Part shown: piece after piece, positions 1-64,000 of the stretch
Position numbering within the stretch: position 1 is the stretch's first letter
Layout: each line of letters begins with the position of its first letter
Origin: an uncultured beta proteobacterium
GTDB taxonomy: Bacteria; Pseudomonadota; Gammaproteobacteria; Burkholderiales; JACQAP01
NCBI GenBank assembly: GCA_963846655.1
Contig: CAWJWT010000002.1
Coordinates: 957,870-1,021,869, forward strand
Direction: 5' to 3'
Length of the DNA stretch: 64,000 bases
Notes under the pieces: generated by a model
Seen by the model: only the letters and a program-made list of their open reading frames with translations
What the model was told of the DNA's origin: nothing
The model's database searches: none
Program-made: the position numbers and the translations under genes

Positions 1-13
1 TCGCAAGGCGCTA

Positions 14-454
14 TCAGCGATACACCATGACCGGAATTTTGGTATGGGTGAGCACCCGCGCCGTTTCGCTGCCCAGTAACATGGCACTGAGCCCGCGCCG
101 GCCGTGCGAGGCCATGAAAATCAGATCGCAGCCTTTGGTTCCCGCCGCCTCGATGATGGCTTCCCACGGGTGATCGTTGGTCACCAGCACGGATTCGCAG
201 GCCACCCCCGCTTCGCGCGCGCGATGCTCGAGGGCCTCGACCAGGCGCTGACCGCGCACCTTGGCGTCGCGCTCGAATTGCTCGGCCAGAATGTCGCTGG
301 GGCCGGCTTCCGTGTAAATGAGGTACGACGTGGCGGGGATCGCATGGAAGGCCACCACGCTGGCGCGGGCGAACTTCGCGAAATCGATGCCTTTTTGGGC
401 CGCCGATTCGCATAGCGCCGAGCCGTCGGTTGGCAGCAGGATTTTGTTGTACAT
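14..454 (-). CDS. universal stress protein (UspA family)
   Basis: 146-aa ORF with a Usp-type N-terminus MYNKILLPTDGS and C-terminal LLGSETARVLTHTKIPVMVYR. Called from motif recognition only. Confidence 0.85.
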   Translation of the reverse strand: MYNKILLPTDGSALCESAAQKGIDFAKFARASVVAFHAIPATSYLIYTEAGPSDILAEQFERDAKVRGQRLVEALEHRAREAGVACESVLVTNDHPWEAIIEAAGTKGCDLIFMASHGRRGLSAMLLGSETARVLTHTKIPVMVYR

Positions 455-567
455 CGTGCCCTCCCTATCGCGTTAACGTTCGATATTTATAGACCCTTGC
501 GATGCCTTATGGATAATTATCGCGCGCAACGGCATGCATTGGAAACGCCCGCCTACCCACCAGGAGC

Positions 568-1716
568 ATGATGAAGATAACCGACTTGCATATCCACGTT
601 CTGAAAAGCGCGCTCAGCGAACCTTTTGCGTTCTCCCAGGGCTGGGTCAGACAACGCTCCGCGACCCTGCTGGAAATCGTCACGGACGAAGGGGTCAGCG
701 GCTGGGGCGAGGCTTTCGCACAGGGCATGGAGCCCCCGGAAATCGCGGCGACCGTCATCGACAAGGCCTTGAAGCCGCTGCTCATCGGCGCCGATCCGCT
801 CGATATCGAGGTGCTCTGGCACCGCATGTATCACATGACCCGCGACTTCGGCCGCAAGGGCTCGGTGGTCTCGGGCATCAGCGCCGTGGATATCGCGCTC
901 TGGGACATCGCCGGCAAGTTCTACGACGTGCCCGTTTACAAACTGCTGGGGGGCGCTTTTCGCACGCGCGTGCAGCCTTATGCGACCGGGTTTTACCGCA
1001 TCAAGGGCCAGGGCGAAGCCAAGCGCCTGGCGGAGGAGGCGCTGCGGCATTTCGACGCGGGGTTCTCGTTCATGAAAATCAAGCTGGGGTATGGCGTCGA
1101 CGACGATATCGCATGCATGAAGGAAATCGGCCGCGCCATCCAGGGCAAAGCCATCACGCTGATGGTCGATACCAACCATGCTTACGGACGCGCGGAGGCG
1201 CTGCGCCTGGGCCGGGCGCTGCAGGAATACGATCTGCGCTGGTATGAAGAGCCGGTGGTGCCCGAGGATGTGCAGGGTTATGCCGAAATGAGGCGGCAAT
1301 TGTCGATGCCGATTGCCGGCGGCGAGAACGAACATACGCTTTACGGCTTCCGCGAATTTCTGGGCGCGGGCGCCGTGGACATCGCGCAGCCGGATCTGGG
1401 CTCCTGCGGCGGTCTGTCGGCGGGCCGGCATATCCTTGCCCTGGCGCAATCGCACGGCGTGCAGGTCAATCCCCACGTCTGGGGCTCCGCGATCGCGCAG
1501 GCGGCATCGTTGCAATTTCTCGCGGCGCTGCCGGTTGCCCATCATTCGCTGTTCGCGCAGGAACCCGTGCTCGAGTATGACCGCTCCGCGCACCCGTTTC
1601 GCCAGCACCTGGTCAGCCGCCCCATCGAGCACACCGGCGGGTGGGTCGAAATTCCCTCCGGTCCGGGGCTCGGCGTCGAAGTGGATCGCGCCGTGCTGGC
1701 GAAGTTTCGTGCCTGA
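568..1716 (+). CDS. enolase-superfamily enzyme (mandelate racemase/muconate lactonizing family)
   Basis: 382-aa ORF carrying superfamily motifs FMKIKLG, LMVDTNHAY, RWYEEP, IAGGENE and DIAQPDLGSCGG. Confidence 0.85.
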   Translation: MMKITDLHIHVLKSALSEPFAFSQGWVRQRSATLLEIVTDEGVSGWGEAFAQGMEPPEIAATVIDKALKPLLIGADPLDIEVLWHRMYHMTRDFGRKGSVVSGISAVDIALWDIAGKFYDVPVYKLLGGAFRTRVQPYATGFYRIKGQGEAKRLAEEALRHFDAGFSFMKIKLGYGVDDDIACMKEIGRAIQGKAITLMVDTNHAYGRAEALRLGRALQEYDLRWYEEPVVPEDVQGYAEMRRQLSMPIAGGENEHTLYGFREFLGAGAVDIAQPDLGSCGGLSAGRHILALAQSHGVQVNPHVWGSAIAQAASLQFLAALPVAHHSLFAQEPVLEYDRSAHPFRQHLVSRPIEHTGGWVEIPSGPGLGVEVDRAVLAKFRA

Positions 1717-1748
1717 AGCCATGTGCGGGCCATAGCCATAGCAACGTC

Positions 1749-2264
1749 ATGACCGACACCCGTTCATTCGCGCCCATAACGAAATCGGATCTGAAGAAGC
1801 TCGCGCGCATTGCGCGCACGGAGCGCGAGGATTTTTTCGAGCGCCATCGCGAATGGGCCCTGCTTTATCGCAAACGCGTGCTGTGCGCCGCGCTGTGCGG
1901 CGATGCGGCGCTGCACTTCAGCAACGGCTCATCCGGCGTCGAAGTCTTCGACGTGTGGACTTTTTACGCCGAGCATGCCGAGGCGCCGTTTCCGCTCCAG
2001 CAATTGGTCAAGGCCGATTTCGGCGAATCCAAGTTCGGCCGCGATGCGGCCAGCGTCGCCTACCTGGGACGCCAGATTGCGCTGCGGGGCCGCTCGCTCG
2101 ATTGCAGGCCCGGTGACGACCCGATCGAAGTCCTGCAACGCTATCTGCGCAGTGGCGCGACGCCGTCCGCACGCGCCCTGCGCGAAAAAGCCGTGGTCTT
2201 GATCGAGCCGGAAGCGTTTCTGGGTTACGTCGTCTGGCCGTCGCTGGCGATGCCGGGGGCGTGA
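1749..2264 (+). CDS. hypothetical protein
   Basis: Internal ATG (MTDTRSFAPITKSDLKK...) of ORF 1641..2264, lying just after the stop of the upstream gene. No motif recognised. Confidence 0.5.
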   Translation: MTDTRSFAPITKSDLKKLARIARTEREDFFERHREWALLYRKRVLCAALCGDAALHFSNGSSGVEVFDVWTFYAEHAEAPFPLQQLVKADFGESKFGRDAASVAYLGRQIALRGRSLDCRPGDDPIEVLQRYLRSGATPSARALREKAVVLIEPEAFLGYVVWPSLAMPGA

Positions 2265-2288
2265 TTTAAGGCGGGTACAAGTAACGCG

Positions 2289-2308
2289 GCCCCGGATGCG
2301 GGGCGTTT
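2289..2308 (+). terminator. possible rho-independent terminator
   Basis: Hairpin GCCCCG-gatg-CGGGGC followed by GTTT, 25 nt after the stop at 2264. The T-tail is weak. Confidence 0.4.
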
Positions 2309-2774
2309 CGCTCCGCATTCGAGGCCGTCGTCTTCTTATTAAGCCAGCTGGCGAAGCCGGCAGATAATGCCTCTGCGTCGGCTGGCTACTCCTCCCCCCG
2401 GCTGTGTGGCCAGAAGCCTTCCTTGCATCGAACCGGCATTGCCGGTGCGGCAAATTCTGCTGGTTCAGTGTCGCAACAGATTCCCCCACGGTCTGGAGAC
2501 CGCTGGCGGGGCGACGACGTTGCCATGGGGGCACAACGCGGGGCACTCGCCGGGGTATCGGTTGCAAACCACGGCGATGCATTCGCGGGAGCAGGGATGT
2601 CGATCACTGAGACATCGCCCGTCCCATTTGAACTGCACTGGGGCCGGTCAACACCGAACACCTGTACGAATTTCAATTCAACGAATATGAAACTCACACA
2701 GTGGGGCGCAGCCTAACCGTCCCCGGGTAATGGCGTCAATCTTGCACTGCGTCACGCGCGGAATCCGGCGCCAG

Positions 2775-2880
2775 GCGCGGCAGGCAAGGCAGAGGGCAGA
2801 ACTCGGGCAGGCAGTTTAAGAGTGGAAGGCAGAAGGGCAGAAGTCGGGCAGGCAGTTCAAAGGTGGAAAGAAGAAGGGCG
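2775..2880. repeat. simple-word repeat (GGCAGA / GGCAGGCAGTT words)
   Basis: Two ~40-bp near-copies of ggcagaaNtcgggcaggcagttNaaNNgtggaa. The complementary words (cccttctgccctctg) recur at ~36,185. Confidence 0.5.
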
Positions 2881-3032
2881 CGTCACGTCTGGCGTCATAC
2901 GATTCGGCAAGGCACCGAGCAAGGCGGCGCGGAAAACCGTTCGAGATCCGCCTGCAGGCAAAGAAAACGGCGCCCCGTGTTACCGGGGCGCCGCTGATTT
3001 TATTGCAGTTTGTACTATCGGGTCAGAGGCGT

Positions 3033-3293
3033 TCAGCTGCGACCAAAGGCGATTGACGACTGGTTCGCGCCGACGGCGATCTTGGTATCGCCCCTGGCGC
3101 TGTCGCGACCGGCGTCTGCTACATCGCCGGGTTGCGTAGCGACGGCACCGACGATCCGGACGTTCGGCACGCCTGCGCGGCCGTAAACATTGGCCACGTT
3201 GTCGATCTGGTAGGTGCCGACGCCGGTCTCGGCGAATGCACTGGTAGTAGCAATGGCGAATCCTGCGGCGACGATAAATTTGGTTGCGTTCAT
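3033..3293 (-). CDS. small secreted protein, unknown function
   Basis: 86 aa from the internal ATG, with signal-peptide-like MNATKFIVAAGFAIATTSAFA-ET. Confidence 0.55.
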   Translation of the reverse strand: MNATKFIVAAGFAIATTSAFAETGVGTYQIDNVANVYGRAGVPNVRIVGAVATQPGDVADAGRDSARGDTKIAVGANQSSIAFGRS

Positions 3294-3560
3294 TTGATCT
3301 CCATCCAATTAAGAATAACTGCACGGGTTATTGCGAGATCCCCGGCAATTATTCGGGGTAGGACGAAAACCCTTTCGCCCATCGCATGGACGCCATTAAA
3401 CACGTTTGGCGCGTTGCACAATAGTCCCGGATTTTAAATATGACCTATGCCAAATCGGAATGTAACGGCTGGGTAAAATCGAGGTCGTGGGTTCGCGGAC
3501 CGAGTGCGGTAGCGGATTGCGTCGCGCAGGGCTGCGTTTCCGCAGTGCAATGCAAGACGT

Positions 3561-4919
3561 TTGCGCACGCGGCATAATGTGGCCCGCGGCTTCCCCCTCC
3601 TCAAACTCTTGAATTACCAACAGCCCCTTGTATCCGTGCATTTATTGAGAAAAATCAAGCTTCTGGCCGTCAGCGTCTGGCGCGCCGCACGGGTCGCGCG
3701 CAAATGCCGTTTGCTCGGCATTCTGGTCGTAGCACTGTGTGCAGGGATGGCCGGGGCCGCGGAACAACGGCTCGCCGCGCAGGAAACCGTGATTGCGGGC
3801 GATTACTTCGGAGCGGGCGCGGATGCGTCCCCTGCCGCGCCCGTCGAGGGCGATGCGTTCATTGCGGCCGCGCAAGTGCAATTGCGCCACGCAGTGGTCG
3901 GGGATGCAGTGTTGGCGGGAGGGGGCGTGACGATTGCCGGGCGTGTGGGCGGCAACCTGTATGCAACCGGCGCCAGCATCAGCGTCGACGGACCGGTCGC
4001 GGGCAATGCGCGACTCGCCGGGGGCCAGGTCGAGATCACGCGCTCGGGGCAAGTATCCGGCAGGACCACGCTGGTCGGGGGAAAGGCCACCATCCTCGGC
4101 AAAGCCGGCCGTCAACTCACGATATTCAGCGAACATGTCATGCTCGATGGCGACGTTGCGGGCAATGTGACGATCGCGTCGCGCTCCCTGTCCATCGGAC
4201 CGAACGCGCGCGTATCCGGCATGCTGACGTACCGTGGCTCGCAGCCCGCGCACATCGACCCCGGGGCAGTCCTGGGCGGGGGCATCAATTACACGAGTTT
4301 CGATTTCGAGGACGAGACTTACCAGCCGGTCGCGCGCGTGATCGCCTGGATCGGCGTCATAGCATTCACCGTCGGGTTGTTTCTGATCGGCATGCTGGCC
4401 ATACTTTTTCTGCCGGCCTCTACGGCGCACGTGAGCCGGCTCGCGCGAGGCCGACCCCTGTCGTCGCTGGGTCTCGGACTTGTCGCGATCGTTTGCGTAC
4501 CGATTGCGGTCATTTTGCTGATGCTGACCATCGTGGGCATTCCTTTCGCCTTCATGCTGCTGCTGGTCTGGCCCATGATTCTCATTTTTGGTTATCTGGC
4601 GGGCGTCATGGCGGTCAGCGATGCGGTCGCCGGCCCCAACGCCGAGGCCAAAGGCCGCCGCATTTTCTTGCTCGCGATGGGCCTCGGGGTCATGCTGCTG
4701 TTCGCGCGCGTGCCTTTCGCCGGCTGGATCATCGGCATGTTGCTGCTGACCATGGGAGTAGGCGCGATGGCCCTCCATGCGATGGGCGCCACGGTGCCGG
4801 TCAGGGTCCGCAAGGAAAAGCGCAAGGCCGCCGGCGAAATCGCCGAACCGGCGGCACGCACGGAACCAACTTTTGATGAACGTCGAACAGGTGACGATGA
4901 ACAACACGATACGCGGTAA
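3561..4919 (+). CDS. membrane protein with bactofilin-like (polymer-forming, beta-helical G-x-V/I-x-G) repeats
   Basis: N-terminal half has repeated GDAVLAGGGVTIAGRVGGNLYATGASISVDGPVAGNARLAGGQVEI... The C-terminal half has about four hydrophobic helices. The true start is uncertain, possibly GTG ~3636. Confidence 0.6.
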   Translation: MRTRHNVARGFPLLKLLNYQQPLVSVHLLRKIKLLAVSVWRAARVARKCRLLGILVVALCAGMAGAAEQRLAAQETVIAGDYFGAGADASPAAPVEGDAFIAAAQVQLRHAVVGDAVLAGGGVTIAGRVGGNLYATGASISVDGPVAGNARLAGGQVEITRSGQVSGRTTLVGGKATILGKAGRQLTIFSEHVMLDGDVAGNVTIASRSLSIGPNARVSGMLTYRGSQPAHIDPGAVLGGGINYTSFDFEDETYQPVARVIAWIGVIAFTVGLFLIGMLAILFLPASTAHVSRLARGRPLSSLGLGLVAIVCVPIAVILLMLTIVGIPFAFMLLLVWPMILIFGYLAGVMAVSDAVAGPNAEAKGRRIFLLAMGLGVMLLFARVPFAGWIIGMLLLTMGVGAMALHAMGATVPVRVRKEKRKAAGEIAEPAARTEPTFDERRTGDDEQHDTR

Positions 4920-5610
4920 GCATGTTCTGGCGTTGGTGATCGCAATGGCGGCCCTGGCGGGCTGCGCGGTGGTCAAAAAAGTAACGGACGCCGGCGCAGA
5001 CAAGGACATCGGGCGCGTCATTACGCTCGACGATGGCACCACTTGCAGCGAACCCGCCGGCCTGACGCAGAGCCGTCAGCTCCCCGGTGCGGTCCAACTC
5101 AAAGCGCTGGTCGAGGCCGACACCACGCTCGACGAGCTACTGACCCAGGCGAAGGCACTGCCCCTCAAACCCGAGGAAGTCGAAGCGGTGTATTACGATG
5201 CCTGCCGCGCCTTCGCAAACGCCGAAATTGAGAAGCCCGCTTTCGACGAGCACCGGACCGTCTATCGCGCGGTGCGCCAGCACGTCTTCTCGCAAGGCAT
5301 CAAGCAGTGGCAGGAAAAGAAACAAGGCATCGCCGACCCCGGCAAGCTTTGCCTGGTCAGGCTTCCCGATACCGATCCCGACCACCGCAGCTTCACGCGG
5401 GTAGTGCCCGACTATTCCACCGTCAACGATTGCGCCCGCCTGGCCGTGCAAAACGGCAGCAATGAAATCCTGCTCGGCTGCACCGCAGGAAATTGGGAAA
5501 ACACCTGGGCGAAGAAGCCGATTGCAGTCGACCCGGCAGCCCGCAAGCCACTCGCCTTGACCGCCCGTGGCACCGATCGGGCCCCCGAGCCGGATTGCGG
5601 ATGGAATTGA
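4897..5610 (+). CDS. lipoprotein, unknown function
   Basis: Internal ATG gives MNNTIRGKHVLALVIAMAALAGC, which is a lipobox. It overlaps the upstream gene by ~20 nt, suggesting an operon. Confidence 0.65.
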   Translation: MNNTIRGKHVLALVIAMAALAGCAVVKKVTDAGADKDIGRVITLDDGTTCSEPAGLTQSRQLPGAVQLKALVEADTTLDELLTQAKALPLKPEEVEAVYYDACRAFANAEIEKPAFDEHRTVYRAVRQHVFSQGIKQWQEKKQGIADPGKLCLVRLPDTDPDHRSFTRVVPDYSTVNDCARLAVQNGSNEILLGCTAGNWENTWAKKPIAVDPAARKPLALTARGTDRAPEPDCGWN

Positions 5611-5614
5611 AGGC

Positions 5615-5970
5615 GCGTGACGAGCGTGACGACGTGACGGCGTGACGATCGTAAGTGCCGTGAATATCGTGAATGTCGTGAATGTCGTGAATGTCGTGTC
5701 CCTGAAGGGATACCGGGCTAGCGCCCATAAATATCGTGTCCCTGAAGGGATACCGGGCTAGCGGAATGTCGCGGTCACCTGACATTAACGCCAACGCGCG
5801 ACCGGGCCAACGCCCGTAATGCCGGCTAAGCGGTGAATGCGCCGGCAGTGAAGGGTGTTTAGGTATTTACGACATTCACGACATTCACGATATTCACGAC
5901 ATTCACGGCCTTTACGACCGTCACGCCGTCACGACCGTCACGCGTCACCGTCACGTCGTCACCGTCACGC
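5615..5970. repeat. TCACG word-arm palindromic element (copy 1)
   Basis: Left arm has GTGACGN / GTGAATGTC tandem words. The core has 2x gtgtccctgaagggataccgggctagcg(cccataaat). The right arm has CATTCACGA x4 then CGTCACGN words, the reverse complement of the left arm. Confidence 0.9.
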
Positions 5971-5977
5971 GCAGTTC

Positions 5978-6976
5978 TCATCTCACCCTATATCCTCTCG
6001 GCGGCATGAACAGCGATTCATGCAAGGGCGCCATCGTGTGGACTTTCACTTCCGACATGAACGTAAAAAGCGGCTTGTCGCCGAGGTTTTTCAGGGAGTC
6101 GCCCGTCGAGCAGGCGTCGCCGGACAGGTGCCATTTGAGATGCATCAGCACCGGGTGGCCCTTCGCTTTGTGCAGCCCTTGCGCACCGCCAAGAAATTTC
6201 TTGCGATCCGCCGGGGTGACACTGGCATACAGGTAACGGTCGATCAACAAGGCGGCTTCGGAGGGCAGGAATTGCGCGTGGTTGGCGTCGGAGGGGCTGC
6301 CCAGAATCTTGTCGAGCGAGCTGGCGTAGGTTTGTTCGAGCGCGATTGCATCCTGCAGCGCCGGCGTCATGGGCGTGGTCCACAGGTCGATGCTGATGGT
6401 GCTGGTGGATTCGTGCGCGGCATTGTCGCGCAAGGTGACGATCCATTTGACGTCGTACTGTTCGGCGCTGAAGCCGTTGACATTGCGCTTGCGACCGGTT
6501 GGTTCCACGGAGAGGGCGCTCGACCCGACCTTGAGCCTGCATGCGGATTTCTGGCTTCGGGCCGCCGCGGTGAGTTGCCTGGTCGGTGATTTTGCCGGCG
6601 CTCGCTCGGCGCAACGGGCAAGCGGGCACTTGATGGCCTTGCGGTTGCTGGCGTCGAGCTTCAGGCCGATATTCTGGTCGAGCAGTTCGATGACGATGTC
6701 TTTTTGTTCCCCGGCCACCGAACTGGCACTGGAATTCCGCACGCTCGACTCGTTGCGCCGTTTATCCGCACGGGTGTAACTCACGCGGGTGCTTTCGAAT
6801 TCCGGGAAGTCGCGCGTGCCGCCGCTGACCACGCGCGTTTCCCGCACGGCGGTCGGATTCACCGGCGTGAAATCCGGGTCTTTCGAGGCGAGGCCCGAGC
6901 AAGCTGACAGGGCCAATGCAGCAAGGATCGGCGCCGCACAGGTCCCCCGGCGGGCGTTCCTGCTGCTTCCAACCAT
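5978..6976 (-). CDS. lipoprotein, unknown function
   Basis: Internal ATG gives MVGSSRNARRGTCAAPILAALALSAC (lipobox), 332 aa. The stop lies within 10 nt of the repeat arm. Confidence 0.6.
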   Translation of the reverse strand: MVGSSRNARRGTCAAPILAALALSACSGLASKDPDFTPVNPTAVRETRVVSGGTRDFPEFESTRVSYTRADKRRNESSVRNSSASSVAGEQKDIVIELLDQNIGLKLDASNRKAIKCPLARCAERAPAKSPTRQLTAAARSQKSACRLKVGSSALSVEPTGRKRNVNGFSAEQYDVKWIVTLRDNAAHESTSTISIDLWTTPMTPALQDAIALEQTYASSLDKILGSPSDANHAQFLPSEAALLIDRYLYASVTPADRKKFLGGAQGLHKAKGHPVLMHLKWHLSGDACSTGDSLKNLGDKPLFTFMSEVKVHTMAPLHESLFMPPRGYRVR

Positions 6977-7193
6977 GTAGGGTGCTCCCGATTGAGTTTT
7001 CGCGAGTTTACCCCCAGGTCCGGGTTCTGGCGCGCGCGATGTTTTCGCAACGAAAACGACCTGCAACGCAAACGACATTTGCGGAATAGATGTATTCTGC
7101 CGCCGGTTGTGCCCGTGTTGTTGAGGCCGGCCGGCGTTGCTGCTCGGTGAACCGGTCGGCGCGCAACGTCCACGAAAAATCCAGGGAGGCCAC

Positions 7194-7646
7194 ATGTTCG
7201 AATCCGTTCGCTTCGTCACCAATTTCCTGGCGCTTTACGCCGCCGCACCCGGTTCCGGCGCACAGGAGTGCAGCGGCACCATTACCGTCGAGGAGGCGCT
7301 CAAGGCCGAGGACGCCCGCTTCAAGGCGCAGATGGGCGCAGACGCCGCAGCCATGAACAAGCTGTTTGGCGACGATCTGGTTTATATCCACTCCAGTACC
7401 GTGGTCGATACCAAGGCGAGCTTCATCGAGTCGATTACTTCGGGCAACGTCAAATACCGGACGATGAGCCGGGGGAACCCGACAGTGCGCACCTATGGCA
7501 GCATGGCCATCGTCGCGGGCAGTGCCAAGTTTGAGGTCACCGTGAAAGGCGAAAACCGCACGCTGGACCTGCTCTATCACGCCATCTGGGCAAAACGCGC
7601 GGCGGGCATACAATTCGTCTCCTGGCAAGCAACCAAAAAGAGTTGA
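7194..7646 (+). CDS. SnoaL/NTF2-like (DUF4440-like) protein with signal peptide
   Basis: MFESVRFVTNFLALYAAAPGSGA signal. The ~130-aa body (EDARFKAQMGADAAAMNKLFGDDLVYIHSS...) is typical of the NTF2-like fold. Confidence 0.55.
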   Translation: MFESVRFVTNFLALYAAAPGSGAQECSGTITVEEALKAEDARFKAQMGADAAAMNKLFGDDLVYIHSSTVVDTKASFIESITSGNVKYRTMSRGNPTVRTYGSMAIVAGSAKFEVTVKGENRTLDLLYHAIWAKRAAGIQFVSWQATKKS

Positions 7647-7768
7647 ACGGGTCAACAGTCGATCGCGAACAAGTTGGGATCGGGTGTTTGCCCTTCGGTG
7701 ATGAAGGCGCGTGATTCTGGCAAGACACTACACGACCCCCCACAGGCAATTGGAAGCGAAACAGAACC

Positions 7769-8830
7769 ATGAACATCCCGACAGAGCCGATCGGCAGCAT
7801 TCCCCGTCCTGCAGAGTTGATTGACGCGGTCGCGCGGCTCGGCGACAGCGAGGCCGCCGAGCTGAATCCCCTCTACGAAGCGGCAATCCAGGATACCGTC
7901 GAGCGCTTCGAGGCCACCGGCTCGCCCGTCATCACGGATGGCGAGCAGCGCAAATACCACAACTTCTGGACTTATTGCGTACACGGGCTGCCGAATACGG
8001 CGCCGGACGGATTCAAGATACCGTTTATAGCCGGGCACACGCGGCGGATGTTGCGGTTGACCAGCGGGCCGTTTCGTTACAAGCGCTACGCGGACCGATA
8101 CCTCGAAGCAGCGCAGCAATTTGCGCACGTGCCGGTGAAACAGGCGGTGATTTCGCCGTCCGCGCTGAGCCTCATGTATCCGGCAGAGGGCATACCCGGC
8201 TATTCCCGGGACGAATTCCTCGACGATTTGCTGGCCGAGAACGAGGCGGAAATGCGCCGCTGCCTGGAAAAGGGCGCGCACACGGTGCAGATCGATTTCA
8301 CGGAAGGCCGGCTGGCCATGAAAATCGATCCGTCCGGACAGTTGCTGACCAGCTTCATCGACCTGAACAATATGGCTTTGTCGCGTTTTTCCGCGGGAGA
8401 GCGCCAGCGTATCGGCGTGCATACCTGCCCGGGCGGCGATCGGGATTCCACCCATAGCGCGGATGTCGATTACGCGGAATTGTTGCCCAGCCTGTTCGAA
8501 CTCAAGGCAGGTAATTTCTACATCGCCCTTGCCGGCGAGCCGGACCGCGAACGCGTGCTCAAAATCATCCGCGAGTTCAGAAAGCCCGAGCAGCGTGTGT
8601 TCGTTGGCGTCGTTTCGCCCATTTCGCCGCGCATCGAAACGCCGGAGGAAATCCGCGACCGCATCCTCGAGGCAGCTCGCTACATTCCCGCGGACCGGCT
8701 CGGCACGACCGACGATTGCGGTTTTTCTCCCTTCTGTGACGACACCTCGACGACCCGCGATACCGCATTTGCGAAAATCACGGCGCGTGTGCAGGGGACC
8801 GCCATGGCGTCCAAACTCATCGGGGGCTGA
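7769..8830 (+). CDS. cobalamin-independent methionine synthase II (MetE C-terminal-like) family protein
   Basis: 353 aa with N-terminal IGSIPRP and Zn-ligand contexts IGVHTCPGG and TTDDCGFSPF. Confidence 0.85.
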   Translation: MNIPTEPIGSIPRPAELIDAVARLGDSEAAELNPLYEAAIQDTVERFEATGSPVITDGEQRKYHNFWTYCVHGLPNTAPDGFKIPFIAGHTRRMLRLTSGPFRYKRYADRYLEAAQQFAHVPVKQAVISPSALSLMYPAEGIPGYSRDEFLDDLLAENEAEMRRCLEKGAHTVQIDFTEGRLAMKIDPSGQLLTSFIDLNNMALSRFSAGERQRIGVHTCPGGDRDSTHSADVDYAELLPSLFELKAGNFYIALAGEPDRERVLKIIREFRKPEQRVFVGVVSPISPRIETPEEIRDRILEAARYIPADRLGTTDDCGFSPFCDDTSTTRDTAFAKITARVQGTAMASKLIGG

Positions 8831-8832
8831 AA

Positions 8833-11469
8833 GTGAACGAGCGCGACAACGAAGAAGAACTGTTGCGTTCGGTGGCGCTGCAGAATGCCCGAAGCATCCT
8901 CACGGCGCGCCAGCGAGCGGACGAGGAGGCCGCGAAAGCGCAAGAGATGCTGCGCGAATCGACGCGGCGGCTGCAACTGGCGCTGACGGCCGGCCAGTTG
9001 GGCGACTGGAGTTGGGAAGAAGGTACGGACCGGGTTGCGCTCAGCCCGCGCGCCGCCGAAATGTTCGGCCTTTCCGCAGAGCAGCCGGTGACCCGCGATC
9101 GGATCCGCCAGTCGCTGCACCCGGACGATGTCGAGCGCGCCCGGCAAGCCGTTGACAAGGCCCTCGCCGAGCGTTCGGTCTACAGTTGCGAATACCGTGT
9201 GCTGCACCCCACCCTGGGCCTGCGCTGGATTGCCGCGCGAGGACTCGGGAGCTATGCCCCGGATGGTTCGATGCTGGGCATGAGCGGTGTCTTCCAGGAC
9301 ATTACCGAGCGCAAGGCGTCCGAAGATTCCCTGCGGGATATGCAGAATCGTCTGCAGATGGCAATCGAAGCGGGGCAGATGGGGCATTGGGAATGGTTTC
9401 CGGCCACCGGCAAGGTGCATTGGTCTGCAGCGCTGGAGAATCTTCACGGGCTGACCGCCGGCAGTTTCGGCGGTGGTTTTGAGGATTTCAAACGCGATAT
9501 CCATCCCGAGGATCTGGACCGGGTGCTGGCTGCGATCCGGCACAGTGTCGATCGGCGCACTGACTATCGTGTCGAGTACCGCATCATCAGGCCGGATGGC
9601 CGACTCTGCTGGATTGAAGCGCGTGGAAGATTGTTTTTCGATGCGCAAGGCAATCCGGAACGCATGACGGGCGTTTGCATGGATGCCACGCTGCGCAAGG
9701 AGGCGGAAGAAAGGCTGCAGGACGAGACGCGCGTGCTCGAACTGCTCAACCAGACCGGGACGGTGCTCGCGTCCAAACTGGATTTACAGGCGCTGTTGCA
9801 GGCCGTCACCGACGCAGCCACGAAACTCAGCGACGCGAAATTCGGGGCGTTTTTCTACAACTCGACCGATGAAAAAGGCGACGCCTACATGCTATACACG
9901 CTCTCTGGCGCGCCCATCGAGGCTTTCGCGCGATTTGGCCAGCCGCGCGCAACGCCGTTGTTCGGCCCGACTTTCGGCGGCGCGGCGCCGATTCGCGTGG
10001 ACGACATTCTGCGCGATCCGCGATATGGTAAATGGGGTCCGCACCACGGCATGCCCGAGGGCCATCTACCCGTGCGAAGCTACCTGGCTGTGCCGGTGAT
10101 GTCTCGTTCCAGCGCGGTGTTGGGCGCGATGTTCTTCGGACATCCGGACACCGGCGTGTTCACCGAGCGAACGCAACGCCTCGTCGTCGGCATCGCCGCG
10201 CAGGCGGCGGTTGCCATCGACAACGCCCGGCTGTATGAGGCCGCGCAAAAAGCCGCCGACGAACGCGAGAAACTGCTGGAAAGCGAGCGCGTGGCGCGCG
10301 CCGACGCCGAGAACGCTAATGAACTCAAGGACGAATTTCTGGCCACGCTGTCCCACGAACTCAGAACGCCGCTGAATTCGATCCTGGGCTGGTCACAGGT
10401 GCTCAAGATGGGCGCCAACGCGCAAGACCTTCAGCGCGGCCTGGATGCCATCGAACGCAACGCGCGCGTTCAGGCGCAGCTCATCGAAGATCTGCTCGAC
10501 ATGAGCCGCATCATCTCGGGCAAGATGCGCCTCGACATCCAGTCGCTGGAGCCCATTTCCGTCATCGAGGCGGCGATCGAAACCATTCGCCCGGCGGCCG
10601 AGGCGAAGGAAATCCGCATCGAGAAATTGTTCGATCCGGGCGCGGGACCGATTTATGGCGACCCGAGCAGGCTGCAGCAGATCATCTGGAACCTGCTCTC
10701 CAATGCGGTGAAGTTCACGCCCAAAGCCGGCAAAATCCAGGTCCTGGTCGAGCGGGTCAACTCGCATATCGAGATCAGCATCGCGGATACCGGCATCGGC
10801 ATCAAACCCGAATTTCTGCCCTTCGTGTTCGAGCGTTTCCGCCAGGCCGACGCTTCGACCACGCGCGTGTTCGGCGGCCTGGGCCTGGGGCTCTCGATCG
10901 TCAAGCATCTGGCGGAACTGCATGGGGGGACTGTGCACGTGAAGAGCGCGGGCGAGGGGCAGGGCACGACTTTCGCGGTGCATTTGCCGCGCCCGGTCTT
11001 GCGTCGCAGTGAAGACGGCGCGGAACGCATCCATCCGACTACGTCCAGTGCGGCGGCAGTGGCCTTCAAACACTCCGATCTGTCAGGCCTCAAAGTGCTC
11101 GTGGTCGATGACGAAGCCGACGCGCGCGACCTTGTGCGGCACGTGCTGGCGGAGTGCGATGCGGAGGTCTACACGGCCAGTGTCGCCGAGGAAGCATTGG
11201 CGCTGGTCGAAAGCGCAAGGCCGCATGTGCTGATCAGCGATATCGGCATGCCGAATATCGATGGCTATGAATTACTGCGGCGCGTGCGCGCGCTCGGCGT
11301 GGCGAAAGGCGGGCAACTCCCCGCCATAGCGCTGACGGCGTTTGCACGCTCCGAAGACCGCACGCGGGCACTGCGTGCCGGTTTTCTGGTGCACGTGTCG
11401 AAGCCCGTCGAACCCTCGGAACTCGTGGCTACCGTGGCCAGCGTTGCGGGGCGGGCGGGAACGGACTAG
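8833..11469 (+). CDS. hybrid sensor histidine kinase (2x PAS/PAC, GAF, HisKA, HATPase_c, REC)
   Basis: 878 aa, intact. Motifs: H-box SHELRTPLNSILGW, N/G boxes NLLSNAVKFT / DTGIGI / GGLGLGLSIV, receiver VLVVDDEADARD...SDIGMPNIDGY...SKP. Confidence 0.9.
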   Translation: MNERDNEEELLRSVALQNARSILTARQRADEEAAKAQEMLRESTRRLQLALTAGQLGDWSWEEGTDRVALSPRAAEMFGLSAEQPVTRDRIRQSLHPDDVERARQAVDKALAERSVYSCEYRVLHPTLGLRWIAARGLGSYAPDGSMLGMSGVFQDITERKASEDSLRDMQNRLQMAIEAGQMGHWEWFPATGKVHWSAALENLHGLTAGSFGGGFEDFKRDIHPEDLDRVLAAIRHSVDRRTDYRVEYRIIRPDGRLCWIEARGRLFFDAQGNPERMTGVCMDATLRKEAEERLQDETRVLELLNQTGTVLASKLDLQALLQAVTDAATKLSDAKFGAFFYNSTDEKGDAYMLYTLSGAPIEAFARFGQPRATPLFGPTFGGAAPIRVDDILRDPRYGKWGPHHGMPEGHLPVRSYLAVPVMSRSSAVLGAMFFGHPDTGVFTERTQRLVVGIAAQAAVAIDNARLYEAAQKAADEREKLLESERVARADAENANELKDEFLATLSHELRTPLNSILGWSQVLKMGANAQDLQRGLDAIERNARVQAQLIEDLLDMSRIISGKMRLDIQSLEPISVIEAAIETIRPAAEAKEIRIEKLFDPGAGPIYGDPSRLQQIIWNLLSNAVKFTPKAGKIQVLVERVNSHIEISIADTGIGIKPEFLPFVFERFRQADASTTRVFGGLGLGLSIVKHLAELHGGTVHVKSAGEGQGTTFAVHLPRPVLRRSEDGAERIHPTTSSAAAVAFKHSDLSGLKVLVVDDEADARDLVRHVLAECDAEVYTASVAEEALALVESARPHVLISDIGMPNIDGYELLRRVRALGVAKGGQLPAIALTAFARSEDRTRALRAGFLVHVSKPVEPSELVATVASVAGRAGTD

Positions 11470-11475
11470 AAAAAA

Positions 11476-11650
11476 GGACTGAGTGATGAGTGCTGAGGAC
11501 TGAGTAAAAGCGGAATAATTTGCCGGTTTGTGCCTGGGCTGCTACCCAGTCCTCAGCACTCAGTCTTTAGCGCTCAGCACTCAGTCCTCAGCACTCAGTC
11601 CTCAGCACTCAGCACTCAGTCCTCAGCACTCAGTCCTCAGTCCTCAGTCC
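11476..11650. repeat. CTCAGTCCTCAG word-arm palindrome
   Basis: The left arm aggactgagtgatgagtgctgaggactgagt faces ~100 bp of actcagtcctcagcactcag words across a ~45-bp spacer. Confidence 0.85.
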
Positions 11651-11732
11651 TATTCTCTCCCCCATCCTCGCGGTTTTTTGGCACACTTCGGGTAGCGCGG
11701 CACGAACGCACGGCCGCTTCTTTGGATGAATC

Positions 11733-12476
11733 ATGGACGACAAGGCGGATATCCAGAAGGACATTTCCACGCGCTTGATGGCGGCGTTGCAGCAGGATGA
11801 ATTCATGCTGTATGCCCAAGCAATCGTGCCATTGAATCCGCAGCGCGACGATTACCCTTTCCAGGAGATCTTCGTGCGCTTCCGCGAGGAAGACGCCAAA
11901 CTACTCCCGCCCGGCATGTTCTTCCCGCTGCTGGCGGAATTCAACATGCTGCCATTCCTCGATCGCTGGGTCGTGAACCGGCTTGCGCGGTGGGTGCGCG
12001 GTGGATTGAAGTTCAAACCGGACTGGAAAGTCCCCCGCTGCAACATCAACCTCGCCGACGAGACGTTGCTCGATCCGAGTTTCGGCGATTACGTGCGCAA
12101 ATATGTCGAGGATTCCTATTTGTCGGGCGGCATCCTCGGCTTCGACATTTCATTTCAAAGCGCGCTGGCGAACCGGCAGGCTCTGCTGCGGCTCATGGCA
12201 GAGTTGCGCCCGCTGGGCTGCCCTTTTTCGATTGCGGGGTTCGATGGCAGCGATGCCATGGTCATGCAACTCGAAGGGCTGCAACCGGATTTCATCAAGG
12301 TCAGCGCAGTCAATATCGATCCGGGCAAAGTTACCGAGATCAATCGCATGTGCCATGGCCTGGGCGCCAAGACCATCGCCGAACACGTCGAGAACCCGCG
12401 CGTGCTCGAACACCTTCGCCGCTGCAAGATCGATTTCGGTCAGGGTTTTGCCATAGCGCCCGTCGAGGCGCTGTAA
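11733..12476 (+). CDS. stand-alone EAL-domain protein, degenerate motifs (EIFVR)
   Basis: 247 aa: QEIFVRFREED (EAL->EIF), LDRWVV, IAGFDGS (in place of DDFGTG), TIAEHVEN, DFGQGF. Paralogue of 28347..29090. Confidence 0.75.
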   Translation: MDDKADIQKDISTRLMAALQQDEFMLYAQAIVPLNPQRDDYPFQEIFVRFREEDAKLLPPGMFFPLLAEFNMLPFLDRWVVNRLARWVRGGLKFKPDWKVPRCNINLADETLLDPSFGDYVRKYVEDSYLSGGILGFDISFQSALANRQALLRLMAELRPLGCPFSIAGFDGSDAMVMQLEGLQPDFIKVSAVNIDPGKVTEINRMCHGLGAKTIAEHVENPRVLEHLRRCKIDFGQGFAIAPVEAL

Positions 12477-12762
12477 CGGTTCGCTCCCCGTCAGACGTTG
12501 CCGCAATGCGCGTGTTGTTCCGCGCATGAAAAATGCCAGCGGCGTGGCGCGCTTGGCTCGATTCAGCGGCCTATCGACTTCAGGCAAATACTGTTTTTGC
12601 CAAAACTCCCGTGCGGGCCGCGCTTCGGTTGCGTGAAGCCGCTGCCGCATTTCGTCGGCGGCCCGGTTCTTGCGTCGTTGGGCCATTGTTCAAAAAAGAT
12701 CATGATTGAAGAATGGCTGAATAACAGCGAGACCACGCGCACCGGCCAATTCTCCCCACTGC

Positions 12763-13344
12763 ATGCTGCGTAAATCCTCACTCAGACGACGTTCTCCCCG
12801 GCACGTATCCCGGCTTTCCGGCTGGTGGATCAACGTGCGTTTTTTCTGGCACACGCGCGACAAGGGCCCGTGGATCGTTGCATTCGTGATCGGCGCGCTG
12901 GTCACGACGCTCGGCAGCGCCGTCTTCGTGTTGGAGAGCAACGATCTGGAGAAGCGCGAACTCGCTTGCCTCGCACTCAATGTCTATTACGAAGCCCGTG
13001 GCGAACCGATGGCCGGAATGTACGCCGTGGCCGAAGTCACCATGAATCGCGTGCGCTCGGCGCGGCACCCGCCGACGGTTTGCGGCGTGGTTTATGAGCA
13101 GCGCTGGGACCGGTTGCGCAAACGCAAGGTCGGCGCATTCTCCTGGACCGAATTCGACATCGTGCCGCATCCGACTGGCCCGCAGTGGAAACAGGCCCGC
13201 GACGTGGCCGAGGCGGTTTATTTCAGTCGCCATCCGGCGACACTCGACGGCGCGCTGCATTATCACGCGTCCTACATCAGGCCGAGCTGGTCGAAAGGCC
13301 AGCAGCCGGTGACGCGCATCGGCGCGCATATCTTCTACAAATAG
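12763..13344 (+). CDS. cell-wall hydrolase, SleB/Hydrolase_2 family
   Basis: LACLALNVYYEARGEPMAGMYAVAEVTMNRV...VCGVVY...FSW is typical of the SleB catalytic domain. It has an N-terminal TM helix, and the start is uncertain. Confidence 0.8.
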   Translation: MLRKSSLRRRSPRHVSRLSGWWINVRFFWHTRDKGPWIVAFVIGALVTTLGSAVFVLESNDLEKRELACLALNVYYEARGEPMAGMYAVAEVTMNRVRSARHPPTVCGVVYEQRWDRLRKRKVGAFSWTEFDIVPHPTGPQWKQARDVAEAVYFSRHPATLDGALHYHASYIRPSWSKGQQPVTRIGAHIFYK

Positions 13345-13420
13345 CGCTTTCGTTGCCGTTGCTTTCTTTTACAAACTATTGCTGTTGCTTGTTGGCGGTC
13401 GCAGTCGTATCGTGGCTCGC

Positions 13421-14257
13421 ATGCGCTACCGCAACATCCTTGTTCACCTCGATTGCAACGCGCGTCGCAGCGAACGCCTCGATCTGGCGTTAACGCTCGC
13501 AGCGCAGAACGACGCGCAACTCACCGGTTTGTTTTCACTCGATCTTTATGTAGGCATGCCGCGCGCCGCGGATGCCGGTTCGATTCTCGTCGAAGCAGAA
13601 TTGAAGCGCCGTGAGAGCTGCATGCGTGCAGCCCAGGCCGAGTTCTTCGACAAGTTGCCGGCGAGCACGGCCCGCGCCCGGTGGTTATCTACCGAGGATG
13701 GCGCGGTGGACGAGCTGATGCTCGCGGCGCGAACGGCTGATCTGGTGGTCATCGGCCAAACCGATCCGGCCACTTGCGTGGAAGATGGCGTCTGCGCGAC
13801 GTTTGCCGCGGATGCCGTCCTGTGCGCCGGCAAGCCGGTGTTGATCGTGCCGTATGCGGGTCATTTCGAATCCATCGGCAAGCGCACCCTGGTTGCCTGG
13901 AATGCGGCGCACGAAGCCGAGCGCGCGTTGACCCATGCGCTGCCCGTGCTGGAGCGTTCGCACGCGGTGGAAGTGCTGTCGTTCGATGAAGGCGGTGAGC
14001 ATCACCATGCCGACGAAAAGGCGCAACGCGCCGTGCAGGCCTTTCTGGCGCAGCGCGGCGTCCACGCGACCGTCAAGCACTGTGGCGTCGCGGCCACCGA
14101 TCCCGGCGCATTCATCCTGTCCAATGCCGCCCTGGATGCGGCCGACTGCATCGTCATGGGCGCCTATGGCCAGGGCCGCATGAACGACAGCTCACTCGGC
14201 GGCGCAACCAGAACCGTCATAAGCTCCATGACGGTGCCGGTGTTCATGTCGCACTAG
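13421..14257 (+). CDS. tandem-domain universal stress protein
   Basis: MRYRNILVHLD... is followed by a second Usp domain ending MGAYGQGRMNDSSLGGATRTVISSMTVPVFMSH. Confidence 0.8.
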   Translation: MRYRNILVHLDCNARRSERLDLALTLAAQNDAQLTGLFSLDLYVGMPRAADAGSILVEAELKRRESCMRAAQAEFFDKLPASTARARWLSTEDGAVDELMLAARTADLVVIGQTDPATCVEDGVCATFAADAVLCAGKPVLIVPYAGHFESIGKRTLVAWNAAHEAERALTHALPVLERSHAVEVLSFDEGGEHHHADEKAQRAVQAFLAQRGVHATVKHCGVAATDPGAFILSNAALDAADCIVMGAYGQGRMNDSSLGGATRTVISSMTVPVFMSH

Positions 14258-14269
14258 CGCTCCGCGCCA

Positions 14270-14512
14270 GAGGACTGAGGGGGAAAGAAGAGGACTGAGG
14301 ACTGAGGCTGAGGACTGAGTAAAAGGCGCTTGTGCTCAGAAGGCGGCGGCGCGGGAACGGTTCTCTGCTTGTTTAACCTCTTTACTCAGTCCTCAGTCAC
14401 TCAGCCCCCTAGTTCTTCCACTCAGTCCTCAGCACTCAGTCCTCAGTCCTCGTCCTTCGTCCTCGCTCAGCCCTCGTCCCTCATCCCTCGTCCCTCATCC
14501 CCCTGTCCCCCT
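14270..14512. repeat. CTCAGTCCTCAG / CCCTCGTCC word-arm palindrome
   Basis: The gaggactgagg... arm faces actcagtcctcag... words, running into ctcgtccctcatccctcgtccc words. Confidence 0.85.
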
Positions 14513-14581
14513 CCGGATTGACTTGGTTGCGCAATGCGCTATAAAGGCATTGACGACGTTACAACTCCAGGGAGGCAGATC

Positions 14582-16224
14582 ATGCGTAGAACGCCTTTAT
14601 TGGCCGTTATTGTTGCGGCTGCGTTGTTCGCCCCGCGGCCCGCTGCGGCCCACGATGACGACGTAACCCCCTCCAAGCCGGGTGAAGTCATCGGCAAAGT
14701 GCACTTCCCGGTTTCCTGCAATGCCGCTGCCCAGCGCGAATTCGATCGCGCGATGGCGCTGTATCACTCGTTCTGGTTCGAGCCGGCCAACGCCTCGTTC
14801 AAAAAAGTCCTGGAGCACGATGCCTCGTGTGCCATGGCGAACTGGGGGCTGGCGATGTCGGCCCTGGGCAATCCATTTGCGTGGCCGGCCCCGGCCAAGG
14901 TCATGCAGACCGGCGCGGACTACATCCAGAAAGCGCAGCAGTCCGGTGGGGGCAGCAAGCGCGAAAAAGGATTCATCGATGCGCTCGCCGCGTTGTATGC
15001 GGACTGGCAGAACACCGATTTCCGGACGCGCTCGCTCGCCTGGGAGCAGGGCATGGCGCAGGTCGCGGCCGCGCACCCCGACGACACCGAGACCCGGATT
15101 TTCTACGCACTCACGCTGGTCGCCAACGCGCAGGCCAGCGACAAGACCTTTGCCAACCAGACCAAGGCAGGCGCCATTCTGCAACCGCTGTTCGAGAGCC
15201 GCAGCGACCATCCCGGAGTGGCGCATTACCTGATCCACGCCTACGACTACACCGGGCTCGTGGACAAGGGCTTGCCGGCGGCGCGACGCTACGCTTCCAT
15301 CGCGCCGTCGGCACCGCATGCGCTGCATATGCCGGCGCATATCTTTACGCGGCTCGGGCTGTGGGAAGATTCCATCGCCACCAACATCGCCTCGGCGCAG
15401 GCGGCGAAGGCCGAGATGAAAGCCTCTGCGCTGGGCATCGGCTCGTACAACGCGCTGCACGCGATGGACTACACCATGTATGCCTACCTGCAGCGCGCGC
15501 AGGACAAGGCCGCGCAGAAAATCGTCGACGAAGTGGCAACGATCAAGAAGCTCGACACCGCCAATTTCCCGGCGGCTTACGCGCTGGCTTCCATTCCCGC
15601 GCGGTTCGCGCTGGAGCGCCGGCGTTGGCAGGATGCAGCGCAACTGGAATTGCAACCCAAGGACATGCCCTGGCAGCAGTTTCCGCACGCCGAAGCGGTG
15701 AGCGTCTATGCCCGCGCGCTGGGTGCGGCGCGTATCGGCAAGCCGGATGCCGCTGCGGCGCACATCGCTCGCCTGAAGCAACTGCACGCCGAATTGCAGA
15801 AGAGAAAACTGGGTTATTGGGCGACACAGACCGAGATCCAGATCGCCGCGGCTTCCGCCTGGCTGGCGTTCGCCAACGGCAAGCACGACGAGGCGCGCTT
15901 GCCGGAATGCGCCAGGCCGTCGAACTCGAAGCCAACAGCGACAAGCATCCCGTCACCCCCGGCCCGCTGGTGCCCGCGCGCGAATTGCTCGGCGAAATGT
16001 TGCTGGAAATGAATCAGCCGGCCGCGGCCCTGGCCGAATTCTCGGTCGAAGCAGCCACCGAACCCAATCGTTACCGCGCCATCGCCAACGCCAGCCGCGC
16101 CGCCGAGCAAGCCGGCGATCGGCAACTCGCCCGTACACTCGCGAACGAGTTACTCGAACTCACCGCGAAGCGCGATACCGACCGCCCCGAGTTGCTGCAG
16201 GCGAGAGCGTTGTTGAGCATGTGA
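14582..16224 (+). pseudogene. secreted TPR-like protein, one frameshift (~15,890-15,905)
   Basis: ORF 14534..16012 (signal MRRTPLLAVIVAAALFAPRPAAA; HYLIHAYD, HALHMPAHIF) continues in ORF 14827..16224 (...MRQAVELEANSDKHPVTPGPLVPARELLGEMLLE...). The junction is at GKHDEA|. Confidence 0.7.
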
Positions 16225-16472
16225 GATGACGTGACAGGTCGGACGCGTGAATGTCGTGAATTCGTGAAGATCGTGACGATCGTGACGTCGTGACGACGTG
16301 ACGGCGTGACGGCGAAAAGGCGCATGACGACGTGACAGGTCTTGACATGACCGTTAGCCCGTGTATCCCTTGCCGGCAACACGACATAATATGGAGCGAT
16401 AGTATCGCTCCGGCTGATCCCTTACGGGACCGTCACGCGTCACGTCGTTCACGATCTTCACGACATTCACGC
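16225..16472. repeat. TCACG word-arm palindromic element (copy 2)
   Basis: GTGACG/GTGAAT words form the left arm and CGTCACG/TTCACGA words the right arm. The core contains the ggagcgatagtatcgctcc hairpin. It starts directly after the stop at 16224. Confidence 0.9.
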
Positions 16473-16521
16473 CGACGAAGTCGGCTATCGCCTCTACGTC
16501 GTCGCGCTCGAACCCGACGTC

Positions 16522-17121
16522 ATGAACACCCGCAAGTTCGCGCAGCGCAATCCCGGTTATCGATCGGGGCAGCCGTGCTACTTCGTCGATGTCACCGATC
16601 TCGCCGTGGATCTGCGCTTCGACCAGCACATGCACGGCATTCACGACAACGCCTTCGTGCGCAGGTACGGCACCGGGTTGCGCCCGGACTTCACCATCGA
16701 CTTCCCGCCATCGCCTTTCGAAGTCGCGGTGGAACAGCAAGCGCAAATGGCGGGCAGCTTGCGTGCGGAGGGCTGCGGCGTGTGGGCGCCGGTGCTCGAT
16801 GCGCCGGCAACGTCGAGCGTGTACGTCATCCGCCTCGATCCTGCAGTGCTCAGGAACCGCGGATTCCGCGCCGCCAATCGCGGTTACGTCGAGGGCGCGC
16901 CATGCGTCTACGTGGGCGCAACTGGTCTGACACCCCAACAACGTTTCGCGAACCACAAGGCCGGCCACAAGGCGAACTGGTACGCGCAGACCTTCGGTCT
17001 GGATCTCATGCCCGACCTGTTCGTACACTTGAACCCGATGACCTATCAGCGCGCGCTCGCCACGGAAATCGCTTTGGCCGAAGAACTGCGCAGCGAAGGC
17101 TTCGGCGTCTGGCAGAACTAG
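16522..17121 (+). CDS. internally duplicated protein, tentatively GIY-YIG-like
   Basis: Second half has SSVYVIRLD...APCVYVGATGLTPQQRFANHKAGHK...ATEIALAEELR. The first half is a degenerate copy. The frame stays open (no start codon) upstream into the repeat (…ADEVGYRLYVVALEPDV-M), so the N-terminus may be truncated. Confidence 0.45.
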   Translation: MNTRKFAQRNPGYRSGQPCYFVDVTDLAVDLRFDQHMHGIHDNAFVRRYGTGLRPDFTIDFPPSPFEVAVEQQAQMAGSLRAEGCGVWAPVLDAPATSSVYVIRLDPAVLRNRGFRAANRGYVEGAPCVYVGATGLTPQQRFANHKAGHKANWYAQTFGLDLMPDLFVHLNPMTYQRALATEIALAEELRSEGFGVWQN

Positions 17122-17326
17122 CGTGCTGCCTTAACCGACATCCAGGTCCGAGCGTCGCCAAGTTTCCTGGCAGAAGACAACTTCCCCCGGCGAAATTTGT
17201 CGTTGCACCGAGATGCTCCACCGGTTCGTGTATATTTGGTGCGTCGTTCCGGTGCGCCTCCTGCATGGCGGGTGCATGGAGCGAACTTCCGCAGAGAAAT
17301 TAGCGGGTTGATTGAAATATTCTGAT

Positions 17327-17341
17327 TGGCATAACGATTGC
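17327..17341 (+). promoter_or_regulatory. sigma-54 (-24/-12) promoter candidate
   Basis: TGGCATaacgaTTGC matches TGGCAC-N5-TTGC with correct GG-N10-GC spacing. It lies ~130 nt upstream of the amide-transporter binding-protein start. Confidence 0.55.
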
Positions 17342-17468
17342 TCATGATGTCGCTACCTGATTGCGCCAGCCTTCAGCCAACGGCAATGTACCGCTGTTGC
17401 GTCCCTCGGGTTGCGCGCCACCAACCGACGCCCGAACGACTAACCCTACCTCACTTCTAGGAGATCCA

Positions 17469-18700
17469 GTGAAAACTACGCTAAGAAAGCTTCTCGCAGC
17501 GGGCATTGCCGTGGGTGCGCTGTCGTTATCGACCCAAGCCGTATTGGCTGCCGATCCCATCAAGCTTGGCCTGTTGGAGGACGAGTCCGGCAACTTCGCC
17601 ATCGCGGTGGTTCCCAAGATCTACGCGGTCAAGCTCGCCATCGAGGAAATCAATGCCAAGGGCGGCATCATGGGCCGGCAGATCAAATTGATTCATTACG
17701 ACACGCAGTCGGACAACACGCGCTTCCAGCAAATGGCGCGCCGAATCATCCAGGAGGACAAGGTCGATGTCGTGTTCGGTGCATTTTCTTCGGCATCGCG
17801 CGAAGCCATCCGTCCCATCATGGATCGCTACAAACAACTGTATTGGTATAACAACCAGTACGAGGGCGGCGTATGCGACGCGAACGTGTTCGTGACCGGT
17901 GCCGTGCCGGAGCAGCAATTCTCGACGCTGATTCCCTGGATGATGGAGAAGTACGGCAAGAAGGTTTACACCATCGCCGCGGATTACAACTTCGGCCAGA
18001 TTTCCGCGGAATGGGTGCGCAACATCGTCAAGGAAAAAGGTGGCACCATGGTGGGCGAAGAATTCATCCCGCTGTCGGTGTCCCAGTTCAGCCAGACCAT
18101 CCAGAACATCCAGAAAGCCAAACCTGATTTCGTAGTGACTTTGCTGGTGGGGGCGAACCAAGCGTCCTATTACGAGCAGCAAGCATCGGCGAAACTCAAC
18201 CTGCCGATGGCAAGCTCCGTCAACGTCGGCCAGGCTTATGAGCACAAACGCTTCAAGGCGCCCGCGCTGAAGGACATGTACGTCACGGCCAACTATGTCG
18301 AGGAAGTCGATTCGCCTGCCAGCAACGCCTTCAAGAAGCGCTTCCGCGCCAAGTTTCCGGACGTGCCTTACATCAACCAGGAAGCCGCCAATTCGTACAA
18401 CGCCGTCTACTTGTACAAGGCCGCGGTGGAAAAAGCCGGCTCGGCCGATATGAAGGCCGTGCGCAAGGCACTCGAAAGCGGCAGCATCTGCACCGACGGC
18501 CCGTCGGGCAAGGTTTGCATCGACCCCAAGAGCCATCATGGCAGCCAGACGATTTATCTAGTGCACGTGAAGGGCGATCACTCGGTGGATATCCCCAAGG
18601 TTGGAACGACATCAAGCCGTACTGGCTAGGGGACGTGGGGTGCGATCTGTCCAAGAAGGATGATTTCAGCCAGTACACGCCCAGCAGTCTGCCGAAGAAG
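17469..18700 (+). pseudogene. amide/urea-type ABC transporter substrate-binding protein (FmdD/UrtA/AmiC-like), C-terminal frameshift
   Basis: GTG start after AGGAGA, with signal KLLAAGIAVGALSLSTQAVLA. The body is in ORF 17361..18629. After ...HSVDIPKV the sequence continues in another frame (WNDIKPYWLGDVGCDLSKKDDFSQYTPSSLPKK, ORF 18515..18880). The true stop is unclear. Confidence 0.75.
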
Positions 18701-18728
18701 TTAATCCGGTTCAGAAATCTAAAGTCGC

Positions 18729-18752
18729 GGCCGGCGCCACAAGGCGCCGGCT
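18729..18752 (+). terminator. intercistronic GC hairpin (attenuator-like)
   Basis: CCGGCGCC-acaa-GGCGCCGG lies between the binding-protein and permease genes and has no T-tail. Confidence 0.35.
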
Positions 18753-18777
18753 GCTCTGCTGAATCGGACCGAAACCT

Positions 18778-19651
18778 ATGGATCTCGTGCATCAGGCGTA
18801 CGGTTTTTTCTATCCATTCGCCGACGCGTTTGCCTTTCTGGTGCTGTCCGGACTGGGGCTGGCCATCATCTTCGGCATGATGGGGGTGATCAATCTCGCG
18901 CATGGTGAATTCATCATGTGCGGCGCGTACGTGACCGTGCTTTCCGCGCGCGCCGGCGCACCGCTGCCGCTGGCGCATGTTGCTGGGGACTCTGGCGGCT
19001 GGCCTGGTGGGTTTGATTCTGGAGCGCCTGATCATCCGCCGGCTTTACAACCGGCTGTTCGATTCCATCGTCGTGACCTGGGCGCTGAGCCTGATCGCCA
19101 CGCAGGGCATGCTGATCGTCGCCGGCCCCTCCATCGAGGGGCTGCAAACGCCGTTTGGCAGTTTCGCGTTCGGCGATCTTTCGTTTTCCACCTACCGGGC
19201 GTTGCTGCCGCTAATCGCGCTGCTGCTCCTGCTGGGCATCTACCTGCTGTTCATGCATACGCGCTTTGGCATCCGCGCGCGTGCAACCATCGAAAATGCC
19301 GCCATGGCCAAGGCGCTGGGCACCAACACGAGCCGGATCTACAGCCTGACGTTCTCGCTGGGCGCGGCATTGGCCGGCCTCACCGGCGCGCTTTATGCGC
19401 CGACCATGACCACTGTGCCCACCATGGGCCAGGCTTTCATCGTGCAGGCGTTCGTGACCGTGGTGGTGGGCGGTGGCGACGTTCTGCTCGGCGTGGCGCC
19501 CGCGGCGCTTGTGCTCGGCCTGATCCAGTCGACCTTGACGGCTTCGTCCGGCCAATTGATCGGACAGATCGGTTTGCTGGTGACGGTCATTGTAGTCGTG
19601 CGCGTGCTGCCGCAGGGCATCAGCGGCTGGCTGCTTCGCCGCAATAAATAA
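18778..19651 (+). pseudogene. ABC transporter permease (UrtB/LivH-like), frameshift ~18,972
   Basis: ORF 18778.. (MDLVHQAYGFFYPFADAFAFLVLSGLGLAIIFGMMGVINLAHGEF...) joins ORF 18977..19651 (MLLGTLAAGLVGLILERLIIRRLY...). Confidence 0.8.
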
Positions 19652-19662
19652 TACTTCCGACC

Positions 19663-20732
19663 ATGCGCACGCCCCCTTTCACTGCTGCAAGGCCCGCAAA
19701 CCCTGGGACGCGGTCCCGCGTTCTGGTTCGTGTTCGTCGTGCTCGTGGCGGGCGCTGCCGCGCTGCCCGGCTTTACTAGTGCGTTCACGGTGACCAACTT
19801 CGCCTTTTTTCTGGTGTGGGTGTTCATGGCGCTGGGGTTGTCGCTGCTGTGGGGGTACACGGGTATCTTAAGTTTCGGGCAGACTGCTTTCTTCGGCCTG
19901 GCCGGCTATACCTATGGCGTGGCCAGCATAAATTTCGGCGATTCCGCCACGCTCGGCTGGGTCTCCGTGTTGATCGCGCTGGCGCTGCCGGCGCTGTTCG
20001 CGGCGCTGCTGGGTTACCTGATGTTCTATGGTGGTGTGCGCGACGTGTTCGTCGGCATCGTGACCCTGTCGGTGACGCTGGTGTTCGAAACCTTCATGGC
20101 GCAGACCGCGGGGCCTGAGTGGACCATCGGCAGCGCGCGGCTGAACGGCTTCAACGGCATGTCGGGCATGCCGCCGCTGCTGCTGCGTTTCGGCGAGCAC
20201 GAAATCATGTTCGACGGGGCGCCGTTTTTCTGGCTCGCGCTGGCGCTGATGGTGCTGGTCTATCTGGGCTTGCGCATGCTGGCCAACTCGAGTTTCGGCA
20301 ACGTGCTGGTTGCGATTCGCGAAAATCCGGATCGCGCCGAGATGCTGGGTTACAACGTCCGGCTTTATCAACTGATCGTGTTCGTCATCGGCAGCGTGCT
20401 CGCCGCCATGAGCGGCGTGCTCTACACCTTGTGGGGTTCGTACATCACGCCCTCGTCGATGGGCCTGACGGCCGCGGCCATGCCGATCGTCTGGGTGGCG
20501 GCCGGTGGGCGCAAGGATCTCACCGCAACGGTCATCTCGACCATTGCGTTGTTGTGGGTCTCGCAAACGCTCGCGGTCTACGGCAGCCAATACGCGCTGG
20601 TGCCTGATGGGCTTTATTCTGCTGCTCGTGGTGATGTTCGCGCCCGAAGGGTTTGTCGTCACCACGGTCAACGCGATCGGCGCGAAGTTCACGGCGTCGC
20701 GCGGCCAGGACGTGATCGGGGAGCCAACGTGA
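19663..20732 (+). pseudogene. ABC transporter permease (UrtC/LivM-like), at least 2 frameshifts
   Basis: ATG 19663 (MRTPP) is out of frame with the body (ORF 19730..). The shift is at a C5 run, 19,672-19,676. The C-terminus (MGFILLLVVMFAPEGF...) is in ORF 20505..20732, with a shift at ~20,605. Confidence 0.8.
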
Positions 20733-21454
20733 CGCCCGCGGCCTGGCTGCTCGAAACGCGTGACGTTGACCAAACATTTCGGCGGCTTGTCCGCCACCAA
20801 CGGCGTGGGCATCAAGGTGGCCCCGGGCGAGATCCGCTGCCTGATCGGGCCCAATGGCGCGGGCAAGAGCACGCTGTTCAAACTCATTCTCGGCACCTAC
20901 GCGCCCACGGCCGGCACCATCCTGTTCGACGGCGAGGACATCACGCGCGCTGCGTTCGCACTCGCGCGTGCAGCGCGGGCTGAGCATCAAGTTCCAGGTG
21001 CCCGGCATATTCCACACACTCTCGGTCGAGCAGAACCTGCGCATCGCGCTGCAGCGGACCGTGGAACACGCCGCGCGCAATGCCGAGATCGACCGGCTGC
21101 TGGCCTTGCTGGACCTCGCCCACCAGCGCAGCGCGCTGGCCGGTAACCTTGTCGCACGGGCAGCAGCAATGGCTGGAAATCGGCATGGCCATCGCCAGCC
21201 GGCCGAAGTTGCTGCTGCTCGACGAGCCCACCGCGGGCATGTCACCCGAAGAGACCTTCCGGACCGGCGAACTGGTCAAGCGCCTGAACGCCGAAGGCAT
21301 GACGGTGATTGTCATCGAGCATGACATGACCTTTGTGCGCCAGATCGCCACGCGCGTGACCGTGCTGCACTTCGGCAAGATATTCGACGAGGGCACGCTC
21401 GACGACATCGTCAAGAACGAAGACGTCGTGCGCATCTATCTGGGCAAAGCCTGA
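20728..21454 (+). pseudogene. ABC transporter ATP-binding protein (UrtD/LivG-like), ~3 frameshifts
   Basis: The pieces run across three frames: [12 protein letters not shown] | [14 protein letters not shown]...[11 protein letters not shown] | [25 protein letters not shown]... | LSHGQQQWLEIGMAIASRPKLLLLDEPTAGM.... Confidence 0.8.
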
Positions 21455-22164
21455 TGGCGAATCCGATCCTCGAAGTGCGCGGACTCAAGGCGGGCTACGG
21501 CGGCACGCAGATCCTGCAGGGCGTGGATTTCACCATCGGCCGCGGCGAGATCGTCGCCATCATCGGGCGCAATGGCGTGGGCAAATCGACCCTAATGAAA
21601 ACCCTGATCGGCCTGATCCCGCCCATGCAGGGCAGCATCCTGTTCGATCGCGACGACGTCACCAAGGAGCCGGCGGAGGCGCGCGCGCATCGCGGCATCG
21701 GCTACATCCCGCAGGGGCGGGAGATTTTTCCGCGGTTGACCGTCTGGGAAAACCTGGTAATGGGCAACCAGATCAATCTCAAGAAAAAAGAAAAGCTGTT
21801 CGACCTGGCGCAGCGCTATTTTCCGATACTCGCGGAGCGGCGCAACCAGCGCGCCGGCACCATGAGCGGTGGGGAACAGCAGCAACTGGCCATCGGCCGC
21901 GCATTGATCGGCAACCCGGAACTGGTGCTGCTGGACGAACCCTCCGAGGGCATCCAGCCGTCGATCGTGCACCAGATCGGCGAGAACATGAAGCAGCTCA
22001 ACGCCGAAATCGGCCTGACCGTACTATTCGTCGAGCAGAATATCGACATGATCATGTCCATGGCGCAGCGCTGCTATGTCATGGACAAGGGCACGGTGAT
22101 CGACCAGGTGGCGCCGGAGCAACTCGCCAGCGATGCCGTGGTGCGAAAATACCTCGCGGTTTGA
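21454..22164 (+). CDS. ABC transporter ATP-binding protein (UrtE/LivF-like), intact
   Basis: 236 aa with GRNGVGKSTL (Walker A), MSGGEQQQLAIGRAL and LVLLDEPSEG. Confidence 0.9.
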   Translation: MANPILEVRGLKAGYGGTQILQGVDFTIGRGEIVAIIGRNGVGKSTLMKTLIGLIPPMQGSILFDRDDVTKEPAEARAHRGIGYIPQGREIFPRLTVWENLVMGNQINLKKKEKLFDLAQRYFPILAERRNQRAGTMSGGEQQQLAIGRALIGNPELVLLDEPSEGIQPSIVHQIGENMKQLNAEIGLTVLFVEQNIDMIMSMAQRCYVMDKGTVIDQVAPEQLASDAVVRKYLAV

Positions 22165-22195
22165 AGGCAATGCATTTATCTGGAAGGAGAGCGCA

Positions 22196-23191
22196 ATGAC
22201 CTGGATGGATTCCTCGATCATGAAAACCAAAGGGGTCGCGGGCCGCAAGGACGGCACAACGCACCACCTGACCGAAGCCAAGCAAGGCACCTATCACTAC
22301 ACCATGGGGCCGTATTCGCAACCGGTGCTGCACGTCAAACCCGGCGATCGCATCGTCGTGGAAACGCGCGACGCCTTCGAAGGCGCCATCAAGACCGAGC
22401 AGGACAAGCCCACGCAGAAACTGCGCATGCCGTTCCTGAACCCGCAGAACGGCCCGATCATGATCGAAGGTGCGGAGAAGGGCGATGCCGTGGCGGTGTA
22501 CATCGAATCCATGGTGCCTCGCGGCGACAACCCGCGCGGCACCTGCTGCATGATCCCCGAATTCGGCGCGCTGACCGGCACCTACTACACGGCGACGCTG
22601 AATGATCCGCTGCCGGAGATCGTACGCAAGGTCAACGTCGACGAGAAATGGGTGTACTGGAGCGACCGCGTGACCCTGCCGTACAAGCCGCACATCGGCA
22701 CCCTGAGCTGCTCGCCTGAAATCGACTCGATCAATTCGCTGACGCCCGACAATCATGGCGGCAACATGGATCTGCCGGATATGGGACCGGACAGCGTGAC
22801 CTATCTGCCAGTGCGCTCGCCCGGTGCGCGCGTGTTCATTGGCGATGCGCACGCCTGCCAGGGCGATGGCGAAGTCTGTGGCGTGGCCGTGGAATACGCC
22901 ACCGTGACCACCATTCGCGTGGACCTCATCAAAGGCTGGAACATCGAATGGCCGCGCCTGGAAAACGACGAAGTCATCATGACCATCGGCAGCGCGCGCC
23001 CGCTGGAAGATGCCACGCGCATCGCCTATCGCGAACTGGTGCTATGGATGGCGCGCGATTACGGCTTCGACAAATGGGATGCGTACATGATGCTGAGCCA
23101 ATGCGGCAAAGTCCGGCTCGGTAACTTCGTCGATCCCAAGTACACCGTGGGTGCTGCCATCAGCAAGAAGTTTCTGGCCAAGAAGCCCTGA
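22196..23191 (+). CDS. acetamidase/formamidase family amidohydrolase
   Basis: ATG follows GGAAGGAGA. Family-typical stretches: PVLHVKPGDRIVVETRDAF, NPQNGPIMIEGAEKGDAVAV, GGNMDLPDM, IGDAHACQGDGEVCGVAVE. Confidence 0.85.
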   Translation: MTWMDSSIMKTKGVAGRKDGTTHHLTEAKQGTYHYTMGPYSQPVLHVKPGDRIVVETRDAFEGAIKTEQDKPTQKLRMPFLNPQNGPIMIEGAEKGDAVAVYIESMVPRGDNPRGTCCMIPEFGALTGTYYTATLNDPLPEIVRKVNVDEKWVYWSDRVTLPYKPHIGTLSCSPEIDSINSLTPDNHGGNMDLPDMGPDSVTYLPVRSPGARVFIGDAHACQGDGEVCGVAVEYATVTTIRVDLIKGWNIEWPRLENDEVIMTIGSARPLEDATRIAYRELVLWMARDYGFDKWDAYMMLSQCGKVRLGNFVDPKYTVGAAISKKFLAKKP

Positions 23192-23278
23192 ACGGCGAAG
23201 TTGCAGGGGAGGGAGCCAGCCCGGCTTGCACGACGGCAGACCCCGACGTCTGACGCTTCGGTGCCTGCCAGAACCAAA

Positions 23279-23309
23279 ATCGCCCGGCCAATGCCGGGCG
23301 ATTCTTTTT
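23279..23309 (+). terminator. rho-independent terminator
   Basis: ATCGCCCGG-ccaatg-CCGGGCGAT followed by TCTTTTT. Confidence 0.8.
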
Positions 23310-23317
23310 ATGCATCG

Positions 23318-23500
23318 CACGCTTTCACGTGCATTTATGGGCACTAGCCCGGTTATGGTCGCAGACCGGTACCCTGTAGGGATCCCTTCAGGGACACGAC
23401 ATTTATGGGCGGTAGCCCGGTATCCCTTCAGGGACACGATATTCACGAAATTCACGGCATTCACGATCGTCACGACCGTCACGTCGTCACGCCGTCACGG
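23318..23500. repeat. TCACG word-arm element (copy 3)
   Basis: Two ATTTATGGGC-NNN-GCCCGGTATCCCTTCAGGGACACGA units are followed by ATTCACGA and CGTCACG words. The stop of the minus-strand cupin gene lies inside the last words. Confidence 0.9.
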
Positions 23501-23902
23501 CTTTAACACGTCGACGGCGATCAGCACCACGGGTTTATTACCGGTGTTCTCCGACCAGTGCGTGACGGCCTTGCCTTCGGTCCACGCTTCACCCTGCCTG
23601 CGCTCGTGGACGCCGCCGTTTTCGATGTGCTCGGTCAGCGTGCCATCGAGGATATAAGCCACGGCCGGCCGGCCCTTATGGCTGTGCAGCGCAACGGCGC
23701 CGCCCGGCTCGAGGGTCATCACGCGCAGGCGCAACTGATGACCGGCAACACTGTCGAGTTCGTTGGTGAGATCGATGAAGGTCGGCGCACTGACCTTGAG
23801 ACCCCGGTTTTCCTTCGGCGGCGCACTCTCGCCGACCGCGACGCCGACTGCGAAAGTCAGCGCCATTCCCGCTACCGCTGCGATTGCCATGCCCTTGTTC
23901 AT
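23495..23902 (-). CDS. secreted cupin-domain protein
   Basis: MNKGMAIAAVAGMALTFAVGVAVG signal, with cupin motif LEPGGAVALHSHKGRPAVAYILDG. Confidence 0.7.
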   Translation of the reverse strand: MNKGMAIAAVAGMALTFAVGVAVGESAPPKENRGLKVSAPTFIDLTNELDSVAGHQLRLRVMTLEPGGAVALHSHKGRPAVAYILDGTLTEHIENGGVHERRQGEAWTEGKAVTHWSENTGNKPVVLIAVDVLKP

Positions 23903-24069
23903 GATGCCACCCTCCCACGCTTGACGAACCACCATGCGCCGGATTGCAGTCATCGGCGCCCTCTTTGGCGCCACGCCCAAAGCTTTAGCGCGGCCGGCAT
24001 AAGTGTATCCACTCGCGCTCCCCGCCGCCGAGCAGGCCTGGTGACGCACTTGCAGTTGCGCCTTCGCCC

Positions 24070-24392
24070 TTCACGCATTTATGGTCGAATACCCTACGCG
24101 CGTAGCACGTCGGAGTGCCCTTTTAGACCGATATCCCTTCAGGGACACGGCCGTCACGCCGTCACGACCGTCACGTCGTCACGCGCCTTTCCGGCCGTCA
24201 CGTCGTCACGACATCACGACTTCACGCCAGCATTCCGCCGTCACGACATTCACGACATTCACGCATTCACGACATTTATGGGCGTTAGCCCGGTATCCCT
24301 TTAGGGACACGGCCTCACCCCGTCACGACCGTCACGCGCCTTTCCGCCGTCACGCCGTCACGATCGTCACGTTCGTCACGACCGTCACGTGC
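24070..24392. repeat. TCACG word-arm element (copy 4)
   Basis: ATTTATGG... units sit at ~24,075 and ~24,278, embedded in long runs of CGTCACGN / ATTCACGA words. Confidence 0.9.
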
Positions 24393-24453
24393 AGAATGCC
24401 GTAAAATCCCCCGCGCTGTTCGCCATTCCCGTTTCCCAACGAGGACAGACCCC

Positions 24454-24843
24454 ATGCGCACTGCGAACCGATATCTCGTGAAGGCCGATAGCGTCGCGAC
24501 GTATTCCCCGGCCAATCACACCGGCACCGTGAACCGCCGGCTGATCGGCCCGGAAACGGTCGGCGCGAAACAGGTCGAAGTCGTGCTGGGCACGGTGCAG
24601 AAGGGGCAGGGCGCATTACCCCATTCGCATCCCGGCATCGAGCAGGTGTGCTACCTGCTCGAAGGCCGCGCCCGCGCCGAGATTGCCGGGCAGGCGCTGG
24701 AGCTCGGCCCCGGCGACTGCTGTTTCTTTCCGGCCGATGCGCCGCATACCTTCACCGTCACCAGCGAGGAACCCGCCAGGGTCCTGGTGATCTATGCGCC
24801 GCCGTATGGCGAATCGCCGCTGAAGGCGCAGCGTCACGCATGA
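24454..24843 (+). CDS. cupin-domain protein
   Basis: 129 aa with GALPHSHPGIEQVCYLLEGRA...GDCCFFPADAPHTF. Confidence 0.75.
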   Translation: MRTANRYLVKADSVATYSPANHTGTVNRRLIGPETVGAKQVEVVLGTVQKGQGALPHSHPGIEQVCYLLEGRARAEIAGQALELGPGDCCFFPADAPHTFTVTSEEPARVLVIYAPPYGESPLKAQRHA

Positions 24844-26057
24844 GCCACATGCGCCGCGTCAACGTGCTGCTGAAACTGTTTATCGGATTCGCGTTTGCCG
24901 CCGCGCTGAGCCCGGCCGCCGCGCAGAAGAAGTACGACCCGGGCGCCAGCGATACCGAGATCAAGATCGGCCAGACCAAACCCTACAGCGGCCCGGCGTC
25001 CGCGTACGGCGCGGGCGGAAAAGTGCAACTGGGGTTTGTTCAAAAGCTCAACGCCGAGGGCGGCGTCAATGGGCGCAAGGTCAAGCTTATTTCGCTCGAC
25101 GATGCTTTTACGCCGCCGCGCACGGTGGAGCAGACGCGCAAGTTGGTCGAGCAGGAGCAGGTGCTGCTGATTTTCAATTCGAACGGCACGGCGGCGAACT
25201 CGGCGGTGCAGAAATATCTGAATGCCAAAAAGGTGCCGCAGCTGTTCGTGTCCTCGGGTGCGAGCAAGTTTTCCGACCCGAAGAATTTCCACTGGACCAT
25301 GGGCTGGCTGCCGACTTACTACAGCGAAGCGCGAACCTACGCCCATTACATCCTCAAGCATCATCCCAAGGCGAAGATCGGCGTGCTCTACCAGAACGAC
25401 GACTTCGGCAAGGACTATCTGCACGGCCTGCATGACGAGCTGGGCGCCAAGCGCAGCATGATCATCGCCGAGGCGAGCTTCGAGCTGACCGACCCGACCG
25501 TCGATTCCCAGATGGTGACGCTGAAAGCCTCCGGCGCTGATATTTTCATCAACGTCGCCACCGCCAAGTTCGCGGCCCAGGCCATCCGCAAGGCCCATGA
25601 CATCGGCTGGAAGCCGCTGCAGTTCGTCTCGATCGTCGGCTCCTCGGTCGGCCAGGTCATGATGCCGGCCGGGCCGGAAAAGGGCATCGGCGTCATCACC
25701 ATGGGTTTCGTCAAGGACCCGACCGATCCGCAGTGGAAGAACGACCCCGCCATGAAGGCGTGGATCGCGTTCATGAAAAAATATTATCCCGATGGCGATC
25801 TGACCGATTGGTACAACGTGTATGCCTACGTTGCGACCGAGACCCTGGTCCAGGTGCTGAAACAGTGTGGCGACAATCTCACGCGCGAAAACGTCATGAA
25901 GCAGGCGGCGAATCTGAAGGACTTCTCGCTGCCCCTGCTGCTCCCCGGCATCCGCATCAACACCAGCCCCGAGGATTACCACGTCATCCGGCAGTCGCAA
26001 CTGCAGCGCTTCGATGGCAAGCAGTGGGTCCGGTTCGGCGAACTGATCGGCAAATGA
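24840..26057 (+). CDS. branched-chain amino-acid-type ABC substrate-binding protein (Peripla_BP_6-like)
   Basis: ATGA overlap with the cupin stop. Signal LFIGFAFAAALSPAAAQ, then IKIGQTKPYSGPASAYG. No cognate permease or ATPase is adjacent. Confidence 0.8.
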   Translation: MSHMRRVNVLLKLFIGFAFAAALSPAAAQKKYDPGASDTEIKIGQTKPYSGPASAYGAGGKVQLGFVQKLNAEGGVNGRKVKLISLDDAFTPPRTVEQTRKLVEQEQVLLIFNSNGTAANSAVQKYLNAKKVPQLFVSSGASKFSDPKNFHWTMGWLPTYYSEARTYAHYILKHHPKAKIGVLYQNDDFGKDYLHGLHDELGAKRSMIIAEASFELTDPTVDSQMVTLKASGADIFINVATAKFAAQAIRKAHDIGWKPLQFVSIVGSSVGQVMMPAGPEKGIGVITMGFVKDPTDPQWKNDPAMKAWIAFMKKYYPDGDLTDWYNVYAYVATETLVQVLKQCGDNLTRENVMKQAANLKDFSLPLLLPGIRINTSPEDYHVIRQSQLQRFDGKQWVRFGELIGK

Positions 26058-26210
26058 GCCACGCGTGAAGCACGCAACGCGAACCGAAAACGGGAATTTT
26101 TCCCGGACGTTTCCCTTTGATTTGTCTGAACCTAATGAGATCATGCGCATCCAACACGGGCACAGGATCCCGGGTCTGGCAATTCCAAAATCAGAAAACG
26201 AGGAGGTACG

Positions 26211-27296
26211 ATGAATTTCCCGACTGCAAAGCGCGTGCGGTTCAGTGGTGCGCTGTTGAGCATTCTCTGGCTCGCAGGCGCGTCTGCTATTGCAGCGAAC
26301 GACAAAGGCATGGCCTATGTCAGCAATCAGAACGGCGACGTCACGGTGATCGACCTGGCGACGCATGAAATCGTCCAGGAGTTTAAGGTCGGCGCGGAAG
26401 GCCCGCGCGGAATCGGCGTCACCGCAGACGGCAAGCTACTGGTAACCGCGAACGGCGACTCCGGCAACCTGACGGTCATGGACCGCAAGACCGGAAAAAT
26501 CATCCGGCATATCAAGATCGGCAAGAACCCCGAGTTCGTGCGCATTCGCGGCGACCAGGCGTTCGTATCGTTCGAGCCTGCATCGGTCGGCGGCCCGCCG
26601 CCGAAACCCGGCTCCAAGGAAGCGGAGGAACTGGCCAAGCAGCGCGAGGAAGACGACGAGGAACCGGCCAAGATCGCCATCGTCGACCTGAAGAAAGGCA
26701 AAGTCGTCCGCGAGATCACCGGTGGCATGGAAACCGAGGGCATCGAGTTCTCTGCCGACGGCAAGAAGATCCTGATCACCAACGAGGCGGACGAGAACGT
26801 CACCGTGCATGACATCGCCAGCGGCAAGCTGCTGAAGACCATCAGCACGAAGGAATACGGCAACCGTCCGCGCGGCGTCAAGCGCTCGCCTGACGGCAGC
26901 TACTATGTTGCCAGCGTGGAGTACGGCGACAAGCTGGTCGTGATCGACGGCGAGTTCAACGTCAAGAAAGTGATGCCCACCGGCTCGGTGCCCTACGGCC
27001 TCGCGTTCGACCGCTCCGGCAAACATCTGTATGTCGCGCTGGCCAAAGGCAACGCGCTGCAGGTATTCGACACGGCAACCTGGAAGCCGGTAAAGAACAT
27101 CCCGACCGGGGATCGCTGCTGGCACTTCACCTTCACGCCGGATGACAGCCAGATCCTCGTCGCCTGCGGCCGCTCCAACGAAGTGGTGGTCATCGATGCG
27201 AAGAAGATGGAGCCGATCAAGCGCATCGCAGAAAAGAAGCTGCCGTGGGGCATCGTCACCTATCCGAAGTCCGTCGGCAGCCTCGACATGCCCTGA
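26211..27296 (+). CDS. YVTN-family beta-propeller repeat protein
   Basis: Signal peptide, then repeated AYVSNQNGDVTVIDL / LLVTANGDSGNLTVMD / ILITNEADENVTVHD / LYVALAKGNALQVFD blades. Confidence 0.8.
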   Translation: MNFPTAKRVRFSGALLSILWLAGASAIAANDKGMAYVSNQNGDVTVIDLATHEIVQEFKVGAEGPRGIGVTADGKLLVTANGDSGNLTVMDRKTGKIIRHIKIGKNPEFVRIRGDQAFVSFEPASVGGPPPKPGSKEAEELAKQREEDDEEPAKIAIVDLKKGKVVREITGGMETEGIEFSADGKKILITNEADENVTVHDIASGKLLKTISTKEYGNRPRGVKRSPDGSYYVASVEYGDKLVVIDGEFNVKKVMPTGSVPYGLAFDRSGKHLYVALAKGNALQVFDTATWKPVKNIPTGDRCWHFTFTPDDSQILVACGRSNEVVVIDAKKMEPIKRIAEKKLPWGIVTYPKSVGSLDMP

Positions 27297-27321
27297 GCGG
27301 GCGGCATCGCGGTTGACAGCA

Positions 27322-27350
27322 AGGCCCCGCATAGCGCGGGGCCTTTGCTT
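27322..27350 (+). terminator. rho-independent terminator
   Basis: GGCCCCGC-atagc-GCGGGGCC followed by TTTGCTTTG. Confidence 0.75.
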
Positions 27351-27605
27351 TGCGGGAGGGGCGAGGGGCGCCCGACTAAAAGGGTTCCCACAGGGATTCA
27401 GGGTTGACGCCATAACTCCGACGTGCGGCGCACGTAGGGTATTCGCTGGGTACCGGGCTTCGCCCATAAGGGGCGAGGAGTATAGTTCGCAGCGAAGCGA
27501 TGCATCTTGTTTGTTATCGATCTTCGTTTTCTGTTCAACCTTCACTGTCGACCCAAACTTCGCACGCCGGGCGTTGTCCCATTCTTCCCCCCTATCGGAG
27601 ACATC

Positions 27606-28211
27606 ATGAAACTCTTCTACGCCCCAGGCGCCTGCTCGATGGCGCCGCACATCGTCGCCAACGAAACCGGTCAAAAGCTCGAGCTGGTCAAGGTCGACAT
27701 CCCCAACAAGAAAACCGAACAAGGCGACGACTACTGGAAGATCAACTTCAAGGGCTATGTCCCGACCCTGCAGCTCGACGACGGCAAGATGCTGACCGAA
27801 GTGGGGGTCATCTGCCAGTACCTCGCGGACCAGAAACCGGAGTCCGGCCTCGCGCCCAAGCTCGGCACCATGGAGCGCTATCGCTTGATGGAGTGGCTCA
27901 ACTTCGTCGCCGCAGAAATACACAAACAGATCGGCGCGCTGTTTAACCCGAAATTCACGCCCGAGATGCGTGAAGTACAACTGGCCGTAATCGCCCGCAA
28001 GTTGAAACCGCTCGATGCCGAACTGGCCGGCAAGCAATTCCTGATGGGCGACAAGTTCACCGTCGCCGACGCGTACGCCTTCACCGTCCTGAACTGGCAC
28101 AAGGCCGTGAAGCTCGATCTTTCGCCCTGGCCCAACGTCAAGGCGTACTACGAGCGCCTCGCCAAGCGCCCGAAAATCCAGGAAACGATGAAGGCGGAAG
28201 GGATCGCGTGA
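27606..28211 (+). CDS. glutathione S-transferase (beta-class-like)
   Basis: MKLFYAPGACSMAPHIVANE..., 201 aa, with C-terminal WPNVKAYYERLAKRP. Confidence 0.85.
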   Translation: MKLFYAPGACSMAPHIVANETGQKLELVKVDIPNKKTEQGDDYWKINFKGYVPTLQLDDGKMLTEVGVICQYLADQKPESGLAPKLGTMERYRLMEWLNFVAAEIHKQIGALFNPKFTPEMREVQLAVIARKLKPLDAELAGKQFLMGDKFTVADAYAFTVLNWHKAVKLDLSPWPNVKAYYERLAKRPKIQETMKAEGIA

Positions 28212-28312
28212 CTGCAGGGGAGAGGGGTGAGGAGCGAGGGGGCTGAGCTATCTCTTTCCTCTTTAATCTTTCCTGTCCCTCGCCCCTCGCCACTTGCCCC
28301 TATTTCGCCTAC
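28212..28312. repeat. GAGGGG / CCCTCG word-arm palindrome
   Basis: ggggagaggggtgaggagcgaggggg faces ccctcgcccctcgcc across a ~35-bp spacer. Confidence 0.6.
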
Positions 28313-28346
28313 ACTCCGCGCTGAGCGATTGCGCTCCTATTTTTTG

Positions 28347-29090
28347 ATGTCGATGACTGACCTCGCCCCGGGAAACCCGCTTGCCCGCCGCCTCATAGCG
28401 GCGCTGCAGGAAGATGAATTCGTTCTCTATTACCAACCCATCGTCTCGATGGTGCCGCCCGCCAACGGCCGGGAATTTACCGAGATCTTCGTTCGCTTCC
28501 GCGAAGAGGACGCGCAGCTGTTGCCGCCGGGCACCTTTTTTCCGATTCTCGAAGAAGCCGGCCTGCTGCCTTACCTCGACCGCTGGGTGGTGAACCGCCT
28601 GGCGCGCCATGTTCGCGCCGGCCTGAAAATCAATCCGAACTGGGAAATCCCGCATTTCATCGTCAACCTGGCGGACGAGACCCTGGCCGACGAGGAGTTC
28701 GGCGCCTACGTGCTGCAGTATGCCGACGAGTCCTACCTTTCCGATGGCGTGCTCGGCTTCGACATTTCCCGCGAGAGCGCCCAGGCCAACCGCGAATCGC
28801 TGATGCAGCTCATGGAAGAACTGCGCCCGCACGGCTGCAGCCTGACCGTCGCCGGGTTCGATGGCAGCGCCGAAGCGCTGACCGAGTTGAAGGCCCTCGA
28901 GCCCGATTTCATCAAGTTCAACGCCACCGCGGTCAATCCGTCCTTGCCCGACATCAACCGCATGTGCCATGAACTCGGTGCCCAGACCATCGCCGAGCAT
29001 GTCGAAGACCCTCAGATGCTGGATCACCTTCGCCGCTGCAAGATCGACTTCGCGCAAGGGTACGGGCTTGCGAAGGTGGAACCGCTTTAG
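28347..29090 (+). CDS. stand-alone EAL-domain protein, degenerate (EIFVR), paralogue of 11733..12476
   Basis: 247 aa sharing TEIFVRFREEDAQLLPPG, LDRWVVNRLAR, VNLADETL, LGFDIS, VAGFDGS, NRMCHELGAQTIAEHVE and HLRRCKIDFAQGY. Confidence 0.75.
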   Translation: MSMTDLAPGNPLARRLIAALQEDEFVLYYQPIVSMVPPANGREFTEIFVRFREEDAQLLPPGTFFPILEEAGLLPYLDRWVVNRLARHVRAGLKINPNWEIPHFIVNLADETLADEEFGAYVLQYADESYLSDGVLGFDISRESAQANRESLMQLMEELRPHGCSLTVAGFDGSAEALTELKALEPDFIKFNATAVNPSLPDINRMCHELGAQTIAEHVEDPQMLDHLRRCKIDFAQGYGLAKVEPL

Positions 29091-29119
29091 AGTCGCGGCC
29101 TAGCCCAGGGTCCTCTCTT

Positions 29120-29318
29120 TACTCAGTCCTCAGCACTCAATCCTCAGTCCTGCCTTTTCACCCGGCCGGGCAAGCTTGTCCCCGTCGCGCTATGCGCGTA
29201 AGCCCGGTATCCCCTTGCGGGACACGACATTTATGGGCGAAGCCCTGTATCCCTTCAGTGACACGGCCTTCCCTCGTCACGATCGTCACGTCGTCACGCC
29301 GTCACGGCCGTCACGACA
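29120..29318. repeat. CTCAGT words followed by TCACG word-arm element (copy 5)
   Basis: actcagtcctcagcactcaatcctcagtcc, then two GCCCGGTATCCC..GGGACAC units and CGTCACG words. Confidence 0.85.
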
Positions 29319-29361
29319 ACTGATGTAATATGACCAACTAGATGACCAACAGAGGTTTCCT

Positions 29362-29613
29362 GTGGACAATCGTCAAAAAACATATAGCGTCGCCGAGGCC
29401 AAGACCCATATGAGCGAAATGCTGGATCGGGCGGAGAAGGGCGAGAAGGTCGTGATTACCCGACGCGGGGAACCTGTTGTCCAGTTGGCCCCGGTCAAAT
29501 CGGTCACGCCCGGCATCGATTTCGCGCGTTTGCGTGCACTACGCGCAACCATGCCCAAGGCGAAGATATCGGCTGACAAACTCGTGCGCAAAATGCGGGA
29601 CGAGAAGTACTGA
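29362..29613 (+). CDS. type II antitoxin, Phd/YefM family
   Basis: 83 aa with YSVAEAKTHMSEMLDRAEKGEKVVITRRGEPVVQLAP. It sits directly upstream of a PIN toxin. Confidence 0.8.
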   Translation: MDNRQKTYSVAEAKTHMSEMLDRAEKGEKVVITRRGEPVVQLAPVKSVTPGIDFARLRALRATMPKAKISADKLVRKMRDEKY

Positions 29614-30042
29614 TTGATCTACCTGGACACCAATTTGGTGGTCGCACTCTGCGCCGCGGAGCGCGATTCCGATCGGGTAGAGTCCGCGCTTGCCGCGGCC
29701 AGCGGGGAGGCCTTCTGCATAAGCGAATGGACCCGCGTGGAATTCACCAGCGCGGTCGGGATCAAGTATAGAAATCGGGAACTGACCGAACCGTTGGCGC
29801 GCCGGGCGCTTGCTGACTATTACGAAGCGTTCGAAGCCGGAGTCACGGTCATCACGCCTTCACGCGACGATTACATTCTCGCAGCGTTTTATCTCCAGGA
29901 TCTGCGAAGTGGGCTTCGTGGCGGCGACGCGCTCCATATCGCCGTTGCGGTGAATGCAAAGACAACCCGTCTTCTGACGCTCGACCGCATCTTTGTGAAG
30001 GCCGCGCGTGGCCTCGAGGTTCCGGTCGAACTTCCCTGGTAG
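29614..30042 (+). CDS. vapC: type II toxin, PIN domain (VapC)
   Basis: 142 aa with IYLDTNLVVAL (first acidic residue) and ...GGDALHIAVA...LLTLD. It abuts the antitoxin stop. Confidence 0.8.
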   Translation: MIYLDTNLVVALCAAERDSDRVESALAAASGEAFCISEWTRVEFTSAVGIKYRNRELTEPLARRALADYYEAFEAGVTVITPSRDDYILAAFYLQDLRSGLRGGDALHIAVAVNAKTTRLLTLDRIFVKAARGLEVPVELPW

Positions 30043-30167
30043 TTCCCACGCCAGTGAAGTCGGGCACAATTGTTCCGTCATGACCGTTATGGGCAACGGC
30101 ACTGCGAATCGACGAGAATCCAGATCGGTTATGCAGGCAGTTCTAATTGCCCGAGCATACGGGGTGC

Positions 30168-30306
30168 TCATTTATGGGCGCTAGCGGGGTTATGGGCAAG
30201 GCGGGAATCCCTTTACGGACACGATCAGTATCACGATATTCACGGACCTTCCCTCGTCACGACCGTCACGATCGTCACGTCGTCACGACCGTCACGCCGT
30301 CACGGC
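30168..30306. repeat. TCACG word-arm element (copy 6)
   Basis: ATTTATGGGCGCTAGCGGGG..., then ATTCACGG and CGTCACGA words. Confidence 0.85.
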
Positions 30307-30363
30307 CCTTCCGCGGCACCCGCAAAAGAGCGTAACATGTACATCTTATCTGTACATACCGGG

Positions 30364-30615
30364 ATGCGAGCCATGTCTTCCTCCGTAAACGTCACCCAGC
30401 TCCGTCAGAATCTTCCCGAGTACCTGAAGCAGGTTCGGGAGGGAAAGGAAGTCGAAGTCACCGTGCATGGCAAAGTCATCGCCCGCCTGGTCCCGGAAGC
30501 CGCAAAAAGCGATCGGGCAAAGAAAAGGCTCGCCGAACTTCGCAAGACCGCCAAGGTAGGCGACGTGACCTCTCCAGCGGGCGCAGCCTGGACGGGCGAT
30601 CGTGATCATCTGTGA
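30364..30615 (+). CDS. type II antitoxin, Phd/YefM family
   Basis: M(RAM)SSSVNVTQLRQNLPEYLKQVREGKEVEVTVHGKVIARLVP. It overlaps the following PIN gene by 14 nt. Confidence 0.8.
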   Translation: MRAMSSSVNVTQLRQNLPEYLKQVREGKEVEVTVHGKVIARLVPEAAKSDRAKKRLAELRKTAKVGDVTSPAGAAWTGDRDHL

Positions 30616-30994
30616 CACCCACGTGCTCGTCTTCGACGCCCTCGCACCCGCGCGGCTATCGGCAAAGGCGCGCCGGCGGCTGAAGGATGGAGAGTCTGCG
30701 GGGCAGTTGGCCTGCGCAGATATCTCCCTCTGGGAAATTGCCATGTTGATTGCGAAACGGCGACTGCAAATCGACGAGGAATCCGGATCCTTTATCCAGG
30801 CAGTCCTGGATGCCCGGGGCTACCGGGTGCTTCCCATAACGTCGGAAATCGCAGCCCTTTCGCAAAGCGCGGATTTCACCCAGAAGGATCCCGCCGATCG
30901 CCTGATTGCGGCAACCGCCCTTGCCGCCGGCGCGGAACTGCTTTCCGCCGATCAGGCAATGAAGGGCATACCGGGCTTGAAGCTGGTCTGGTAG
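30602..30994 (+). CDS. vapC: type II toxin, PIN domain (VapC)
   Basis: 130 aa with MIICDTHVLVF and ...DPADRLIAATALAAGAELLSADQAM. Confidence 0.8.
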   Translation: MIICDTHVLVFDALAPARLSAKARRRLKDGESAGQLACADISLWEIAMLIAKRRLQIDEESGSFIQAVLDARGYRVLPITSEIAALSQSADFTQKDPADRLIAATALAAGAELLSADQAMKGIPGLKLVW

Positions 30995-31015
30995 CGCCGC
31001 ATAGAGATCACTATC

Positions 31016-32567
31016 GTGCGACAAGACGAACTGCGCTCCATACTGCTGGTTAAGGCGATCGAGGAGGTCGACCAGGCGGGAACGCTCATGCCGCTGGCGG
31101 ACCGAGCCGCTGCCACACGGGAAGCCCGGCGTGCCGCTGGCGACGTGGCCCCACCCCGCGACGGTATCGAGCAGGGGAAGCTCTCGGAAGCGGCGCAGCG
31201 AATGGGGGTCGAGCGCTCGAGAATTCTGGTGGGAAAGATCGTTGCGCGGCATCCTTTCGTCGATACCGTTTTGAACCTGACCGTTGGTCCCGCCTGGGTG
31301 GGTTGGGTGGTTGTGGCCCTCGGTCTCGTCCTCGGATTCTCGCTCTCTGCCCTGGACGGCACGCGACACATCAACATCCTCGCCTTTCCGCTCCTCGGCG
31401 TGGTGCTCTGGAATCTCGCGGTCTACATGGCGACCTTCGTCAACTGGGTACGTGCGCGCTCAACGACAAAGCAACCGCAGCGAGGGCTTGCCCGGAGCAC
31501 TGACAAACTTCGGGATGCGCCTCGTGGCCCGGCAGTTGGCGAAGGCCGCTGCCTACAACGTGCCGCTCGCCGAGGCACTCCGCCGCTTCACCAGGGAATG
31601 GTTCGAGGTGGCGAGGCCATTGCTGGTGGCGCGTGCAACCCGCCTCTTTCATTTTTCGGCGGTAGCCGTCGGGATCGGCCTCATCGCGGGACTCTATGTG
31701 CGCGGCATCGCGTTCGACTACCTGGCCGGCTGGGAGAGCACCTTCCTCAACGCCTCGAGTGCCCGTGCGCTCCTCTCGGTCATCTATGGCCCGGCATCGT
31801 TCATCGCGGGGATTTCCATTCCCGACGTCGCCTATCTCGAGTCGATTCGCTGGAAGGGTGGCGCGGGAGGCGAGCAGGCGGCGCGCTGGATTCATCTCAT
31901 CGCGGCGACGGTGGCGCTTTACGTCGTGCTGCCGCGCCTGGTGCTTGCTCTGGCAGGGACGATTTCCATCGCGCGATGGTCGCGCCGCGCGCCGCTTCCG
32001 GCCTCTGTCTCCGCGTACTTCCGCGTGGCCTTCGGAGCGCTGGCCGGCGTGGTGGGCCGCGCCTTGGTCACGGTCATCCCCTACGCGTACGAACCTTCCG
32101 CGGCCGCGCGCGCGGGGCTGCGCACGTTGCTGCCCGCGGCGCTCGGAGAAAGTGTCACCCTCGATGCACGCGCGCCGGTGCGTTACGGCGAGGAAGACGA
32201 ATTCCTCCAGGGCCTGGGTAACGCGGGCAAACCGGACATCGTGGTGCTGTTGTTCAATCTCGCTGCCACGCCGGAAGAGGAGAACCATGGTGCCTTGATC
32301 GCCGGCGTGCGCGACGGGCTCACCGCGAAGCGCCTCGGCCAATTGCTCGTGCTGGTAGATGAAGCGTCCTATGCATCGAGGATGGGGGCAAACGGCGGCG
32401 CGAACGCGCGCGTACCAGAACGTCGCCACGCATGGCAGCAGTTCGTCGCGGCCCGGGGCATGGTCGCGTGCATCGTGAATCTCGCGACAGCCGAAGGCAA
32501 TGGGGTGCCGCCTCCCGAGCAAACCGATTGCATCCGCAGCGCCCTGTGGCAGCCCGATCCGGCATGA
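31016..32567 (+). pseudogene. DUF2868-like membrane protein, one frameshift (~31,450-31,500)
   Basis: ORF 31016.. (…NILAFPLLGVVLWNLAVYMATFVNWV) continues in ORF 31284..32567 (LTNFGMRLVARQLAKAAAYNVPLAEALRRFTREWF...). The DUF2868 assignment is from memory of the conserved pairing with the DUF3482 GTPase. Confidence 0.6.
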
Positions 32568-34073
32568 ATCAGCCCGCGACGCCCGCCGATGGAGCGGCCA
32601 CGATCAACCTCAGCCTGATCTCGCACACCAATGTCGGCAAGACCACGCTGATGCGCACGCTCACCCGCCAGGACATCGGCGAGGTGGCGGACCGTCCGCA
32701 TGTGACAGAAGAGGCCGAAAGCCACGTGCTGATCGACACACCGCAGGGCGACGCGCTGCGCCTGTGGGATACGCCCGGGTTCGGTGACAGCGCGCGGCTG
32801 CTCAAACGCCTGCGCGCCAACGCGAACCCGGTTGGCTGGCTGCTGACCCAGGTTTGGGACCGGTTTACCGACCGACCCTTCTTTTGCAGCCAGCGGGCAA
32901 TCCGCAACGCGCGTGACGAAAGCGACGTGGTCCTGTATCTCGTCAATGCCGCGGAGGATCCGACGTCCTCGACCTACGTGGAGAAGGAATTGGAGATCCT
33001 CGGCTGGGTCGGCAAGCCCGTCGTGGTACTGCTCAACCAGCTGGGACCCGCGCGCCCGAAGGAAGCGGAAGCGGCCGAAGAGGCGCTGTGGAGCCGGCAC
33101 CTGGCCGCGCATGTCGGCGTCGCGCGGGGCAATCACGCTGGATGCTTTCGCGCGATGCTGGGTGCAGGAAGACAGGCTCCTGGGCGTGGTTCGCGACGTG
33201 CTAAGCGCGGAGAAGCGTCAATCTTTCGAGCGATTGCGCCACGCCTGGCGCAAACGAAACGTGGAAGTGTTCGACGCCGCGATGCACTCGGTCGCCACCC
33301 AGCTCGCCGCGGTCGCAACAGACCGGGAAACCGTCGGCAAGCAAAGCATCCCGCAGCGAGCGCGGCGTTGGCTCGCCTCCCTCGCGACCGACCACGCGAA
33401 ACCCGATCTCGCCACGGAGCACGCGATGAACACGCTCGCAAGCCGGCTCGATCTGGCGGTGCGCGCGAACACCGATCGGTTGATCGCGCTGCACGGCCTC
33501 TCGGGTCGTGCGAAGGCGGCCATCCTCGCGCGTCTCGCCGGACAATTCCAGGAAAACAAGCCCATGGACGTCGCGACCTCTGGCGCCCTGGGCGGAATGG
33601 TGAGTGGCGCCCTGGGCGGCCTCGCCGCGGATCTCGCTTCGGGCGGACTTACCGTCGGCGCCGGCGCGCTCATCGGCGGCATTGTCGGCTTGCTCGGTGG
33701 AGGCGGTGTTGCGCGCGCGTATAACCTGGCACGTGGCACCGAGGACGGCCATGTGCGCTGGTCGGCGGAGTTCCTTACACAGCGCTTCGTCGCGGCGATC
33801 CTGCGCTATCTGGCCGTCGCCCACTACGGGCGCGGGCGCGGCGATTGGGTCGAGGCCGAGTACCCGGCGCACTGGCAGCCTCTGGCGAACGAGGTCGCCG
33901 CGCAGTATCGAAGTGAGCTCGAGGCCACCTGGGCCGCAACTGAGCGCGCGAGCGCCCACGAGGTGGAAAAACAACTGACACCCATCGTTCGCAAGGCGGT
34001 GCGGGAAGTCCTGGAACGGCTTTATCCCGAAGCGCGGGAAATGTTCGACTCTGCGCGCCAACCGGGCCATTGA
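32564..34073 (+). pseudogene. GTPase with DUF3482-like C-terminal region, one frameshift (~33,125)
   Basis: ATGA overlap with the upstream gene. P-loop SHTNVGKTTL, G3 DTPGFGD, LLNQLG. The C-terminal part (ORF 32913..34073) has a Gly-rich membrane segment GALGGMVSGALGGLAADLASGGL. Confidence 0.7.
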
Positions 34074-34099
34074 GCGGCCAACTGACACCGCATTACGCC

Positions 34100-34175
34100 C
34101 GCTTGATTGGCGACTCGCGCGCGATATCGTTGGGCAAGGCGTGGTCACGTATATAGGGTCCTGTTCTGGTTCAAG
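34100..34175 (+). pseudogene. internally deleted remnant of a DUF5615-type toxin gene
   Basis: gattggcgactcgcgcgcgatatcgttgggca matches 34,853-34,885. aggcgtggtcacgtatatagggtcctgttctggttcaagctga matches 35,118-35,161. Confidence 0.7.
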
Positions 34176-34211
34176 CTGACTCGCGCTGCTAACTCCCCGG
34201 TATGTAGTCGC

Positions 34212-34537
34212 GTCCGTCACGTCGTCACGACATTTATGGGACGTTGGCCCGGTTATGGTCGCAGACCGGTACCCTTTAGGGACGCGACATTTATGGTCGA
34301 CAGACCGGTATACCCGCAAGGGTGCACGATATTCACGACACTCACGATATTCACGACATTCACGGCTTTCCCCGACACGACCGTTATGGGCGACGCCCGG
34401 TACCCCCTCGGGGGGCGCGATATTTATGGGCGTCAGCCCGGTATCCCTTTAGGGACATGACATTCACGGTATTCACGACATTCACGATATTCACGGCTTC
34501 GTCGTCACGACCGTCACGTCGTCACGCCGTCACGACC
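34212..34537. repeat. TCACG word-arm element (copy 7, about 5 hairpin units)
   Basis: Multiple (A/T)TTATGG..GCCCGGTA(T/C)CC..GGGAC units alternate with ATTCACGA and CGTCACG words. Confidence 0.9.
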
Positions 34538-34616
34538 CTTGTTTCCCCTTGTGGGGGTACGCCCGTCACGGCTCTTAAGGTTGCACGCCCCCGCGAGTTA
34601 AGGGTAGGCTAACCGC

Positions 34617-34829
34617 ATGGATAAACCCGTTATTTCCTGCAATCCCGATGTGATGGGCGGCACTCCGGTTTTTTCCGGCACGAGAGTGCCGGTTCAGACT
34701 CTGCTTGACTATCTTGAAGCTGGGGACTCAATTGACGATTTTCTGGCTGGCTTCCCTTCCATCAATCGAGAACAGATCATCAGTTTTCTTGAGCAGGCGA
34801 AAGACCGTCTGGTCGCCACTGCCCATTGA
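34617..34829 (+). CDS. DUF433-family antitoxin-like protein
   Basis: 70 aa with NPDVMGGTPVFSGTRVPVQTLLDYLEAGDSIDDFLAGFPSI. Confidence 0.75.
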   Translation: MDKPVISCNPDVMGGTPVFSGTRVPVQTLLDYLEAGDSIDDFLAGFPSINREQIISFLEQAKDRLVATAH

Positions 34830-35161
34830 GAATATTTGTCGACGAATGCGTTGATTGGCGTCTCGCACGCGATATCGTTGGGCACGAGGTCAAGACCGCG
34901 CGCCAGATGGGTTGGACAACTCTAAAAAACGGCGAACTGCTTGCGCTTGCATCCAAACAGTTCGAGGTCTTTGTCACTGTCGATCGCAATCTCTCGTTTC
35001 AGCAGAATCTTCCCGCCTTCGATATCGCCGTCGTCATACTGCGATTCAGGTCAAACAGGCTGGGCGACCTTCAACAGCTGGTGCCGGACCTGCTTACCTA
35101 TCTTGAAACGGCGCAGCTTGGCGTGGTCACGTATATTGGGCCCGATTCTGGTTCAAGCTGA
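34826..35161 (+). CDS. DUF5615-family (Mut7-C/PIN-like) toxin-like protein
   Basis: 111 aa with MRIFVDECVDWRLARDI. It has a 4-nt overlap with the DUF433 gene. Confidence 0.7.
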   Translation: MRIFVDECVDWRLARDIVGHEVKTARQMGWTTLKNGELLALASKQFEVFVTVDRNLSFQQNLPAFDIAVVILRFRSNRLGDLQQLVPDLLTYLETAQLGVVTYIGPDSGSS

Positions 35162-35189
35162 CTCGCGCAGCTAATTCCCCGGTATGTAG

Positions 35190-35402
35190 TCACGTCCGTC
35201 ACGTCGTCACGATTGTCACGACATTTATGGGCGTTAGCCAGGTATCCCTTTTGGGACACGACATTCACGATATTAACGGCTTCGTCGTCACGACCGTCAC
35301 GTCGTCACGTCGTCACGTCATTCACGACATTCACGATATTTATGGGCGTCAGCCCGGTATCCCTTTAGGGACACGACCGTCACGTCGTCACGTCGTCACG
35401 AC
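35190..35402. repeat. TCACG word-arm element (copy 8)
   Basis: The same junction sequence as at 34,175-34,230, followed by two hairpin units and CGTCACG words. Confidence 0.9.
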
Positions 35403-35468
35403 CAATTTCCTTGAGTCCTGCCCTGGAATTCGCTAAAGTAAGGATTCCTTACTTTCTTTAAAAAGCCA

Positions 35469-35705
35469 ATGCTAGCCAAGCTGACGTCCAAGAACCAGCT
35501 TACCCTGCCCAAGAGCGTGACCACCGCAGTGGGAGCCGCCGAGTATTTCGAAGTGGAGGCCAAGGCCGGCCAGATTATCCTGACCCCGGTGCGCATACAG
35601 CGGGCTGGGTCGGTACGAGCCAAACTGGCGGAGCTCGACATCACCGAGCAGGACGTCACCGACGCCGTGACCTGGGCACGCAAGCCCAAACGCCGGCCGA
35701 AATGA
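35469..35705 (+). CDS. AbrB/MazE/SpoVT-family antitoxin
   Basis: 78 aa with MLAKLTSKNQLTLPKSV. Confidence 0.75.
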   Translation: MLAKLTSKNQLTLPKSVTTAVGAAEYFEVEAKAGQIILTPVRIQRAGSVRAKLAELDITEQDVTDAVTWARKPKRRPK

Positions 35706-36139
35706 CACGCGCGCCACGCGTCGTGTTCGATACGAACGTCGTGCTCTCGGCCCTTGTGTTTACGCACGGCAGATCCGTTCTCGTCCGCGAAGCCTGGCAG
35801 GCTGGGCGTTGCAAGCCCTTGGCTTCCAAGGCCACAGTGGACGAACTGGTACGAGTGCTCGGTTATCCCAAGTTCAAGCTTGCGGCCCAAGATCAGCGCG
35901 AGCTACTTGGCGACTACTTGCCTTATTGCCAGATCTTGGCTATCCCGCAGAAGGTTCCCAAGACGCCCCCGTGTCGGGACGTTTTCGATGTGCCGTTTCT
36001 GCAACTCGCGATTGTGGGGAAGGCTGACTTTCTGGTCACCGGCGATCAGGACCTGCTGGAGATCAAGAGCAAGCTTCTGTGCCCCGTCGTCACTCCTGAG
36101 GTGTTTCTTGGCGGTTCGCCAGGGAGCAGGGGGTCGTAA
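35702..36139 (+). CDS. PIN-family toxin (TIGR00305-like)
   Basis: 145 aa with RVVFDTNVVLSALVF and ...DVPFLQLAIVGKADFLVTGDQDLL. It has a 4-nt overlap with the antitoxin. Confidence 0.75.
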   Translation: MTRAPRVVFDTNVVLSALVFTHGRSVLVREAWQAGRCKPLASKATVDELVRVLGYPKFKLAAQDQRELLGDYLPYCQILAIPQKVPKTPPCRDVFDVPFLQLAIVGKADFLVTGDQDLLEIKSKLLCPVVTPEVFLGGSPGSRGS

Positions 36140-36184
36140 GCATTGGCCTCACCTCAGCATGGGCGGTTAGCCTGGAATCCCCCG

Positions 36185-36312
36185 GCCCTTCTGCCCTCTG
36201 TCTTCAATTCTCTGTCCTCTGACGCAGCACGCAGCACCCAGCACTCAACACGCAGCACCCTGCATCCAGTTCTCTCTTCCTCAGTCCTCAGTCCTCGTCA
36301 CTCGCTCCTCGG
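36185..36312. repeat. mixed simple-word repeat (CCCTTCTGCC, GCAGCAC, CCTCAGT words)
   Basis: cccttctgccctctg..., gcagcacgcagcacccagcac..., cctcagtcctcagtcctcgtc. Confidence 0.6.
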
Positions 36313-37341
36313 CGCCGCCGCCCTATAGTCCTGCATGATCACGGCCATCACATCGCCCTTGCGCACGCGGCCGGAACCGGGCGCCATCCAGACATAGCCG
36401 TCGAGCGGAAACTCGATCGGCTTCGGCTCGCGCGCCCATTCCTCGATGAAGTGCAGGGTGCCGGCCAGCTTGCCGGCGCGCACCTCCTGCCCGGGCAGGA
36501 ATGTCGGCTCGAACAGTCCGTCGCTCGGCGCGAACAGATACGAGCGCTGGTCGCGCACCTGCATCTGCCGGGTGCGCCCGCCGCCGGGGTGCGAGGTGTC
36601 CGGCTTGCCGTCGATCATGCCCAGGCCCTTCAACACATTGTCGAGGCCGCGCTCGGCATAGCGCAGGCCCTCGACGCTGACGCGCCCGTAGCCGCCGATC
36701 TCTGAGGAGATCGACAGCGCACCGTGGCGCTCGGCTGCGGCGGCCACCGTGCCGCCCTCGTCCACACCCCAGAACACCACGTTGTAGGGCGCGGCGAAAT
36801 TCTCCGTGAGTGCCTGGGTGCGCGCCATGACCTGGGGATCGTCCACCCAGTGCATGATCGTGCACAGCGCGGCTTCCATGGAATTGCCGGCGGCATGCAC
36901 GTCGACCGACACCTCGACCTGCGGCATGATCACCGTGTCGATGAAGTGCGCTAGCATCTGGCAGAAGCTGCCGCGCGCCTCTCCCGGCATGCAGCGATTG
37001 AAGTCGCGCTCGTCGATCGGGCACATCCGCCGCCCGGCGAGCGCGGCGGGCAGGTCCACCGCGGGCATCAGGATGAGCTTGCCGCGCAGGCTTTGCGGAT
37101 CGAGCCGGCGCGCCAGCCGTGAGCCCGCGATCTGGCCCTCGTACTCGTCGCCGTGCACGCCGCCGGTGAACAGCACCGCCGGCCCCTTGCCGCCATTGAT
37201 CACCGCGATCGGCACCTCGATGGTCGACCACGCGCCGCCGTCGCGCGACTGCGGCACGCGCAGATAGCCGAGCTGCTTGCCCGGCTTGTCGAAATCGATC
37301 TCATGAAAAATCCGGCTGCGGGTGGCGTGGGTGTCTGGCAT
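36298..37341 (-). CDS. succinylglutamate desuccinylase/aspartoacylase (AstE/AspA) family Zn-hydrolase
   Basis: 347 aa from MPDTHATRSRIFHEIDF, with Zn motif FTGGVHGDEYEGQ. Confidence 0.8.
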   Translation of the reverse strand: MPDTHATRSRIFHEIDFDKPGKQLGYLRVPQSRDGGAWSTIEVPIAVINGGKGPAVLFTGGVHGDEYEGQIAGSRLARRLDPQSLRGKLILMPAVDLPAALAGRRMCPIDERDFNRCMPGEARGSFCQMLAHFIDTVIMPQVEVSVDVHAAGNSMEAALCTIMHWVDDPQVMARTQALTENFAAPYNVVFWGVDEGGTVAAAAERHGALSISSEIGGYGRVSVEGLRYAERGLDNVLKGLGMIDGKPDTSHPGGGRTRQMQVRDQRSYLFAPSDGLFEPTFLPGQEVRAGKLAGTLHFIEEWAREPKPIEFPLDGYVWMAPGSGRVRKGDVMAVIMQDYRAAAPRSE

Positions 37342-37539
37342 GGCGCGGTCTCCTCGTTGGAGCCGCCAGCATAGCGAAGGGTGTCTCCTTCTGCCTGGAG
37401 GCGAGCGGGGTGGCCGAGTTATTGGTGCGTAGCCTGTGGGGGATGGCAAACTGCTCCGCCGGTCGTTCAGGACCGTTTCTCTTCGCCATTTCTCGAGGCG
37501 GCGTCTCTATGAGGCTGATCTAGTGCCCGATTGCCACAG

Positions 37540-37675
37540 TTCACGACATTTATGGGTGGGCGTCCCGGTATCCCTTTAGGGACACGACATTCACGATTCA
37601 CGGCTTCACCCCGTCACGTCGTTATGGTCGAAGACCGGTATCCCCTTGTGGGACACGTCGTTACGACCGTCACGT
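37540..37675. repeat. TCACG word-arm element (copy 9)
   Basis: CACGACATTTATGGGTGGGCGTCCCGGTATCCCTTTAGGGACACGACATTCACG..., plus a second unit. Confidence 0.85.
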
Positions 37676-37761
37676 TGCGGACCGCCCTTGCCGCCGGCGC
37701 GGAACTGCTCTCCGCCGATCAGGCAATGAAAGGCATACCGGGGGTGAAGGTGGTGTGGTAG
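37676..37761 (+). pseudogene. 3' remnant of a vapC paralogue
   Basis: ~85 bp encoding ...ALAAGAELLSADQAMKGIPGVKVVW*, nearly identical to 30,911-30,994. Confidence 0.8.
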
Positions 37762-38169
37762 CGGAACCCCCGTGGGGATCCCCGAAATGCGGGGCACGGC
37801 CGAGCGGCGAAGCCATACAAGTCTAGAGACATAGGTAACACCAGAGTTCAAACACATGGGTTACGACTTAGCTTTGGCGACCGGGGGCAGCCCGGTAGCT
37901 GGTCACTTTTCTTGCGCGGCCAAGAAAAGTAACCAAAAGAAGGCCGCCCCTGGTTTCGCGCCCCTTGTCACGGGGTGCCCCTGCGCTGCCTGCCTCGATG
38001 TGGCGACTGCGCAACTCGACCTGGCGAGGCACACACAACGTGCCTCACTGCGGGACTCGAACAGTGCTCGTCGACTTCCCCACATCGAGTCGAGCTGCTC
38101 GGCGCGCCTAAAGGGGAAAAAGCGAAGGTCAAAGGCCTACAGTCTGAGGTCTCAGCTCTGACTTTTCTC

Positions 38170-38496
38170 CTATGGTCGAATACCCTTTGTGCGCAACGCG
38201 TCGGAGTATCCGTTTAGACCGGTTACCCTTTAGGGATCCCTTGTGGAGCACGACCGTCACGTTTGTCACGATCGTTATGGGCAATAGCCCGGTTATCGCA
38301 GCGCGTGTACCCCTGTGGGTATCCCCTTGTGGGACACGACCGTCACGCCGCCACGTCGTCACGTCGTCACGGCCTTTTTCCGCTTAGACTTCTCCGCAAA
38401 CAAGAAACGCGGGAGTCAGTCGCTTGAGCTTCGTCACGATCGTCACGTCGTTATGGGCGTAGCCCGGTATCCCCTTGTGGGACACGACCGTCACGG
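38170..38496. repeat. TCACG word-arm element (copy 10, the last copy in the window)
   Basis: Several TTATGG..GCCCGGT(T)ATC..GGGAC units plus CGTCACG words. No further copies occur to the right. Confidence 0.9.
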
Positions 38497-38821
38497 CGAG
38501 GAACGAGTAAAGGGGAACATGCGGCTCCATCTTGCCGAAATCGGTTGCGGGCGTTCGTTCGAGCTGCCCGTTCAATTTTCTTCTCAAGCATTTGCAGGTT
38601 CATTTAGCAGCGAATACGCCGTTCACGATCCCTCAGTCATCCTCACAACCATCGTTCTCTCCGATCAGTAAAAGGCTGCCGAATATTGTGTGGTGTGTGC
38701 TATTTCTGTTTCTCGTGCCTAATTCAATATGCGAGCGATAGGAGCGTCGTAGAAAATTGGCCACTGAAAATGACTTTGTTCTGGCGGAACGGTTTTAGCG
38801 TAATAGCGGAGATCGCAATTC

Positions 38822-40511
38822 GTGGCAGATAACAACAATCTCCACTTGACCTCGCCCGCGCCGACACCCTCTGGAAGGCCGCCGACGCCCTCCGCGGCCA
38901 GGTCGACGCCGCCGAGTACAAGCACGTCGTCCTCGGCCTGCTCTTCCTCAAGTACATCTCCGACAGCTTCGAGTCCCGCCGCGACGAGCTGCAAGGCCGA
39001 ACTGACGAAGGACGGCATCACCGGCAAGCAGCTCGAAAGCCTGCTCGAATCCCGCGACGAGTACACCGCCGAGCGCGTCTTCTGGGTGCCGCCCGAGTCG
39101 CGCTGGCCGAACCTCCAGAACCAGGCCACCCGCCCCGACATCGCCACGCTGATCGACGACGCCATCCTCGCCGTCGAGCGCGACAACCCGAATCTCAAGA
39201 GCAAGCTCCCGCGCGACTACGCCCGCCGCGGCATCGAGCCGGTCAAGATGAAGGGGCTGATCGACCTGATCGCCGACATCGGCTTCAAGGGCGACGCGCG
39301 ACAAGGCCCGCGACACGCTCGGCCGGGTCTACGAATACTTCCTCGGCAAGTTCGCCGCCGCCGAAGGCAAGCTCGGCGGCGAGTTCTACACGCCGCGCTC
39401 CGTCGTCCGCGTGCTGGTCGAGATGCTCGAACCCTACGCCGGCCGCGTCTACGACCCCTGCTGCGGCTCCGGCGGCATGTTCGTCCAGTCCGAAAAGTTC
39501 GTCGAGGCCCACGGCGGCAACACGACCGACGTCTCCATCTTCGGCCAGGAGTCCAACCCCACGACCTGGCGGCTGGCCCACATGAACCTCGCCATCCACG
39601 GCATCGAGGCCAACCTCGGCGCAGCAGCCCGCCGACACCTTCCTCCGCGACCCGCACCCCGACCTCAAGGCCGACTTCGTCCTCGCCAATCCGCCGTTCA
39701 ACGTCTCCGACTGGTCCGGCCAGCTGCTCCGCGGCGACAAGCGCTGGGCCTTCGGCGACCCGCCCGTCGGCAACGCCAACTACGCCTGGATCCAGCACTT
39801 CATCCACCACCTCGCCTACCCCAACGGCCGCGGCGGCGGCGTGGCCGGGTTCGTCATGGCCAACGGCTCGCTCTCCAGCAACACCGGCGGCGAGGGCGAC
39901 ATCCGCCGCAAGATCGTCGAGGCCGACCTCGTCGATTGCATCGTCGCCATGCCCGCGCAGCTCTTCTTCACCACCGGCATCCCCGTCTGCCTCTGGTTCC
40001 TCACCCGCGACAAGACCGGCAAGAACATCCGCAAAGGCACGCCGAACCGCCCCGGCGGCCGCAAGGGCGAAACGCTCTTCATCGACGCCCGCAAACTCGG
40101 CACGCTGCAGACCCGCGACGCTCCGCGTCCTCACCGGCCTGCGAAGACGCCGAGTGCGTGCCGACGGCACGAGCGACCCGCTCCCCACCAGTCCGACATC
40201 GGCCGCATCGTCTACGCCTACCGCAGTGGCGCGGCGAGCCCACGCCCGACTGGTGGAACGAAGAACGACCACGGCGAGTGGGCCTTCACCGCCGACGCCC
40301 GGCTTCTGCCAAGCCCGCGACGATCGACGAGATCGCCAAGCACGGCCACGTCCTCACCCCCGGCCGCTACGTCGGCGCCGAAGACATCGAAGACGACGCC
40401 GAACCGTTCGCCGAGAAGTACCCGCGACTGGTGGCGGAGTTGGAGGAGTGCTTTGGCGGAGGGGGAGCGGTTGATGGGCGGTCGTGCGCGAGCGACTCGG
40501 AGAGGTCTGCG

Positions 40512-40522
<11 letters not shown>
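38822..40522 (+). pseudogene. hsdM: type I R-M N6-adenine DNA methyltransferase HsdM, at least 5 frameshifts
   Basis: Fragments lie in three frames: [40 protein letters not shown]; [33 protein letters not shown]; [13 protein letters not shown]; [21 protein letters not shown]; [12 protein letters not shown]. Confidence 0.85.
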
Positions 40523-41856
<1,334 letters not shown>

Positions 41857-41864
<8 letters not shown>

Positions 41865-42612
41865 AGCCTCGCACGATCGCAAGCGCGCTTCCAGATGGTC
41901 GGCGCTCGCGCGGCGGTGCTCGACGGTCCCATCGCCGAGGCGATCGAGCAGCAGATCCACGCCATCGAGAACGTCGCTGTCGAGCGTGCCCGACTTCGCC
42001 TTCGACCTCTCCAAGACGCTGGTCGAGTCGGTCTGCAAGACGGTGCTCGCCGACATCGGCCAGCCCGCCGACCCGAACTGGGACTGCCCGAAGCTGCTGA
42101 AGGAGACCACCAACCGGCTCGCGCTTGCTGCCGCGTGACCATCCCAACGCCGGCCAAGGCGCGCGACTCGAGTGCGAGAAGACGATCCGGGGCCTGCTCC
42201 AGACGATCCAGGGCCTGTGCGAGCTGCGCAACGGCTACGGCATGGCCTCTCACGGACGCGACGGCGTTCTCCGCGCGGCTGGACCTGCGGCAGGCCACGC
42301 TAGCCGCGCAGGCCGCGGATACGATCGTGTCATTCCTCTACCGCGATCCATCGCGATCGCGACTGCATGCAGATCGCCCGGCGCGCGCGTCTACTACGAG
42401 GACCACGCTGATTTCAACGAGTGCGTTCGACCGCGACAACGAGACTGATCCGAGTTGGTCGAGCTGGACTCGCTGACCAAGCCGACGTTCTCGTTCACGG
42501 CCGATCGCGAGGCGTACAAGGCCGCGCTGACACGAGTATCTCGCGACTGCAGAGCTCGAGCCGACAACGGAGCCGCTGCTGCCGCGACGGGCGCGGCTGG
42601 GCAGGAGGCCGA

Positions 42613-42616
<4 letters not shown>
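41857..42616 (+). pseudogene. Abi_C/HEPN-like abortive-infection family protein, frameshifted
   Basis: ATG overlaps the hsdS stop. Pieces: FAFDLSKTLVESVCKTVLADIG, IQGLCELRNGYGMASHGRDG (an R-x4-6-H HEPN-like motif), AAQAADTIVSFLYR, YYEDHADFNE, EAYKAAL. Confidence 0.5.
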
Positions 42617-45760
<3,144 letters not shown>

Positions 45761-46027
45761 TGCTGGACGTTGCGCAGCGAACATTTCCGGTTGTCGGGTC
45801 AAAGATCTTCTGCTAGACTCCCGCCTGTCTTCCCAACCCCACCGCGCCCAGCGCGCAGGAGGTGAGCCGGCGACCGAGGCGACCGAACCGCAGGGCCCCA
45901 CCGAGCGAAACGGAACCGTGCGCCGCCTTCCATCTCAGGAACCGGCGGCGCGAAGCAGTCAACCAAGCGGCCCCGACAGAGGCGGGAACCTCCGCCGGAG
46001 CCTAGCCAACCAAGGAGCAGTAACTCC

Positions 46028-46442
46028 ATGGCCGACCAGAGATCAGTCTATCTCCGAACCCGTCCCCCCGCCGTCCCACCCCTCTCCGCACGCCCAGACG
46101 CCGCCCGGCTGGGACGAATCCGCCGGCTTCCGCGAGACGTTCCTCCGCCACGTGACCGACCCGGAAGACGACCGCACCCTGCGCCACCTGGCGCGGATGC
46201 TCCACGAGTCCAGCCTGGAGCTGGCTCACTTCGCGCCGGCTGCGGGGGAGTCCGCCACCCGCGAGGAGCTGCGGGCCGCGGCCGCCGACCTGCGCCATCT
46301 CCAGGGCTTCCTCGCCGCGGTCGCCCGTGGGCTGGAGGAGAGCGAGCTGGCGCCGGCCGATGCGGAGCTGGCCGAGCTGGCGGCCCGGCAGTCCCGCGCC
46401 GTCGCCGGGCTCGCCGCGGTGCTGGAGCAGGCCCTCGGCTGA
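46028..46442 (+). pseudogene. hypothetical protein, probable early frameshift
   Basis: AAGGAG lies 8 nt before ATG 46028, but the convincing frame (WDESAGFRETFLRHVTDPEDDRTLRHLARMLHESS...) is ORF 45918..46442. Confidence 0.45.
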
Positions 46443-46868
46443 CGCCGGTTCAGGGAGGTGCCGGAGCCGCCCGGCACCTCCCGTTTCCGCGCCACGGAAG
46501 ACAAGGTGCTCTTCTGCGGCGGCTGTCCAGAGCTGCGCGGCGCGCTCCAGTGTCCAGCCCACGAGCGTCCGGGCCGCGGCGACGCCCGTCTGCCGGGCCG
46601 CGCTGGCCGTCCGCGGTCGGTCTGTGCCGCGCCTCGCGACGTCCGTCTGCGCGGCTGCGACGCCCGTCTGCGGAGCCGCGACGGCCGTCCACGGTCGGAT
46701 GATGGGCGGAGGATGGTCGGGTGATGGGCGGGTGATCCCCCGACCAGGCCCGGCCGCGGCGACAGAAAAAGCCCCCGGGCCGCTGGCCGCAGCGGCGCCG
46801 GGGGCGGGTGCGTCGGGACTTCAGGTCAGACCGGTCCCCGACTTCAGGCGGACGTGGGACCTTGCCGG

Positions 46869-47150
46869 TCAGGACTTCGCGACGGGCTCGGCCTTGCTCT
46901 GCGACGGTGCCGGCGGTGCCGGCGGGGCCGGCGGCTCCGGGGTTTCCGGATCCGTCTTGCGGCGGCCGGGCTTGAACGGCTCGAGCCCGAACTCCTTGAG
47001 CTTGTTGCTCCGGGTGCCGTACTTGCCCTTGATGATCGCCGCCAGCCGGCGGCGCAGCTCCTCGCCCTGCGCGTCGAGGCCCTGCCCGCGGTTCTCGGCC
47101 AGCCCGAAGCGGTAGAACCCTTTTCCGCGCCGTCGGAGGTACCTCTCGCT
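46869..47150 (-). CDS. possible small basic protein with no start codon found
   Basis: My own minus-strand translation gives ...RYLRRRGKGFYRFGLAENRGQGLDAQGEELRRRLAAIIKGKYGTRSNKLKEFGLEPFKPGRRKTDPETPEPPAPPAPPAPSQSKAEPVAKS*. There is no ATG/GTG/TTG in frame, which is why it is absent from the ORF track. Confidence 0.3.
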   Translation of the reverse strand, partial: SERYLRRRGKGFYRFGLAENRGQGLDAQGEELRRRLAAIIKGKYGTRSNKLKEFGLEPFKPGRRKTDPETPEPPAPPAPPAPSQSKAEPVAKS

Positions 47151-47206
47151 CCCGATTGAGGAGGAGACCCCCGACCCCAGGACCTTCGGTATTAAAATGG
47201 CCGTAA

Positions 47207-47446
47207 ATGGCCGATGACGTCGAAATCCTGGGTGAGATCGACCACGTCGAAGTGATCGCGGCCGGCCCGTCGGTCCGGTCCCGTCGTGCCCTGGCCAAGG
47301 CCTACGGAGCGGGCAACTGGCGCAAGCTCAAGGGCATTGCCACAGTCCGTCTCCCGGATGGATTCGTCTCCCGGGCCGAAGTACACTGGTACGAGGCACA
47401 CGGCCGGGGGCGAGCCGACGTCAAGATCAAGCGCCTCTTGAGGTAG
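47207..47446 (+). CDS. small conserved-looking hypothetical protein
   Basis: 79 aa, intact: ...NWRKLKGIATVRLPDGFVSRAEVHWYEAHGRGRADVKIKR. Confidence 0.55.
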   Translation: MADDVEILGEIDHVEVIAAGPSVRSRRALAKAYGAGNWRKLKGIATVRLPDGFVSRAEVHWYEAHGRGRADVKIKRLLR

Positions 47447-47451
47447 GAACC

Positions 47452-47679
47452 ATGAACGAGGCCCGACACTCCTTCTTCCTCTGCATCGCGAACCAGGGCT
47501 ACGCCGCTTCTCTTCTGGCGCGCACCGTATACCGCGCGATCAGCGATCCGGAGGCGGAATCCCACGGCTTGCTCCGCATCGTCGACGAGTCGGGAGAGGA
47601 CTATCTGTTCCCGGCGAAGCTCTTCGTACCGATCCAAGTTCCCGAGGCCGCGGCGCACGTCTTCGCAGGGGCGGCCTGA
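47452..47679 (+). CDS. small hypothetical protein, paired with 47207..47446
   Basis: 75 aa, intact, starting 6 nt after the upstream stop: ...GLLRIVDESGEDYLFPAKLFVPIQVP. Confidence 0.55.
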   Translation: MNEARHSFFLCIANQGYAASLLARTVYRAISDPEAESHGLLRIVDESGEDYLFPAKLFVPIQVPEAAAHVFAGAA

Positions 47680-47774
47680 CCGAGCGGCGATCTGGTCCAA
47701 TGCCGGCGCGACGGGAGGCCGGCCCGCGTCGGGCTATCATGGAGCGGCACAAGGAAGAAAAAGGAGATCTCTCC

Positions 47775-49353
47775 ATGAGTCGAGTCTCGCCTGCGGTGTG
47801 CGCAGCCCTGGCCCTCCCGCTCCTGCTGGCCGGTAACCCGGTGGGCGCGGATCAGGCGCCAGTCCCGACCAAGGTGCATGCCGCCTACGTGCTGCTGGCG
47901 GAGTCTCCCGCCGGCGAGCACCGTCGCCTTTGCCCGCGTGATCGTCGATCCCGGTCAGCGCTGCCCGGGGTTGATCGGCGAGGGCGGCGCTGGCGGCGAC
48001 GGGGGAGAGCGGATCGCGACGACGCCGCGCCGCAATCCGCACGGCTTCGCGGTCAAGGTCTGCGAGGCCCGCTACCCTTCGGGCGCGTCGCTCGCGGTCG
48101 ACGGCGGCCCGGCGCTTCCCCGCGGTCGTCGAGGCGCCTTCCCGCATCGCGGTCCTCGGCGATTCGGGCTGCAAGCCGAAGGATCAGGCCGGGTGCGGAC
48201 TGGACGATCCGGAGTGGCCGTTTCCGGTCCTCGCCCGCGGCCGCGGCCGCCGAGCCGGCCGGATCTCGTCCTCCATGTCGGCGACTACAACTACCGCGGC
48301 ACGCCGAGCGGCTTCAAGACCACGGTCGACGGCCAGCAGGTCCAGCACTGGTATTACGATGCCGGCGACGGCGCGGAGCCGTCGGAGAAGTGCGGGCTCA
48401 CCGGCCCCTACTGAGCCAGAACAGCACGGGCAATCCGGACGCCGACGCGTGGGAGGCCTGGTGGCTGGATTTCTTCCAGCCGGCCGGCGATCTGCTGACC
48501 GCGGCTCCCTGGGTCTTCGCGCGCGGCAATCACGAGCTGTGCAGCCACGCCGGTCCGGGCTGGTTCTACTTTCTCGATGCCAGCTCGGAGCTGCCCGAGG
48601 CGGCGGCCGGCAGCTCGCCTGCCCGTCGCAGGACGGCGGGGGGCCGGCGCTGCCGCATCTCCAGCTCGTCGAGCCGCAGGTGCTCCATCTCGGCGACCTC
48701 GACCTGCTGGTGATCGACTCGGCCAACGCCTGCGACCAGCTGCCGGGTCTCTCCGACGTCTACGAGCGCCAGCTCGCCGCGGCGGCGAAGCGGCTGCGCG
48801 GCCGCGACGGGAAGGGACCGCCTGGCTGATGGCGCACCGGCCGGTCTGGGGGCGTCGCAGGACGCGGCGCCGAGGCCCTCTACGGCTGTGACGGCCAGCC
48901 GCAGAACGGCCCGCCGTATCCCTCGGCGAGTTGAACCAGACCCTCCAGTGCGCTCTGCGCGGCGCGGCCGGCGAGGCCCTCCTCCCCGCGCTCGACCAGA
49001 TCCTCGCCGGCCACATGCACCGTTTCGAAGCCCTCTCCTTCGCCGCCCCGGCCCGCCGCCCGCCGACCCTGGTGGTGGGCAACAGCGGGGTCGCCGAGGA
49101 CACCGGACCGCCGACCGGCGCCTTCGCCCAGACGGTCGACGGCGCGCCGGCCGTGGGCTTCTCGGTCGACTCAGTTCGGGTATCTGGAGCTGGCGCGGAG
49201 ACGGTGACGGCACCTGGCGAGGCGCGATGGTCGCCGTCGACCCCGCGGCCTGGTCGCCGTTCCTCGCTCCCTGCGCGACGGGAGCGCGTGGAGCAGGCGC
49301 TTTGCGTCAAGCCGGCCACCGCGCCGCCCGCGGCCCAGGTTCGGGCGCCCTAG
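47775..49353 (+). pseudogene. secreted metallophosphoesterase (calcineurin-like), about 5 or more frameshifts
   Basis: AGGAG precedes ATG 47775 (MSRVSPAVCAALALPLLLAG). Motif pieces lie in different frames: DLVLHVGDYNYRG, WVFARGNHELC, ILAGHMHRFE. Confidence 0.7.
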
Positions 49354-49517
49354 GGCGGGGCCTCTCGCACAAGGCCGGCGGGGCGGTCCTGCCGACGGTG
49401 GGCGCGCAGCGCGCTGGCGTTTTCGGTTGGGCGGAGCCGCCGGGCTCCGGGCGAGTCGGCTGCTAGAATGGCGGCCCTGGCGAAAAGGTTCCCAACCGAT
49501 CGAGCGGAGGTGACGAA

Positions 49518-51027
<1,510 letters not shown>

Positions 51028-51029
51028 GG

Positions 51030-51377
51030 CTATCCCGCGAAGCTCTGCCGCAGGAGGCGGAGGAGGAGCGCGCGGCGCAACGGTGCGAGGATGGGCTCGA
51101 GATCCTGTTCGGTGAGAGGGGGCGGCGGGGAGGGCGGCTCCTTGAGGGTCACGGGCACGGCCAGCAGTTGATCGAGCGTCTCCTCGGGGGATCGCCGCGC
51201 CGCTTCCATGCGGCGCTCGAGCGAGGTCAGGAGCTGGTAGGCGTGATGGACGCGGGCGAACTGCTCGGGGGCGAGGCGCTCGGGCGGATAGCGGCGCACC
51301 AGCTTGCGGTAGGCGCGGGTGATCTCCTCAGCGGTGGCGGTGGCCGGGACGCCCAGGACGGTGTGCGGGGTCTCCAC
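51030..51377 (-). CDS. J-domain-like protein lacking the HPD motif
   Basis: 115 aa, GTG start 6 nt after AAGGAG. The segment TPHTVLGVPATATAEEITRAYRKLVRRYPPERLAPEQFARVHHAYQLL has the canonical ...YHPD... replaced by YPPE. Confidence 0.65.
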   Translation of the reverse strand: METPHTVLGVPATATAEEITRAYRKLVRRYPPERLAPEQFARVHHAYQLLTSLERRMEAARRSPEETLDQLLAVPVTLKEPPSPPPPLTEQDLEPILAPLRRALLLRLLRQSFAG

Positions 51378-51430
51378 GGTTCTCTCCTTCAGGGGCGGGG
51401 AAAAATCCCCACTGCGATTTCCACCAGATC

Positions 51431-53777
51431 TCAAAAGTCCAACCGGAGCTGCGGCGTGCCGCTCCTCCGGGTCCACGGCTTCCGCTTCGCCGGCGACGGC
51501 TCGCCGGGCTCTGGAGAGGAGGATCGTCGGCCACGGCGCCGCGGGCTCTCCAGGCTGCTCCGCAGCTTCCCGAACGCAAGGATTCCCTCGAGCGCGTGCT
51601 CGAGGGCCTCGCGGCCTGCGACCGGCAGCTCCGAGGTCGCGAGGAGCTGCCGGATCTTGGCCTCCAGCCGCTTCCTCTCCCCGGCATCGACGGCGATGGC
51701 GAGCAGGCGCACCGCTGGAGACCAGAGCTGCCAGCGCTCGTCGAGCCGGTCGACCACCGCCCGGGCGAGCCGGCCCAACAGGGCTTGCGCTCCTGGCGGC
51801 GACCAGGGCATCAGGGCCCCGTCGAGCGCCCGCAGGGCGGCGAGCGGGGCGTCGAGGCCGGGGAAGGCGGTGAGGAACTTTTCCAGCCGTTTCTCCGCCA
51901 CCCGCCGGTCCGGCTGCCAACACTCGACGACCACCTCGACGGCGCCGAAGCCTGGAGTCCCGGCGAGGAACGGCCGCAGGCCGTCGAGCACGGAGCGCAT
52001 CATGTCGATGTCGTCGATGTCGTCGCCGTCCGCGAAGCTCTCCCCGCGGAGGATCCGGCCGAAGCTGCCGGCCAACTCCTGGGCTACGAGCGCCGCGATC
52101 CCGGGCCAGACGTCACCGGCGAAGAGCGGCCGGAGCCGCCTGAGGATCGGGGCCAGGTCCCAGGGGCCATCCCGGCTGATTTCGATCATCAATTGCCGGC
52201 AGACTTCCAGATCCTGCGCCCGGACATCGACGCCGCGGGCGAGCCGCGCCTCCAGGGCTCGCAAGGACTTCGGGTCCTCGCCGACGACGGCCCCGGCGAC
52301 GCCGGCCACGAGCAGACCGGCGTCGTCCGGCAGATGCTCGAGGAGGGAGAGGGCTGCCCAACCGACGTGATCGCAGAAGTAAGCCAGCCGGCAGGCCTCG
52401 AAGAGCCTGTCGCGCAACACGCGGGCCACCTCCGCCCGGAAGCCTCGGAGGAAAGCGCTGCGCGATCTCGCCGGCCATCTGGTGCAGGCGCACGATCGTG
52501 CGGTGCGGCGGGGGATCGTCCCCGTCGTCCTCGGCGATCTGGTCGATCGCCCAGAAGCTCCAGGCTCCAGAGAGCCGCCAGCTCGCCGCTATCCGAGCCG
52601 GCGGAGCCCGCGGAGCCAGCGGAGCCAGTGTTGCCGGCGGAGACCGTCCGGTTGCGGGAGCGGAGGAGCCGCGCCAGGTCGCCGTAGCGGCGGGCGGCGA
52701 GGAGCTGCCGCCCCTGGCCCGCCTCGCGCACGGCTGTGGGGCTGCTGCGCGCCAGGGCCACGTCGTGGGCGAGGAGATCGGGGGCGGCCGTCCAGAGGAC
52801 GGTGAGCCCGGCCGATCCCTCGCCGGCCGCCACCCGCTCGAGCACGGCCCGCCAGCGCAGGTGGAGAGCGTGGCGGAGCGGGGCCAGCAGCGGCGGCGCG
52901 GAGCTGCCGAGCGCTGCCGCGAGCACCGCCCCCGCCCCGCGCAACCAGCCGGCGACCTCCCGGCTCGTCGTCTGCCTCTCGCCCTCCGGCGGGGCGAGAG
53001 TGGCGAGATCATCGAGGAGGGACAGCGACCGGCCGGCGCCGGCGAGGAGGCGGTGCAGCTCGGGGTCCTCCGCCAGCTCCGCCAGCTCCGCCGGCGCCGC
53101 GGACCGCACGGCCGCGAGGTGGCGGGCGAGGTCGCGGCGCACGTGCGGAGGCAGGGGAGCGATCGGAGCGATCGGAGCGATCGGAGCGATCGGAGCGATC
53201 GGAGCCATCGGAGCCAGGGGAGCTATCGGAGCCAGGGGAGCCGGCGCGAAGGTCGCTGCTTCCAGGCTCTTCAAGGCGGCGAAGAGCCCGCCCACCGCCA
53301 GGAGGTACGGCTCGTCGCGGCTCCCGGCCGCGATCGGAAGGGGAGCCGGCTGGGGGGCCGGACGGCGGTCCGGCTCCTCCTGCGCCAGGGCCAGGAGGGA
53401 CCGAGGAGATCCCGCGGGACAGGCCCGCCTTCCCCGGCGAGCGCGGCGAGCCGGCCGCGGGCGGTTTCCAGCCGGCCCTCGGCGAGGTCGAGGACCGCTT
53501 CGGCCAGGACGGCCAGCGGGCGGAGACGGCCGCTCCGGCGCAGTGCGCGCACCAGGCGCGGGAGGCGGCCGAGATCACCGCCGGCCAGGCTCTCGCGCAC
53601 CGCCCGCTCCGCCATCTCGGTCCACCCGGCGGCGACCGGCGAGGCGGCGGGGTCCGGGAGCTGCTCCGCGAGGAGGAGGAACTCCTCGGCCGCGCCCTGG
53701 AGGTACAGCTCTTCCAGCTGCGCCAGGAGGGTCTCCTGCTTTTTCTGGTGCTTCTTGAGGATCCGCTTCCGGCTCAT
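51431..53777 (-). pseudogene. large (~780 aa) Ala/Leu/Arg-rich protein of unknown function, at least 3 frameshifts
   Basis: The chain of ORFs 53271..53777, 52189..53295, 52113..53012 (part) and 51431..52429 reads through. Contains (API)n, (GSA)n and DDIDDIDMM. No domain recognised. Confidence 0.55.
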
Positions 53778-53812
53778 CTCACGCTCTCAACTCACGGTCT
53801 TCATTTCAGGTC

Positions 53813-55647
53813 TCATTGCGCGCTCTCGTGCACCGCCGGGGCCTCTTCCGCCTCGTTCAGCACTTCCAGGAGCTCTCCTCGGCCCGGTCGACCGCGCCGG
53901 GGTCGGCCGCCGGATCGGCCAGCAGCTGCTCGTAGGCCCCGGCCGCCGCGCCGAGGCGCTCCCGGAGCGCGCCTGCGGCAGAAGCTCGCGGCCAGCGCCC
54001 TGGCCTTGCGCAGGATGTAGTTCTCCACCGGACCGGCCGTGCCGGTCTGCACCTGCTCCCGCGTGCGGGTGGAGAGGGTCACTTCCTTGCGGTTGTCGGT
54101 GCCCTTCTGGTGGACGGCGACGCGGATGATGCCGTCCAGGTCGTAGCGGAATTCGACCAGGACCGGGCTGTCCGCGGGCGCCGGCAGGAGCGGGAACAGG
54201 AACTCTCCGATCAGCGTGTTCTCGCTGCAGCGAAGCTCTCCCCTGGTAGACCTCGACCGCCACGCATTCCTGGTCGTTCACCATGGTGTAGTAGGGCTCC
54301 GAGCGGGTCGCCGGCACCTGGCTGTTGCGGCGGATGACGGTGGAGAAGAAGTCCGCCGTCCAATCGCCCCCGCGGCCGCCCGCGAGGACGTTGTCCATCG
54401 TCTTGACACCGAGCGAGTGGGCCGCCACGTCCACCAGGATGTGATCGAACACCTCGCCCGCCAGGATCGCTCCCTGGACCGCGGCCCCGAGGGCCACGCA
54501 GAGCGCCGGATCGACCGCGTGCTCGACCGGGCAGGAGAAGCGCCCGGCGAGCAGCTCCTGGACGCGCGGGATGTGGGTCGAGCCGCCCACCAGGACGACC
54601 CGGTCGATCTGTTCCGCGGCGAGCCGGGCCTCGGCCAGGGTGCCGTCGACCTCCGCGAGGGTGCTCGCGAGCAGCGTCTCGATCAGCTCCTCGAAGTCCT
54701 GCCGGCTCACCTCCAGATCGAGATGGCGGGCCCCCAGCAGCGCCTCCTCGATCACCCGGGCGAAGGGGCGGGAGGAGAGGTCGACCTTCGCCCGTTCGGC
54801 GGCATCCTCCAGGCGGGCGGCGAGGCGCAGGTCCTGCGGCAGCTCCCGGCCGGCCTGTTCCCGCAGGTGGCCGGCCAGGTGCTCCGCCAGGAGGCGGTCG
54901 AAGTCGTCGCCGCCCAGCCGGGCCACGCCGCTGGTGGAGAGCACGCGGAACCGGGGTAGGCCGCCGCTGGAGTCCAGGTCCAGCACGGTCACGTCGAAGG
55001 TGCCGCCGCCCAGGTCGTAGACCAGGATCCTCTGCGGATGATCGGATCGGCCGGCCGCGGCCGGCACGCTGTCGGCGCCGTTGGGGCCGTCGGCGCTGTC
55101 GGCGCTGTCGGCGCTGTCGGCGCCATTGGAGACCGTGCGGAGGGCCCGCGGCGCGATCTGGCGGGCCACCAGGCGGTCGTAGACGAGAGCGGCCGCCGTG
55201 GGCTCGTTGAGGAGGCGGACCACCTCGAGGCCGGCGAGCGCTCCCGGCCCGGATGGTGGCGCGCCTCTCGGCGTCGCCGAAGTAGGCGGGGACGGTGATC
55301 ACGGCGCGCTCCACCGGCGTGCCGAGAGCCGCCTCGCCCTGCTCCTTGAGATAGCGCAGGATTTCCGCCGCGACCTCCACGGGCAGCAGCTCGCGGTCAC
55401 CCAGGCGCACCGGCGCCGCCTGGCCCATGCGGCGCTTGATCGAGCGCACCGTCCAGGCCGGCTCGGCCACCTGGCGGTTCCTGGCCCGCCGGCCCACCAG
55501 GAAGCGCCCGGTCTGCCGGTCGAGGCTCACCACCGAGGGCACGATGGGCTCGCCGTCGATGTCGATCACCCGCGGTCCGCCGGCTGCCATCACGGCGATG
55601 CAGGAGTTGGTCGTTCCCAGGTCGATGCCGAAGATCTTCTGAGTCAT
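53813..55647 (-). pseudogene. Hsp70-family ATPase (non-canonical DnaK paralogue), about 4 frameshifts
   Basis: KIFGIDLGTTNSCIAV, VITVPAYFGD, RLLNEPTAAALVY, ILVYDLGGGTFDVTVL, VVLVGGSTHIPRVQELL. The substrate-binding domain (VEVYQGE...NTLIGEFLFPLLPAPADSPVLVEFRYDLDGIIRVAV) and a short lid lie in other frames. Confidence 0.85.
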
Positions 55648-56328
55648 GCGCCTCCCTCAGGATGGGACGAAGTGTGGACGTTGACGACGACCCGCGCCGG
55701 GCGCACCAGCCGCTCGCCCAGCCGGTAGCCGGGGAGGATCTCCTCGACCACCTGGCCGTCGGGCAGGTCCGGCCGGTGCGTCACGCCACAGGCTTCGTGC
55801 CAGCGGTCGTCGAAGGGCAGGCCGCGGGCGGGGATCGCCGCGAGTCCCATGGAATGTTGGAGATTGCGGACGCGGACTTGGAGCAGGCCGAGACCCTCTC
55901 GCAGAGACCGGGGCGTGTCCTCCGGCAGGGCCTCTTGCGGGTCGGGCGGATGCGGGCGGATCGGTCGGGCCGATCGTGTGGGGCGGGTGGCGCGGATGGC
56001 GCGGAGCGAGCGGATCGGGCGCGCCTTCGGCCAGGCGCAGGAGCTGGAGGACCGCCTGGTGGAGCTCCAGGAGCACCCTCAGTTGAGCGGAATTTGGGGC
56101 AGAATTTGTGGCAGAGCCGGGAGCGGCCGGCGGCAGCGGGCGCGCGCTCTCCGGCACCGCCGTGAGCCGCCCGACCGCCTCGTCGACCCGCACCTGGAAC
56201 AGCTCCTGGGCGTGGCCCTGGCGCAGCACCGTCTTGCGCGGCGGCTCGAGGCTCCCGGAGGACGGCGTCGAGGCGGGAATCGGAGGCAGGGGAAGCGAGG
56301 CGGCGGGCGCCGCTTCGTCGAGTCGCAC
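55644..56328 (-). pseudogene. GrpE-like nucleotide-exchange factor, 1-2 frameshifts
   Basis: The C-terminal beta-domain LPFDDRWHEACGVTH...GQVVEEILPGYRLGERLVRPARVVV (ORF 55644..55850) has a 4-nt overlap with the hsp70 start. The N-terminal part is in ORF 55657..56328. Confidence 0.65.
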
Positions 56329-56744
56329 GGCGCAGAGGCGATGATTCCGGGGTCTCCCAAGGCGCTGTTTCTCTCGTCTTAGAATGCCGCACGTGGACTG
56401 TGAATCGAGCTGAACTCGTGCCCACCGGGTACGCCGTCATGGCTTGAGCGAAGTTTACGCGCGGGGCCAGCTGCTTGTCGAGCCCCGGTCTCGACGGCAG
56501 CGATTCCGCAGAGGTGGCCCTCGGGCTCGGCGGCCATTGATTTTGAAGCCGTCCCCGCAAGCGAGCGCTTTCGGCATAGGCCATTTTGGCCGGTTTCGGG
56601 GGCGCTGCCCCCGGGGGTTCGGGATTTTTCGGCAGGCTCAGGGGCAGATTTCGGCCTGGAATTCGTCGAGAGCGAGTCGGCTCCGGCCCGGCAGCAAGGC
56701 CAAGAAGACCAGGAAGTCAGTGCAGTGTTTGGGATGGCAAGGTG

Positions 56745-57953
56745 TCAGGCGGGCGGAGCGCGATTCTCCGCCAGGCTCTGGTAGATCTCACTGGCCAGAC
56801 AGCGGGCGACGTGCTGAGCGTCGTGGTGGCTGCGGTAGGCGGGCTGGAGGTTGCGCCAGTAGAAAGCATAGAAGAGATTGAAGGCCAACAGGGTCATCAG
56901 ACAGAAGACCAGGATGGCAGTGGGCTGGTGCTTGTAGATGTGGTCGCCAGCCCAGCGGTTGGTCGTCTCGTTGAAGCCTTGGTTCTCGATGCTCCAGCGG
57001 GCATGGCCGAGGCTGACGGCCGCCAGAGTGCTGGCGCGGTTGACCGACAGGGTGGTCACCCACACCCAATCTGCGTCCTGATCGCGGAGTTGGCCGTCCA
57101 ACTGGCGACGGGAAGAGGTGGTCTCTCGGCTGCGCACGACGCGCACAGGCCGTTGGACCTGGGGCCAGGTGGTGAAGCCCTGAAGGTCCCAGACCTCTCG
57201 GGTCGTGGGGCCCTCGGTCAAGCGCTGGGGCGCCTGGGTCTCGAACAAGGAGCGGGCATCCACAAGCAAATGGCGGTTTTCGTTCTTTAGGACGGTGAGG
57301 ACGTCTTTGCCATGGTCGAGCAGGAAGTTATAGAGGCGGGGATCGGTGTACAAGGCATCGCCGAGGACCACGTCGAAGGCACGGGGAAAGTTTTTGAGCA
57401 GCCGTTCGAGCAGGCGTAGAGCGGTGGCGATTTCATCCTCCCCCGGTCTTTGGGGCTCGGCATCGAGCAAGAGTGGAAAATCCCCGCCCAGGAGCAGGGC
57501 CACGACATGGCGGTGGTAGTACTGGGTATGCTCTGAGTGAGCCGTGGTAATCGTCCGTTCCAGGCACGCTGGGCAGTGTCGGTGCTCGGTCGAATGCAGC
57601 TCATGGCCATCGAGCACCAAGGGCATCAGCCCGTGCCACGGCGCAGGAAGAGCCTTGTTGCGCTTGAGGTCGCTGTACAGGCTCTGCAGGGCTTTGCGGA
57701 CCGAGTCGGGGTCCATCTGGTCGGCGACTCGGCCGAGCGTGTCGGCACTGGGCAGAGCATTCTTCAAAAAGCGCCGCCAGAACAAGCTCGTGCGCGTCTG
57801 CTCGATGGCATTGAGACTGCCCAAGCGCGTGACGATCATCACCAACAGGCTGCGGACAATGACGGAGGTGGCGATCCGAGGTTGGCGGCGCGCGTCGGTC
57901 ACACCGTTGAGCAGTGCGGCCAACGAGGCGACCTTTTCGGCCCAGGTCAGCAA
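56745..57953 (-). CDS. IS4-family DDE transposase
   Basis: 402 aa, intact: LVLDGHELHS, VLGDALYTD, SLGHARWSIENQGFNETTNRW (Y-x2-R-x3-E-like signature). Confidence 0.85.
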   Translation of the reverse strand: MLTWAEKVASLAALLNGVTDARRQPRIATSVIVRSLLVMIVTRLGSLNAIEQTRTSLFWRRFLKNALPSADTLGRVADQMDPDSVRKALQSLYSDLKRNKALPAPWHGLMPLVLDGHELHSTEHRHCPACLERTITTAHSEHTQYYHRHVVALLLGGDFPLLLDAEPQRPGEDEIATALRLLERLLKNFPRAFDVVLGDALYTDPRLYNFLLDHGKDVLTVLKNENRHLLVDARSLFETQAPQRLTEGPTTREVWDLQGFTTWPQVQRPVRVVRSRETTSSRRQLDGQLRDQDADWVWVTTLSVNRASTLAAVSLGHARWSIENQGFNETTNRWAGDHIYKHQPTAILVFCLMTLLAFNLFYAFYWRNLQPAYRSHHDAQHVARCLASEIYQSLAENRAPPA

Positions 57954-57967
57954 CCGTCGCAGGATGG

Positions 57968-58311
57968 CTAGGGCTCCCGGCGAGACAGCTTGGCCCAGTA
58001 GATCCGGGACAGCTCTTCGAGCAACTCACGGATGCGCTGGTAAGGCTCACCCACTGGCGCGCCTGCGGCTCCAAGGTGCGAGGCACGAAGAGTTGTTGTG
58101 GCTTGCCCTCTTCGCTGACCACCACGTACAGAGCCGCGTGCTTCTCGCCGCGCGCACACCGGCAGCCTGGCTTACCGCAGACCTTCTGGCGCGGATTGAG
58201 AGACGCCCGCAGCAAGCCAGCGCCGCTGAGGAGCTGGACCAGCTCCGAGCGCAGGTGGCGCTCCTCGGGGCTCATGCTCGCGCGGGCGATGCGGGGAGGA
58301 GTACCTGGCAT
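57968..58311 (-). pseudogene. IS accessory ORF (DUF6788-like Cys-cluster protein), one frameshift ~58,040
   Basis: …RQKVCGKPGCRCARGEKHAALYVVVSEEGKPQQLFVPR (ORF 57601..58404) continues as YQRIRELLEELSRIYWAKLSRREP* (ORF 57968..58159). Confidence 0.5.
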
Positions 58312-58928
58312 GCGACAAATATACCAGAATCTCGCGCGCCAAGCACCTCTCTGGCGAATACGAATCTGCTCCCCGGTCTCCTCAGGGAGAAAATTACGCT
58401 TCAACCCAAGACACTACTCGCTTTCCGCAGGTCGCCTACATACGGACTGCGGAACCGCTGTCTCGACGGCTCGACGGAGAGGCTCTCCGTCGCGGTCTTC
58501 CTGCACGGGAGACGGCGGCGCCAACTCCGCCAACCCTCGGGCCCAAATCGGGCGGTCCTTTCGGAAAGTTCTTGGCGACCTCGGCGGCTTCTGCCTGTTT
58601 GTGTCGCCTTGACACTGCCAGCCCCGCGCCCGAGAATGGAGCCAAGTTGCTGGACATGATCGCTCAGTGCCATGAGAGGATCTAGATCCCGGAATACTTC
58701 TCCTCCTGCAGGCGAGGCTGCCGCGCGCTGAGGTGCAGCAGATAGCCGGTACCTGCAGGTCAGTGGGTTGCTTTACGCGATGTGATGAGAGTGCAAGGCA
58801 ATGAACGAGACCCTACGTTCCCTTAGCCTTGGGGCAGTGCATCTCTTTGGAGTGGCTGTCCCAGGGTTCCTTTTGATTTTTCTGGCGGTCACGGGCCTGC
58901 TGGTCCCGGCCGGGCAGCTAAGCTGCCA

Positions 58929-59090
58929 GTGAGTGGCGACGTCGATGACATCGACGACGACGTCGCGCGCCTGCTCGCCCACGGCGCCGAGCTGGTCGGC
59001 GAAGTGGTGCGATGCGAGGACACGTATCGGCTCGCCTATGTCCGTGGCCCCGAGGGCGTCCTCATCGCACTTGCCGAACAGCTCGGGTAA
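58929..59090 (+). pseudogene. C-terminal fragment of a VOC/glyoxalase-family gene
   Basis: My own translation gives (V)SGDVDDIDDDVARLLAHGAELVGEVVRCEDTYRLAYVRGPEGVLIALAEQLG*. There is no N-terminal half upstream. Confidence 0.55.
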
Positions 59091-59122
59091 GAGGCTTCCG
59101 CAGGGGCGCCGAGGAGAATGCT

Positions 59123-59560
59123 ATGATGTCGAGTAACGCACACCCAAAGTCGATCATCACCAAGGGTTTTTTGGTTTGCCGGCGCATTCAACGTCATTGG
59201 CGTCCTGGTCTTCTCGAAGTTCTTTACCAACACGTTGCTTTCTTCACTCGACCCCGTCGTCTGTTCCTGGCTTGGCCTGGTGTCTGTCATGCTTTGGGGG
59301 TTTGCCTATTGTTCGGTCGCCAAGTCCTACCAATCCGTGCCCTATCTGCTGTTGGTTTTCTTCGTCGAAAAGATGATTTACACCATCACATGGGCCAGGT
59401 GGCTCATCGAGAACGGGAGCACGCTGCCGGCGCTTTTTTCCGAGTCTGCGCTCACTGCCACGTTTTTCTCGATCTATGGTCCGGGTACGTTTCTTTGGCC
59501 TGTTCTTCCTCTGGGTGGCGATCAAGGGCCTCCCGGAAAGGCGCACCCGCCTGACGAAAC
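59123..59560 (+). pseudogene. small multi-pass membrane protein, 2 frameshifts
   Basis: MMSSNAHPKSIITKGFL | (T6 run 59,167-59,172) | AGAFNVIGVLVFSKFFTNTLLSSLDPVVCSWLGLVSVMLWGFAYCSVA...IYGPG | FGLFFLWVAIKG. The 3' end is uncertain. Confidence 0.5.
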
Positions 59561-59757
59561 GGGGCCAGGGCCGATCGGCCTTGGGCCGAGGATTGAGCGG
59601 GCCGACTTGCGGCGGACATGCCCTGCCCGGCCGGCGTACCGCCCGCCGGCCGCTTCCACCTGCCGCCGCGCCCGTCGCGAAACCTCCCTGCGCCCGCCCC
59701 GTAGACCCGATATCTGCAGCCGGCGCCCCGCCCCGGGGCGCCGGGCGATGAGTCGAG

Positions 59758-60748
59758 GTGATGGCGACGGTGACCAAGGAGCGTGCGACCGGCCGGGACG
59801 TGATCCTCGCCATCGGCGAGAACATGCGCAGCAGCCTCGAGCCGCTGGTGACCAAGGTCATCGCGCCCAGCCGCTACCAGGTCTATCTCCACGGCGACGA
59901 CTACGACCGCCTGCGCACCCTCTTCGGCGAGCTGGAGTCCGAGGCCCGGCGCCACCTCGATTCCGAGGAGCGCTGCGCGAAGTTCAATCGCAACAACCAG
60001 CCGGTGCTCAAGCGGCTGGTGCCGGTGATCCGCCGCCGGGGGGGTGCCGCGGCGCAGGCCGCCGCCGAGCCCGACCCCGCCGCCGCGGCCGCCGCGCCGC
60101 GCTACGTCAGCGCCGAGGGCTCCTGGACCGTGCGCTTCCAGGAGGACCCGGACGGCCGGCTGCAGCCGGGCGACATCCAGGTGGTGTCCGAGTTCGCCCA
60201 GCCGGTGGCGAAGGGGTACGGCGCCGGCTCGCTCACCCGGCGCATCTCGACCACCCGCCGCCAGGGGGCGCCGCTCAAGGTCGAGATGCGCACCGAGGAG
60301 GTCGCCGCCGGCTCCCAGGCGGCGGCGACGGCGCCGCGCCCGGCTCCCACCGTGCAGGTCGAGGCCGGCCCGGCGCCGGCGCCGGCGACGGCCTACGCCC
60401 GCATCGGCTTCCGCGACGACCGCGGGCCGCAAGACGTTCTGGGTGACCAAGGACGAAGTGGTGATCGGACGCGAGGCCGCCGACGTCTGGGTCGACCTGC
60501 GCCTCGAGACCTCGCTCGACGTCTCGCGCGAGCACGCCCGGCTGCAGCGCACGCCGGCCGGCACCTTTCGCCTCAAGGACCTGAGCAAGCTGGGGACGAC
60601 GGTCAACGGCGCGGCGGTGCCGTCAAGCCTCGAGTCGACCGGCGGCGGCGTGCGCGACCTCGATGTCTGGGTCGACCTGCCCGACCGCGTCCGCATCGGC
60701 CTCGCCGGCGTCGTCTTCCTCGACTTCGAGAGGCTGGCGGCGCCGTGA
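59758..60748 (+). pseudogene. FhaA-like protein (DUF3662-like N-terminus + C-terminal FHA domain), one frameshift ~60,425
   Basis: The N-terminal part is in ORF 59758... The FHA domain, in ORF 60044..60748, reads FWVTKDEVVIGREAADVWVDLRLETSLDVSREHARLQRTPAGTFRLKDLSKLGTTVNG. Confidence 0.7.
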
Positions 60749-60786
60749 GCGCGGGAGACGCGATCGCGGCTTTGCTGCGGCCCGCG
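60741..60786. repeat. direct repeat a (copy 1)
   Basis: cgccgtgagcgcgggagacgcgatcgcggctttgctgcggcccgcg matches 63,196-63,240. Confidence 0.8.
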
Positions 60787-60902
60787 ACGGCTGGCGACCT
60801 GCCGGCCCCGTTCCTCCTCGGCCCGAAGACCGCTGCCCGCGCTCGACGGTCTGCCACAATCGGCGACGAGGGCGAGTGGGTCCACGACCGGAGGCGAGCC
60901 TC

Positions 60903-61091
60903 ATGCAGGCAGTCAGATTCGTCCACTGGCAGGAACAGGGCTTCTGGCTCGGCTACCTCCCGGACTATCCGGATTACCTGACCCAGGCGAAGACGCCGGA
61001 AGAGCTGCGGGAGAACCTCCAGGATCTCTATCGCGACCTCACGAGCGGGGAGATTCCGGGCAGCCGGAAGATCAACGAGTTGATCGTATGA
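60903..61091 (+). CDS. HicB-like (UPF0150) antitoxin, no HicA partner seen
   Basis: 62 aa with FVHWQEQGFWLGYLPDYPDYLTQAKTPEELRENLQDLY. Confidence 0.6.
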   Translation: MQAVRFVHWQEQGFWLGYLPDYPDYLTQAKTPEELRENLQDLYRDLTSGEIPGSRKINELIV

Positions 61092-61098
61092 GAACCCC

Positions 61099-61218
61099 AT
61101 GGCCGAGCTGATCCAAGCCCGCTCCGTGCTCGCTGTCCGTGACCTCGTGGCAGCGGTCGGCTTCTACACGCGGGTCCTCGGCATGTCGATCGCCGCGGCC
61201 GGCCCCCGGGCCGGATAG
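61099..61218 (+). pseudogene. N-terminal fragment of a VOC/glyoxalase-family gene
   Basis: MAELIQARSVLAVRDLVAAVGFYTRVLGMSIAAAGPRAG*. It breaks off exactly at direct repeat b. Confidence 0.5.
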
Positions 61219-61241
61219 TGAGGCGGCTGGCACCTGTTTCG
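61211..61241. repeat. direct repeat b (copy 1)
   Basis: ccggatagtgaggcggctggcacctgtttcgg matches 62,768-62,799 with one internal mismatch. Confidence 0.85.
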
Positions 61242-61285
61242 GCCCTTGGAGCCAGACGGCTCTTGAGAGTAAAATCGCCCCTGCC

Positions 61286-61510
61286 ATGCAAGTCTCCCTC
61301 GAGCTGCCCGACGTCCTCGTCTCCGTCGATCCCCGCGAGCTGAAAGAGGCGCTCGTCGCTACGCTCTACCATGCGGGCAAGCTGACCGAACGACAGGCTC
61401 GGGAGGCCTTGGGCATGACCCGGCGCGCTTTCGAGGAGATGCTTCCCCGTTTCGGCCTCTCCATTCTCGTCGACAGCCAGGAGAATCTCGAGATCGAGCT
61501 GAGAGCTTGA
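61286..61510 (+). CDS. UPF0175-family antitoxin
   Basis: 74 aa with LVATLYHAGKLTERQAREALGMTRRAFEEMLPRFGLSI. Confidence 0.75.
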   Translation: MQVSLELPDVLVSVDPRELKEALVATLYHAGKLTERQAREALGMTRRAFEEMLPRFGLSILVDSQENLEIELRA

Positions 61511-62008
61511 CGAGCGCGCGCGAGACGGTGAGTGACACGGGCCCTCTGATCACCCTGGAAAAGCTCAGCGACGGCTACCGCTTCATCCGGCTTCTTTACG
61601 ACAAGATCATCGTTCCACGCGCCGTGCTCGACGAGTTGGCCGAAGGCCAGTTCGCCACTTCTCAGGCCTACCTGGAGCACTACGGGATCATGGATCTTGT
61701 GGAGGTCGTGGAGCTCCGCGGTGATTTGGAGGTACCTGGGGCCGAGCTCTTGGATGCCGGCGAACGCGCGGCGATCCAATCTGCGCTGGAACGAGGGCTG
61801 CCTCTGCTGATCGAAGAGGAGGCCGGACGACGGTGCGCCCTGAGTCTGGGCCTCCACATCTCCGGTATCGCAGGCCAGGTCTTCAAAGCTTTCCAGGCCG
61901 GCTTCATCCCCGGCGACGAGGCCCGGCACAAGATCAGCCCTGGCGGCGGCGCAGGGAGCGCAGCACGTGGACAACCCCGCCCAGGCTCCGATGAAGGACG
62001 GGGAATAG
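61507..62008 (+). pseudogene. DUF3368-family (PIN-like) toxin, probable frameshift ~61,935
   Basis: VSDTGPLITLEKLSDGYRFIRLLYDKIIVPRAVLDELAEG. It has a 4-nt overlap with the antitoxin. A family-typical length is only reached by switching frame to ...ALAAAQGAQHVDNPAQAPMKDGE*. Confidence 0.65.
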
Positions 62009-62091
62009 GACTCGCGAGAGCGGCAGTGGGTCCTCGGCCGGCGACCCTCGGCAGTCGTCGCGCCCCATGGAGCCTCCACCAGGGCCCGCGC

Positions 62092-62385
62092 TCACGCCGC
62101 CGATTCGAGGTTTTCCCGCAGGATCCGGGGATGGCGCGCAGCGATCCTCAGGAGGGCGACGGCAGATCCTTCCGGCTGGCGGCGGCCTTGCTCCCAGTTG
62201 CGGAGCGTGTGAACGCTGATACCCATGGCCTCGGCGAACCGGGTCTGCGTAAGCCCCACGAAACGACGTAGCGCCGCGATGTCTGCGCCGGACTCGAATT
62301 GTCCGAGCATCAGACGGTTGCGGAGGCGTGCAGGGATCGCACGGGCGAAGTCTCGATCGGTGAGCTCAGGGATGTCGTCGGTCAT
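62092..62385 (-). CDS. brnA: BrnA-like antitoxin (XRE-type HTH)
   Basis: 97 aa with LRRFVGLTQTRFAEAMGISVHTLRNWEQGRRQP. It has a 4-nt overlap with brnT. Confidence 0.75.
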   Translation of the reverse strand: MTDDIPELTDRDFARAIPARLRNRLMLGQFESGADIAALRRFVGLTQTRFAEAMGISVHTLRNWEQGRRQPEGSAVALLRIAARHPRILRENLESAA

Positions 62386-62672
62386 CGACTTTCGTCCATG
62401 TAGGAGTGGTAAAGAGCCTGCTCGCGTTGGTTCGCCCAACGAGCACCGATAATGCGCATCGTCTGTTCGTCGCGCGCGGTCCAGACGACGAGAACCAGAC
62501 CACGGACAATGGGGCCGATCGCGAGGAAGCGATCCTCGTCGAGGGAATGGTCCTCATCGAAGATTTCGAGATAGTCGTTGCCGGTGGCGAACAACTCCCG
62601 TGCTTCCTCGAACGAGATGCCATGCTTCTGCCGGTTTGCGGCATTCTTGGCCTGGTCCCATTCCACCCTCAC
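62382..62672 (-). CDS. brnT: BrnT-family (DUF497) toxin
   Basis: GTG start. VRVEWDQAKNAANRQKHGISFEEARELF...LVLVVWTARDEQTMRIIGARWANQRE. Confidence 0.75.
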   Translation of the reverse strand: MRVEWDQAKNAANRQKHGISFEEARELFATGNDYLEIFDEDHSLDEDRFLAIGPIVRGLVLVVWTARDEQTMRIIGARWANQREQALYHSYMDESR

Positions 62673-62767
62673 CCAGACGAGTTTGAACGGGGAGCTCTGC
62701 CAAGTCAATGGCTTAGTTCGCCATCCGCCAGTGCCCGGCCTTCGAGGTGGTGGAGCGCGGGCGAGGA

Positions 62768-62799
62768 TCGGATAGCGAGGCGGCTGGCACCTGTTTCGG
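62768..62799. repeat. direct repeat b (copy 2)
   Basis: tcggatagcgaggcggctggcacctgtttcgg, 1,557 bp from copy 1. Confidence 0.85.
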
Positions 62800-62919
62800 G
62801 CCGACGTGCCCCGCGGCCTCGAAGCGAGCGTGGCCATCGCCTGACGTCGCCGGCGGAGTCGAGTCGACGACCTTTCAGCCGGCGGCGGCGCGCGCAGCCG
62901 CCGGCTGGCGGTCGCCGCA

Positions 62920-63225
62920 CCGTGATTGCGTCTCTCCGCCGCGGATTGTGTCTCTCGCCGGGGCGTTGCGTCTCCAGCCGAGGCAACACCGCTCGCCGCG
63001 ACGCAAACACGCCAATCTGGCGGGAAAACCCCTCAGCTTGTGTCTCATTGTGTCTCTCGCGCCGCTGGAGACACAACCAGCGGGGGAGAGACGCAATCCT
63101 CGGACGGGCGACGCAACCCGCTGCCGAGAGACGCAATGCGCCCGCGAGAGACGCGAAGTCCGCCGCGGGAGACGCCAGCCGGGCGTGGCGGAGGCCGCCG
63201 TGCTGCGGGAGACGCAATCCCGGCT
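62920..63225. repeat. convergent iteron-like arrays (~20-21-bp period, core GAGAGACGCAAT)
   Basis: Forward ATTG(C/T)GTCTC at 62,924, 62,944, 62,965, 63,038 and 63,047. Reverse (G)GAGAC(G/A)CAA at 63,067, 63,086, 63,108, 63,126, 63,146, 63,167 and 63,207. Central palindrome TTGTGTCTC-N11-GAGACACAA. Confidence 0.85.
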
Positions 63226-63240
63226 TTGCTGCGGCCCGCG
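63196..63240. repeat. direct repeat a (copy 2)
   Basis: cgccgtgctgcgggagacgcaatcccggctttgctgcggcccgcg. It contains the last iteron-like core. Confidence 0.8.
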
Positions 63241-63290
63241 GCGGCGGGGGAGGAACGAAGCTGCGTCCGCTCGGCTCAGCTTCCGGCGGC

Positions 63291-63429
63291 GCGACCCGCC
63301 GGACCCGGACTGTACGACCGGATCCGGCGGGACTTCAGGGAGGGCTCAATCCGGCTGTCGAACGGCGAGGATCCGGCCGATCTGGGCGAGCGCCGCCGGG
63401 GCCGGCCGGCGCAGCAGCTCGGCGAGCCC
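63291..63429. repeat. direct repeat c (copy 1, ~140 bp)
   Basis: gcgacccgccggacccggactgtacgaccggatccggcgggacttcagggagggctcaatccggctgtcg...gcgcagcagctcggcgagccc. It contains a 13-bp-stem hairpin and the 3' end of a minus-strand reading frame. Confidence 0.9.
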
Positions 63430-63673
63430 GCCCTGCCTCGAGCTGGTCCAGCAGCTGATTCATCTTGTCGGGATCGATCCCCGGCTGGAGGCCATTGACG
63501 AAGGCGCGGATCCGAAACCGCGGCGGCTTGACGGGCTTGGCGGTCATGCCGAGACCGAGGCGGAGGGCCTCGTTCACCGTAGCCTTCATGCCTTTGCCGC
63601 TGAGCCGGGCGGCGCGCTCGAGCTGCTCGGCTACGTCGGCCTCGAGAGTGAGGGTCGTCCGCATGGGAGACAT
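63335..63673 (-). CDS. ribbon-helix-helix (VapB-like) antitoxin, orphan, 3' end fused into repeat c
   Basis: MSPMRTTLTLEADVAEQLERAARLSGKGMKATVNEALRLGLG...GIDPDKMNQLLDQLE, then a reading of the repeat (AGRARRAAAPAGP...). No PIN gene lies downstream. Confidence 0.6.
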   Translation of the reverse strand: MSPMRTTLTLEADVAEQLERAARLSGKGMKATVNEALRLGLGMTAKPVKPPRFRIRAFVNGLQPGIDPDKMNQLLDQLEAGRARRAAAPAGPGGARPDRPDPRRSTAGLSPP

Positions 63674-63748
63674 CTTGATGCCTCCGCAGGTTGACGTCAA
63701 GATGATCGCCTTTGAGCGCGCGGGTCTGAAGTGTACCCGGCCTCGCCA

Positions 63749-63888
63749 GGCGACCCGCCGGACCCGGACTGTACGACCGGATCCGGCGGGACTTCAGGGA
63801 GGGCTCAATCCGGCTGTCGGGCGGCGAGGATCCGGCCGATCTGGGCGAGCGCCCCGGGGCCGGCCGCGCGCAGCAGCTCGGCGAGCCC
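63749..63888. repeat. direct repeat c (copy 2)
   Basis: Near-identical to 63,291-63,429. Here it is the genuine 3' end plus terminator hairpin of the partial gene at the window edge. Confidence 0.9.
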
Positions 63889-64000
63889 CTGCGGCCCCCG
63901 CGCCAGGCCTTCGAGGTGGTGGAGCGCGGTCACGATCTCCGGCTGGTACCGCGAAAGCCACCCGCAGACCGTCGGCCCCTGCTCGCCGAAGGTGGCGAGG
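63805..64000 (-). CDS. partial CDS (C-terminal 65 aa), unknown function, runs off the window
   Basis: My own translation gives LATFGEQGPTVCGWLSRYQPEIVTALHHLEGLARGPQGLAELLRAAGPGALAQIGRILAARQPD*. Confidence 0.45.
   Translation of the reverse strand, partial: LATFGEQGPTVCGWLSRYQPEIVTALHHLEGLARGPQGLAELLRAAGPGALAQIGRILAARQPD

Follow-up and report, generated by a model that had tools for sequence, protein, structure and literature searches.

Elements of the IS200/IS605 family and their miniature derivatives carry a hairpin near each end and insert, without target duplication, 3' of a short specific sequence, which is a tetra- or pentanucleotide. BOX elements of Streptococcus pneumoniae are modular, with variable copies of an internal module of roughly 45 nt and fixed boxA and boxC ends. 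The small dispersed repeats (SDR) of heterocyst-forming cyanobacteria are reportedly nested in one another, able to form hairpins and associated with arrays of tandem heptamers. In two published accounts, SDR are thought to be mobile (PMC2884548) and SDR5 enters HIP1 between its 3rd and 4th nucleotides (PMC4390886). REP, REPIN and BIME sequences (PMC3116915; PMC3733652) are short extragenic hairpin repeats of high copy number that form mosaics with other motifs and are candidates for action in trans of HUH/Y1 enzymes on single-stranded DNA. Arrays of heptamers have been described in Xanthomonas (GGGAATC) and Nostoc (GGGGAYT, 'STRR'); about 90% of them are intergenic, near the 3' end of the upstream ORF, 70-75 convergent (inverted) pairs occur per genome, and they vary strongly in length and sequence among close relatives and are absent from plasmids (Rehm et al., 2015; PMC4692102).

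The window analysed here, a stretch of 64,000 nucleotides from an uncultured soil or sediment bacterium, contains intergenic repeats which, in our judgement, probably represent two layered kinds of selfish or neutral repeat: word arrays, which would be microsatellite-like, fast-changing spacer repeats, and a short inserting module. This module is among the smallest mobile-looking DNA elements seen and is apparently undescribed. SDR would be its closest analogue, as both are shorter than about 30 nt, non-coding and inserted with base precision; however, the host phylum differs, the sequences presumably differ as well, and the module has two covarying hairpins and a target that is mainly a T at -1. 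Like IS200/IS605, the module has terminal hairpins, leaves its target unduplicated and inserts 3' of a short sequence. The ends needed by that family are roughly an order of magnitude longer than the module, and its targets are tighter than the 1-3 bases or so that the module specifies; no parent element bounded by hairpin A and hairpin B of the module was found in 1.6 Mb. The module also resembles REP, REPIN and BIME in all the traits listed above, whereas it has neither a GTAG/CGTC tag nor inverted doublets, no linked RAYT gene was found, and it inserts into REPs. BOX shares the modular build and lacks nesting, word arrays and sequence similarity to the module. In the window, words of 7 nt occur beside the TCACG-type words of 8-9 nt; unlike the Xanthomonas and Nostoc heptamers, the words do not form G-quadruplexes and are colonised by the module. 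The architecture, called unusual in the initial annotation, has a precedent in the inverted short-word arrays of Xanthomonas (PMC4692102).

Word arrays and hairpin modules in the window

Word arrays together with a hairpin unit had been claimed at ten or more loci. Both components are present at 10 out of 10, and an eleventh locus on the - strand had been missed (Table 1). The pervasive intergenic repeat system is real, and so is its abrupt end at 38,496, with covariance-model matches ending at 38,481. Since two layers are present, the earlier interpretation as a single element, with word arms around a conserved hairpin core, was only partly right: the module is an independent insertion piece, as indicated by its different contexts in other genomes, exact empty sites and self-nesting.

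In the window, TCACG-N4-TCACG (9-base spacing) occurred 46 times versus 0.19 expected and TCACG-N3-TCACG (8-base spacing) 30 times versus 0.20 expected, counts which were reached by 0 of 100 shuffles in both cases, and all these pairs are confined to 5,616-38,447. TRF detected periods 8 and 9 at every locus, and the joint count of TCACG and CGTGA was 199 in positions 1-39,000 versus 41 in positions 39,001-64,000. The words are CACGNCGT, CACGAYCGT and CACGAYATT, and the arrays are tandem, with words of 7-9 nt overall, located in the free space beside gene ends. The proposal that elements abut stop codons held at 5,978 (Table 1), at 16,224, where words start directly after the stop, and at 23,495-23,497, where the last word provides, with its TCA, the stop of a - strand cupin gene. 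The loss of the start region of the 16,522 gene to words was also borne out by comparison of its N-terminus with homologues.

Long palindromes had been described as a frequent feature of the loci; this applies to 5,615 and 16,225, whereas the other eight of the ten TCACG loci are one-directional, and the centres of both palindromic loci are not the hairpin core. The inverted repeat of the 5,615 spacer (5633-5697 and 5869-5933) is 65 nt long and 92% complementary, and the whole spacer folds with -220.8 kcal/mol (z = -17). Compared by eye, the palindrome centre of this spacer has no evident similarity to those of the relatives L218 and L199. In the orthologous spacers of L199 and L110 the inverted arms are kept and the words are different. 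Word arrays would grow and shrink by replication slippage, and some of them may have been mirrored into inverted arms by within-strand template switching of the quasi-palindrome kind, so that the whole spacer becomes one giant hairpin.

Module 1 is a discrete bipartite piece of 27-31 nt, TATGGSC-loop-GSCCGG followed by TAYCCC-loop-GGGR, the earlier size of about 45 bp having taken in flanking words. It is laid out as hairpin A (5'-TAT-GGSC-loop-GSCC-GG) and then hairpin B (TA-TCCC-loop-GGGA-3'). At E<1e-6 the covariance model matches the window 16 times, always within 5,699-38,481; 14 of these copies lie on the + strand and 2 on the - strand. Both hairpins are preserved through compensatory base changes. 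The third pair of hairpin A was G:C in 39, U:A in 17, C:G in 3 and A:U in 1, with 98.3% of cells paired, a level reached by 0 of 500 shuffles, and in hairpin B the closing pair includes the final base of the module, the variants being TCCC/GGGA, TGCC/GGCA and CCCGC/GCGGG. The stability of these small hairpins is not unusual (z from -0.5 to -1.9). With respect to GC skew the modules showed no strand preference (135 vs 143), and the gene strand was only weakly favoured (156 vs 122). As the initial annotation had suspected, no named family fits: the repeats had no match in Rfam, their sequences none in the searchable literature, and they lack the defining features of REP/BIME, MITE or attC.

Table 1. 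Repeat features of the window, with positions counted from its first nucleotide.
Feature	Position	Strand	Remarks
Left word arm, CGTGACGN and CGTGAATRT words	5614..5698	-	palindromic spacer between convergent genes
Module 1, TATGGGCGCTAGCCCGGTATCCCTTCAGGGA on - strand, at word boundary	5699..5729	-	covariance model 42.9 bits, E 8e-13; empty-site match exists
Second module 1 copy, truncated	5739..5779	-	weak covariance-model match, E 0.72; read directly from sequence
Right word arm, ATTCACGAC and CGTCACGN words	5865..5971	+	last word ends 8 nt from - strand gene stop (5,978)
7-mer word-arm palindrome (AGGACTG / CAGTCCT, CAGCACT)	11455..11671	.	arms 31 nt, 97% complementary
7-mer word-arm palindrome (GAGGACT / AGTCCTC, CCTCGTC)	14270..14501	.	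related phenomenon
Second palindromic locus	16228..16475	.	TRF periods, inverted arms (16262-16287 / 16438-16463), N-terminus comparison with homologues; CGTGA arm 16228-16311 and TCACG arm 16433-16475 around a centre holding degenerate remnants of modules, the TCACG arm replacing start region of GIY-YIG-like gene (16,522)
One-directional locus	23318..23499	+	nested module 1 (outer 23337-23399, inner 23354-23382), simple module 23404-23434, then words; last word supplies cupin gene stop
Locus in divergent-gene spacer	24070..24390	+	modules and word arrays; module 2 in hairpin A loop of module 1 (24080-24145), simple module 24277-24307
Eleventh locus, module 1 with nested module 2, without word arrays	27370..27470	-	27442-27468, E 8e-7
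Two module 1 copies, then CGTCACGN words	29186..29317	+	upstream of phd/vapC pair; copies 29191-29221 and 29232-29261
Module 1 enclosing truncated inner module, then words	30168..30305	+	upstream of phd-like gene (ATG 30373); hypervariable versus relative L135
Largest locus, five modules (one nested pair) among 9-mer/8-mer arrays	34201..34570	+	
Words / module 35226-35256 / words / module 35341-35371 / words	35186..35402	+	
Two modules (37551-37582, 37623-37652), short word runs	37540..37676	+	
Last locus, family end	38171..38496	+	modules and words; module 1 with module 2 inside (38171-38236), compound module 38276-38337, words, module 38452-38481

Insertion sites and nesting of the module

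For 93 of 158 simple modules, the flanks (9+9 nt), joined exactly, recur at another place in the data when one particular pair of boundaries is assumed; no shifted boundaries produced such a match, except for diagonal shifts, which are the same junction where boundary bases repeat. A stricter scan retrieved 138 modules whose site is also present, exactly and without the module, at another place in the data, corresponding to 50 distinct junctions. Position -1 was T in 49 of these 50; at position +1, 29 carried C, 19 carried A and none carried T, and position +3 was C in 39. The insertion point of the module is immediately 3' of a T, exact to the base (consensus G-T^(C/A)-A-C), and no target duplication occurs, as seen when the empty site, GTAGGGCGGAT joined to GAGCCGAAGG, is compared with its filled form. 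When flanks of 40+40 nt were considered, 70 modules had an empty counterpart at least 85% identical across the junction. An unbiased scan of 15-60-nt indels gave 2,181 events, among which the module was the largest single recognisable class (377), the other 1,804 being unclassified.

Insertions are found at the boundaries between words, in REP-like hairpins where the 5' arm meets the loop, at the junction of a 35-36-nt module 2, and in the module itself, which is entered at its own inter-hairpin junction with A-A-B-B nesting as the outcome (23,337-23,399 in the window). Half-modules were also found as indels, and the A and B halves sometimes differ in number (L184; 34,232-34,282 in the window), which indicates that local duplication and deletion also shape the module clusters. 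The empty sites mostly belong to paralogous copies of larger repeats rather than to orthologous positions, and part of the spread of the module could be hitch-hiking on these larger repeats.

Proposed mobility of the module and alternative explanations

Because 27-31 nt are far too few for a protein, any enzyme that copies the module must be encoded elsewhere. We favour movement as single-stranded DNA by an unlinked HUH/Y1-type enzyme, RAYT- or IS200-like, for which the word arrays may act as landing pads given the many GT^CAC sites they offer. The window contains no Y1 or RAYT gene, and in the related loci L175, L216 and L227 the RAYT-like or Y1 genes lack flanking copies of the module; L175 and L216 have inverted repeats of their own. 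The association with a RAYT gene that had been put forward for checking was not found, as the available data show neither a RAYT-type gene nor any other transposase in linkage with the module. A true REP/BIME system, in which the unit would be a REP moved by a dedicated RAYT from another part of the 1.04-Mb contig and the words would be inter-REP motifs, is unlikely in spite of the length of the module (27-31 nt), its extragenic location, high copy number and hairpins kept by covariation, and of the RAYT-like proteins (NF047646, E 1e-21) and Y1_Tnp encoded in related genomes. The RAYT-like genes found are flanked by other repeats, and the module starts with TATGG without a GTAG or CGTC head (criteria of PMC3733652), has two 4-bp hairpins instead of one stem of 8-13 bp, is mostly co-oriented or nested rather than arranged in inverted doublets, and is itself inserted, as foreign DNA, into true REPs of the GTAG type in other genomes. 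It is likewise improbable that no transposition took place and that slippage, unequal recombination, gene conversion and precise short-repeat deletion produced all the patterns, with the module spreading solely as a passenger of larger repeats. Half-modules and words as indels, unequal counts of A and B halves, many empty/filled pairs inside the same larger repeat families and clear expansion and contraction of word arrays are consistent with such a history; however, the same 27-31-nt piece with base-exact boundaries occurs in different organisms and in several unrelated contexts, namely TCACG, CCTCGCAC and CCCTTCAC words, at least three REP-like families, module 2, another repeat in L148 and the module itself. 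The flanking homology required for conversion is absent between these contexts, and the T at -1, seen in 49 of the 50 junctions, suggests that joining follows a defined chemistry.

We also regard as doubtful that the family is selected mainly as a cis-acting structure, be it RNA hairpins shielding 3' ends or insulating convergent genes, protein-binding arrays or DNA cruciforms. Such roles are reported for REP/BIME (PMC3733652), giant hairpins begin a few bases past stop codons, base pairs co-vary, and the palindromic architecture persists at orthologous spacers despite different words. Nevertheless, orthologous sites whose flanks are 95% identical differ completely in repeat content, most loci are arrays running in one direction rather than hairpins, no terminator or sigma-70 promoter consensus was found in the elements, one array destroyed a gene start, and the nesting and the entry into other repeats have the look of selfish behaviour. 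A cis-acting role can be compatible with mobility and need not replace it. The elements bracket small toxin-antitoxin cassettes, all in the same direction, and the family ends at a base-composition change, as might be expected of attC sites in an integron cassette array or of an assembly artefact (collapsed or chimeric repeats). Both are very hard to credit, since module and words recur in many independent assemblies from different projects, which excludes an artefact, and most loci lie between ordinary chromosomal genes. The core-site consensus of attC is GTTRRRY, which GTTATGG does not fit; there are no R''/R' core sites, and no integrase was detected among the subset of ORFs scanned against Pfam.

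Distribution and turnover of the repeats

The module was found in at least 120 metagenome contigs and in several Burkholderiales MAGs, its hosts being uncultured Burkholderiales and other betaproteobacteria-like contigs. L218 shares the 5,615 spacer with the window, with its module on the opposite arm, and L135, with 95% identity in the flanking gene, has a different repeat content. Past 38.7 kb the window carries frameshifted type I restriction-modification genes, and DNA of higher GC content (0.67-0.75) starts near 40 kb. Word-arm palindromes built of other words (7-mers; 20-nt period) are also present in the window.

A two-hairpin module inserted with base precision

Ten loci of the window had been described in the initial annotation as one element family, with arms of short words around a hairpin core. 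Words and unit were recognized at all ten from the sequence, the words as period-8 (CGTCACGN) and period-9 (CATTCACGA) runs and the unit as copies of TTATGGGCG-NNN-GCCCGGTATCCC-TTNA-GGGACACGA placed between them. The unit is real, but its foreign contexts and its empty sites (its joined flanks found elsewhere without it) identify it as a separate insertion module rather than the core of a single element. This module 1 has the form TATGGSC-loop-GSCCGG|TAYCCC-loop-GGGR, with hairpin A at the 5′ side and hairpin B at the 3′ side. The first clue was a 9-mer word, CATT|CACGA, which consists of the left and right flanks of the unit (CATT-TATGG...GGGA-CACGA).

Using one boundary pair, the exact joined 9+9-nt flanks were found elsewhere for 93 of 158 simple modules in 1.6 Mb of data, and other boundary shifts yielded no such matches except for diagonal shifts, which represent the same junction with repeated boundary bases. 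With a floating 3′ end, 138 copies were validated at 50 distinct junctions. They were 27-37 nt long (27 nt being the commonest length, followed by 31 nt), ended in GGA or GGG, and the longest few were composites with extra half-modules or flanking words. The base preceding the insertion (position -1) was T in 49 of the 50 junctions; G was the most frequent base at -2 (G 31, A 10, T 7), C or A occupied +1 (C 29, A 19, T 0), and C was present at +3 in 39 junctions. When flanks of 40+40 nt were compared, 70 modules had an empty counterpart with at least 85% identity across the junction, many of them with 95-100% over 80 nt, and no target duplication was observed in filled versus empty pairs. An unbiased scan for 15-60-nt indels with shared flanks of 10+10 nt yielded 2,181 events, where the module was the largest recognizable class (377 events) and the remaining 1,804 were unclassified.

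Hairpin A (GGSC/GSCC) was paired at 98.3% in 60 variants, with a third pair that was G:C in 39, U:A in 17, C:G in 3 and A:U in 1, a result reached by none of 500 shuffles; pairing decreased to 16-52% in slid controls. An independent count of 71 distinct A hairpins gave 89% pairing, which was reached by none of 2,000 shuffles. Hairpin B closes exactly on the final base of the module and was paired at 89, 94, 77, and 71% from the outermost position inward, with compensated variants such as TCCC/GGGA, TGCC/GGCA, and CCCGC/GCGGG. Since the folding energy of single units was not significant (unremarkable z values of -0.5 to -1.9), the structural case rests on covariation.

As the initial annotation had proposed, the unit was modelled: a covariance model built from the 60 variants recovered 16 copies with E < 1e-6, all of them at 5,699-38,481 (14 in + and 2 in - orientation). 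An eleventh locus lies at 27,370-27,470 on the - strand. In a scan of genome collections, co-occurrence of the unit with TCACG words was limited to a few MAGs, namely the Burkholderiales isolates 12C16O_168h_50_unf_bin_22 and SMAG_U11139 and the "uncultured bacterium" s9_101; in a MAG that bears the name Bordetella parapertussis, the unit is accompanied by CCTTCAC words. In metagenomes, TTATGGGCG-N2-4-GCCCGGTATCCC matched at least 120 contigs, and among the contigs listed the surroundings of module 1 differed widely. It was found inside GTAG-type REP hairpins (GTAGGGCGGAT^...^GAGCCGAAGG; GTAGGGTGGAT^...^AAGCGTAGCGCATCC) and other hairpins (TGTGCGAAT^...^AAATTCGCA), inside CCTCGCAC and CCCTTCAC word arrays, inside a second module (CGTCGGAGT^...^ACCCTTTTAG), and inside itself (GCCCGGT^...^ATCCC). 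Three close relatives chosen by the amidase (L102-L104, 90-91% amino-acid identity) carried no element and were not syntenic downstream, and so could not serve for the comparison of empty sites. BLAST against plasmids gave no match, and the scan of viral contigs gave one.

Because modules nest, the window contains compound units. Two copies of module 1 are arranged as A1 A2 B2 B1 at 23,337-23,399, and module 2, of about 35-36 nt (TACCCTACGYGC-GTA-GCACGTCGGAG|TACCCTTTTA), lies within the hairpin A loop at 24,080-24,145 and 38,171-38,236. Module 2 is also targeted by module 1, at CGGAGT^ACCC, and is nested several levels deep in the related locus L135. Duplication and deletion of half-modules also contribute locally. 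In L148 (3400-6600), which comes from a metagenome organism of lower GC (Ga0209824), a 2.9-kb segment carrying FlhG-like and FliA-like genes is flanked by a roughly 120-nt repeat that includes module 1, and GTAG-type REPs with and without the module are close by.

Word arrays and palindromic spacers

TRF reported periods of 8 and 9 and their multiples at each locus. In the window, TCACG-N4-TCACG was observed 46 times (0.19 expected) and TCACG-N3-TCACG 30 times (0.20 expected), with none of 100 shuffles as high in either case, and these pairs were confined to 5,616-38,447. Within the first 38.7 kb, a rough tally of the loci assigns about 3.2 kb to elements, which by crude gene calls is roughly a third of the non-coding DNA there. 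This left part is ordinary chromosome (GC 0.60-0.63) that encodes an enolase-superfamily enzyme, a PAS/GAF histidine kinase, EAL proteins, a universal stress protein (Usp), an amide/urea-type ABC transporter with an FmdA-like amidase, a cupin, periplasmic binding proteins, a GST, and several toxin-antitoxin pairs. The named homologues of the window proteins were from "Burkholderiales bacterium" and "Casimicrobiaceae bacterium" MAGs, and the protein of the window itself is on record from a 1.04-Mb contig. From about 40 kb, GC increases from about 0.62 to 0.67-0.75, and the type I restriction-modification genes from 38.7 kb onward are split across several frames. The region 38700-57953 resembles a defence island that was acquired and contains either pseudogenes or frameshifts from sequencing. 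The element family ends close to the start of this high-GC, frameshifted stretch and therefore near DNA that is probably foreign.

The initial annotation regarded whole loci as often being long imperfect palindromes, which held for 5,615 and 16,225, where the arms are inverted, but not for the other eight, which are one-directional with the TCACG sense on the + strand; by our reading of the sequence, most of these stop roughly 45-85 nt before the next + strand start codon. The arms at 5,633-5,697 and 5,869-5,933 are 92% complementary over 65 nt and carry the word variants in mirrored order. Their spacer (5,611-5,971) separates convergent genes and was predicted to form a single, almost uninterrupted stem (-220.8 kcal/mol; shuffle mean -134.9; z = -17). 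The palindrome at 16,225 is similar, although weaker. Arrays of 7-mers were also present, several with inverted arms about a unique centre and adjoining gene ends, and module 1 was absent from them in this window. As the 20-nt-period pair (see the table) sits in the high-GC right part, the word-arm architecture extends beyond the left part.

Orthologous spacers in relatives kept the architecture with changed words. In the spacer equivalent to that at 5,615, the arms were CGTGAAT and ATTCACG in L218, whose genes are about 73% identical, and AGAGGTGAAAGT and ACTTTCCTCT in L199; the ortholog of the 16,225 spacer in L110 had GAGAGGAAAG and CTTTCCTCTC. CCCTCNN heptamer arrays were found in L227 and L228, in the latter as an inverted pair directly 3′ of a GST gene. 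The GGGAATC repeats of Xanthomonas are about 90% intergenic, with a mean distance of 28 nt to the upstream ORF; each genome has 70-75 convergent pairs, close relatives differ strongly in these repeats, and plasmids lack them (Rehm et al., PMC4692102). The word arrays of the window showed all the features of the Xanthomonas/Nostoc arrays, i.e., tandem 7-9-nt words that are intergenic, near gene 3′ ends, often in inverted pairs, and variable from relative to relative. Because of this match, they are a variant of a known, poorly understood phenomenon and belong with the Xanthomonas/Nostoc heptamer arrays (PMC4692102). They would be maintained by slippage and template switching within one strand. 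The idea that they are footprints left by target duplications was discarded, since no duplication accompanies the insertions in REP contexts.

Features of the window and of related contigs (window positions unless a contig is named)
Feature	Position	Remark
7-mer array family (GAGGACT/AGTCCTC, CAGCACT, CCCTCGC)	11455-11671; 14270-14501; 28216-28301; 29121-29150; 36222-36311	
7-mer word-arm palindrome	11,455-11,671	arms 31 nt, 97% complementary
7-mer word-arm palindrome	14,270-14,501	
20-nt-period inverted array pair	62,924-63,154	TTGCGTCTC... / GAGACGCAA...; arms 53 nt, 77% complementary
Module 2 copies	24090-24125; 27390-27440; 38181-38215; L135 1000-1300, 2900-3100	in hairpin A loop of module 1
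Phd/PIN pair	29362-30042	
phd-like gene	from 30373	
DUF433/DUF5615 pair	34617-35161	
Unknown ORF and PIN_3	35469-36139	
hsdM	38822-40836	type I restriction-modification
hsdR pieces	42731-43087; 43752-44366; 45096-45731	
Hsp70-like ORF	53787-55223	
DDE transposase	56745-57953	
RAYT-like gene	L175 4340-5400 (oriented coordinates)	own inverted repeats, e.g. GGGTCAGGCCTATACTTTATAG
RAYT-like gene	L216 850-1700	own inverted repeats
Y1_Tnp gene	L227 17729-18421	flanks without module

Known repeat families and candidate mechanism

The family had been left without a name in the initial annotation, and the search of the whole window against Rfam release 15 likewise returned nothing at the gathering score; in E-value mode the element loci gave only weak, unrelated matches. 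A sequence-string search of the searchable literature for the module and the TCACG words retrieved only primers and unrelated matches.

According to PMC3733652, REPs and REPINs carry GTAG (or CGTC) as a conserved, unpaired tag at one palindrome end, whereas the module started with TATGG in all 60 aligned variants. Where a REP forms one imperfect palindrome whose stem measures about 5-13 bp, the module has two separate 4-bp hairpins, and instead of mainly inverted doublets the window contains 14 + and 2 - strand copies in co-oriented or nested clusters. A reading of the CGTCACG words as CGTC-tagged REPs was dropped, because that paper describes such REPs as having stems of 8-9 bp and CCA tails. 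Compared with MITEs, the module ends, TATGG... and ...GGGA, are not inverted repeats, and filled and empty pairs lack a target-site duplication. Core sites of integron attC have the consensus RYYYAAC/GTTRRRY; this reading was rejected as well, since GTTATGG misfits GTTRRRY and no integrase was found among the ORFs scanned. Miniatures of IS200/IS605 resemble the module in having hairpins near their ends and no target duplication, but their target is short and fixed, whereas that of the module is fixed only as T at -1 (with G preferred at -2), a looser rule than expected, and they have a full-length parent with tnpA and the same ends. No parent IS bounded by both hairpins was found for the module in 1.6 Mb of data, where no A-half continues into unique DNA. 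The module lacks one or more defining features of REP/REPIN, MITE, attC, and IS200/IS605 derivatives. Its closest analogue, as judged from the descriptions in citing papers, is the small dispersed repeat of cyanobacteria. Such repeats are shorter than about 30 nt and insert precisely to the base, and the module shares both features, its precise insertion being shown by filled and empty sites.

No Y1/RAYT homologue was found in the window. A search of all six-frame ORFs by phmmer with E. coli RayT and by a regular expression for the HUH motif detected two genes only, each with its own inverted repeats. The RAYT-like genes of the module-bearing relatives L175 and L216 matched NF047646 with E of about 1e-21, below the curated cut-off, and their flanking repeats differ from the module. 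The association with a RAYT suggested for checking in the initial annotation was not seen in the window and the 1.6 Mb of related loci, where no RAYT was flanked by modules and no IS200-type TnpA adjoined them. Module orientation was unrelated to GC skew (135 vs. 143) and only weakly related to gene strand (156 vs. 122).

An HUH/Y1-type single-strand mechanism is favoured, since the module has a hairpin at each end and no target duplication, inserts 3′ of a defined base, and targets hairpin loops and junctions. A simple analogy with IS200/IS605 is disfavoured by how loose the target and how small the module are. We tentatively propose, with a confidence slightly short of even, that the 27-31-nt double hairpin represents a novel class of ultra-small betaproteobacterial transposable element, copied by an unlinked host or IS enzyme that would recognize the two 4-bp hairpins and join them after any exposed T. 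By nesting in itself and in other repeats, the module would, along with word arrays prone to slippage, build about a third of the non-coding DNA in this lineage, a fraction that comes from the rough tally above.

How DNA pieces of less than 30 bases multiply is, to our knowledge, a question that dates from the description of the cyanobacterial small dispersed repeats in 2008. The module is a second, independent, and sharply defined case of a mobile-looking element below 30 nt. Its base-defined boundaries, simple target rule (after T), two covariation-supported hairpins, hundreds of copies in public metagenomes, and occurrence in another phylum make the enzyme question testable.

Turnover and effects on neighbouring genes

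Contig L135 is 95% identical to 30,324-30,999 of the window, which comprises a phd-like antitoxin gene with a TGTACA-N7-TGTACA operator, and its repeat region upstream of that gene is entirely different from that of the window. The 5,615 spacer has two modules in the left arm (- strand) in the window and one in the right arm (+ strand) in L218. The toxin-antitoxin genes form a cluster at 29362-36139, where every pair is bracketed by element loci, and remnant duplications were detected between 34138-34230 and 35120-35212 (92%) and between 30914-30996 and 37681-37763 (93%).

Stop and start codons are also provided or overwritten by elements. The stop codon of the cupin gene lies in the last word, at 23,495-23,499, and the apparent loss of an N-terminus at 16,522 noted in the initial annotation was corroborated: TCACG words replace the upstream codons and no canonical start remains. 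GIY-YIG-like homologues of 222-232 aa start roughly with M-x-D-D-E-x-A-x-G-L-Y-R-V-Y-V-V, and at 16402-16522 of the window the homologous stretch ...HADEVG-YRLYVVALE precedes the annotated Met with its reading frame intact. Long spurious ORFs arise from the elements too, and the hypervariable spacers that they produce matter for the annotation and binning of such MAGs.

The PIN (vapC-like) coding region itself holds three TCACG words at 29843-29864, spaced 9 and 8 nt. A weak c-di-GMP-I-GGC riboswitch match at 37872-37988 (- strand), which scored 24.9 bits with E 0.0097 where the gathering score is 59, is probably due to chance. The 41-nt tandem repeat at 2786-2879 (2.3 copies, 87% matches) is unrelated to the TCACG family. 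Two paralogous EAL-domain genes (11865-12475 and 28482-29089) share 71-75% DNA identity, and word arrays follow or precede both.

What the first reader, a model, noticed from the sequence alone, without database searches (positions are those of the whole stretch)
29190..38496. TA-cassette array in which every module is bracketed by the word-arm repeats, with gene remnants
Five complete two-gene TA modules occupy this stretch: Phd/VapC at 29,362; Phd/VapC at 30,364; DUF433/DUF5615 at 34,617; AbrB/PIN at 35,469; and the DUF2868/DUF3482 pair at 31,016. Each sits between copies of the TCACG element, giving a repeat-cassette-repeat-cassette organisation over 9 kb.

Two remnants show turnover.
- An internally deleted DUF5615 copy at 34,100-34,175 is followed by the same ~60-bp junction (gctgactcgcgcNgctaaNtccccggtatgtagtc...) that follows the intact gene at 35,150.
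- A vapC 3' end at 37,676-37,761 is nearly identical to 30,911-30,994.

The layout superficially resembles an integron cassette array, but I see no intI and no attC-like consensus. The repeats may be recombination or insertion hotspots that capture TA cassettes.
Basis: partly seen in the sequence, partly recalled or inferred. Interest (0 to 1): 0.65.

Follow-up and report, generated by a model that had tools for sequence, protein, structure and literature searches.

The report
Repeat-separated toxin-antitoxin gene islet
Four self-contained toxin-antitoxin gene pairs sit in a 9-kb unstable stretch whose spacers are filled with a genus-specific family of intergenic repeats; related bacteria carry the same pairs in a different order, but the repeats are general genome repeats, not integron-type capture sites.

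Summary
The layout is real but overstated. There are four TA operons, not five: Phd/VapC twice, DUF433/DUF5615, and AbrB-like/PIN. DUF2868/DUF3482 is a large membrane-protein/GTPase pair. Five of eight spacers hold TCACG-word arrays, against 3.3% of intergenic regions genome-wide (P about 2e-6). All 35 word pairs lie on one strand. Both gene relics are confirmed at 92-93% identity.

The repeats are not TA-specific. The genome has 104 such loci, and their flanking genes have normal sizes and housekeeping functions. The words are confined to this genus of uncultured Burkholderiales. PIN loci in sister genomes are not enriched for them.

An integron integrase exists on another contig. A true integron in the genus uses canonical attC sites and none of these repeats.

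Three of the four TA operons recur in a sister genome in another order. Homology runs from operator to stop codon and ends next to TCACG words. Two cassettes are 87-95% identical in DNA, against 67-82% for chromosomal genes.

Best reading: a BIME/NIME-like mosaic repeat family fills a plastic islet where autonomous TA modules are exchanged and reshuffled. This probably happens by recombination in the repeats. It is not integron-like capture.

The parts
29113..29150 (+). Tract of CTCAGTCC/CAGCAC words directly after the EAL gene stop (29090). Synteny with the closest relative ends here.
   Evidence: (D20)
29185..29320 (+). Spacer 1: two double-hairpin (module A) units followed by five TCACG words
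29330..29350 (+). Direct repeat ATGACCAAC(n)AGATGACCAAC. Putative operator of the first Phd/VapC operon. Homology with the sister genome starts here.
   Evidence: the operator role is inferred
29362..30042 (+). TA module 1: Phd-family antitoxin (29362-29613) and PIN/VapC toxin (29614-30042)
   Evidence: Pfam PF02604 at 44 bits and PF01850 at 45 bits; TIGR01552
30060..30320 (+). Spacer 2: degenerate module-A units, then arrays of 2 and 6 TCACG words
30337..30357 (+). Palindrome ATGTACAtcttatcTGTACAT, conserved in four genomes. Putative operator of the second Phd/VapC operon.
   Evidence: the operator role is inferred
30373..30994 (+). TA module 2: Phd-family antitoxin (30373-30615) and PIN/VapC toxin (30602-30994). 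It is 92-95% identical in DNA in three other MAGs.
31016..34073 (+). DUF2868 membrane protein (31016-32567, frameshift near 31480) and GTPase-DUF3482 protein (32564-34073, frameshift near 33125). Not a TA pair. GC is 65-69%.
34103..34175 (+). Relic of DUF5615: the 5' 34 nt joined to the 3' 40 nt, an internal deletion of about 234 nt
   Evidence: (D13)
34176..34560 (+). Spacer 3, the largest: shared junction, five module-A units and four word arrays (both 8-nt and 9-nt words)
34617..35161 (+). TA module 3: DUF433 (34617-34829) and DUF5615 (34826-35161). It is 87% identical in DNA in sister genome G104.
35162..35405 (+). Spacer 4: the same junction as at 34176, then word arrays and one module-A unit
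35469..36139 (+). TA module 4: AbrB-like small protein (35469-35705, weak match only) and PIN_3 toxin (35702-36139)
   Evidence: PF13470 at 70.6 bits; TIGR00305 at 52.9 bits and TIGR01439 at 19 bits, below cut-off
36200..36312 (+). Second tract of CAGCAC/CTCAGTCC words. This spacer has no TCACG words.
   Evidence: (D20)
36298..37449 (-). Gene of the succinylglutamate desuccinylase/aspartoacylase family, inside the array on the opposite strand
   Evidence: PF24827 at 105 bits
37530..37675 (+). Spacer 5: two module-A units and scattered words. The last word abuts the vapC relic.
37676..37763 (+). Relic of a vapC2-type toxin gene: the last 28 codons plus the stop
   Evidence: (D15)
37866..38125 (+). 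E240: a structured element of about 250 nt with about 12 copies in this genome, present in 24 of 37 genomes of the genus. In sister genome G104 it separates TA cassettes.
38180..38496 (+). Spacer 6: module-A units and short word arrays. These are the last repeats before the compositional break at about 38.5-38.8 kb.

Best explanation
The stretch is a plastic accessory islet that begins exactly at the stop codon of a conserved EAL gene. It holds four autonomous type II TA operons, each with its own putative operator and with antitoxin and toxin genes abutting or overlapping. It also holds a non-TA DUF2868/GTPase pair, an AstE-family gene and two TA gene relics.

The spacers are built from a genus-specific mosaic family of intergenic repeats:
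- 8- and 9-nt TCACG words in tandem;
- a REP-like double-hairpin unit;
- CTCAGTCC words;
- a 250-nt structured element (E240).

This family behaves like enterobacterial BIMEs or neisserial NIMEs. It is extragenic, favours gene 3' ends, is dispersed over the whole genome next to ordinary genes, and is not dedicated to TA genes.

The proposed mechanism runs as follows. The TA operons are the mobile, selfish, self-expressing units. The repeats supply dispersed co-oriented homology and fragile, slippage-prone DNA. Breaks, deletions, duplications and joins happen there. The routes are RecA-type recombination between direct repeat arrays (excision and re-insertion of a cassette plus array) or homology-anchored uptake of DNA from congeners. 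Addiction by the TA modules then favours their retention.

Shown:
- the anatomy;
- the genome-wide and genus-wide distribution of the repeats;
- cassette re-ordering between species;
- homology edges at operator and stop codon, next to TCACG words;
- excess DNA identity of two cassettes;
- the absence of integron parts.

Inferred: that recombination in the repeats, rather than some other process, moved the cassettes, and that the co-orientation reflects tandem accretion.
For: REPEATS ARE GENERAL
- The genome has 229 arrays in 104 loci. The typical locus has inverted arms around a variable centre.
- Flank genes have a median length of 255 aa against 242 aa genome-wide, and 26% against 26.5% are under 150 aa.
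- Convergent gene pairs make up 28% of flanks against 15% genome-wide.
- The small flank genes outside the window include CcmE, RibH, RidA-type and similar housekeeping proteins.

REPEATS ARE GENUS-SPECIFIC
- Word-array matches number 659 in the own genome and 350 in a sister genome, against 0-2 in the other 79 genomes sampled from the order (81 genomes, 70 genera in all). The reversed-pattern control gives 0.

THE HAIRPIN UNIT IS REP-LIKE
- The stem position covaries in 35 of 35 copies (G-C 11, T-A 18, T-G 6).
- It has 10-25 copies in most genus members.

CASSETTE BEHAVIOUR
- Sister contig L117 (G104) carries DUF433/DUF5615, phd2-vapC2 and phd1-vapC1 in another order, among other TA modules. 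Co-oriented E240, module-A and word copies separate them.
- Homology blocks run from operator to stop codon.
- DNA identity of the cassettes is 92-95%, 87% and 81%, against 67-82% for chromosomal genes.
- The vapC relic is joined directly to a TCACG word.
- Synteny with the closest relative ends at the EAL stop.

LOCAL ENRICHMENT AND STRAND BIAS
-.

PRECEDENT
- REP elements occupy the variable ccdO157 TA site in E. coli, and NIME repeats interleave pilS cassettes (PMC3184786).
Against: - No recombination event was observed directly.
- Homology may end at word arrays simply because the arrays are hypervariable and cannot be aligned.
- PIN loci elsewhere in the genus are not enriched for the repeats (3 of 29 within 1.5 kb, about background). 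Repeats are therefore not needed for TA residence.
- The ParE locus of this genome has none.
- The strict one-strand orientation (55:0) is not predicted by a passive BIME model and remains unexplained.
- Only one of the three relic breakpoints lies at a word.
Confidence: 0.55

Rival explanations
1. Integron-like site-specific capture. The co-oriented repeats (TCACG arrays, double hairpins or E240) are recombination sites. They would be recognised as folded or sequence-specific DNA by a recombinase acting in trans, which inserts and excises TA cassettes at a fixed crossover point.
For: - Cassettes and repeats are co-oriented here and in L117.
- Every cassette's left homology edge lies 30 nt or less after a terminal CCGTCACG word in four genomes.
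- The right edge of the phd2-vapC2 block shared by L021 and L022 also ends at a GTCACG word.
- E240 and module A have structure kept by compensatory changes, as attC sites do.
- The genome encodes an IntI, and that contig ends in a TCACG word.
Against: - The same repeats flank ordinary genes at about 100 loci, usually as inverted arms.
- A true integron in the genus (G015) has canonical GYCTAAC...GTTAGGC attC sites and none of these repeats.
- No attC-like site was found in the array or in L116/L117 (a low-sensitivity script).
- No recombinase gene was seen among the ORFs annotated at 22-38.5 kb, and the only tyrosine-recombinase hits in the genome are IntI and two Xer-like loci on other parts of the assembly.
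- The Y1 transposase genes are not flanked by these repeats.
- The right-hand cassette edges share no motif.
Confidence: 0.08
2. Coincidence of two independent features. The TA modules happen to lie in one of several repeat-dense regions. Because TA operons are short, they create many spacers for the repeats to occupy. The repeats play no part in TA gain, loss or order.
For: - Repeat-dense regions with ordinary genes exist on C6, C7, C9, C12 and C13.
- Within window 5.6-38.5 kb, about one spacer in three has repeats regardless of gene type, including cupin and binding-protein genes.
- TA loci elsewhere in the genus are not enriched.
Against: - The same cassettes lie among the same repeat types in two or three other genomes despite different neighbours.
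- A relic is fused directly to a word.
- All repeats face one way across the array.
- 5 of 8 spacers is still above the regional rate.
Confidence: 0.25
3. Assembly artefact. The order of cassettes, the relics or the end of the array result from misassembly of a repeat-rich, error-prone long-read metagenome bin.
For: - The genome has 13 contigs, 84.7% completeness and many frameshifts.
- Several contigs end in TCACG arrays.
- GC jumps from about 60% to about 70% at 38.5-38.8 kb and the repeats stop there, so that join may be chimeric.
Against: - The relics differ by 7-8% from the intact copies, so they are not collapsed duplicates.
- Independent assemblies of other species show the same cassettes with the same kinds of spacers.
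- The cassette genes themselves are intact.
Confidence: 0.07

Closest known systems
REP elements and their clusters, BIMEs (bacterial interspersed mosaic elements) of enterobacteria and pseudomonads (reviewed in PMC3184786)
   Same: - Extragenic position.
- Hundreds of units per genome.
- Hairpin units with compensatory changes.
- Mosaic clusters of several motif types.
- Bias to gene 3' ends and convergent pairs.
- Association with recombination and variable regions. [quoted passage not shown]
   Different: - The main unit here is a non-palindromic 8-9-nt word in tandem arrays. It forms a palindrome only as two inverted arms.
- No RAYT gene is flanked by the repeats.
- The family is confined to one uncultured genus.
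- In this islet all copies face one way.
Neisserial intergenic mosaic elements (NIMEs) interleaved with silent pilS cassettes (Parkhill et al. 2000, as cited in PMC3184786)
   Same: - Found in a betaproteobacterial lineage.
- A complex array in which gene cassettes alternate with mosaic repeats thought to promote recombination.
   Different: - pilS cassettes are promoterless gene fragments used for antigenic variation of one gene.
- Here the cassettes are complete, unrelated TA operons.
- There is no sequence similarity between the repeats. This comparison is from memory and the review, not tested.
Sedentary chromosomal integron arrays and CALINs, in which TA cassettes are common (PMC11551772, PMC5371416)
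   Same: - Co-oriented short cassettes separated by structured repeats.
- TA cassettes with their own promoters.
- Reshuffling of order between relatives.
- The genus does carry integrons.
   Different: - No attC, attI or adjacent intI.
- The repeats are not confined to the array.
- A true integron of the genus uses canonical attC sites and lacks these repeats.
Chromosomal TA systems flanked by short palindromes at gain/loss hotspots in Photorhabdus (PMC13617665)
   Same: - TA operons, promoter included, are present or absent between relatives exactly at palindromic sequences.
- Several acquisitions at one locus.
- Erosion into pseudogenes.
   Different: - There, some of the palindromes trace to Tn3 res sites.
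- Here they belong to a high-copy host repeat family with no transposon link found.

Membership tests
Integron / CALIN cassette array | An integron integrase gene (intI) with attI next to the array | tested here: not met
   The only IntI (TIGR02249, 491 bits) is at C9:157801-158742, on another contig. No recombinase gene was seen among the window ORFs annotated at 22-38.5 kb.
Integron / CALIN cassette array | attC sites (imperfect palindromes RYYYAAC...GTTRRRY, 57-141 nt) after each cassette | tested here: not met
   My scan found 0 in window 29-38.6 kb, L116 and L117. It recovered 2 of about 8 sites in a true integron of the genus. The canonical sites of that integron are visible by eye. The scan has low sensitivity, and IntegronFinder's model was not available.
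Integron / CALIN cassette array | The repeats are confined to the cassette array | tested here: not met
   104 loci genome-wide lie next to ordinary genes.
Integron / CALIN cassette array | Co-oriented cassettes separated by same-orientation repeats | tested here: met
   All TA operons are on the + strand, and word pairs are 35:0 on the + strand. AstE on the - strand is the exception.
REP / BIME-type intergenic repeats | Extragenic, dispersed, many copies per genome | tested here: met
   There are 229 arrays in 104 loci. At 91 of these loci the midpoint lies outside called genes.
REP / BIME-type intergenic repeats | Hairpin-forming units whose stems are kept by compensatory changes | tested here: met
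   Module A: 35 of 35 copies are pairable at the variable stem position. E240: 14 pairs with double changes. TCACG words pair only as inverted arms.
REP / BIME-type intergenic repeats | Mosaic clusters combining several motif types | tested here: met
   Spacers combine 8-nt words, 9-nt words, module A, CTCAGTCC words and E240 in varying order.
REP / BIME-type intergenic repeats | A RAYT (Y1 transposase) gene flanked by the repeat | tested here: not met
   Three Y1_Tnp genes on C4 are flanked by a different motif (GGCCTGACCCCAT) and not by TCACG words or module A.
Type II toxin-antitoxin (VapBC-type and relatives) | Toxin with a PIN (or PIN-like) domain | tested here: met
   PF01850 twice, PF13470 once, PF18480 (DUF5615) once.
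Type II toxin-antitoxin (VapBC-type and relatives) | A small antitoxin gene directly upstream, abutting or overlapping the toxin gene | tested here: met
   The junctions are 29613/29614 (abutting), 30602-30615 (14-nt overlap), 34826-29 (4-nt overlap) and 35702-05 (4-nt overlap). Phd twice and DUF433 once pass Pfam cut-offs. The AbrB-like protein is below cut-off.
Type II toxin-antitoxin (VapBC-type and relatives) | Toxicity of the toxin and neutralisation by the antitoxin | not testable with these tools
   This needs expression assays.
Type II toxin-antitoxin (claim for DUF2868/DUF3482) | Two small genes encoding a toxin and its antitoxin | tested here: not met
   The products are about 517 and 503 aa. 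The second has an MMR_HSR1 GTPase domain plus DUF3482. No TA family matched.
MITE | Terminal inverted repeats with target-site duplication and a uniform length | tested here: inconclusive
   Inverted arms exist, but their length and the centre vary from locus to locus. Target duplications were not examined.

The most novel reading that the evidence does not exclude
The co-oriented composite spacer works as the recombination site of an undescribed cassette platform. The spacer is the E240 structured element, then GCGAAGC-type double hairpins, then a terminal CCGTCACG word. The platform would stack and exchange promoter-bearing TA operons across this Burkholderiales genus, with crossover at the terminal word. 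It would use a host or unlinked recombinase rather than IntI and attC.
Probability: 0.08. Interest if true: 0.8.

Novelty: new variant of a known kind. Interest (0 to 1): 0.4.

Why it matters
How chromosomal TA modules move is poorly understood when no transposon, phage or integron is in sight. Here the same three TA operons appear in two species of one uncultured genus in different orders. They are cut out exactly from operator to stop codon. Two of them are much more alike than the surrounding chromosome. They are always embedded in a lineage-specific mosaic repeat family. This adds a betaproteobacterial case to a pattern seen with REPs at the E. coli ccdO157 site and with palindromes in Photorhabdus: host intergenic repeats mark the places where TA modules come and go. 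It also shows that an integron-like look can arise without integron parts. That matters for annotation of 'cassette arrays' in metagenomes.

Tried and rejected
- **Integron link.** I found IntI on C9, but no attC array is assembled in this genome. The genus's true integron has canonical attC sites without these repeats. Rejected.
- **First attC scans.** The first three versions were too strict and missed the positive control. The fourth recovered only 2 of about 8 sites, so the negative result is weak on its own.
- **RAYT link.** Three Y1_Tnp genes exist, flanked by another motif. Rejected.
- **Rfam.** Nothing above threshold in 27-39.5 kb. The only weak hit is c-di-GMP-I-GGC on the minus strand of E240 (E = 0.027), taken as chance.
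- **TA enrichment near repeats genome-wide and genus-wide.** None found.
- **My own gene caller.** It is crude. It missed vapC2 and splits frameshifted genes. Flank-gene statistics are therefore approximate.
- **E240 as an end of an IS110-family element.** One copy is interrupted by an IS110-type transposase fragment. That looks like insertion into E240, not ownership. Left open.

Full report
**What is in the stretch**

The window is C2:957870-1021869 of a 4.39-Mb genome with 13 contigs and 62% GC. Related records are named as uncultured Betaproteobacteria/Burkholderiales MAGs. Pfam and NCBIfam confirm four type II TA operons on the + strand:
- Phd/PIN at 29362-30042;
- Phd/PIN at 30373-30994;
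- DUF433/DUF5615 at 34617-35161;
- PIN_3 at 35702-36139, preceded by a 78-aa protein that is AbrB-like only below cut-off.

In each pair the antitoxin gene abuts or overlaps the toxin gene.

The fifth 'module' is not a TA pair. DUF2868 (31016-32567) and an MMR_HSR1-GTPase/DUF3482 protein (32564-34073) are each about 500 aa and each carries one frameshift. An AstE/AspA-family gene lies on the minus strand at 36298-37449.

**The relics**

Both relics are real. Positions 34103-34175 join the first 34 nt and the last 40 nt of DUF5615. The following junction matches that of the intact gene at 92% over 93 nt (D13). Positions 37681-37763 match the end of vapC2 at 93% over 83 nt (D15). At 7-8% divergence they are old or foreign copies, not assembly duplicates.

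**The repeats**

The spacers are mosaics of several units.
- Tandem 8-nt (CGTCACGN) and 9-nt (ATTCACGAY) words.
- A double-hairpin unit, TTATGGKCG-loop-MCCGGTATCCC-loop-GGGACACGA.
- CTCAGTCC/CAGCAC words.
- One 250-nt element, which I call E240.

Arrays of three or more words occur in 5 of 8 spacers here, against 90 of 2742 intergenic regions in the genome (P about 2e-6). Word-pair density is 16 times the genome average. All 35 word pairs are on the + strand (55:0 from 23 kb), against 526:502 genome-wide.

vapC2 and DUF2868 are 21 nt apart with no repeat. The spacer after PIN_3 has only the other word type.

**Are the repeats tied to TA genes? No.**

- The genome has 229 arrays in 104 loci, normally as inverted arms (CGTGA)n - variable centre - (TCACG)n between ordinary genes.
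- Genes flanking these loci have the same size distribution as all genes: median 255 against 242 aa, and 26% against 26.5% under 150 aa. Convergent pairs are over-represented, 28% against 15%, as for REPs.
- The 42 small flank genes outside the window encode proteins such as CcmE, lumazine synthase, RidA-type and Hsp15-type proteins. No TA family appears among the 25 of 32 matched families that the tally lists.
- The assembled genome is TA-poor: 4 PIN hits (3 of them here), 3 Phd hits (2 here) and 1 ParE/RelE hit, which has no repeats nearby.
- In sister genomes, only 3 of 29 PIN loci have a word array within 1.5 kb, about the background rate.
- A cluster of double-hairpin units in G102 flanks genes of 270-520 aa.

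**Distribution**

Word arrays are a genus trait. There are 659 matches in this genome and 350 in a sister genome. The other 79 genomes sampled from the order (81 genomes, 70 genera in all) have 0-2. The reversed control pattern gives 0.

The hairpin unit has 10-25 copies in most genus members. Its variable stem position pairs in 35 of 35 copies examined.

E240 is present in 24 of 37 genus genomes. It has 14 base pairs with compensatory double changes in a 20-copy alignment.

**Integron and transposase checks**

The genome does encode an integron integrase, 491 bits against a 265-bit cut-off. It sits 170 bp from the end of contig C9, and no attC array is assembled.

About half of the genus has intI. 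In G015 the integrase is followed by a classic array of small co-oriented ORFs. These have GYCTAAC...GTTAGGC attC sites and none of the words, hairpin units or E240.

My attC scan found nothing in the window array or in two sister TA arrays, but its sensitivity is low.

Three Y1-transposase genes are flanked by a different motif. The only tyrosine-recombinase hits are IntI and two Xer-like loci on other parts of the assembly.

**Cassette behaviour across genomes**

- The phd2-vapC2 block occurs in three other MAGs at 92-95% DNA identity with different neighbours. Homology starts about 25 nt before a conserved palindrome (ATGTACA..TGTACAT) and ends 5 nt after the stop codon.
- Sister contig L117 (G104, 9.6 kb) carries DUF433/DUF5615, an orphan higA, phd2-vapC2, an XRE-plus-212-aa pair, higBA and phd1-vapC1. 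Co-oriented E240, hairpin units and words lie between them. Three of the window's four modules are therefore there in another order.
- In every case the left edge of homology lies within 30 nt of a terminal CCGTCACG word. The right edge lies at or near the stop codon.
- DNA identity to G004 and G104 is 67-82% for chromosomal genes. It is 92% for phd2-vapC2 and 87% for DUF433/DUF5615. phd1-vapC1 is at background, 81%. Two cassettes were thus exchanged after the species split.
- The closest relative (EAL 82% identical) diverges from the window immediately after the EAL stop codon.
- A third genome (G017:C590) has at least six TA modules in 7.3 kb with sparse hairpin units. TA clustering therefore recurs in the genus.

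**Interpretation**

The repeats behave like BIMEs or NIMEs. They form a host-wide mosaic family of intergenic repeats with hairpin units, a 3'-end bias and a link to variable regions (PMC3184786). The TA operons behave like autonomous selfish modules.

The most economical mechanism is recombination, homologous or slippage-type, within the co-oriented repeat arrays. An alternative route is homology-anchored uptake from congeners. TA addiction then favours retention. This is inferred, not observed.

Three points count against it:
- the lack of TA enrichment near repeats elsewhere;
- the possibility that alignments simply stop at hypervariable arrays;
- the unexplained strict strand bias.

A dedicated site-specific system remains possible but unlikely (about 8%). 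Pure coincidence is the main rival (about 25%).

Precedents are REPs at the variable ccdO157 TA site in E. coli (PMC3184786) and palindrome-flanked TA gain and loss in Photorhabdus (PMC13617665). Earlier notes of this scan describe similar repeat-bracketed TA islets in other phyla. I treat those as leads only.

**Limits**

The assembly of this repeat-rich stretch, the frameshifts and the GC jump at 38.5-38.8 kb (possible chimeric join) therefore could not be checked.
- My gene calls are crude.
- Most sister genomes are short-read MAGs that break at repeats. This may hide repeats next to TA genes.

Noticed in passing
window 37866-38125 (+); also G000 C13 54-94 kb, C12 89-122 kb; L117 368-610, 1760-2173, 3171-3637, 6078-6379: E240 is a multi-stem element of about 250 nt, closed by a long-range helix. 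A 20-copy alignment shows 14 base pairs with compensatory double changes. It has about 12 copies here and occurs in 24 of 37 genomes of the genus. It has no Rfam match. Two optional inserts share one position (about 192-207), and one copy is interrupted there by an IS110-type transposase fragment. It could be an undescribed structured RNA or a structured DNA site.
   Followed up: partly
G000 C9:157801-158742 (-), contig end at 158915: An intact integron integrase (TIGR02249, 491 bits) lies 170 bp from a contig end that finishes in TTCACGT. No attC array is assembled anywhere in the genome, so the cassette array is probably missing from the bin. 19 of 37 genomes of the genus have intI, often at contig ends.
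   Followed up: partly
window 38480-38830 and onward to the end of C2: GC rises from about 60% to 68-75%, and every repeat family stops at about 38.5 kb. A frameshifted type I R-M hsdM gene (named from its N-terminal sequence only) starts near 38.83 kb. This is either an acquired high-GC defence island or a chimeric join.
   Followed up: no
window 29113-29150 and 36200-36312; L022/L023 upstream of phd2: A second word family (CTCAGTCC, CAGCAC, GGGCAC words) follows gene ends and E240 copies. It replaces TCACG words upstream of the phd2-vapC2 cassette in L023 (D20, 31, 45, 53).
   Followed up: no
module-A units, e.g. window 29231-29247, 35341-35358; 14 of the 16 genus genomes searched: The first hairpin of the unit is mostly GGGCGAAGCCC or GGTCGAAGACC. 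That is a GCGAAGC-type mini-hairpin, known from memory as an unusually stable DNA hairpin.
   Followed up: partly
G000 C4:229092-241564: Three Y1_Tnp (IS200/RAYT-like) genes lie within 12 kb. Each is flanked by copies of a GGCCTGACCCCAT(C/T) motif, with a tRNA-like sequence nearby. They are unrelated to the TCACG family.
   Followed up: no
window 29843-29864 and L117 7974-7995: A three-word TCACG array lies inside the vapC1 coding sequence and is conserved in the sister genome. It could serve as an internal homology patch for recombination with the spacer arrays.
   Followed up: no
window 3.7-13.3 kb and 27.5-31 kb versus L016 (G004:C17): G004 has EAL - GST - word-arm element - SleB-like hydrolase - phd2/vapC2 within 3.2 kb. 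In this genome the EAL paralogue plus SleB (11.7-13.3 kb) and GST plus EAL plus the TA modules (27.5-31 kb) are 14 kb apart. This is a local rearrangement or duplication with repeats at the joints.
   Followed up: partly
G000 C6:271428-271694 (-): An orphan Phd-family antitoxin gene has no toxin gene downstream. Three module-A units lie about 800 nt upstream. Its intact Phd/PIN counterpart is seen in G017:C590.
   Followed up: no

Follow-up and report, generated by a model that had tools for sequence, protein, structure and literature searches.

A DNA-binding protein that acts on its own array of phased sites is already known as a kind of system. The iterons of theta plasmids and P1 incA are repeats spaced by about two helical turns, which follow the gene of the binding protein and occur in both orientations; theta Rep has two winged-helix domains, and the theta origin carries a DUE and DnaA boxes. 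The repeats of pSK41 are 20 bp long. The Par protein of pSK1 contains a coiled coil and acts on repeats adjoining its own gene. The ParR-parC systems of pSK41 and R1 comprise tandem phased repeats, which are bound cooperatively into a superhelical complex (PMC5016525). TubR-tubC consists of a winged-helix centromere-binding protein and short repeats arranged in blocks, which together form a large ring or filament complex (PMC6009700). StbA of plasmid R388 is a PadR-like HTH protein with a second domain needed for function; its site, stbS, comprises ten short, helix-phased direct repeats in two sets of five, and the system is autoregulatory and has no dedicated NTPase (10.1101/2022.04.29.490116). 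The passage on pSK1 Par in PMC11500499, which cites Simpson 2003 and Chan 2022, describes one wHTH protein that forms a single-protein partition system without an NTPase partner. RTP-Ter and Tus-Ter have opposed polar sites, and the protein gene adjoins its cognate autoregulating site (PMC10331603).

In this study, we analyzed a repeat array in a 64-kb stretch of DNA (hereafter the window; contig C2:957,870-1,021,869). Most probably, the array offers twelve regularly spaced docking sites to a small DNA-binding protein found in soil Acidobacteriota. The protein family is designated Z; no published description of it was found in the libraries or literature searched. The NTPase-independent centromere-like systems StbA-stbS and TubR-tubC appear to be the closest analogues of Z and its array. 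What is new here is that the arrays are chromosomal and multi-copy, lie 3' of the gene, have no NTPase, and carry a core of their own for each paralogue.

Z resembles StbA in that its best fold matches are PadR-type; however, the winged helix of Z is C-terminal, and Z has no sequence or fold match to StbA. stbS lies upstream of its gene in the promoter, has an 11-bp period, and is plasmid-borne, whereas the Z arrays lie 3' of the gene, have a 20-21-bp period, form two opposed blocks, and are chromosomal and multi-copy. TubR ranks 6th and RTP 12th among the Foldseek matches to Z. In the TubR systems, tubC invariably precedes tubR and tubZ is present as well, whereas neither a ParA gene nor a gene for a tubulin-like or actin-like protein lies close to Z. 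The plasmid-borne ParR-parC systems differ in having a ribbon-helix-helix protein, an upstream parC, and parM. pSK1 Par, which was not recovered by sequence or fold search with Z, is encoded on a staphylococcal plasmid and differs in its N-terminal, MerR-type HTH and its upstream repeats. RTP is a small winged-helix dimer, in which it is like Z, but Ter sites are single or paired, compared with the 12-20 sites of Z arrays; one RTP or Tus gene per genome lies near the terminus, whereas Z is present in 1-9 scattered copies. The iterons and P1 incA share with the Z arrays the spacing of about two turns, the position after the gene of the binder, and the use of both orientations; no two-domain Rep accompanies the array, and a DUE and DnaA boxes like those of theta origins were not apparent there.

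Sites and spacing of the array

The window was searched for GAGACGCAA with at most one mismatch. Nineteen matches were found, and shuffled sequences gave 20 +/- 4.4, which places the overall count at chance level. Thirteen of the 19 are concentrated in 62,926-63,217, and the Poisson p for at least 13 matches within 300 bp is ~3e-24. The window-wide count is thus not enriched over shuffles, a check attached to the original prediction; it is the clustering that departs from chance. In order, the 13 matches read three minus, one plus, two minus and, past the center, seven plus, with spacings of 20, 20, 32, 40, 10, 20, 20, 20, 20, 20, 21, and 40. The isolated plus-strand match at 62,998 was considered as a 13th site and rejected as a chance match; at this position, the homologues all have GCGAGGAAAA.

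Twelve genuine copies of the core consensus GAGAC(G/A)CAA(T/C), mostly spaced 20 bp apart, lie in 62,926-63,217. Five are on the minus strand (62926, 62946, 62966, 63038, and 63048) and seven on the plus strand (63068, 63088, 63108, 63128, 63148, 63169, and 63209), in agreement with the predicted set of about 12 copies, split five to seven between the two orientations. The predicted periodicity of about 20 bp was likewise recovered, with TRF reporting period 20 in both blocks. A 10-bp register is common to all sites (phase coherence of 0.81 at period 10.0 and at 20.1). The two blocks were matched up by an inverted-repeat finder and meet at the inverted pair TTGTGTCTC-N11-GAGACACAA at 63,048-63,076; the central palindrome proposed earlier is therefore present, one base away from where it had been placed. 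Whether the blocks are called convergent or divergent is a matter of which core strand counts as forward. The outermost cores, by direct reading, form 11-15-bp terminal inverted repeats, CCGnGATTGCGTCTC. The central 60 bp of the array are only mildly less GC-rich, and no DnaA-box-like words were seen in the array by eye. The features of the element and its surroundings in the window are as follows.

62813..63291, no strand: whole conserved non-coding element, comprising two hairpins, the array, and a Z vestige (blastn, alignments A2 and A5)
62876..62907, no strand: hairpin 1, a GC-rich inverted repeat at the Z-distal end of the array, with 16+16 nt arms that are 94% complementary
62926..62974, minus: three cores, TTGCGTCTC, TTGTGTCTC, and TTGCGTCTC, 20 bp apart
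62975..63037, no strand: central spacer with conserved GCCAATCTGGCGGGAAAACCCC; spacer identity 70-92%
63038..63056, minus: two cores 10 bp apart, TTGTGTCTCA TTGTGTCTCT
63068..63217, plus: seven cores, with one degenerate unit between the last two (63169 and 63209)
63257..63283, no strand: hairpin 2 (GAAGCTG...CAGCTTC), with its stem conserved in alignments A1 and A5
63276..63290, minus: Z-gene vestige, codons A-A-G-S plus a TGA stop, in frame
60741..60797, plus: 57-bp fragment, 86% identical to the Z-proximal last array unit (63,196-63,251)
63291..63429, no strand: 139-bp duplicate of 63,750-63,888 (3' end of gene Y and its hairpin), 97% identity
63335..63700, minus: VapB-like RHH antitoxin remnant between the array and Y (weak RHH_1 match; absent in L162)
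63805..64000, minus: gene Y, ~182 aa, of a hypothetical Thermoanaerobaculia family; it runs past the window end
62,382-62,678, minus: brnT (Pfam BrnT_toxin, 4.9e-22)
62,092-62,439, minus: brnA-like HTH gene (MqsA_antitoxin/HTH_31)

A degenerate scan of the whole 4.39-Mb assembly returned 609 dispersed core matches, and the sole cluster of at least three was this array; the scan for further copies proposed with the original prediction thus found none in cluster form. The extra core noted earlier within a direct repeat is genuine. It lies at 60,755-60,763, inside the 57-bp partial duplicate of the array end, which is probably what remains of a second copy or else marks a recombination joint.

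The region had been called non-coding, and the coding tests bear this out. The array period, 20, is not divisible by 3. Among four homologues, no 3-base periodicity of substitutions was detected (variable sites by phase 34/27/37, p=0.45), and the JGI gene calls for two contigs leave the array free of genes. A search with the translation of the spurious ORF that spans the array gave zero matches.

Homologous arrays and their linkage to protein family Z

A stricter three-unit pattern including the inversion recovered three contigs, L162, L164, and L166, all from one soil metagenome. L162, L164, and L166 are each alignable to the window over the entire element. At L162, the array is 93% identical to that of the window and the neighboring gene Y 95%. 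At L166, the array (88.8% over 484 bp) is better conserved than the protein gene beside it, Y (68% nt, 55% aa). At L164, the array is 82.5% identical over 469 bp and the flanks are unrelated. The whole-array homologues are L162, L164/L194, L166, L197, and L199, all on Thermoanaerobaculia-like contigs; identity to the array is 86% for L199, and for L197 it is 71% within the 262 bp of the best blastn segment. The architecture is thus conserved across homologues at 71-93% identity. The array was not found in 24 same-genus genomes, 400 host-class genomes, or 300 genomes of the class of G442. An oriC, a dif, or another essential chromosomal site was considered and rejected, because syntenic loci such as L167 are without the array.

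Conservation is concentrated in the cores. In the homologue alignment, 7/117 core columns and 49/180 spacer columns are variable (p=1.8e-6). Between the window and L197, cores are 83% identical and spacers 56% (p=1.2e-6). Hairpin 1 is kept in 5/5 homologues that reach that end, with 81-94% identity to the window, and the three-core minus block is retained in the five homologues covering it, L197 included (L199 is cut by its contig end). L197 keeps both flanking hairpins, the three sites, and a central GCCAATCTGGCGGGAAAA box, followed by the long block; in its 10-bp core pair, the second core is conserved and the first is degenerate. L197 has also gained one whole unit of ~20 bp, and the phase is thereby preserved. 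Core-biased conservation and the phase-preserving gain of a unit therefore indicate selection on the cores and their spacing, which is the signature of a putative row of recognition sites. The boundaries of the element vary among copies (62,813, 62,824, or ~62,875), and conservation reaches 50-70 bp past the outer cores. The proposal that the region may be a cooperative multi-site protein-binding array is supported by core-over-spacer conservation, the kept phase, and the lack of a coding or RNA signal.

The neighboring genes of the window do not travel with the array. The toxin-antitoxin (TA) mosaic described earlier was confirmed, with BrnT/BrnA-like genes, UPF0175, and the VapB remnant. The brnT/brnA-like pair (62092..62678) is transcribed away from the array and is a variable neighbor outside the module, because the left neighbor differs in L162, L164, and L166. 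The BrnA-like and RHH proteins had been put forward as candidate binders; both vary between homologous loci and are thus not partners of the array. On the right side, the 139-bp duplication brackets the inserted vapB remnant, and the array of L162 adjoins Y directly. Gene Y has no Pfam match and belongs to a multi-copy hypothetical family of the same bacteria. It was rejected as the array binder: closer Y orthologues (84%, 77%, and 75%) are without an array, and Y is not homologous to Z (hhalign probability 0.4%; unrelated families). The closer Y orthologues carry TA modules where the window has the array, and the site is therefore a variable hotspot.

At L164, the right edge of the array adjoins the stop codon of a 175-aa ORF, which defines Z. 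Z proteins are ~150-190 aa long. A word-index search among 5.8 billion proteins returned only ten Z clusters, one annotated as a Thermoanaerobaculia MAG. In all Z lineages looked up, a phased array with GAGAC cores lies directly 3' of the stop codon. These lineages are orthologues of 34-100% identity and the distant P0160:

P0117: L194-196
P0118, 76% identical: L199
P0121, 69%: L197/198, on a 1.12-Mb contig
P0122, 52%: L200/201
P0123, 40%: L202, period 21, ~20 sites
P0126, 34%: L203
P0160, distant: L204

The four best arrays (L194, L197, L198, and L202) contain 10-19 copies of GAGACRC within ~0.4-0.7 kb each, compared with a background of 0.41 per kb upstream of Z. At L202, three cores overlap the start of Z itself, plausibly as an autoregulatory operator. 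Opposed block polarity is conserved in L194, L197, L200, and L202; seen from Z, the two blocks of L202 come in the opposite order to those of L194. In loci bearing Z, hairpin 2 overlaps the Z stop codon. L194 and L197 have common chromosomal synteny (CarD, fn3/PPC) around Z and its array. The genes upstream of Z vary (DUF3592, AAA_14/DUF4143, AAA_21, HNH, and GGDEF), and Z is often the final gene of varied operons.

AlphaFold models Z as a long N-terminal helix (2-40), a disordered Pro/Ala linker, and a confidently modeled C-terminal winged helix (106-168; pLDDT ~90). The Foldseek and profile neighbors of Z are all generic winged-helix proteins (PadR, MarR, Fur, TubR, and RTP), with E above 0.009; RTP is a weak Pfam match for one Z member (E=0.019). 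No family name for Z was found in PHROGs, PADLOC, NCBIfam, or the other profile libraries searched, and no Z relatives were found in viral contigs.

The window array shares with the Z-linked arrays their homology, at least eight cores at 20-21 bp, opposed blocks, and cores better conserved than spacers. It has no intact Z gene beside it and is an orphan derivative, that is, an incomplete module. Intact Z proteins end in ...PPAGS-stop (L197) and ...PPTES-stop (L194); the remnants beside the orphan arrays read RKAEPPAGS-stop at L166, PPAGS-stop at L162, and AAGS-stop in the window. Since the last codons of Z are in frame at the window, L162, and L166, these arrays go back to Z-linked modules that lost Z through deletion. 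The window copy keeps four Z codons and the stop and adjoins an unrelated gene; it is therefore an orphan. No Z relative was found in the entire assembly, which agrees with the earlier statement that the binding protein lies outside the window. The three Z-less arrays (window, L162, and L166) are still 89-93% identical, which fits use in trans or a recent origin; another factor could also read the array.

Distant paralogues and a candidate mechanism

A full profile search gave 351 Z-family clusters at 50% identity. In the order containing G442, Z is present in 25/201 species genomes, with 1-9 copies each. The copies are scattered on complete chromosomes, and the 7.66-Mb chromosome of G802 has nine. 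The arrays of these paralogues lie downstream of the gene and are spaced by 21 bp or multiples of it, and their cores differ:

GTGATGC(C): L207-L209, with 13 copies in L208
GTGACGC: L206, L210, and L213
GGCGAA: L217 and L218
GAGACAC: L205
AGGGGCG: L221

Phased chains of at least four were found downstream of 14/21 Z loci, compared with upstream of 1/21 (Fisher p=5e-5). This statistic is conservative, as it uses exact 6-mers, and shuffled sequences never gave more than three. By the exact-word test, the paralogues L206, L212, L215, and L216 have a weak array or none. The presumed recognition helix reads S-R-A-S/T with the GAGAC core and D-R-G-S with GTGA(C/T)GC. This co-variation of helix and core extends across ~20 loci, which are phylogenetically non-independent, and is suggestive. 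Linkage and co-variation of Z and its arrays are correlative as evidence that Z may bind them. The neighbors of four G802 copies (aminotransferase, PAS kinase, TrmO, GGDEF protein, and TIR-STAND protein) are ordinary chromosomal genes.

On balance, we favor the reading that the window array is an orphaned cis site of Z, whose cores would be bound by Z winged helices in a cooperative complex; binding and cooperativity are what we infer from the sequences. Each GAGAC(G/A)CAA(T/C) core would be the recognition site for one Z winged-helix domain. With a spacing of two helical turns, successive Z proteins would line up close to one face of the DNA, and their N-terminal helices may join neighboring Z proteins into one large cooperative protein-DNA complex over the two opposed blocks. 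In the window lineage, the Z gene was deleted down to its last four codons, and the unrelated gene Y now abuts the array. The window array may then be a decaying relic, or may be served in trans by a Z protein encoded elsewhere in the donor genome; for the window, this means a genuine array, yet an orphaned relic. By analogy with the known systems, our leading guess is that the complex serves as a centromere-like or self-regulating docking platform without a dedicated NTPase.

If Z reads the arrays, the family would offer compact, naturally diversified, orthogonal protein/site pairs with fixed spacing on the chromosome, with similar recognition helices and differing 7-bp cores. Possible uses would be chromosome organization, operon insulation, titration-type regulation, and a fork or polymerase block. 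The NTPase-independent centromere-like group, with StbA and pSK1 Par, would then extend to a poorly studied soil phylum. A broader and distinctly more tentative suggestion is that Z modules form a previously undescribed class of chromosomal protein-DNA landmarks in Acidobacteriota, standing alone and each with a private code, and that orphan arrays are additional docking platforms served in trans. If so, a genome would hold up to nine paralogues, each with 8-20 phased sites in its own code, and these private nucleoprotein bodies would position, insulate, or block DNA without a dedicated NTPase.

Alternative readings and the origin of the host segment

The original prediction proposed that the array is a remnant of the replication origin (iterons) or the partition centromere of an integrated plasmid, phage, or ICE. 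Its geometry does recall such sites: the repeats, phased at about two turns and divided into two blocks by a less GC-rich center, resemble iterons and split centromeres, with the tubC blocks (PMC6009700) and the two sets of five repeats in stbS (10.1101/2022.04.29.490116) as parallels, and the surrounding TA-module mosaic would suit a mobile element. We nevertheless regard this reading as unlikely. Pfam searches of neighboring genes in the window, six homologous loci, and four paralogous loci revealed no rep, parA/parM/tubZ, tra, relaxase, integrase, or transposase gene beside the array, and the adjacent rep, parB, or transposase gene that had been suggested was absent both here and in the homologous loci. 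A blastn search with the array, performed as the suggested comparison with plasmid origins, gave zero matches in 72,556 plasmids or 50,697 phages. The synteny of L194 and L197 is chromosomal, Z relatives are lacking in the viral contigs, and up to nine copies are dispersed on one complete chromosome. Judged as a partition centromere, the array has the geometry, and the gene of a predicted DNA-binding protein is adjacent in the homologues but not in the window; a partner NTPase (ParA, ParM, or TubZ) and a location on a mobile replicon are both lacking.

A polar barrier, in which opposed blocks loaded with Z would stop a replication fork or transcription as in RTP/Ter or Tus/Ter, is also improbable, and as a role for Z it ranks second to the centromere-like docking platform. 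The opposed polarity conserved in four loci is what a barrier would call for, and Z and RTP are alike in that both are small, have a winged helix, and carry a long helix (RTP at Foldseek rank 12, Pfam E=0.019 for one Z member). The genes tus and rtp also adjoin a cognate autoregulating site (PMC10331603), and the frequent position of Z as the last gene of varied operons would suit such a barrier. However, Z and its arrays are multi-copy and scattered, with nine on the G802 chromosome, and are not confined to one terminus; the blocks of L202 are in reverse order as seen from Z; and the similarity of Z to RTP is no better than to other winged-helix proteins. Local GC skew around four loci was uninformative on this point. 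On contig C2, a plateau of the cumulative GC skew lies near the window, but a terminus at this position was rejected, as the segment looks foreign and Z is multi-copy.

A function in base pairing or RNA-binding motifs, as a structured or sponge RNA or a long DNA/RNA hairpin, is very unlikely. The array strand folds better than shuffles (z = -5.9) and the flanking hairpins are conserved; yet the strong fold energy is a trivial outcome of the inverted cores. The RNAalifold covariation term is +0.25, with compensated changes in 5/153 pairs only, and the opposed spacers do not co-vary. Both motif orientations are present, which a DNA-binding protein tolerates and an RNA motif does not. No credible match was found in Rfam 15 (best, a plant miRNA, E=0.16), and scans of the array found no sigma-70-like promoter, intrinsic terminator, or tRNA.

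A further reading is a tandem repeat that expanded neutrally, or a REP-like repeat that arose from a hairpin and has no sequence-specific function. Public genomes and viral contigs were scanned with a loose pattern of two units, which returned more than 150 loci, with expected chance matches of the same order. Many are unrelated 20-21-bp arrays with the same 9-mer in other phyla, as neutral expansion would produce; among them are an array of 23 units in one Bacillus genome and, in Bacteroidota and Chloroflexota, arrays that grew from half of the hairpin GTAGAGACGCAA...TTGCGTCTCTAC. These look-alikes were rejected as relatives of the window array, because no protein family is common to their flanks and no Z gene lies in their vicinity. 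REP/BIME elements are short GTAG-headed palindromes dispersed in many copies. The window array is the only cluster in its genome and is not of this type, and the look-alike hairpin arrays of other phyla are unrelated to it. A literature search for the core words returned primers and similar items only. With core-specific purifying selection, the architecture conserved at 71-93% identity, and an array better conserved than the adjacent gene, we consider a neutral repeat highly improbable.

Transposon ends or a MITE with several subterminal transposase-binding sites, as in Tn7 or Mu, might be read from the terminal inverted repeats of the outermost cores and from the different flanks in L162, L164, and L166, but this reading, raised earlier and now largely refuted, conflicts with the single copy in the genome, the ragged boundaries with conservation beyond the outer cores, the lack of a target-site duplication when the flanks were read by eye, the lack of a transposase near any locus, and a right edge accounted for by the Z-gene vestige.

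The segment that carries the array is probably of different origin from the remainder of the genome. From ~39 kb onward, the window has a GC content of 66-75%, compared with 62% for the genome, and the following 13 kb of the contig are mostly at 64-80%, with a dip to 53-63% at 65-68 kb. The high-GC stretch is 80-95% identical to Thermoanaerobaculia-like contigs. The host segment thus looks foreign or chimeric, through either a recent transfer or a chimeric join.

Candidate operator and neighbours of the Z genes

Locus L202 carries three array cores (3,959-4,012) that overlap the start of its Z gene. An inverted pair, GAGACGC-N7-GTGTCTC, lies among them. This cluster is a candidate autoregulatory operator of the Z gene.

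Defence-type genes precede or adjoin several Z genes (L197, 3,583-4,986; L200, 3,361-3,939; L199, 949-1,377; L221, 7,219-11,367). The neighbours are an AAA_14/DUF4143 ATPase, an AAA_21/AAA_15 ATPase adjoining an MmeI-type methyltransferase, an HNH nuclease, and a TIR-STAND-WD40 protein. Their proximity may reflect simple co-location in variable regions.

Genomic setting of the window array

Gene Y lies near the window array.
Window 63,805-64,000 and beyond: gene Y, approximately 182 aa; related loci L167, L170, and L171

No Pfam match was obtained for gene Y. Its family comprises more than 116 clusters, and one Acidobacteriota genome contains eight matches, corresponding to approximately five to six gene copies. 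The DNA directly 3' of gene Y is a hotspot in which the toxin-antitoxin (TA) module differs between strains; RHH + HTH, DUF433, and PIN + RHH modules were found at this position.

The GC content is 66-80% from approximately 39,000 to 64,000 of the window and through the next 13 kb or so of contig C2 (locus L001), compared with 62% for the genome. A dip to 53-63% occurs at approximately 65-68 kb, inside the otherwise high-GC segment. From approximately 39,000 of the window onward, this segment is matched by Thermoanaerobaculia-like metagenome contigs at 80-95% identity, and its sequences are absent from the class of the host genome (more than 250 families). The segment probably arose either by recent horizontal transfer or by a chimeric assembly join.

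Two copies with 84% identity were found of a segment of 1.09 kb whose product has an FhaA-like N-terminus and an FHA domain (window 59,665-60,735 versus 67,954-69,026, the latter being L001 7,954-9,026). A further short repeat pair was found at 58,546-58,703 and 64,473-64,687. The duplicated pairs look like either segmental paralogy or the joining of two strain versions by the assembler.

The cumulative GC skew of the whole contig C2 rises steadily over approximately 900 kb and then reaches a plateau at approximately 900-1,040 kb; the window is therefore near a skew turning point of its host contig. This neighbourhood is possibly the terminus region.

Look-alike repeat arrays

In an IMG/VR viral contig with 66% GC (L159, 1,018-1,170), six to seven GCGTCTC-N4-GAGACGCAAGA palindromes are repeated with a period of approximately 27 bp. 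On one side they are flanked by an unnamed gene whose C-terminus resembles a winged helix, and on the other by a tyrosine integrase. The palindromes may represent a phage origin or an attP arm array, and the 9-mer they have in common with the window array is probably a coincidence.

Several loci of Bacteroidota and Chloroflexota carry the palindrome GTAGAGACGCAA-N4-TTGCGTCTCTAC and, ahead of it, three to eight tandem copies of its left half with a period of 20-21 bp. These half-hairpin expansions are as follows.
L022 1,482-1,590
L104 2,595-2,770
L043 3,958-4,020
L127 3,343-3,460
L110 906-990

They look like a REP-like hairpin expanded by slippage or template switch, and were rejected as relatives of the window array. 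Bacillus timonensis (L095, 1,833-2,457) carries approximately 23 tandem ATTTGCGTCTCC units with a strict 20-bp period.
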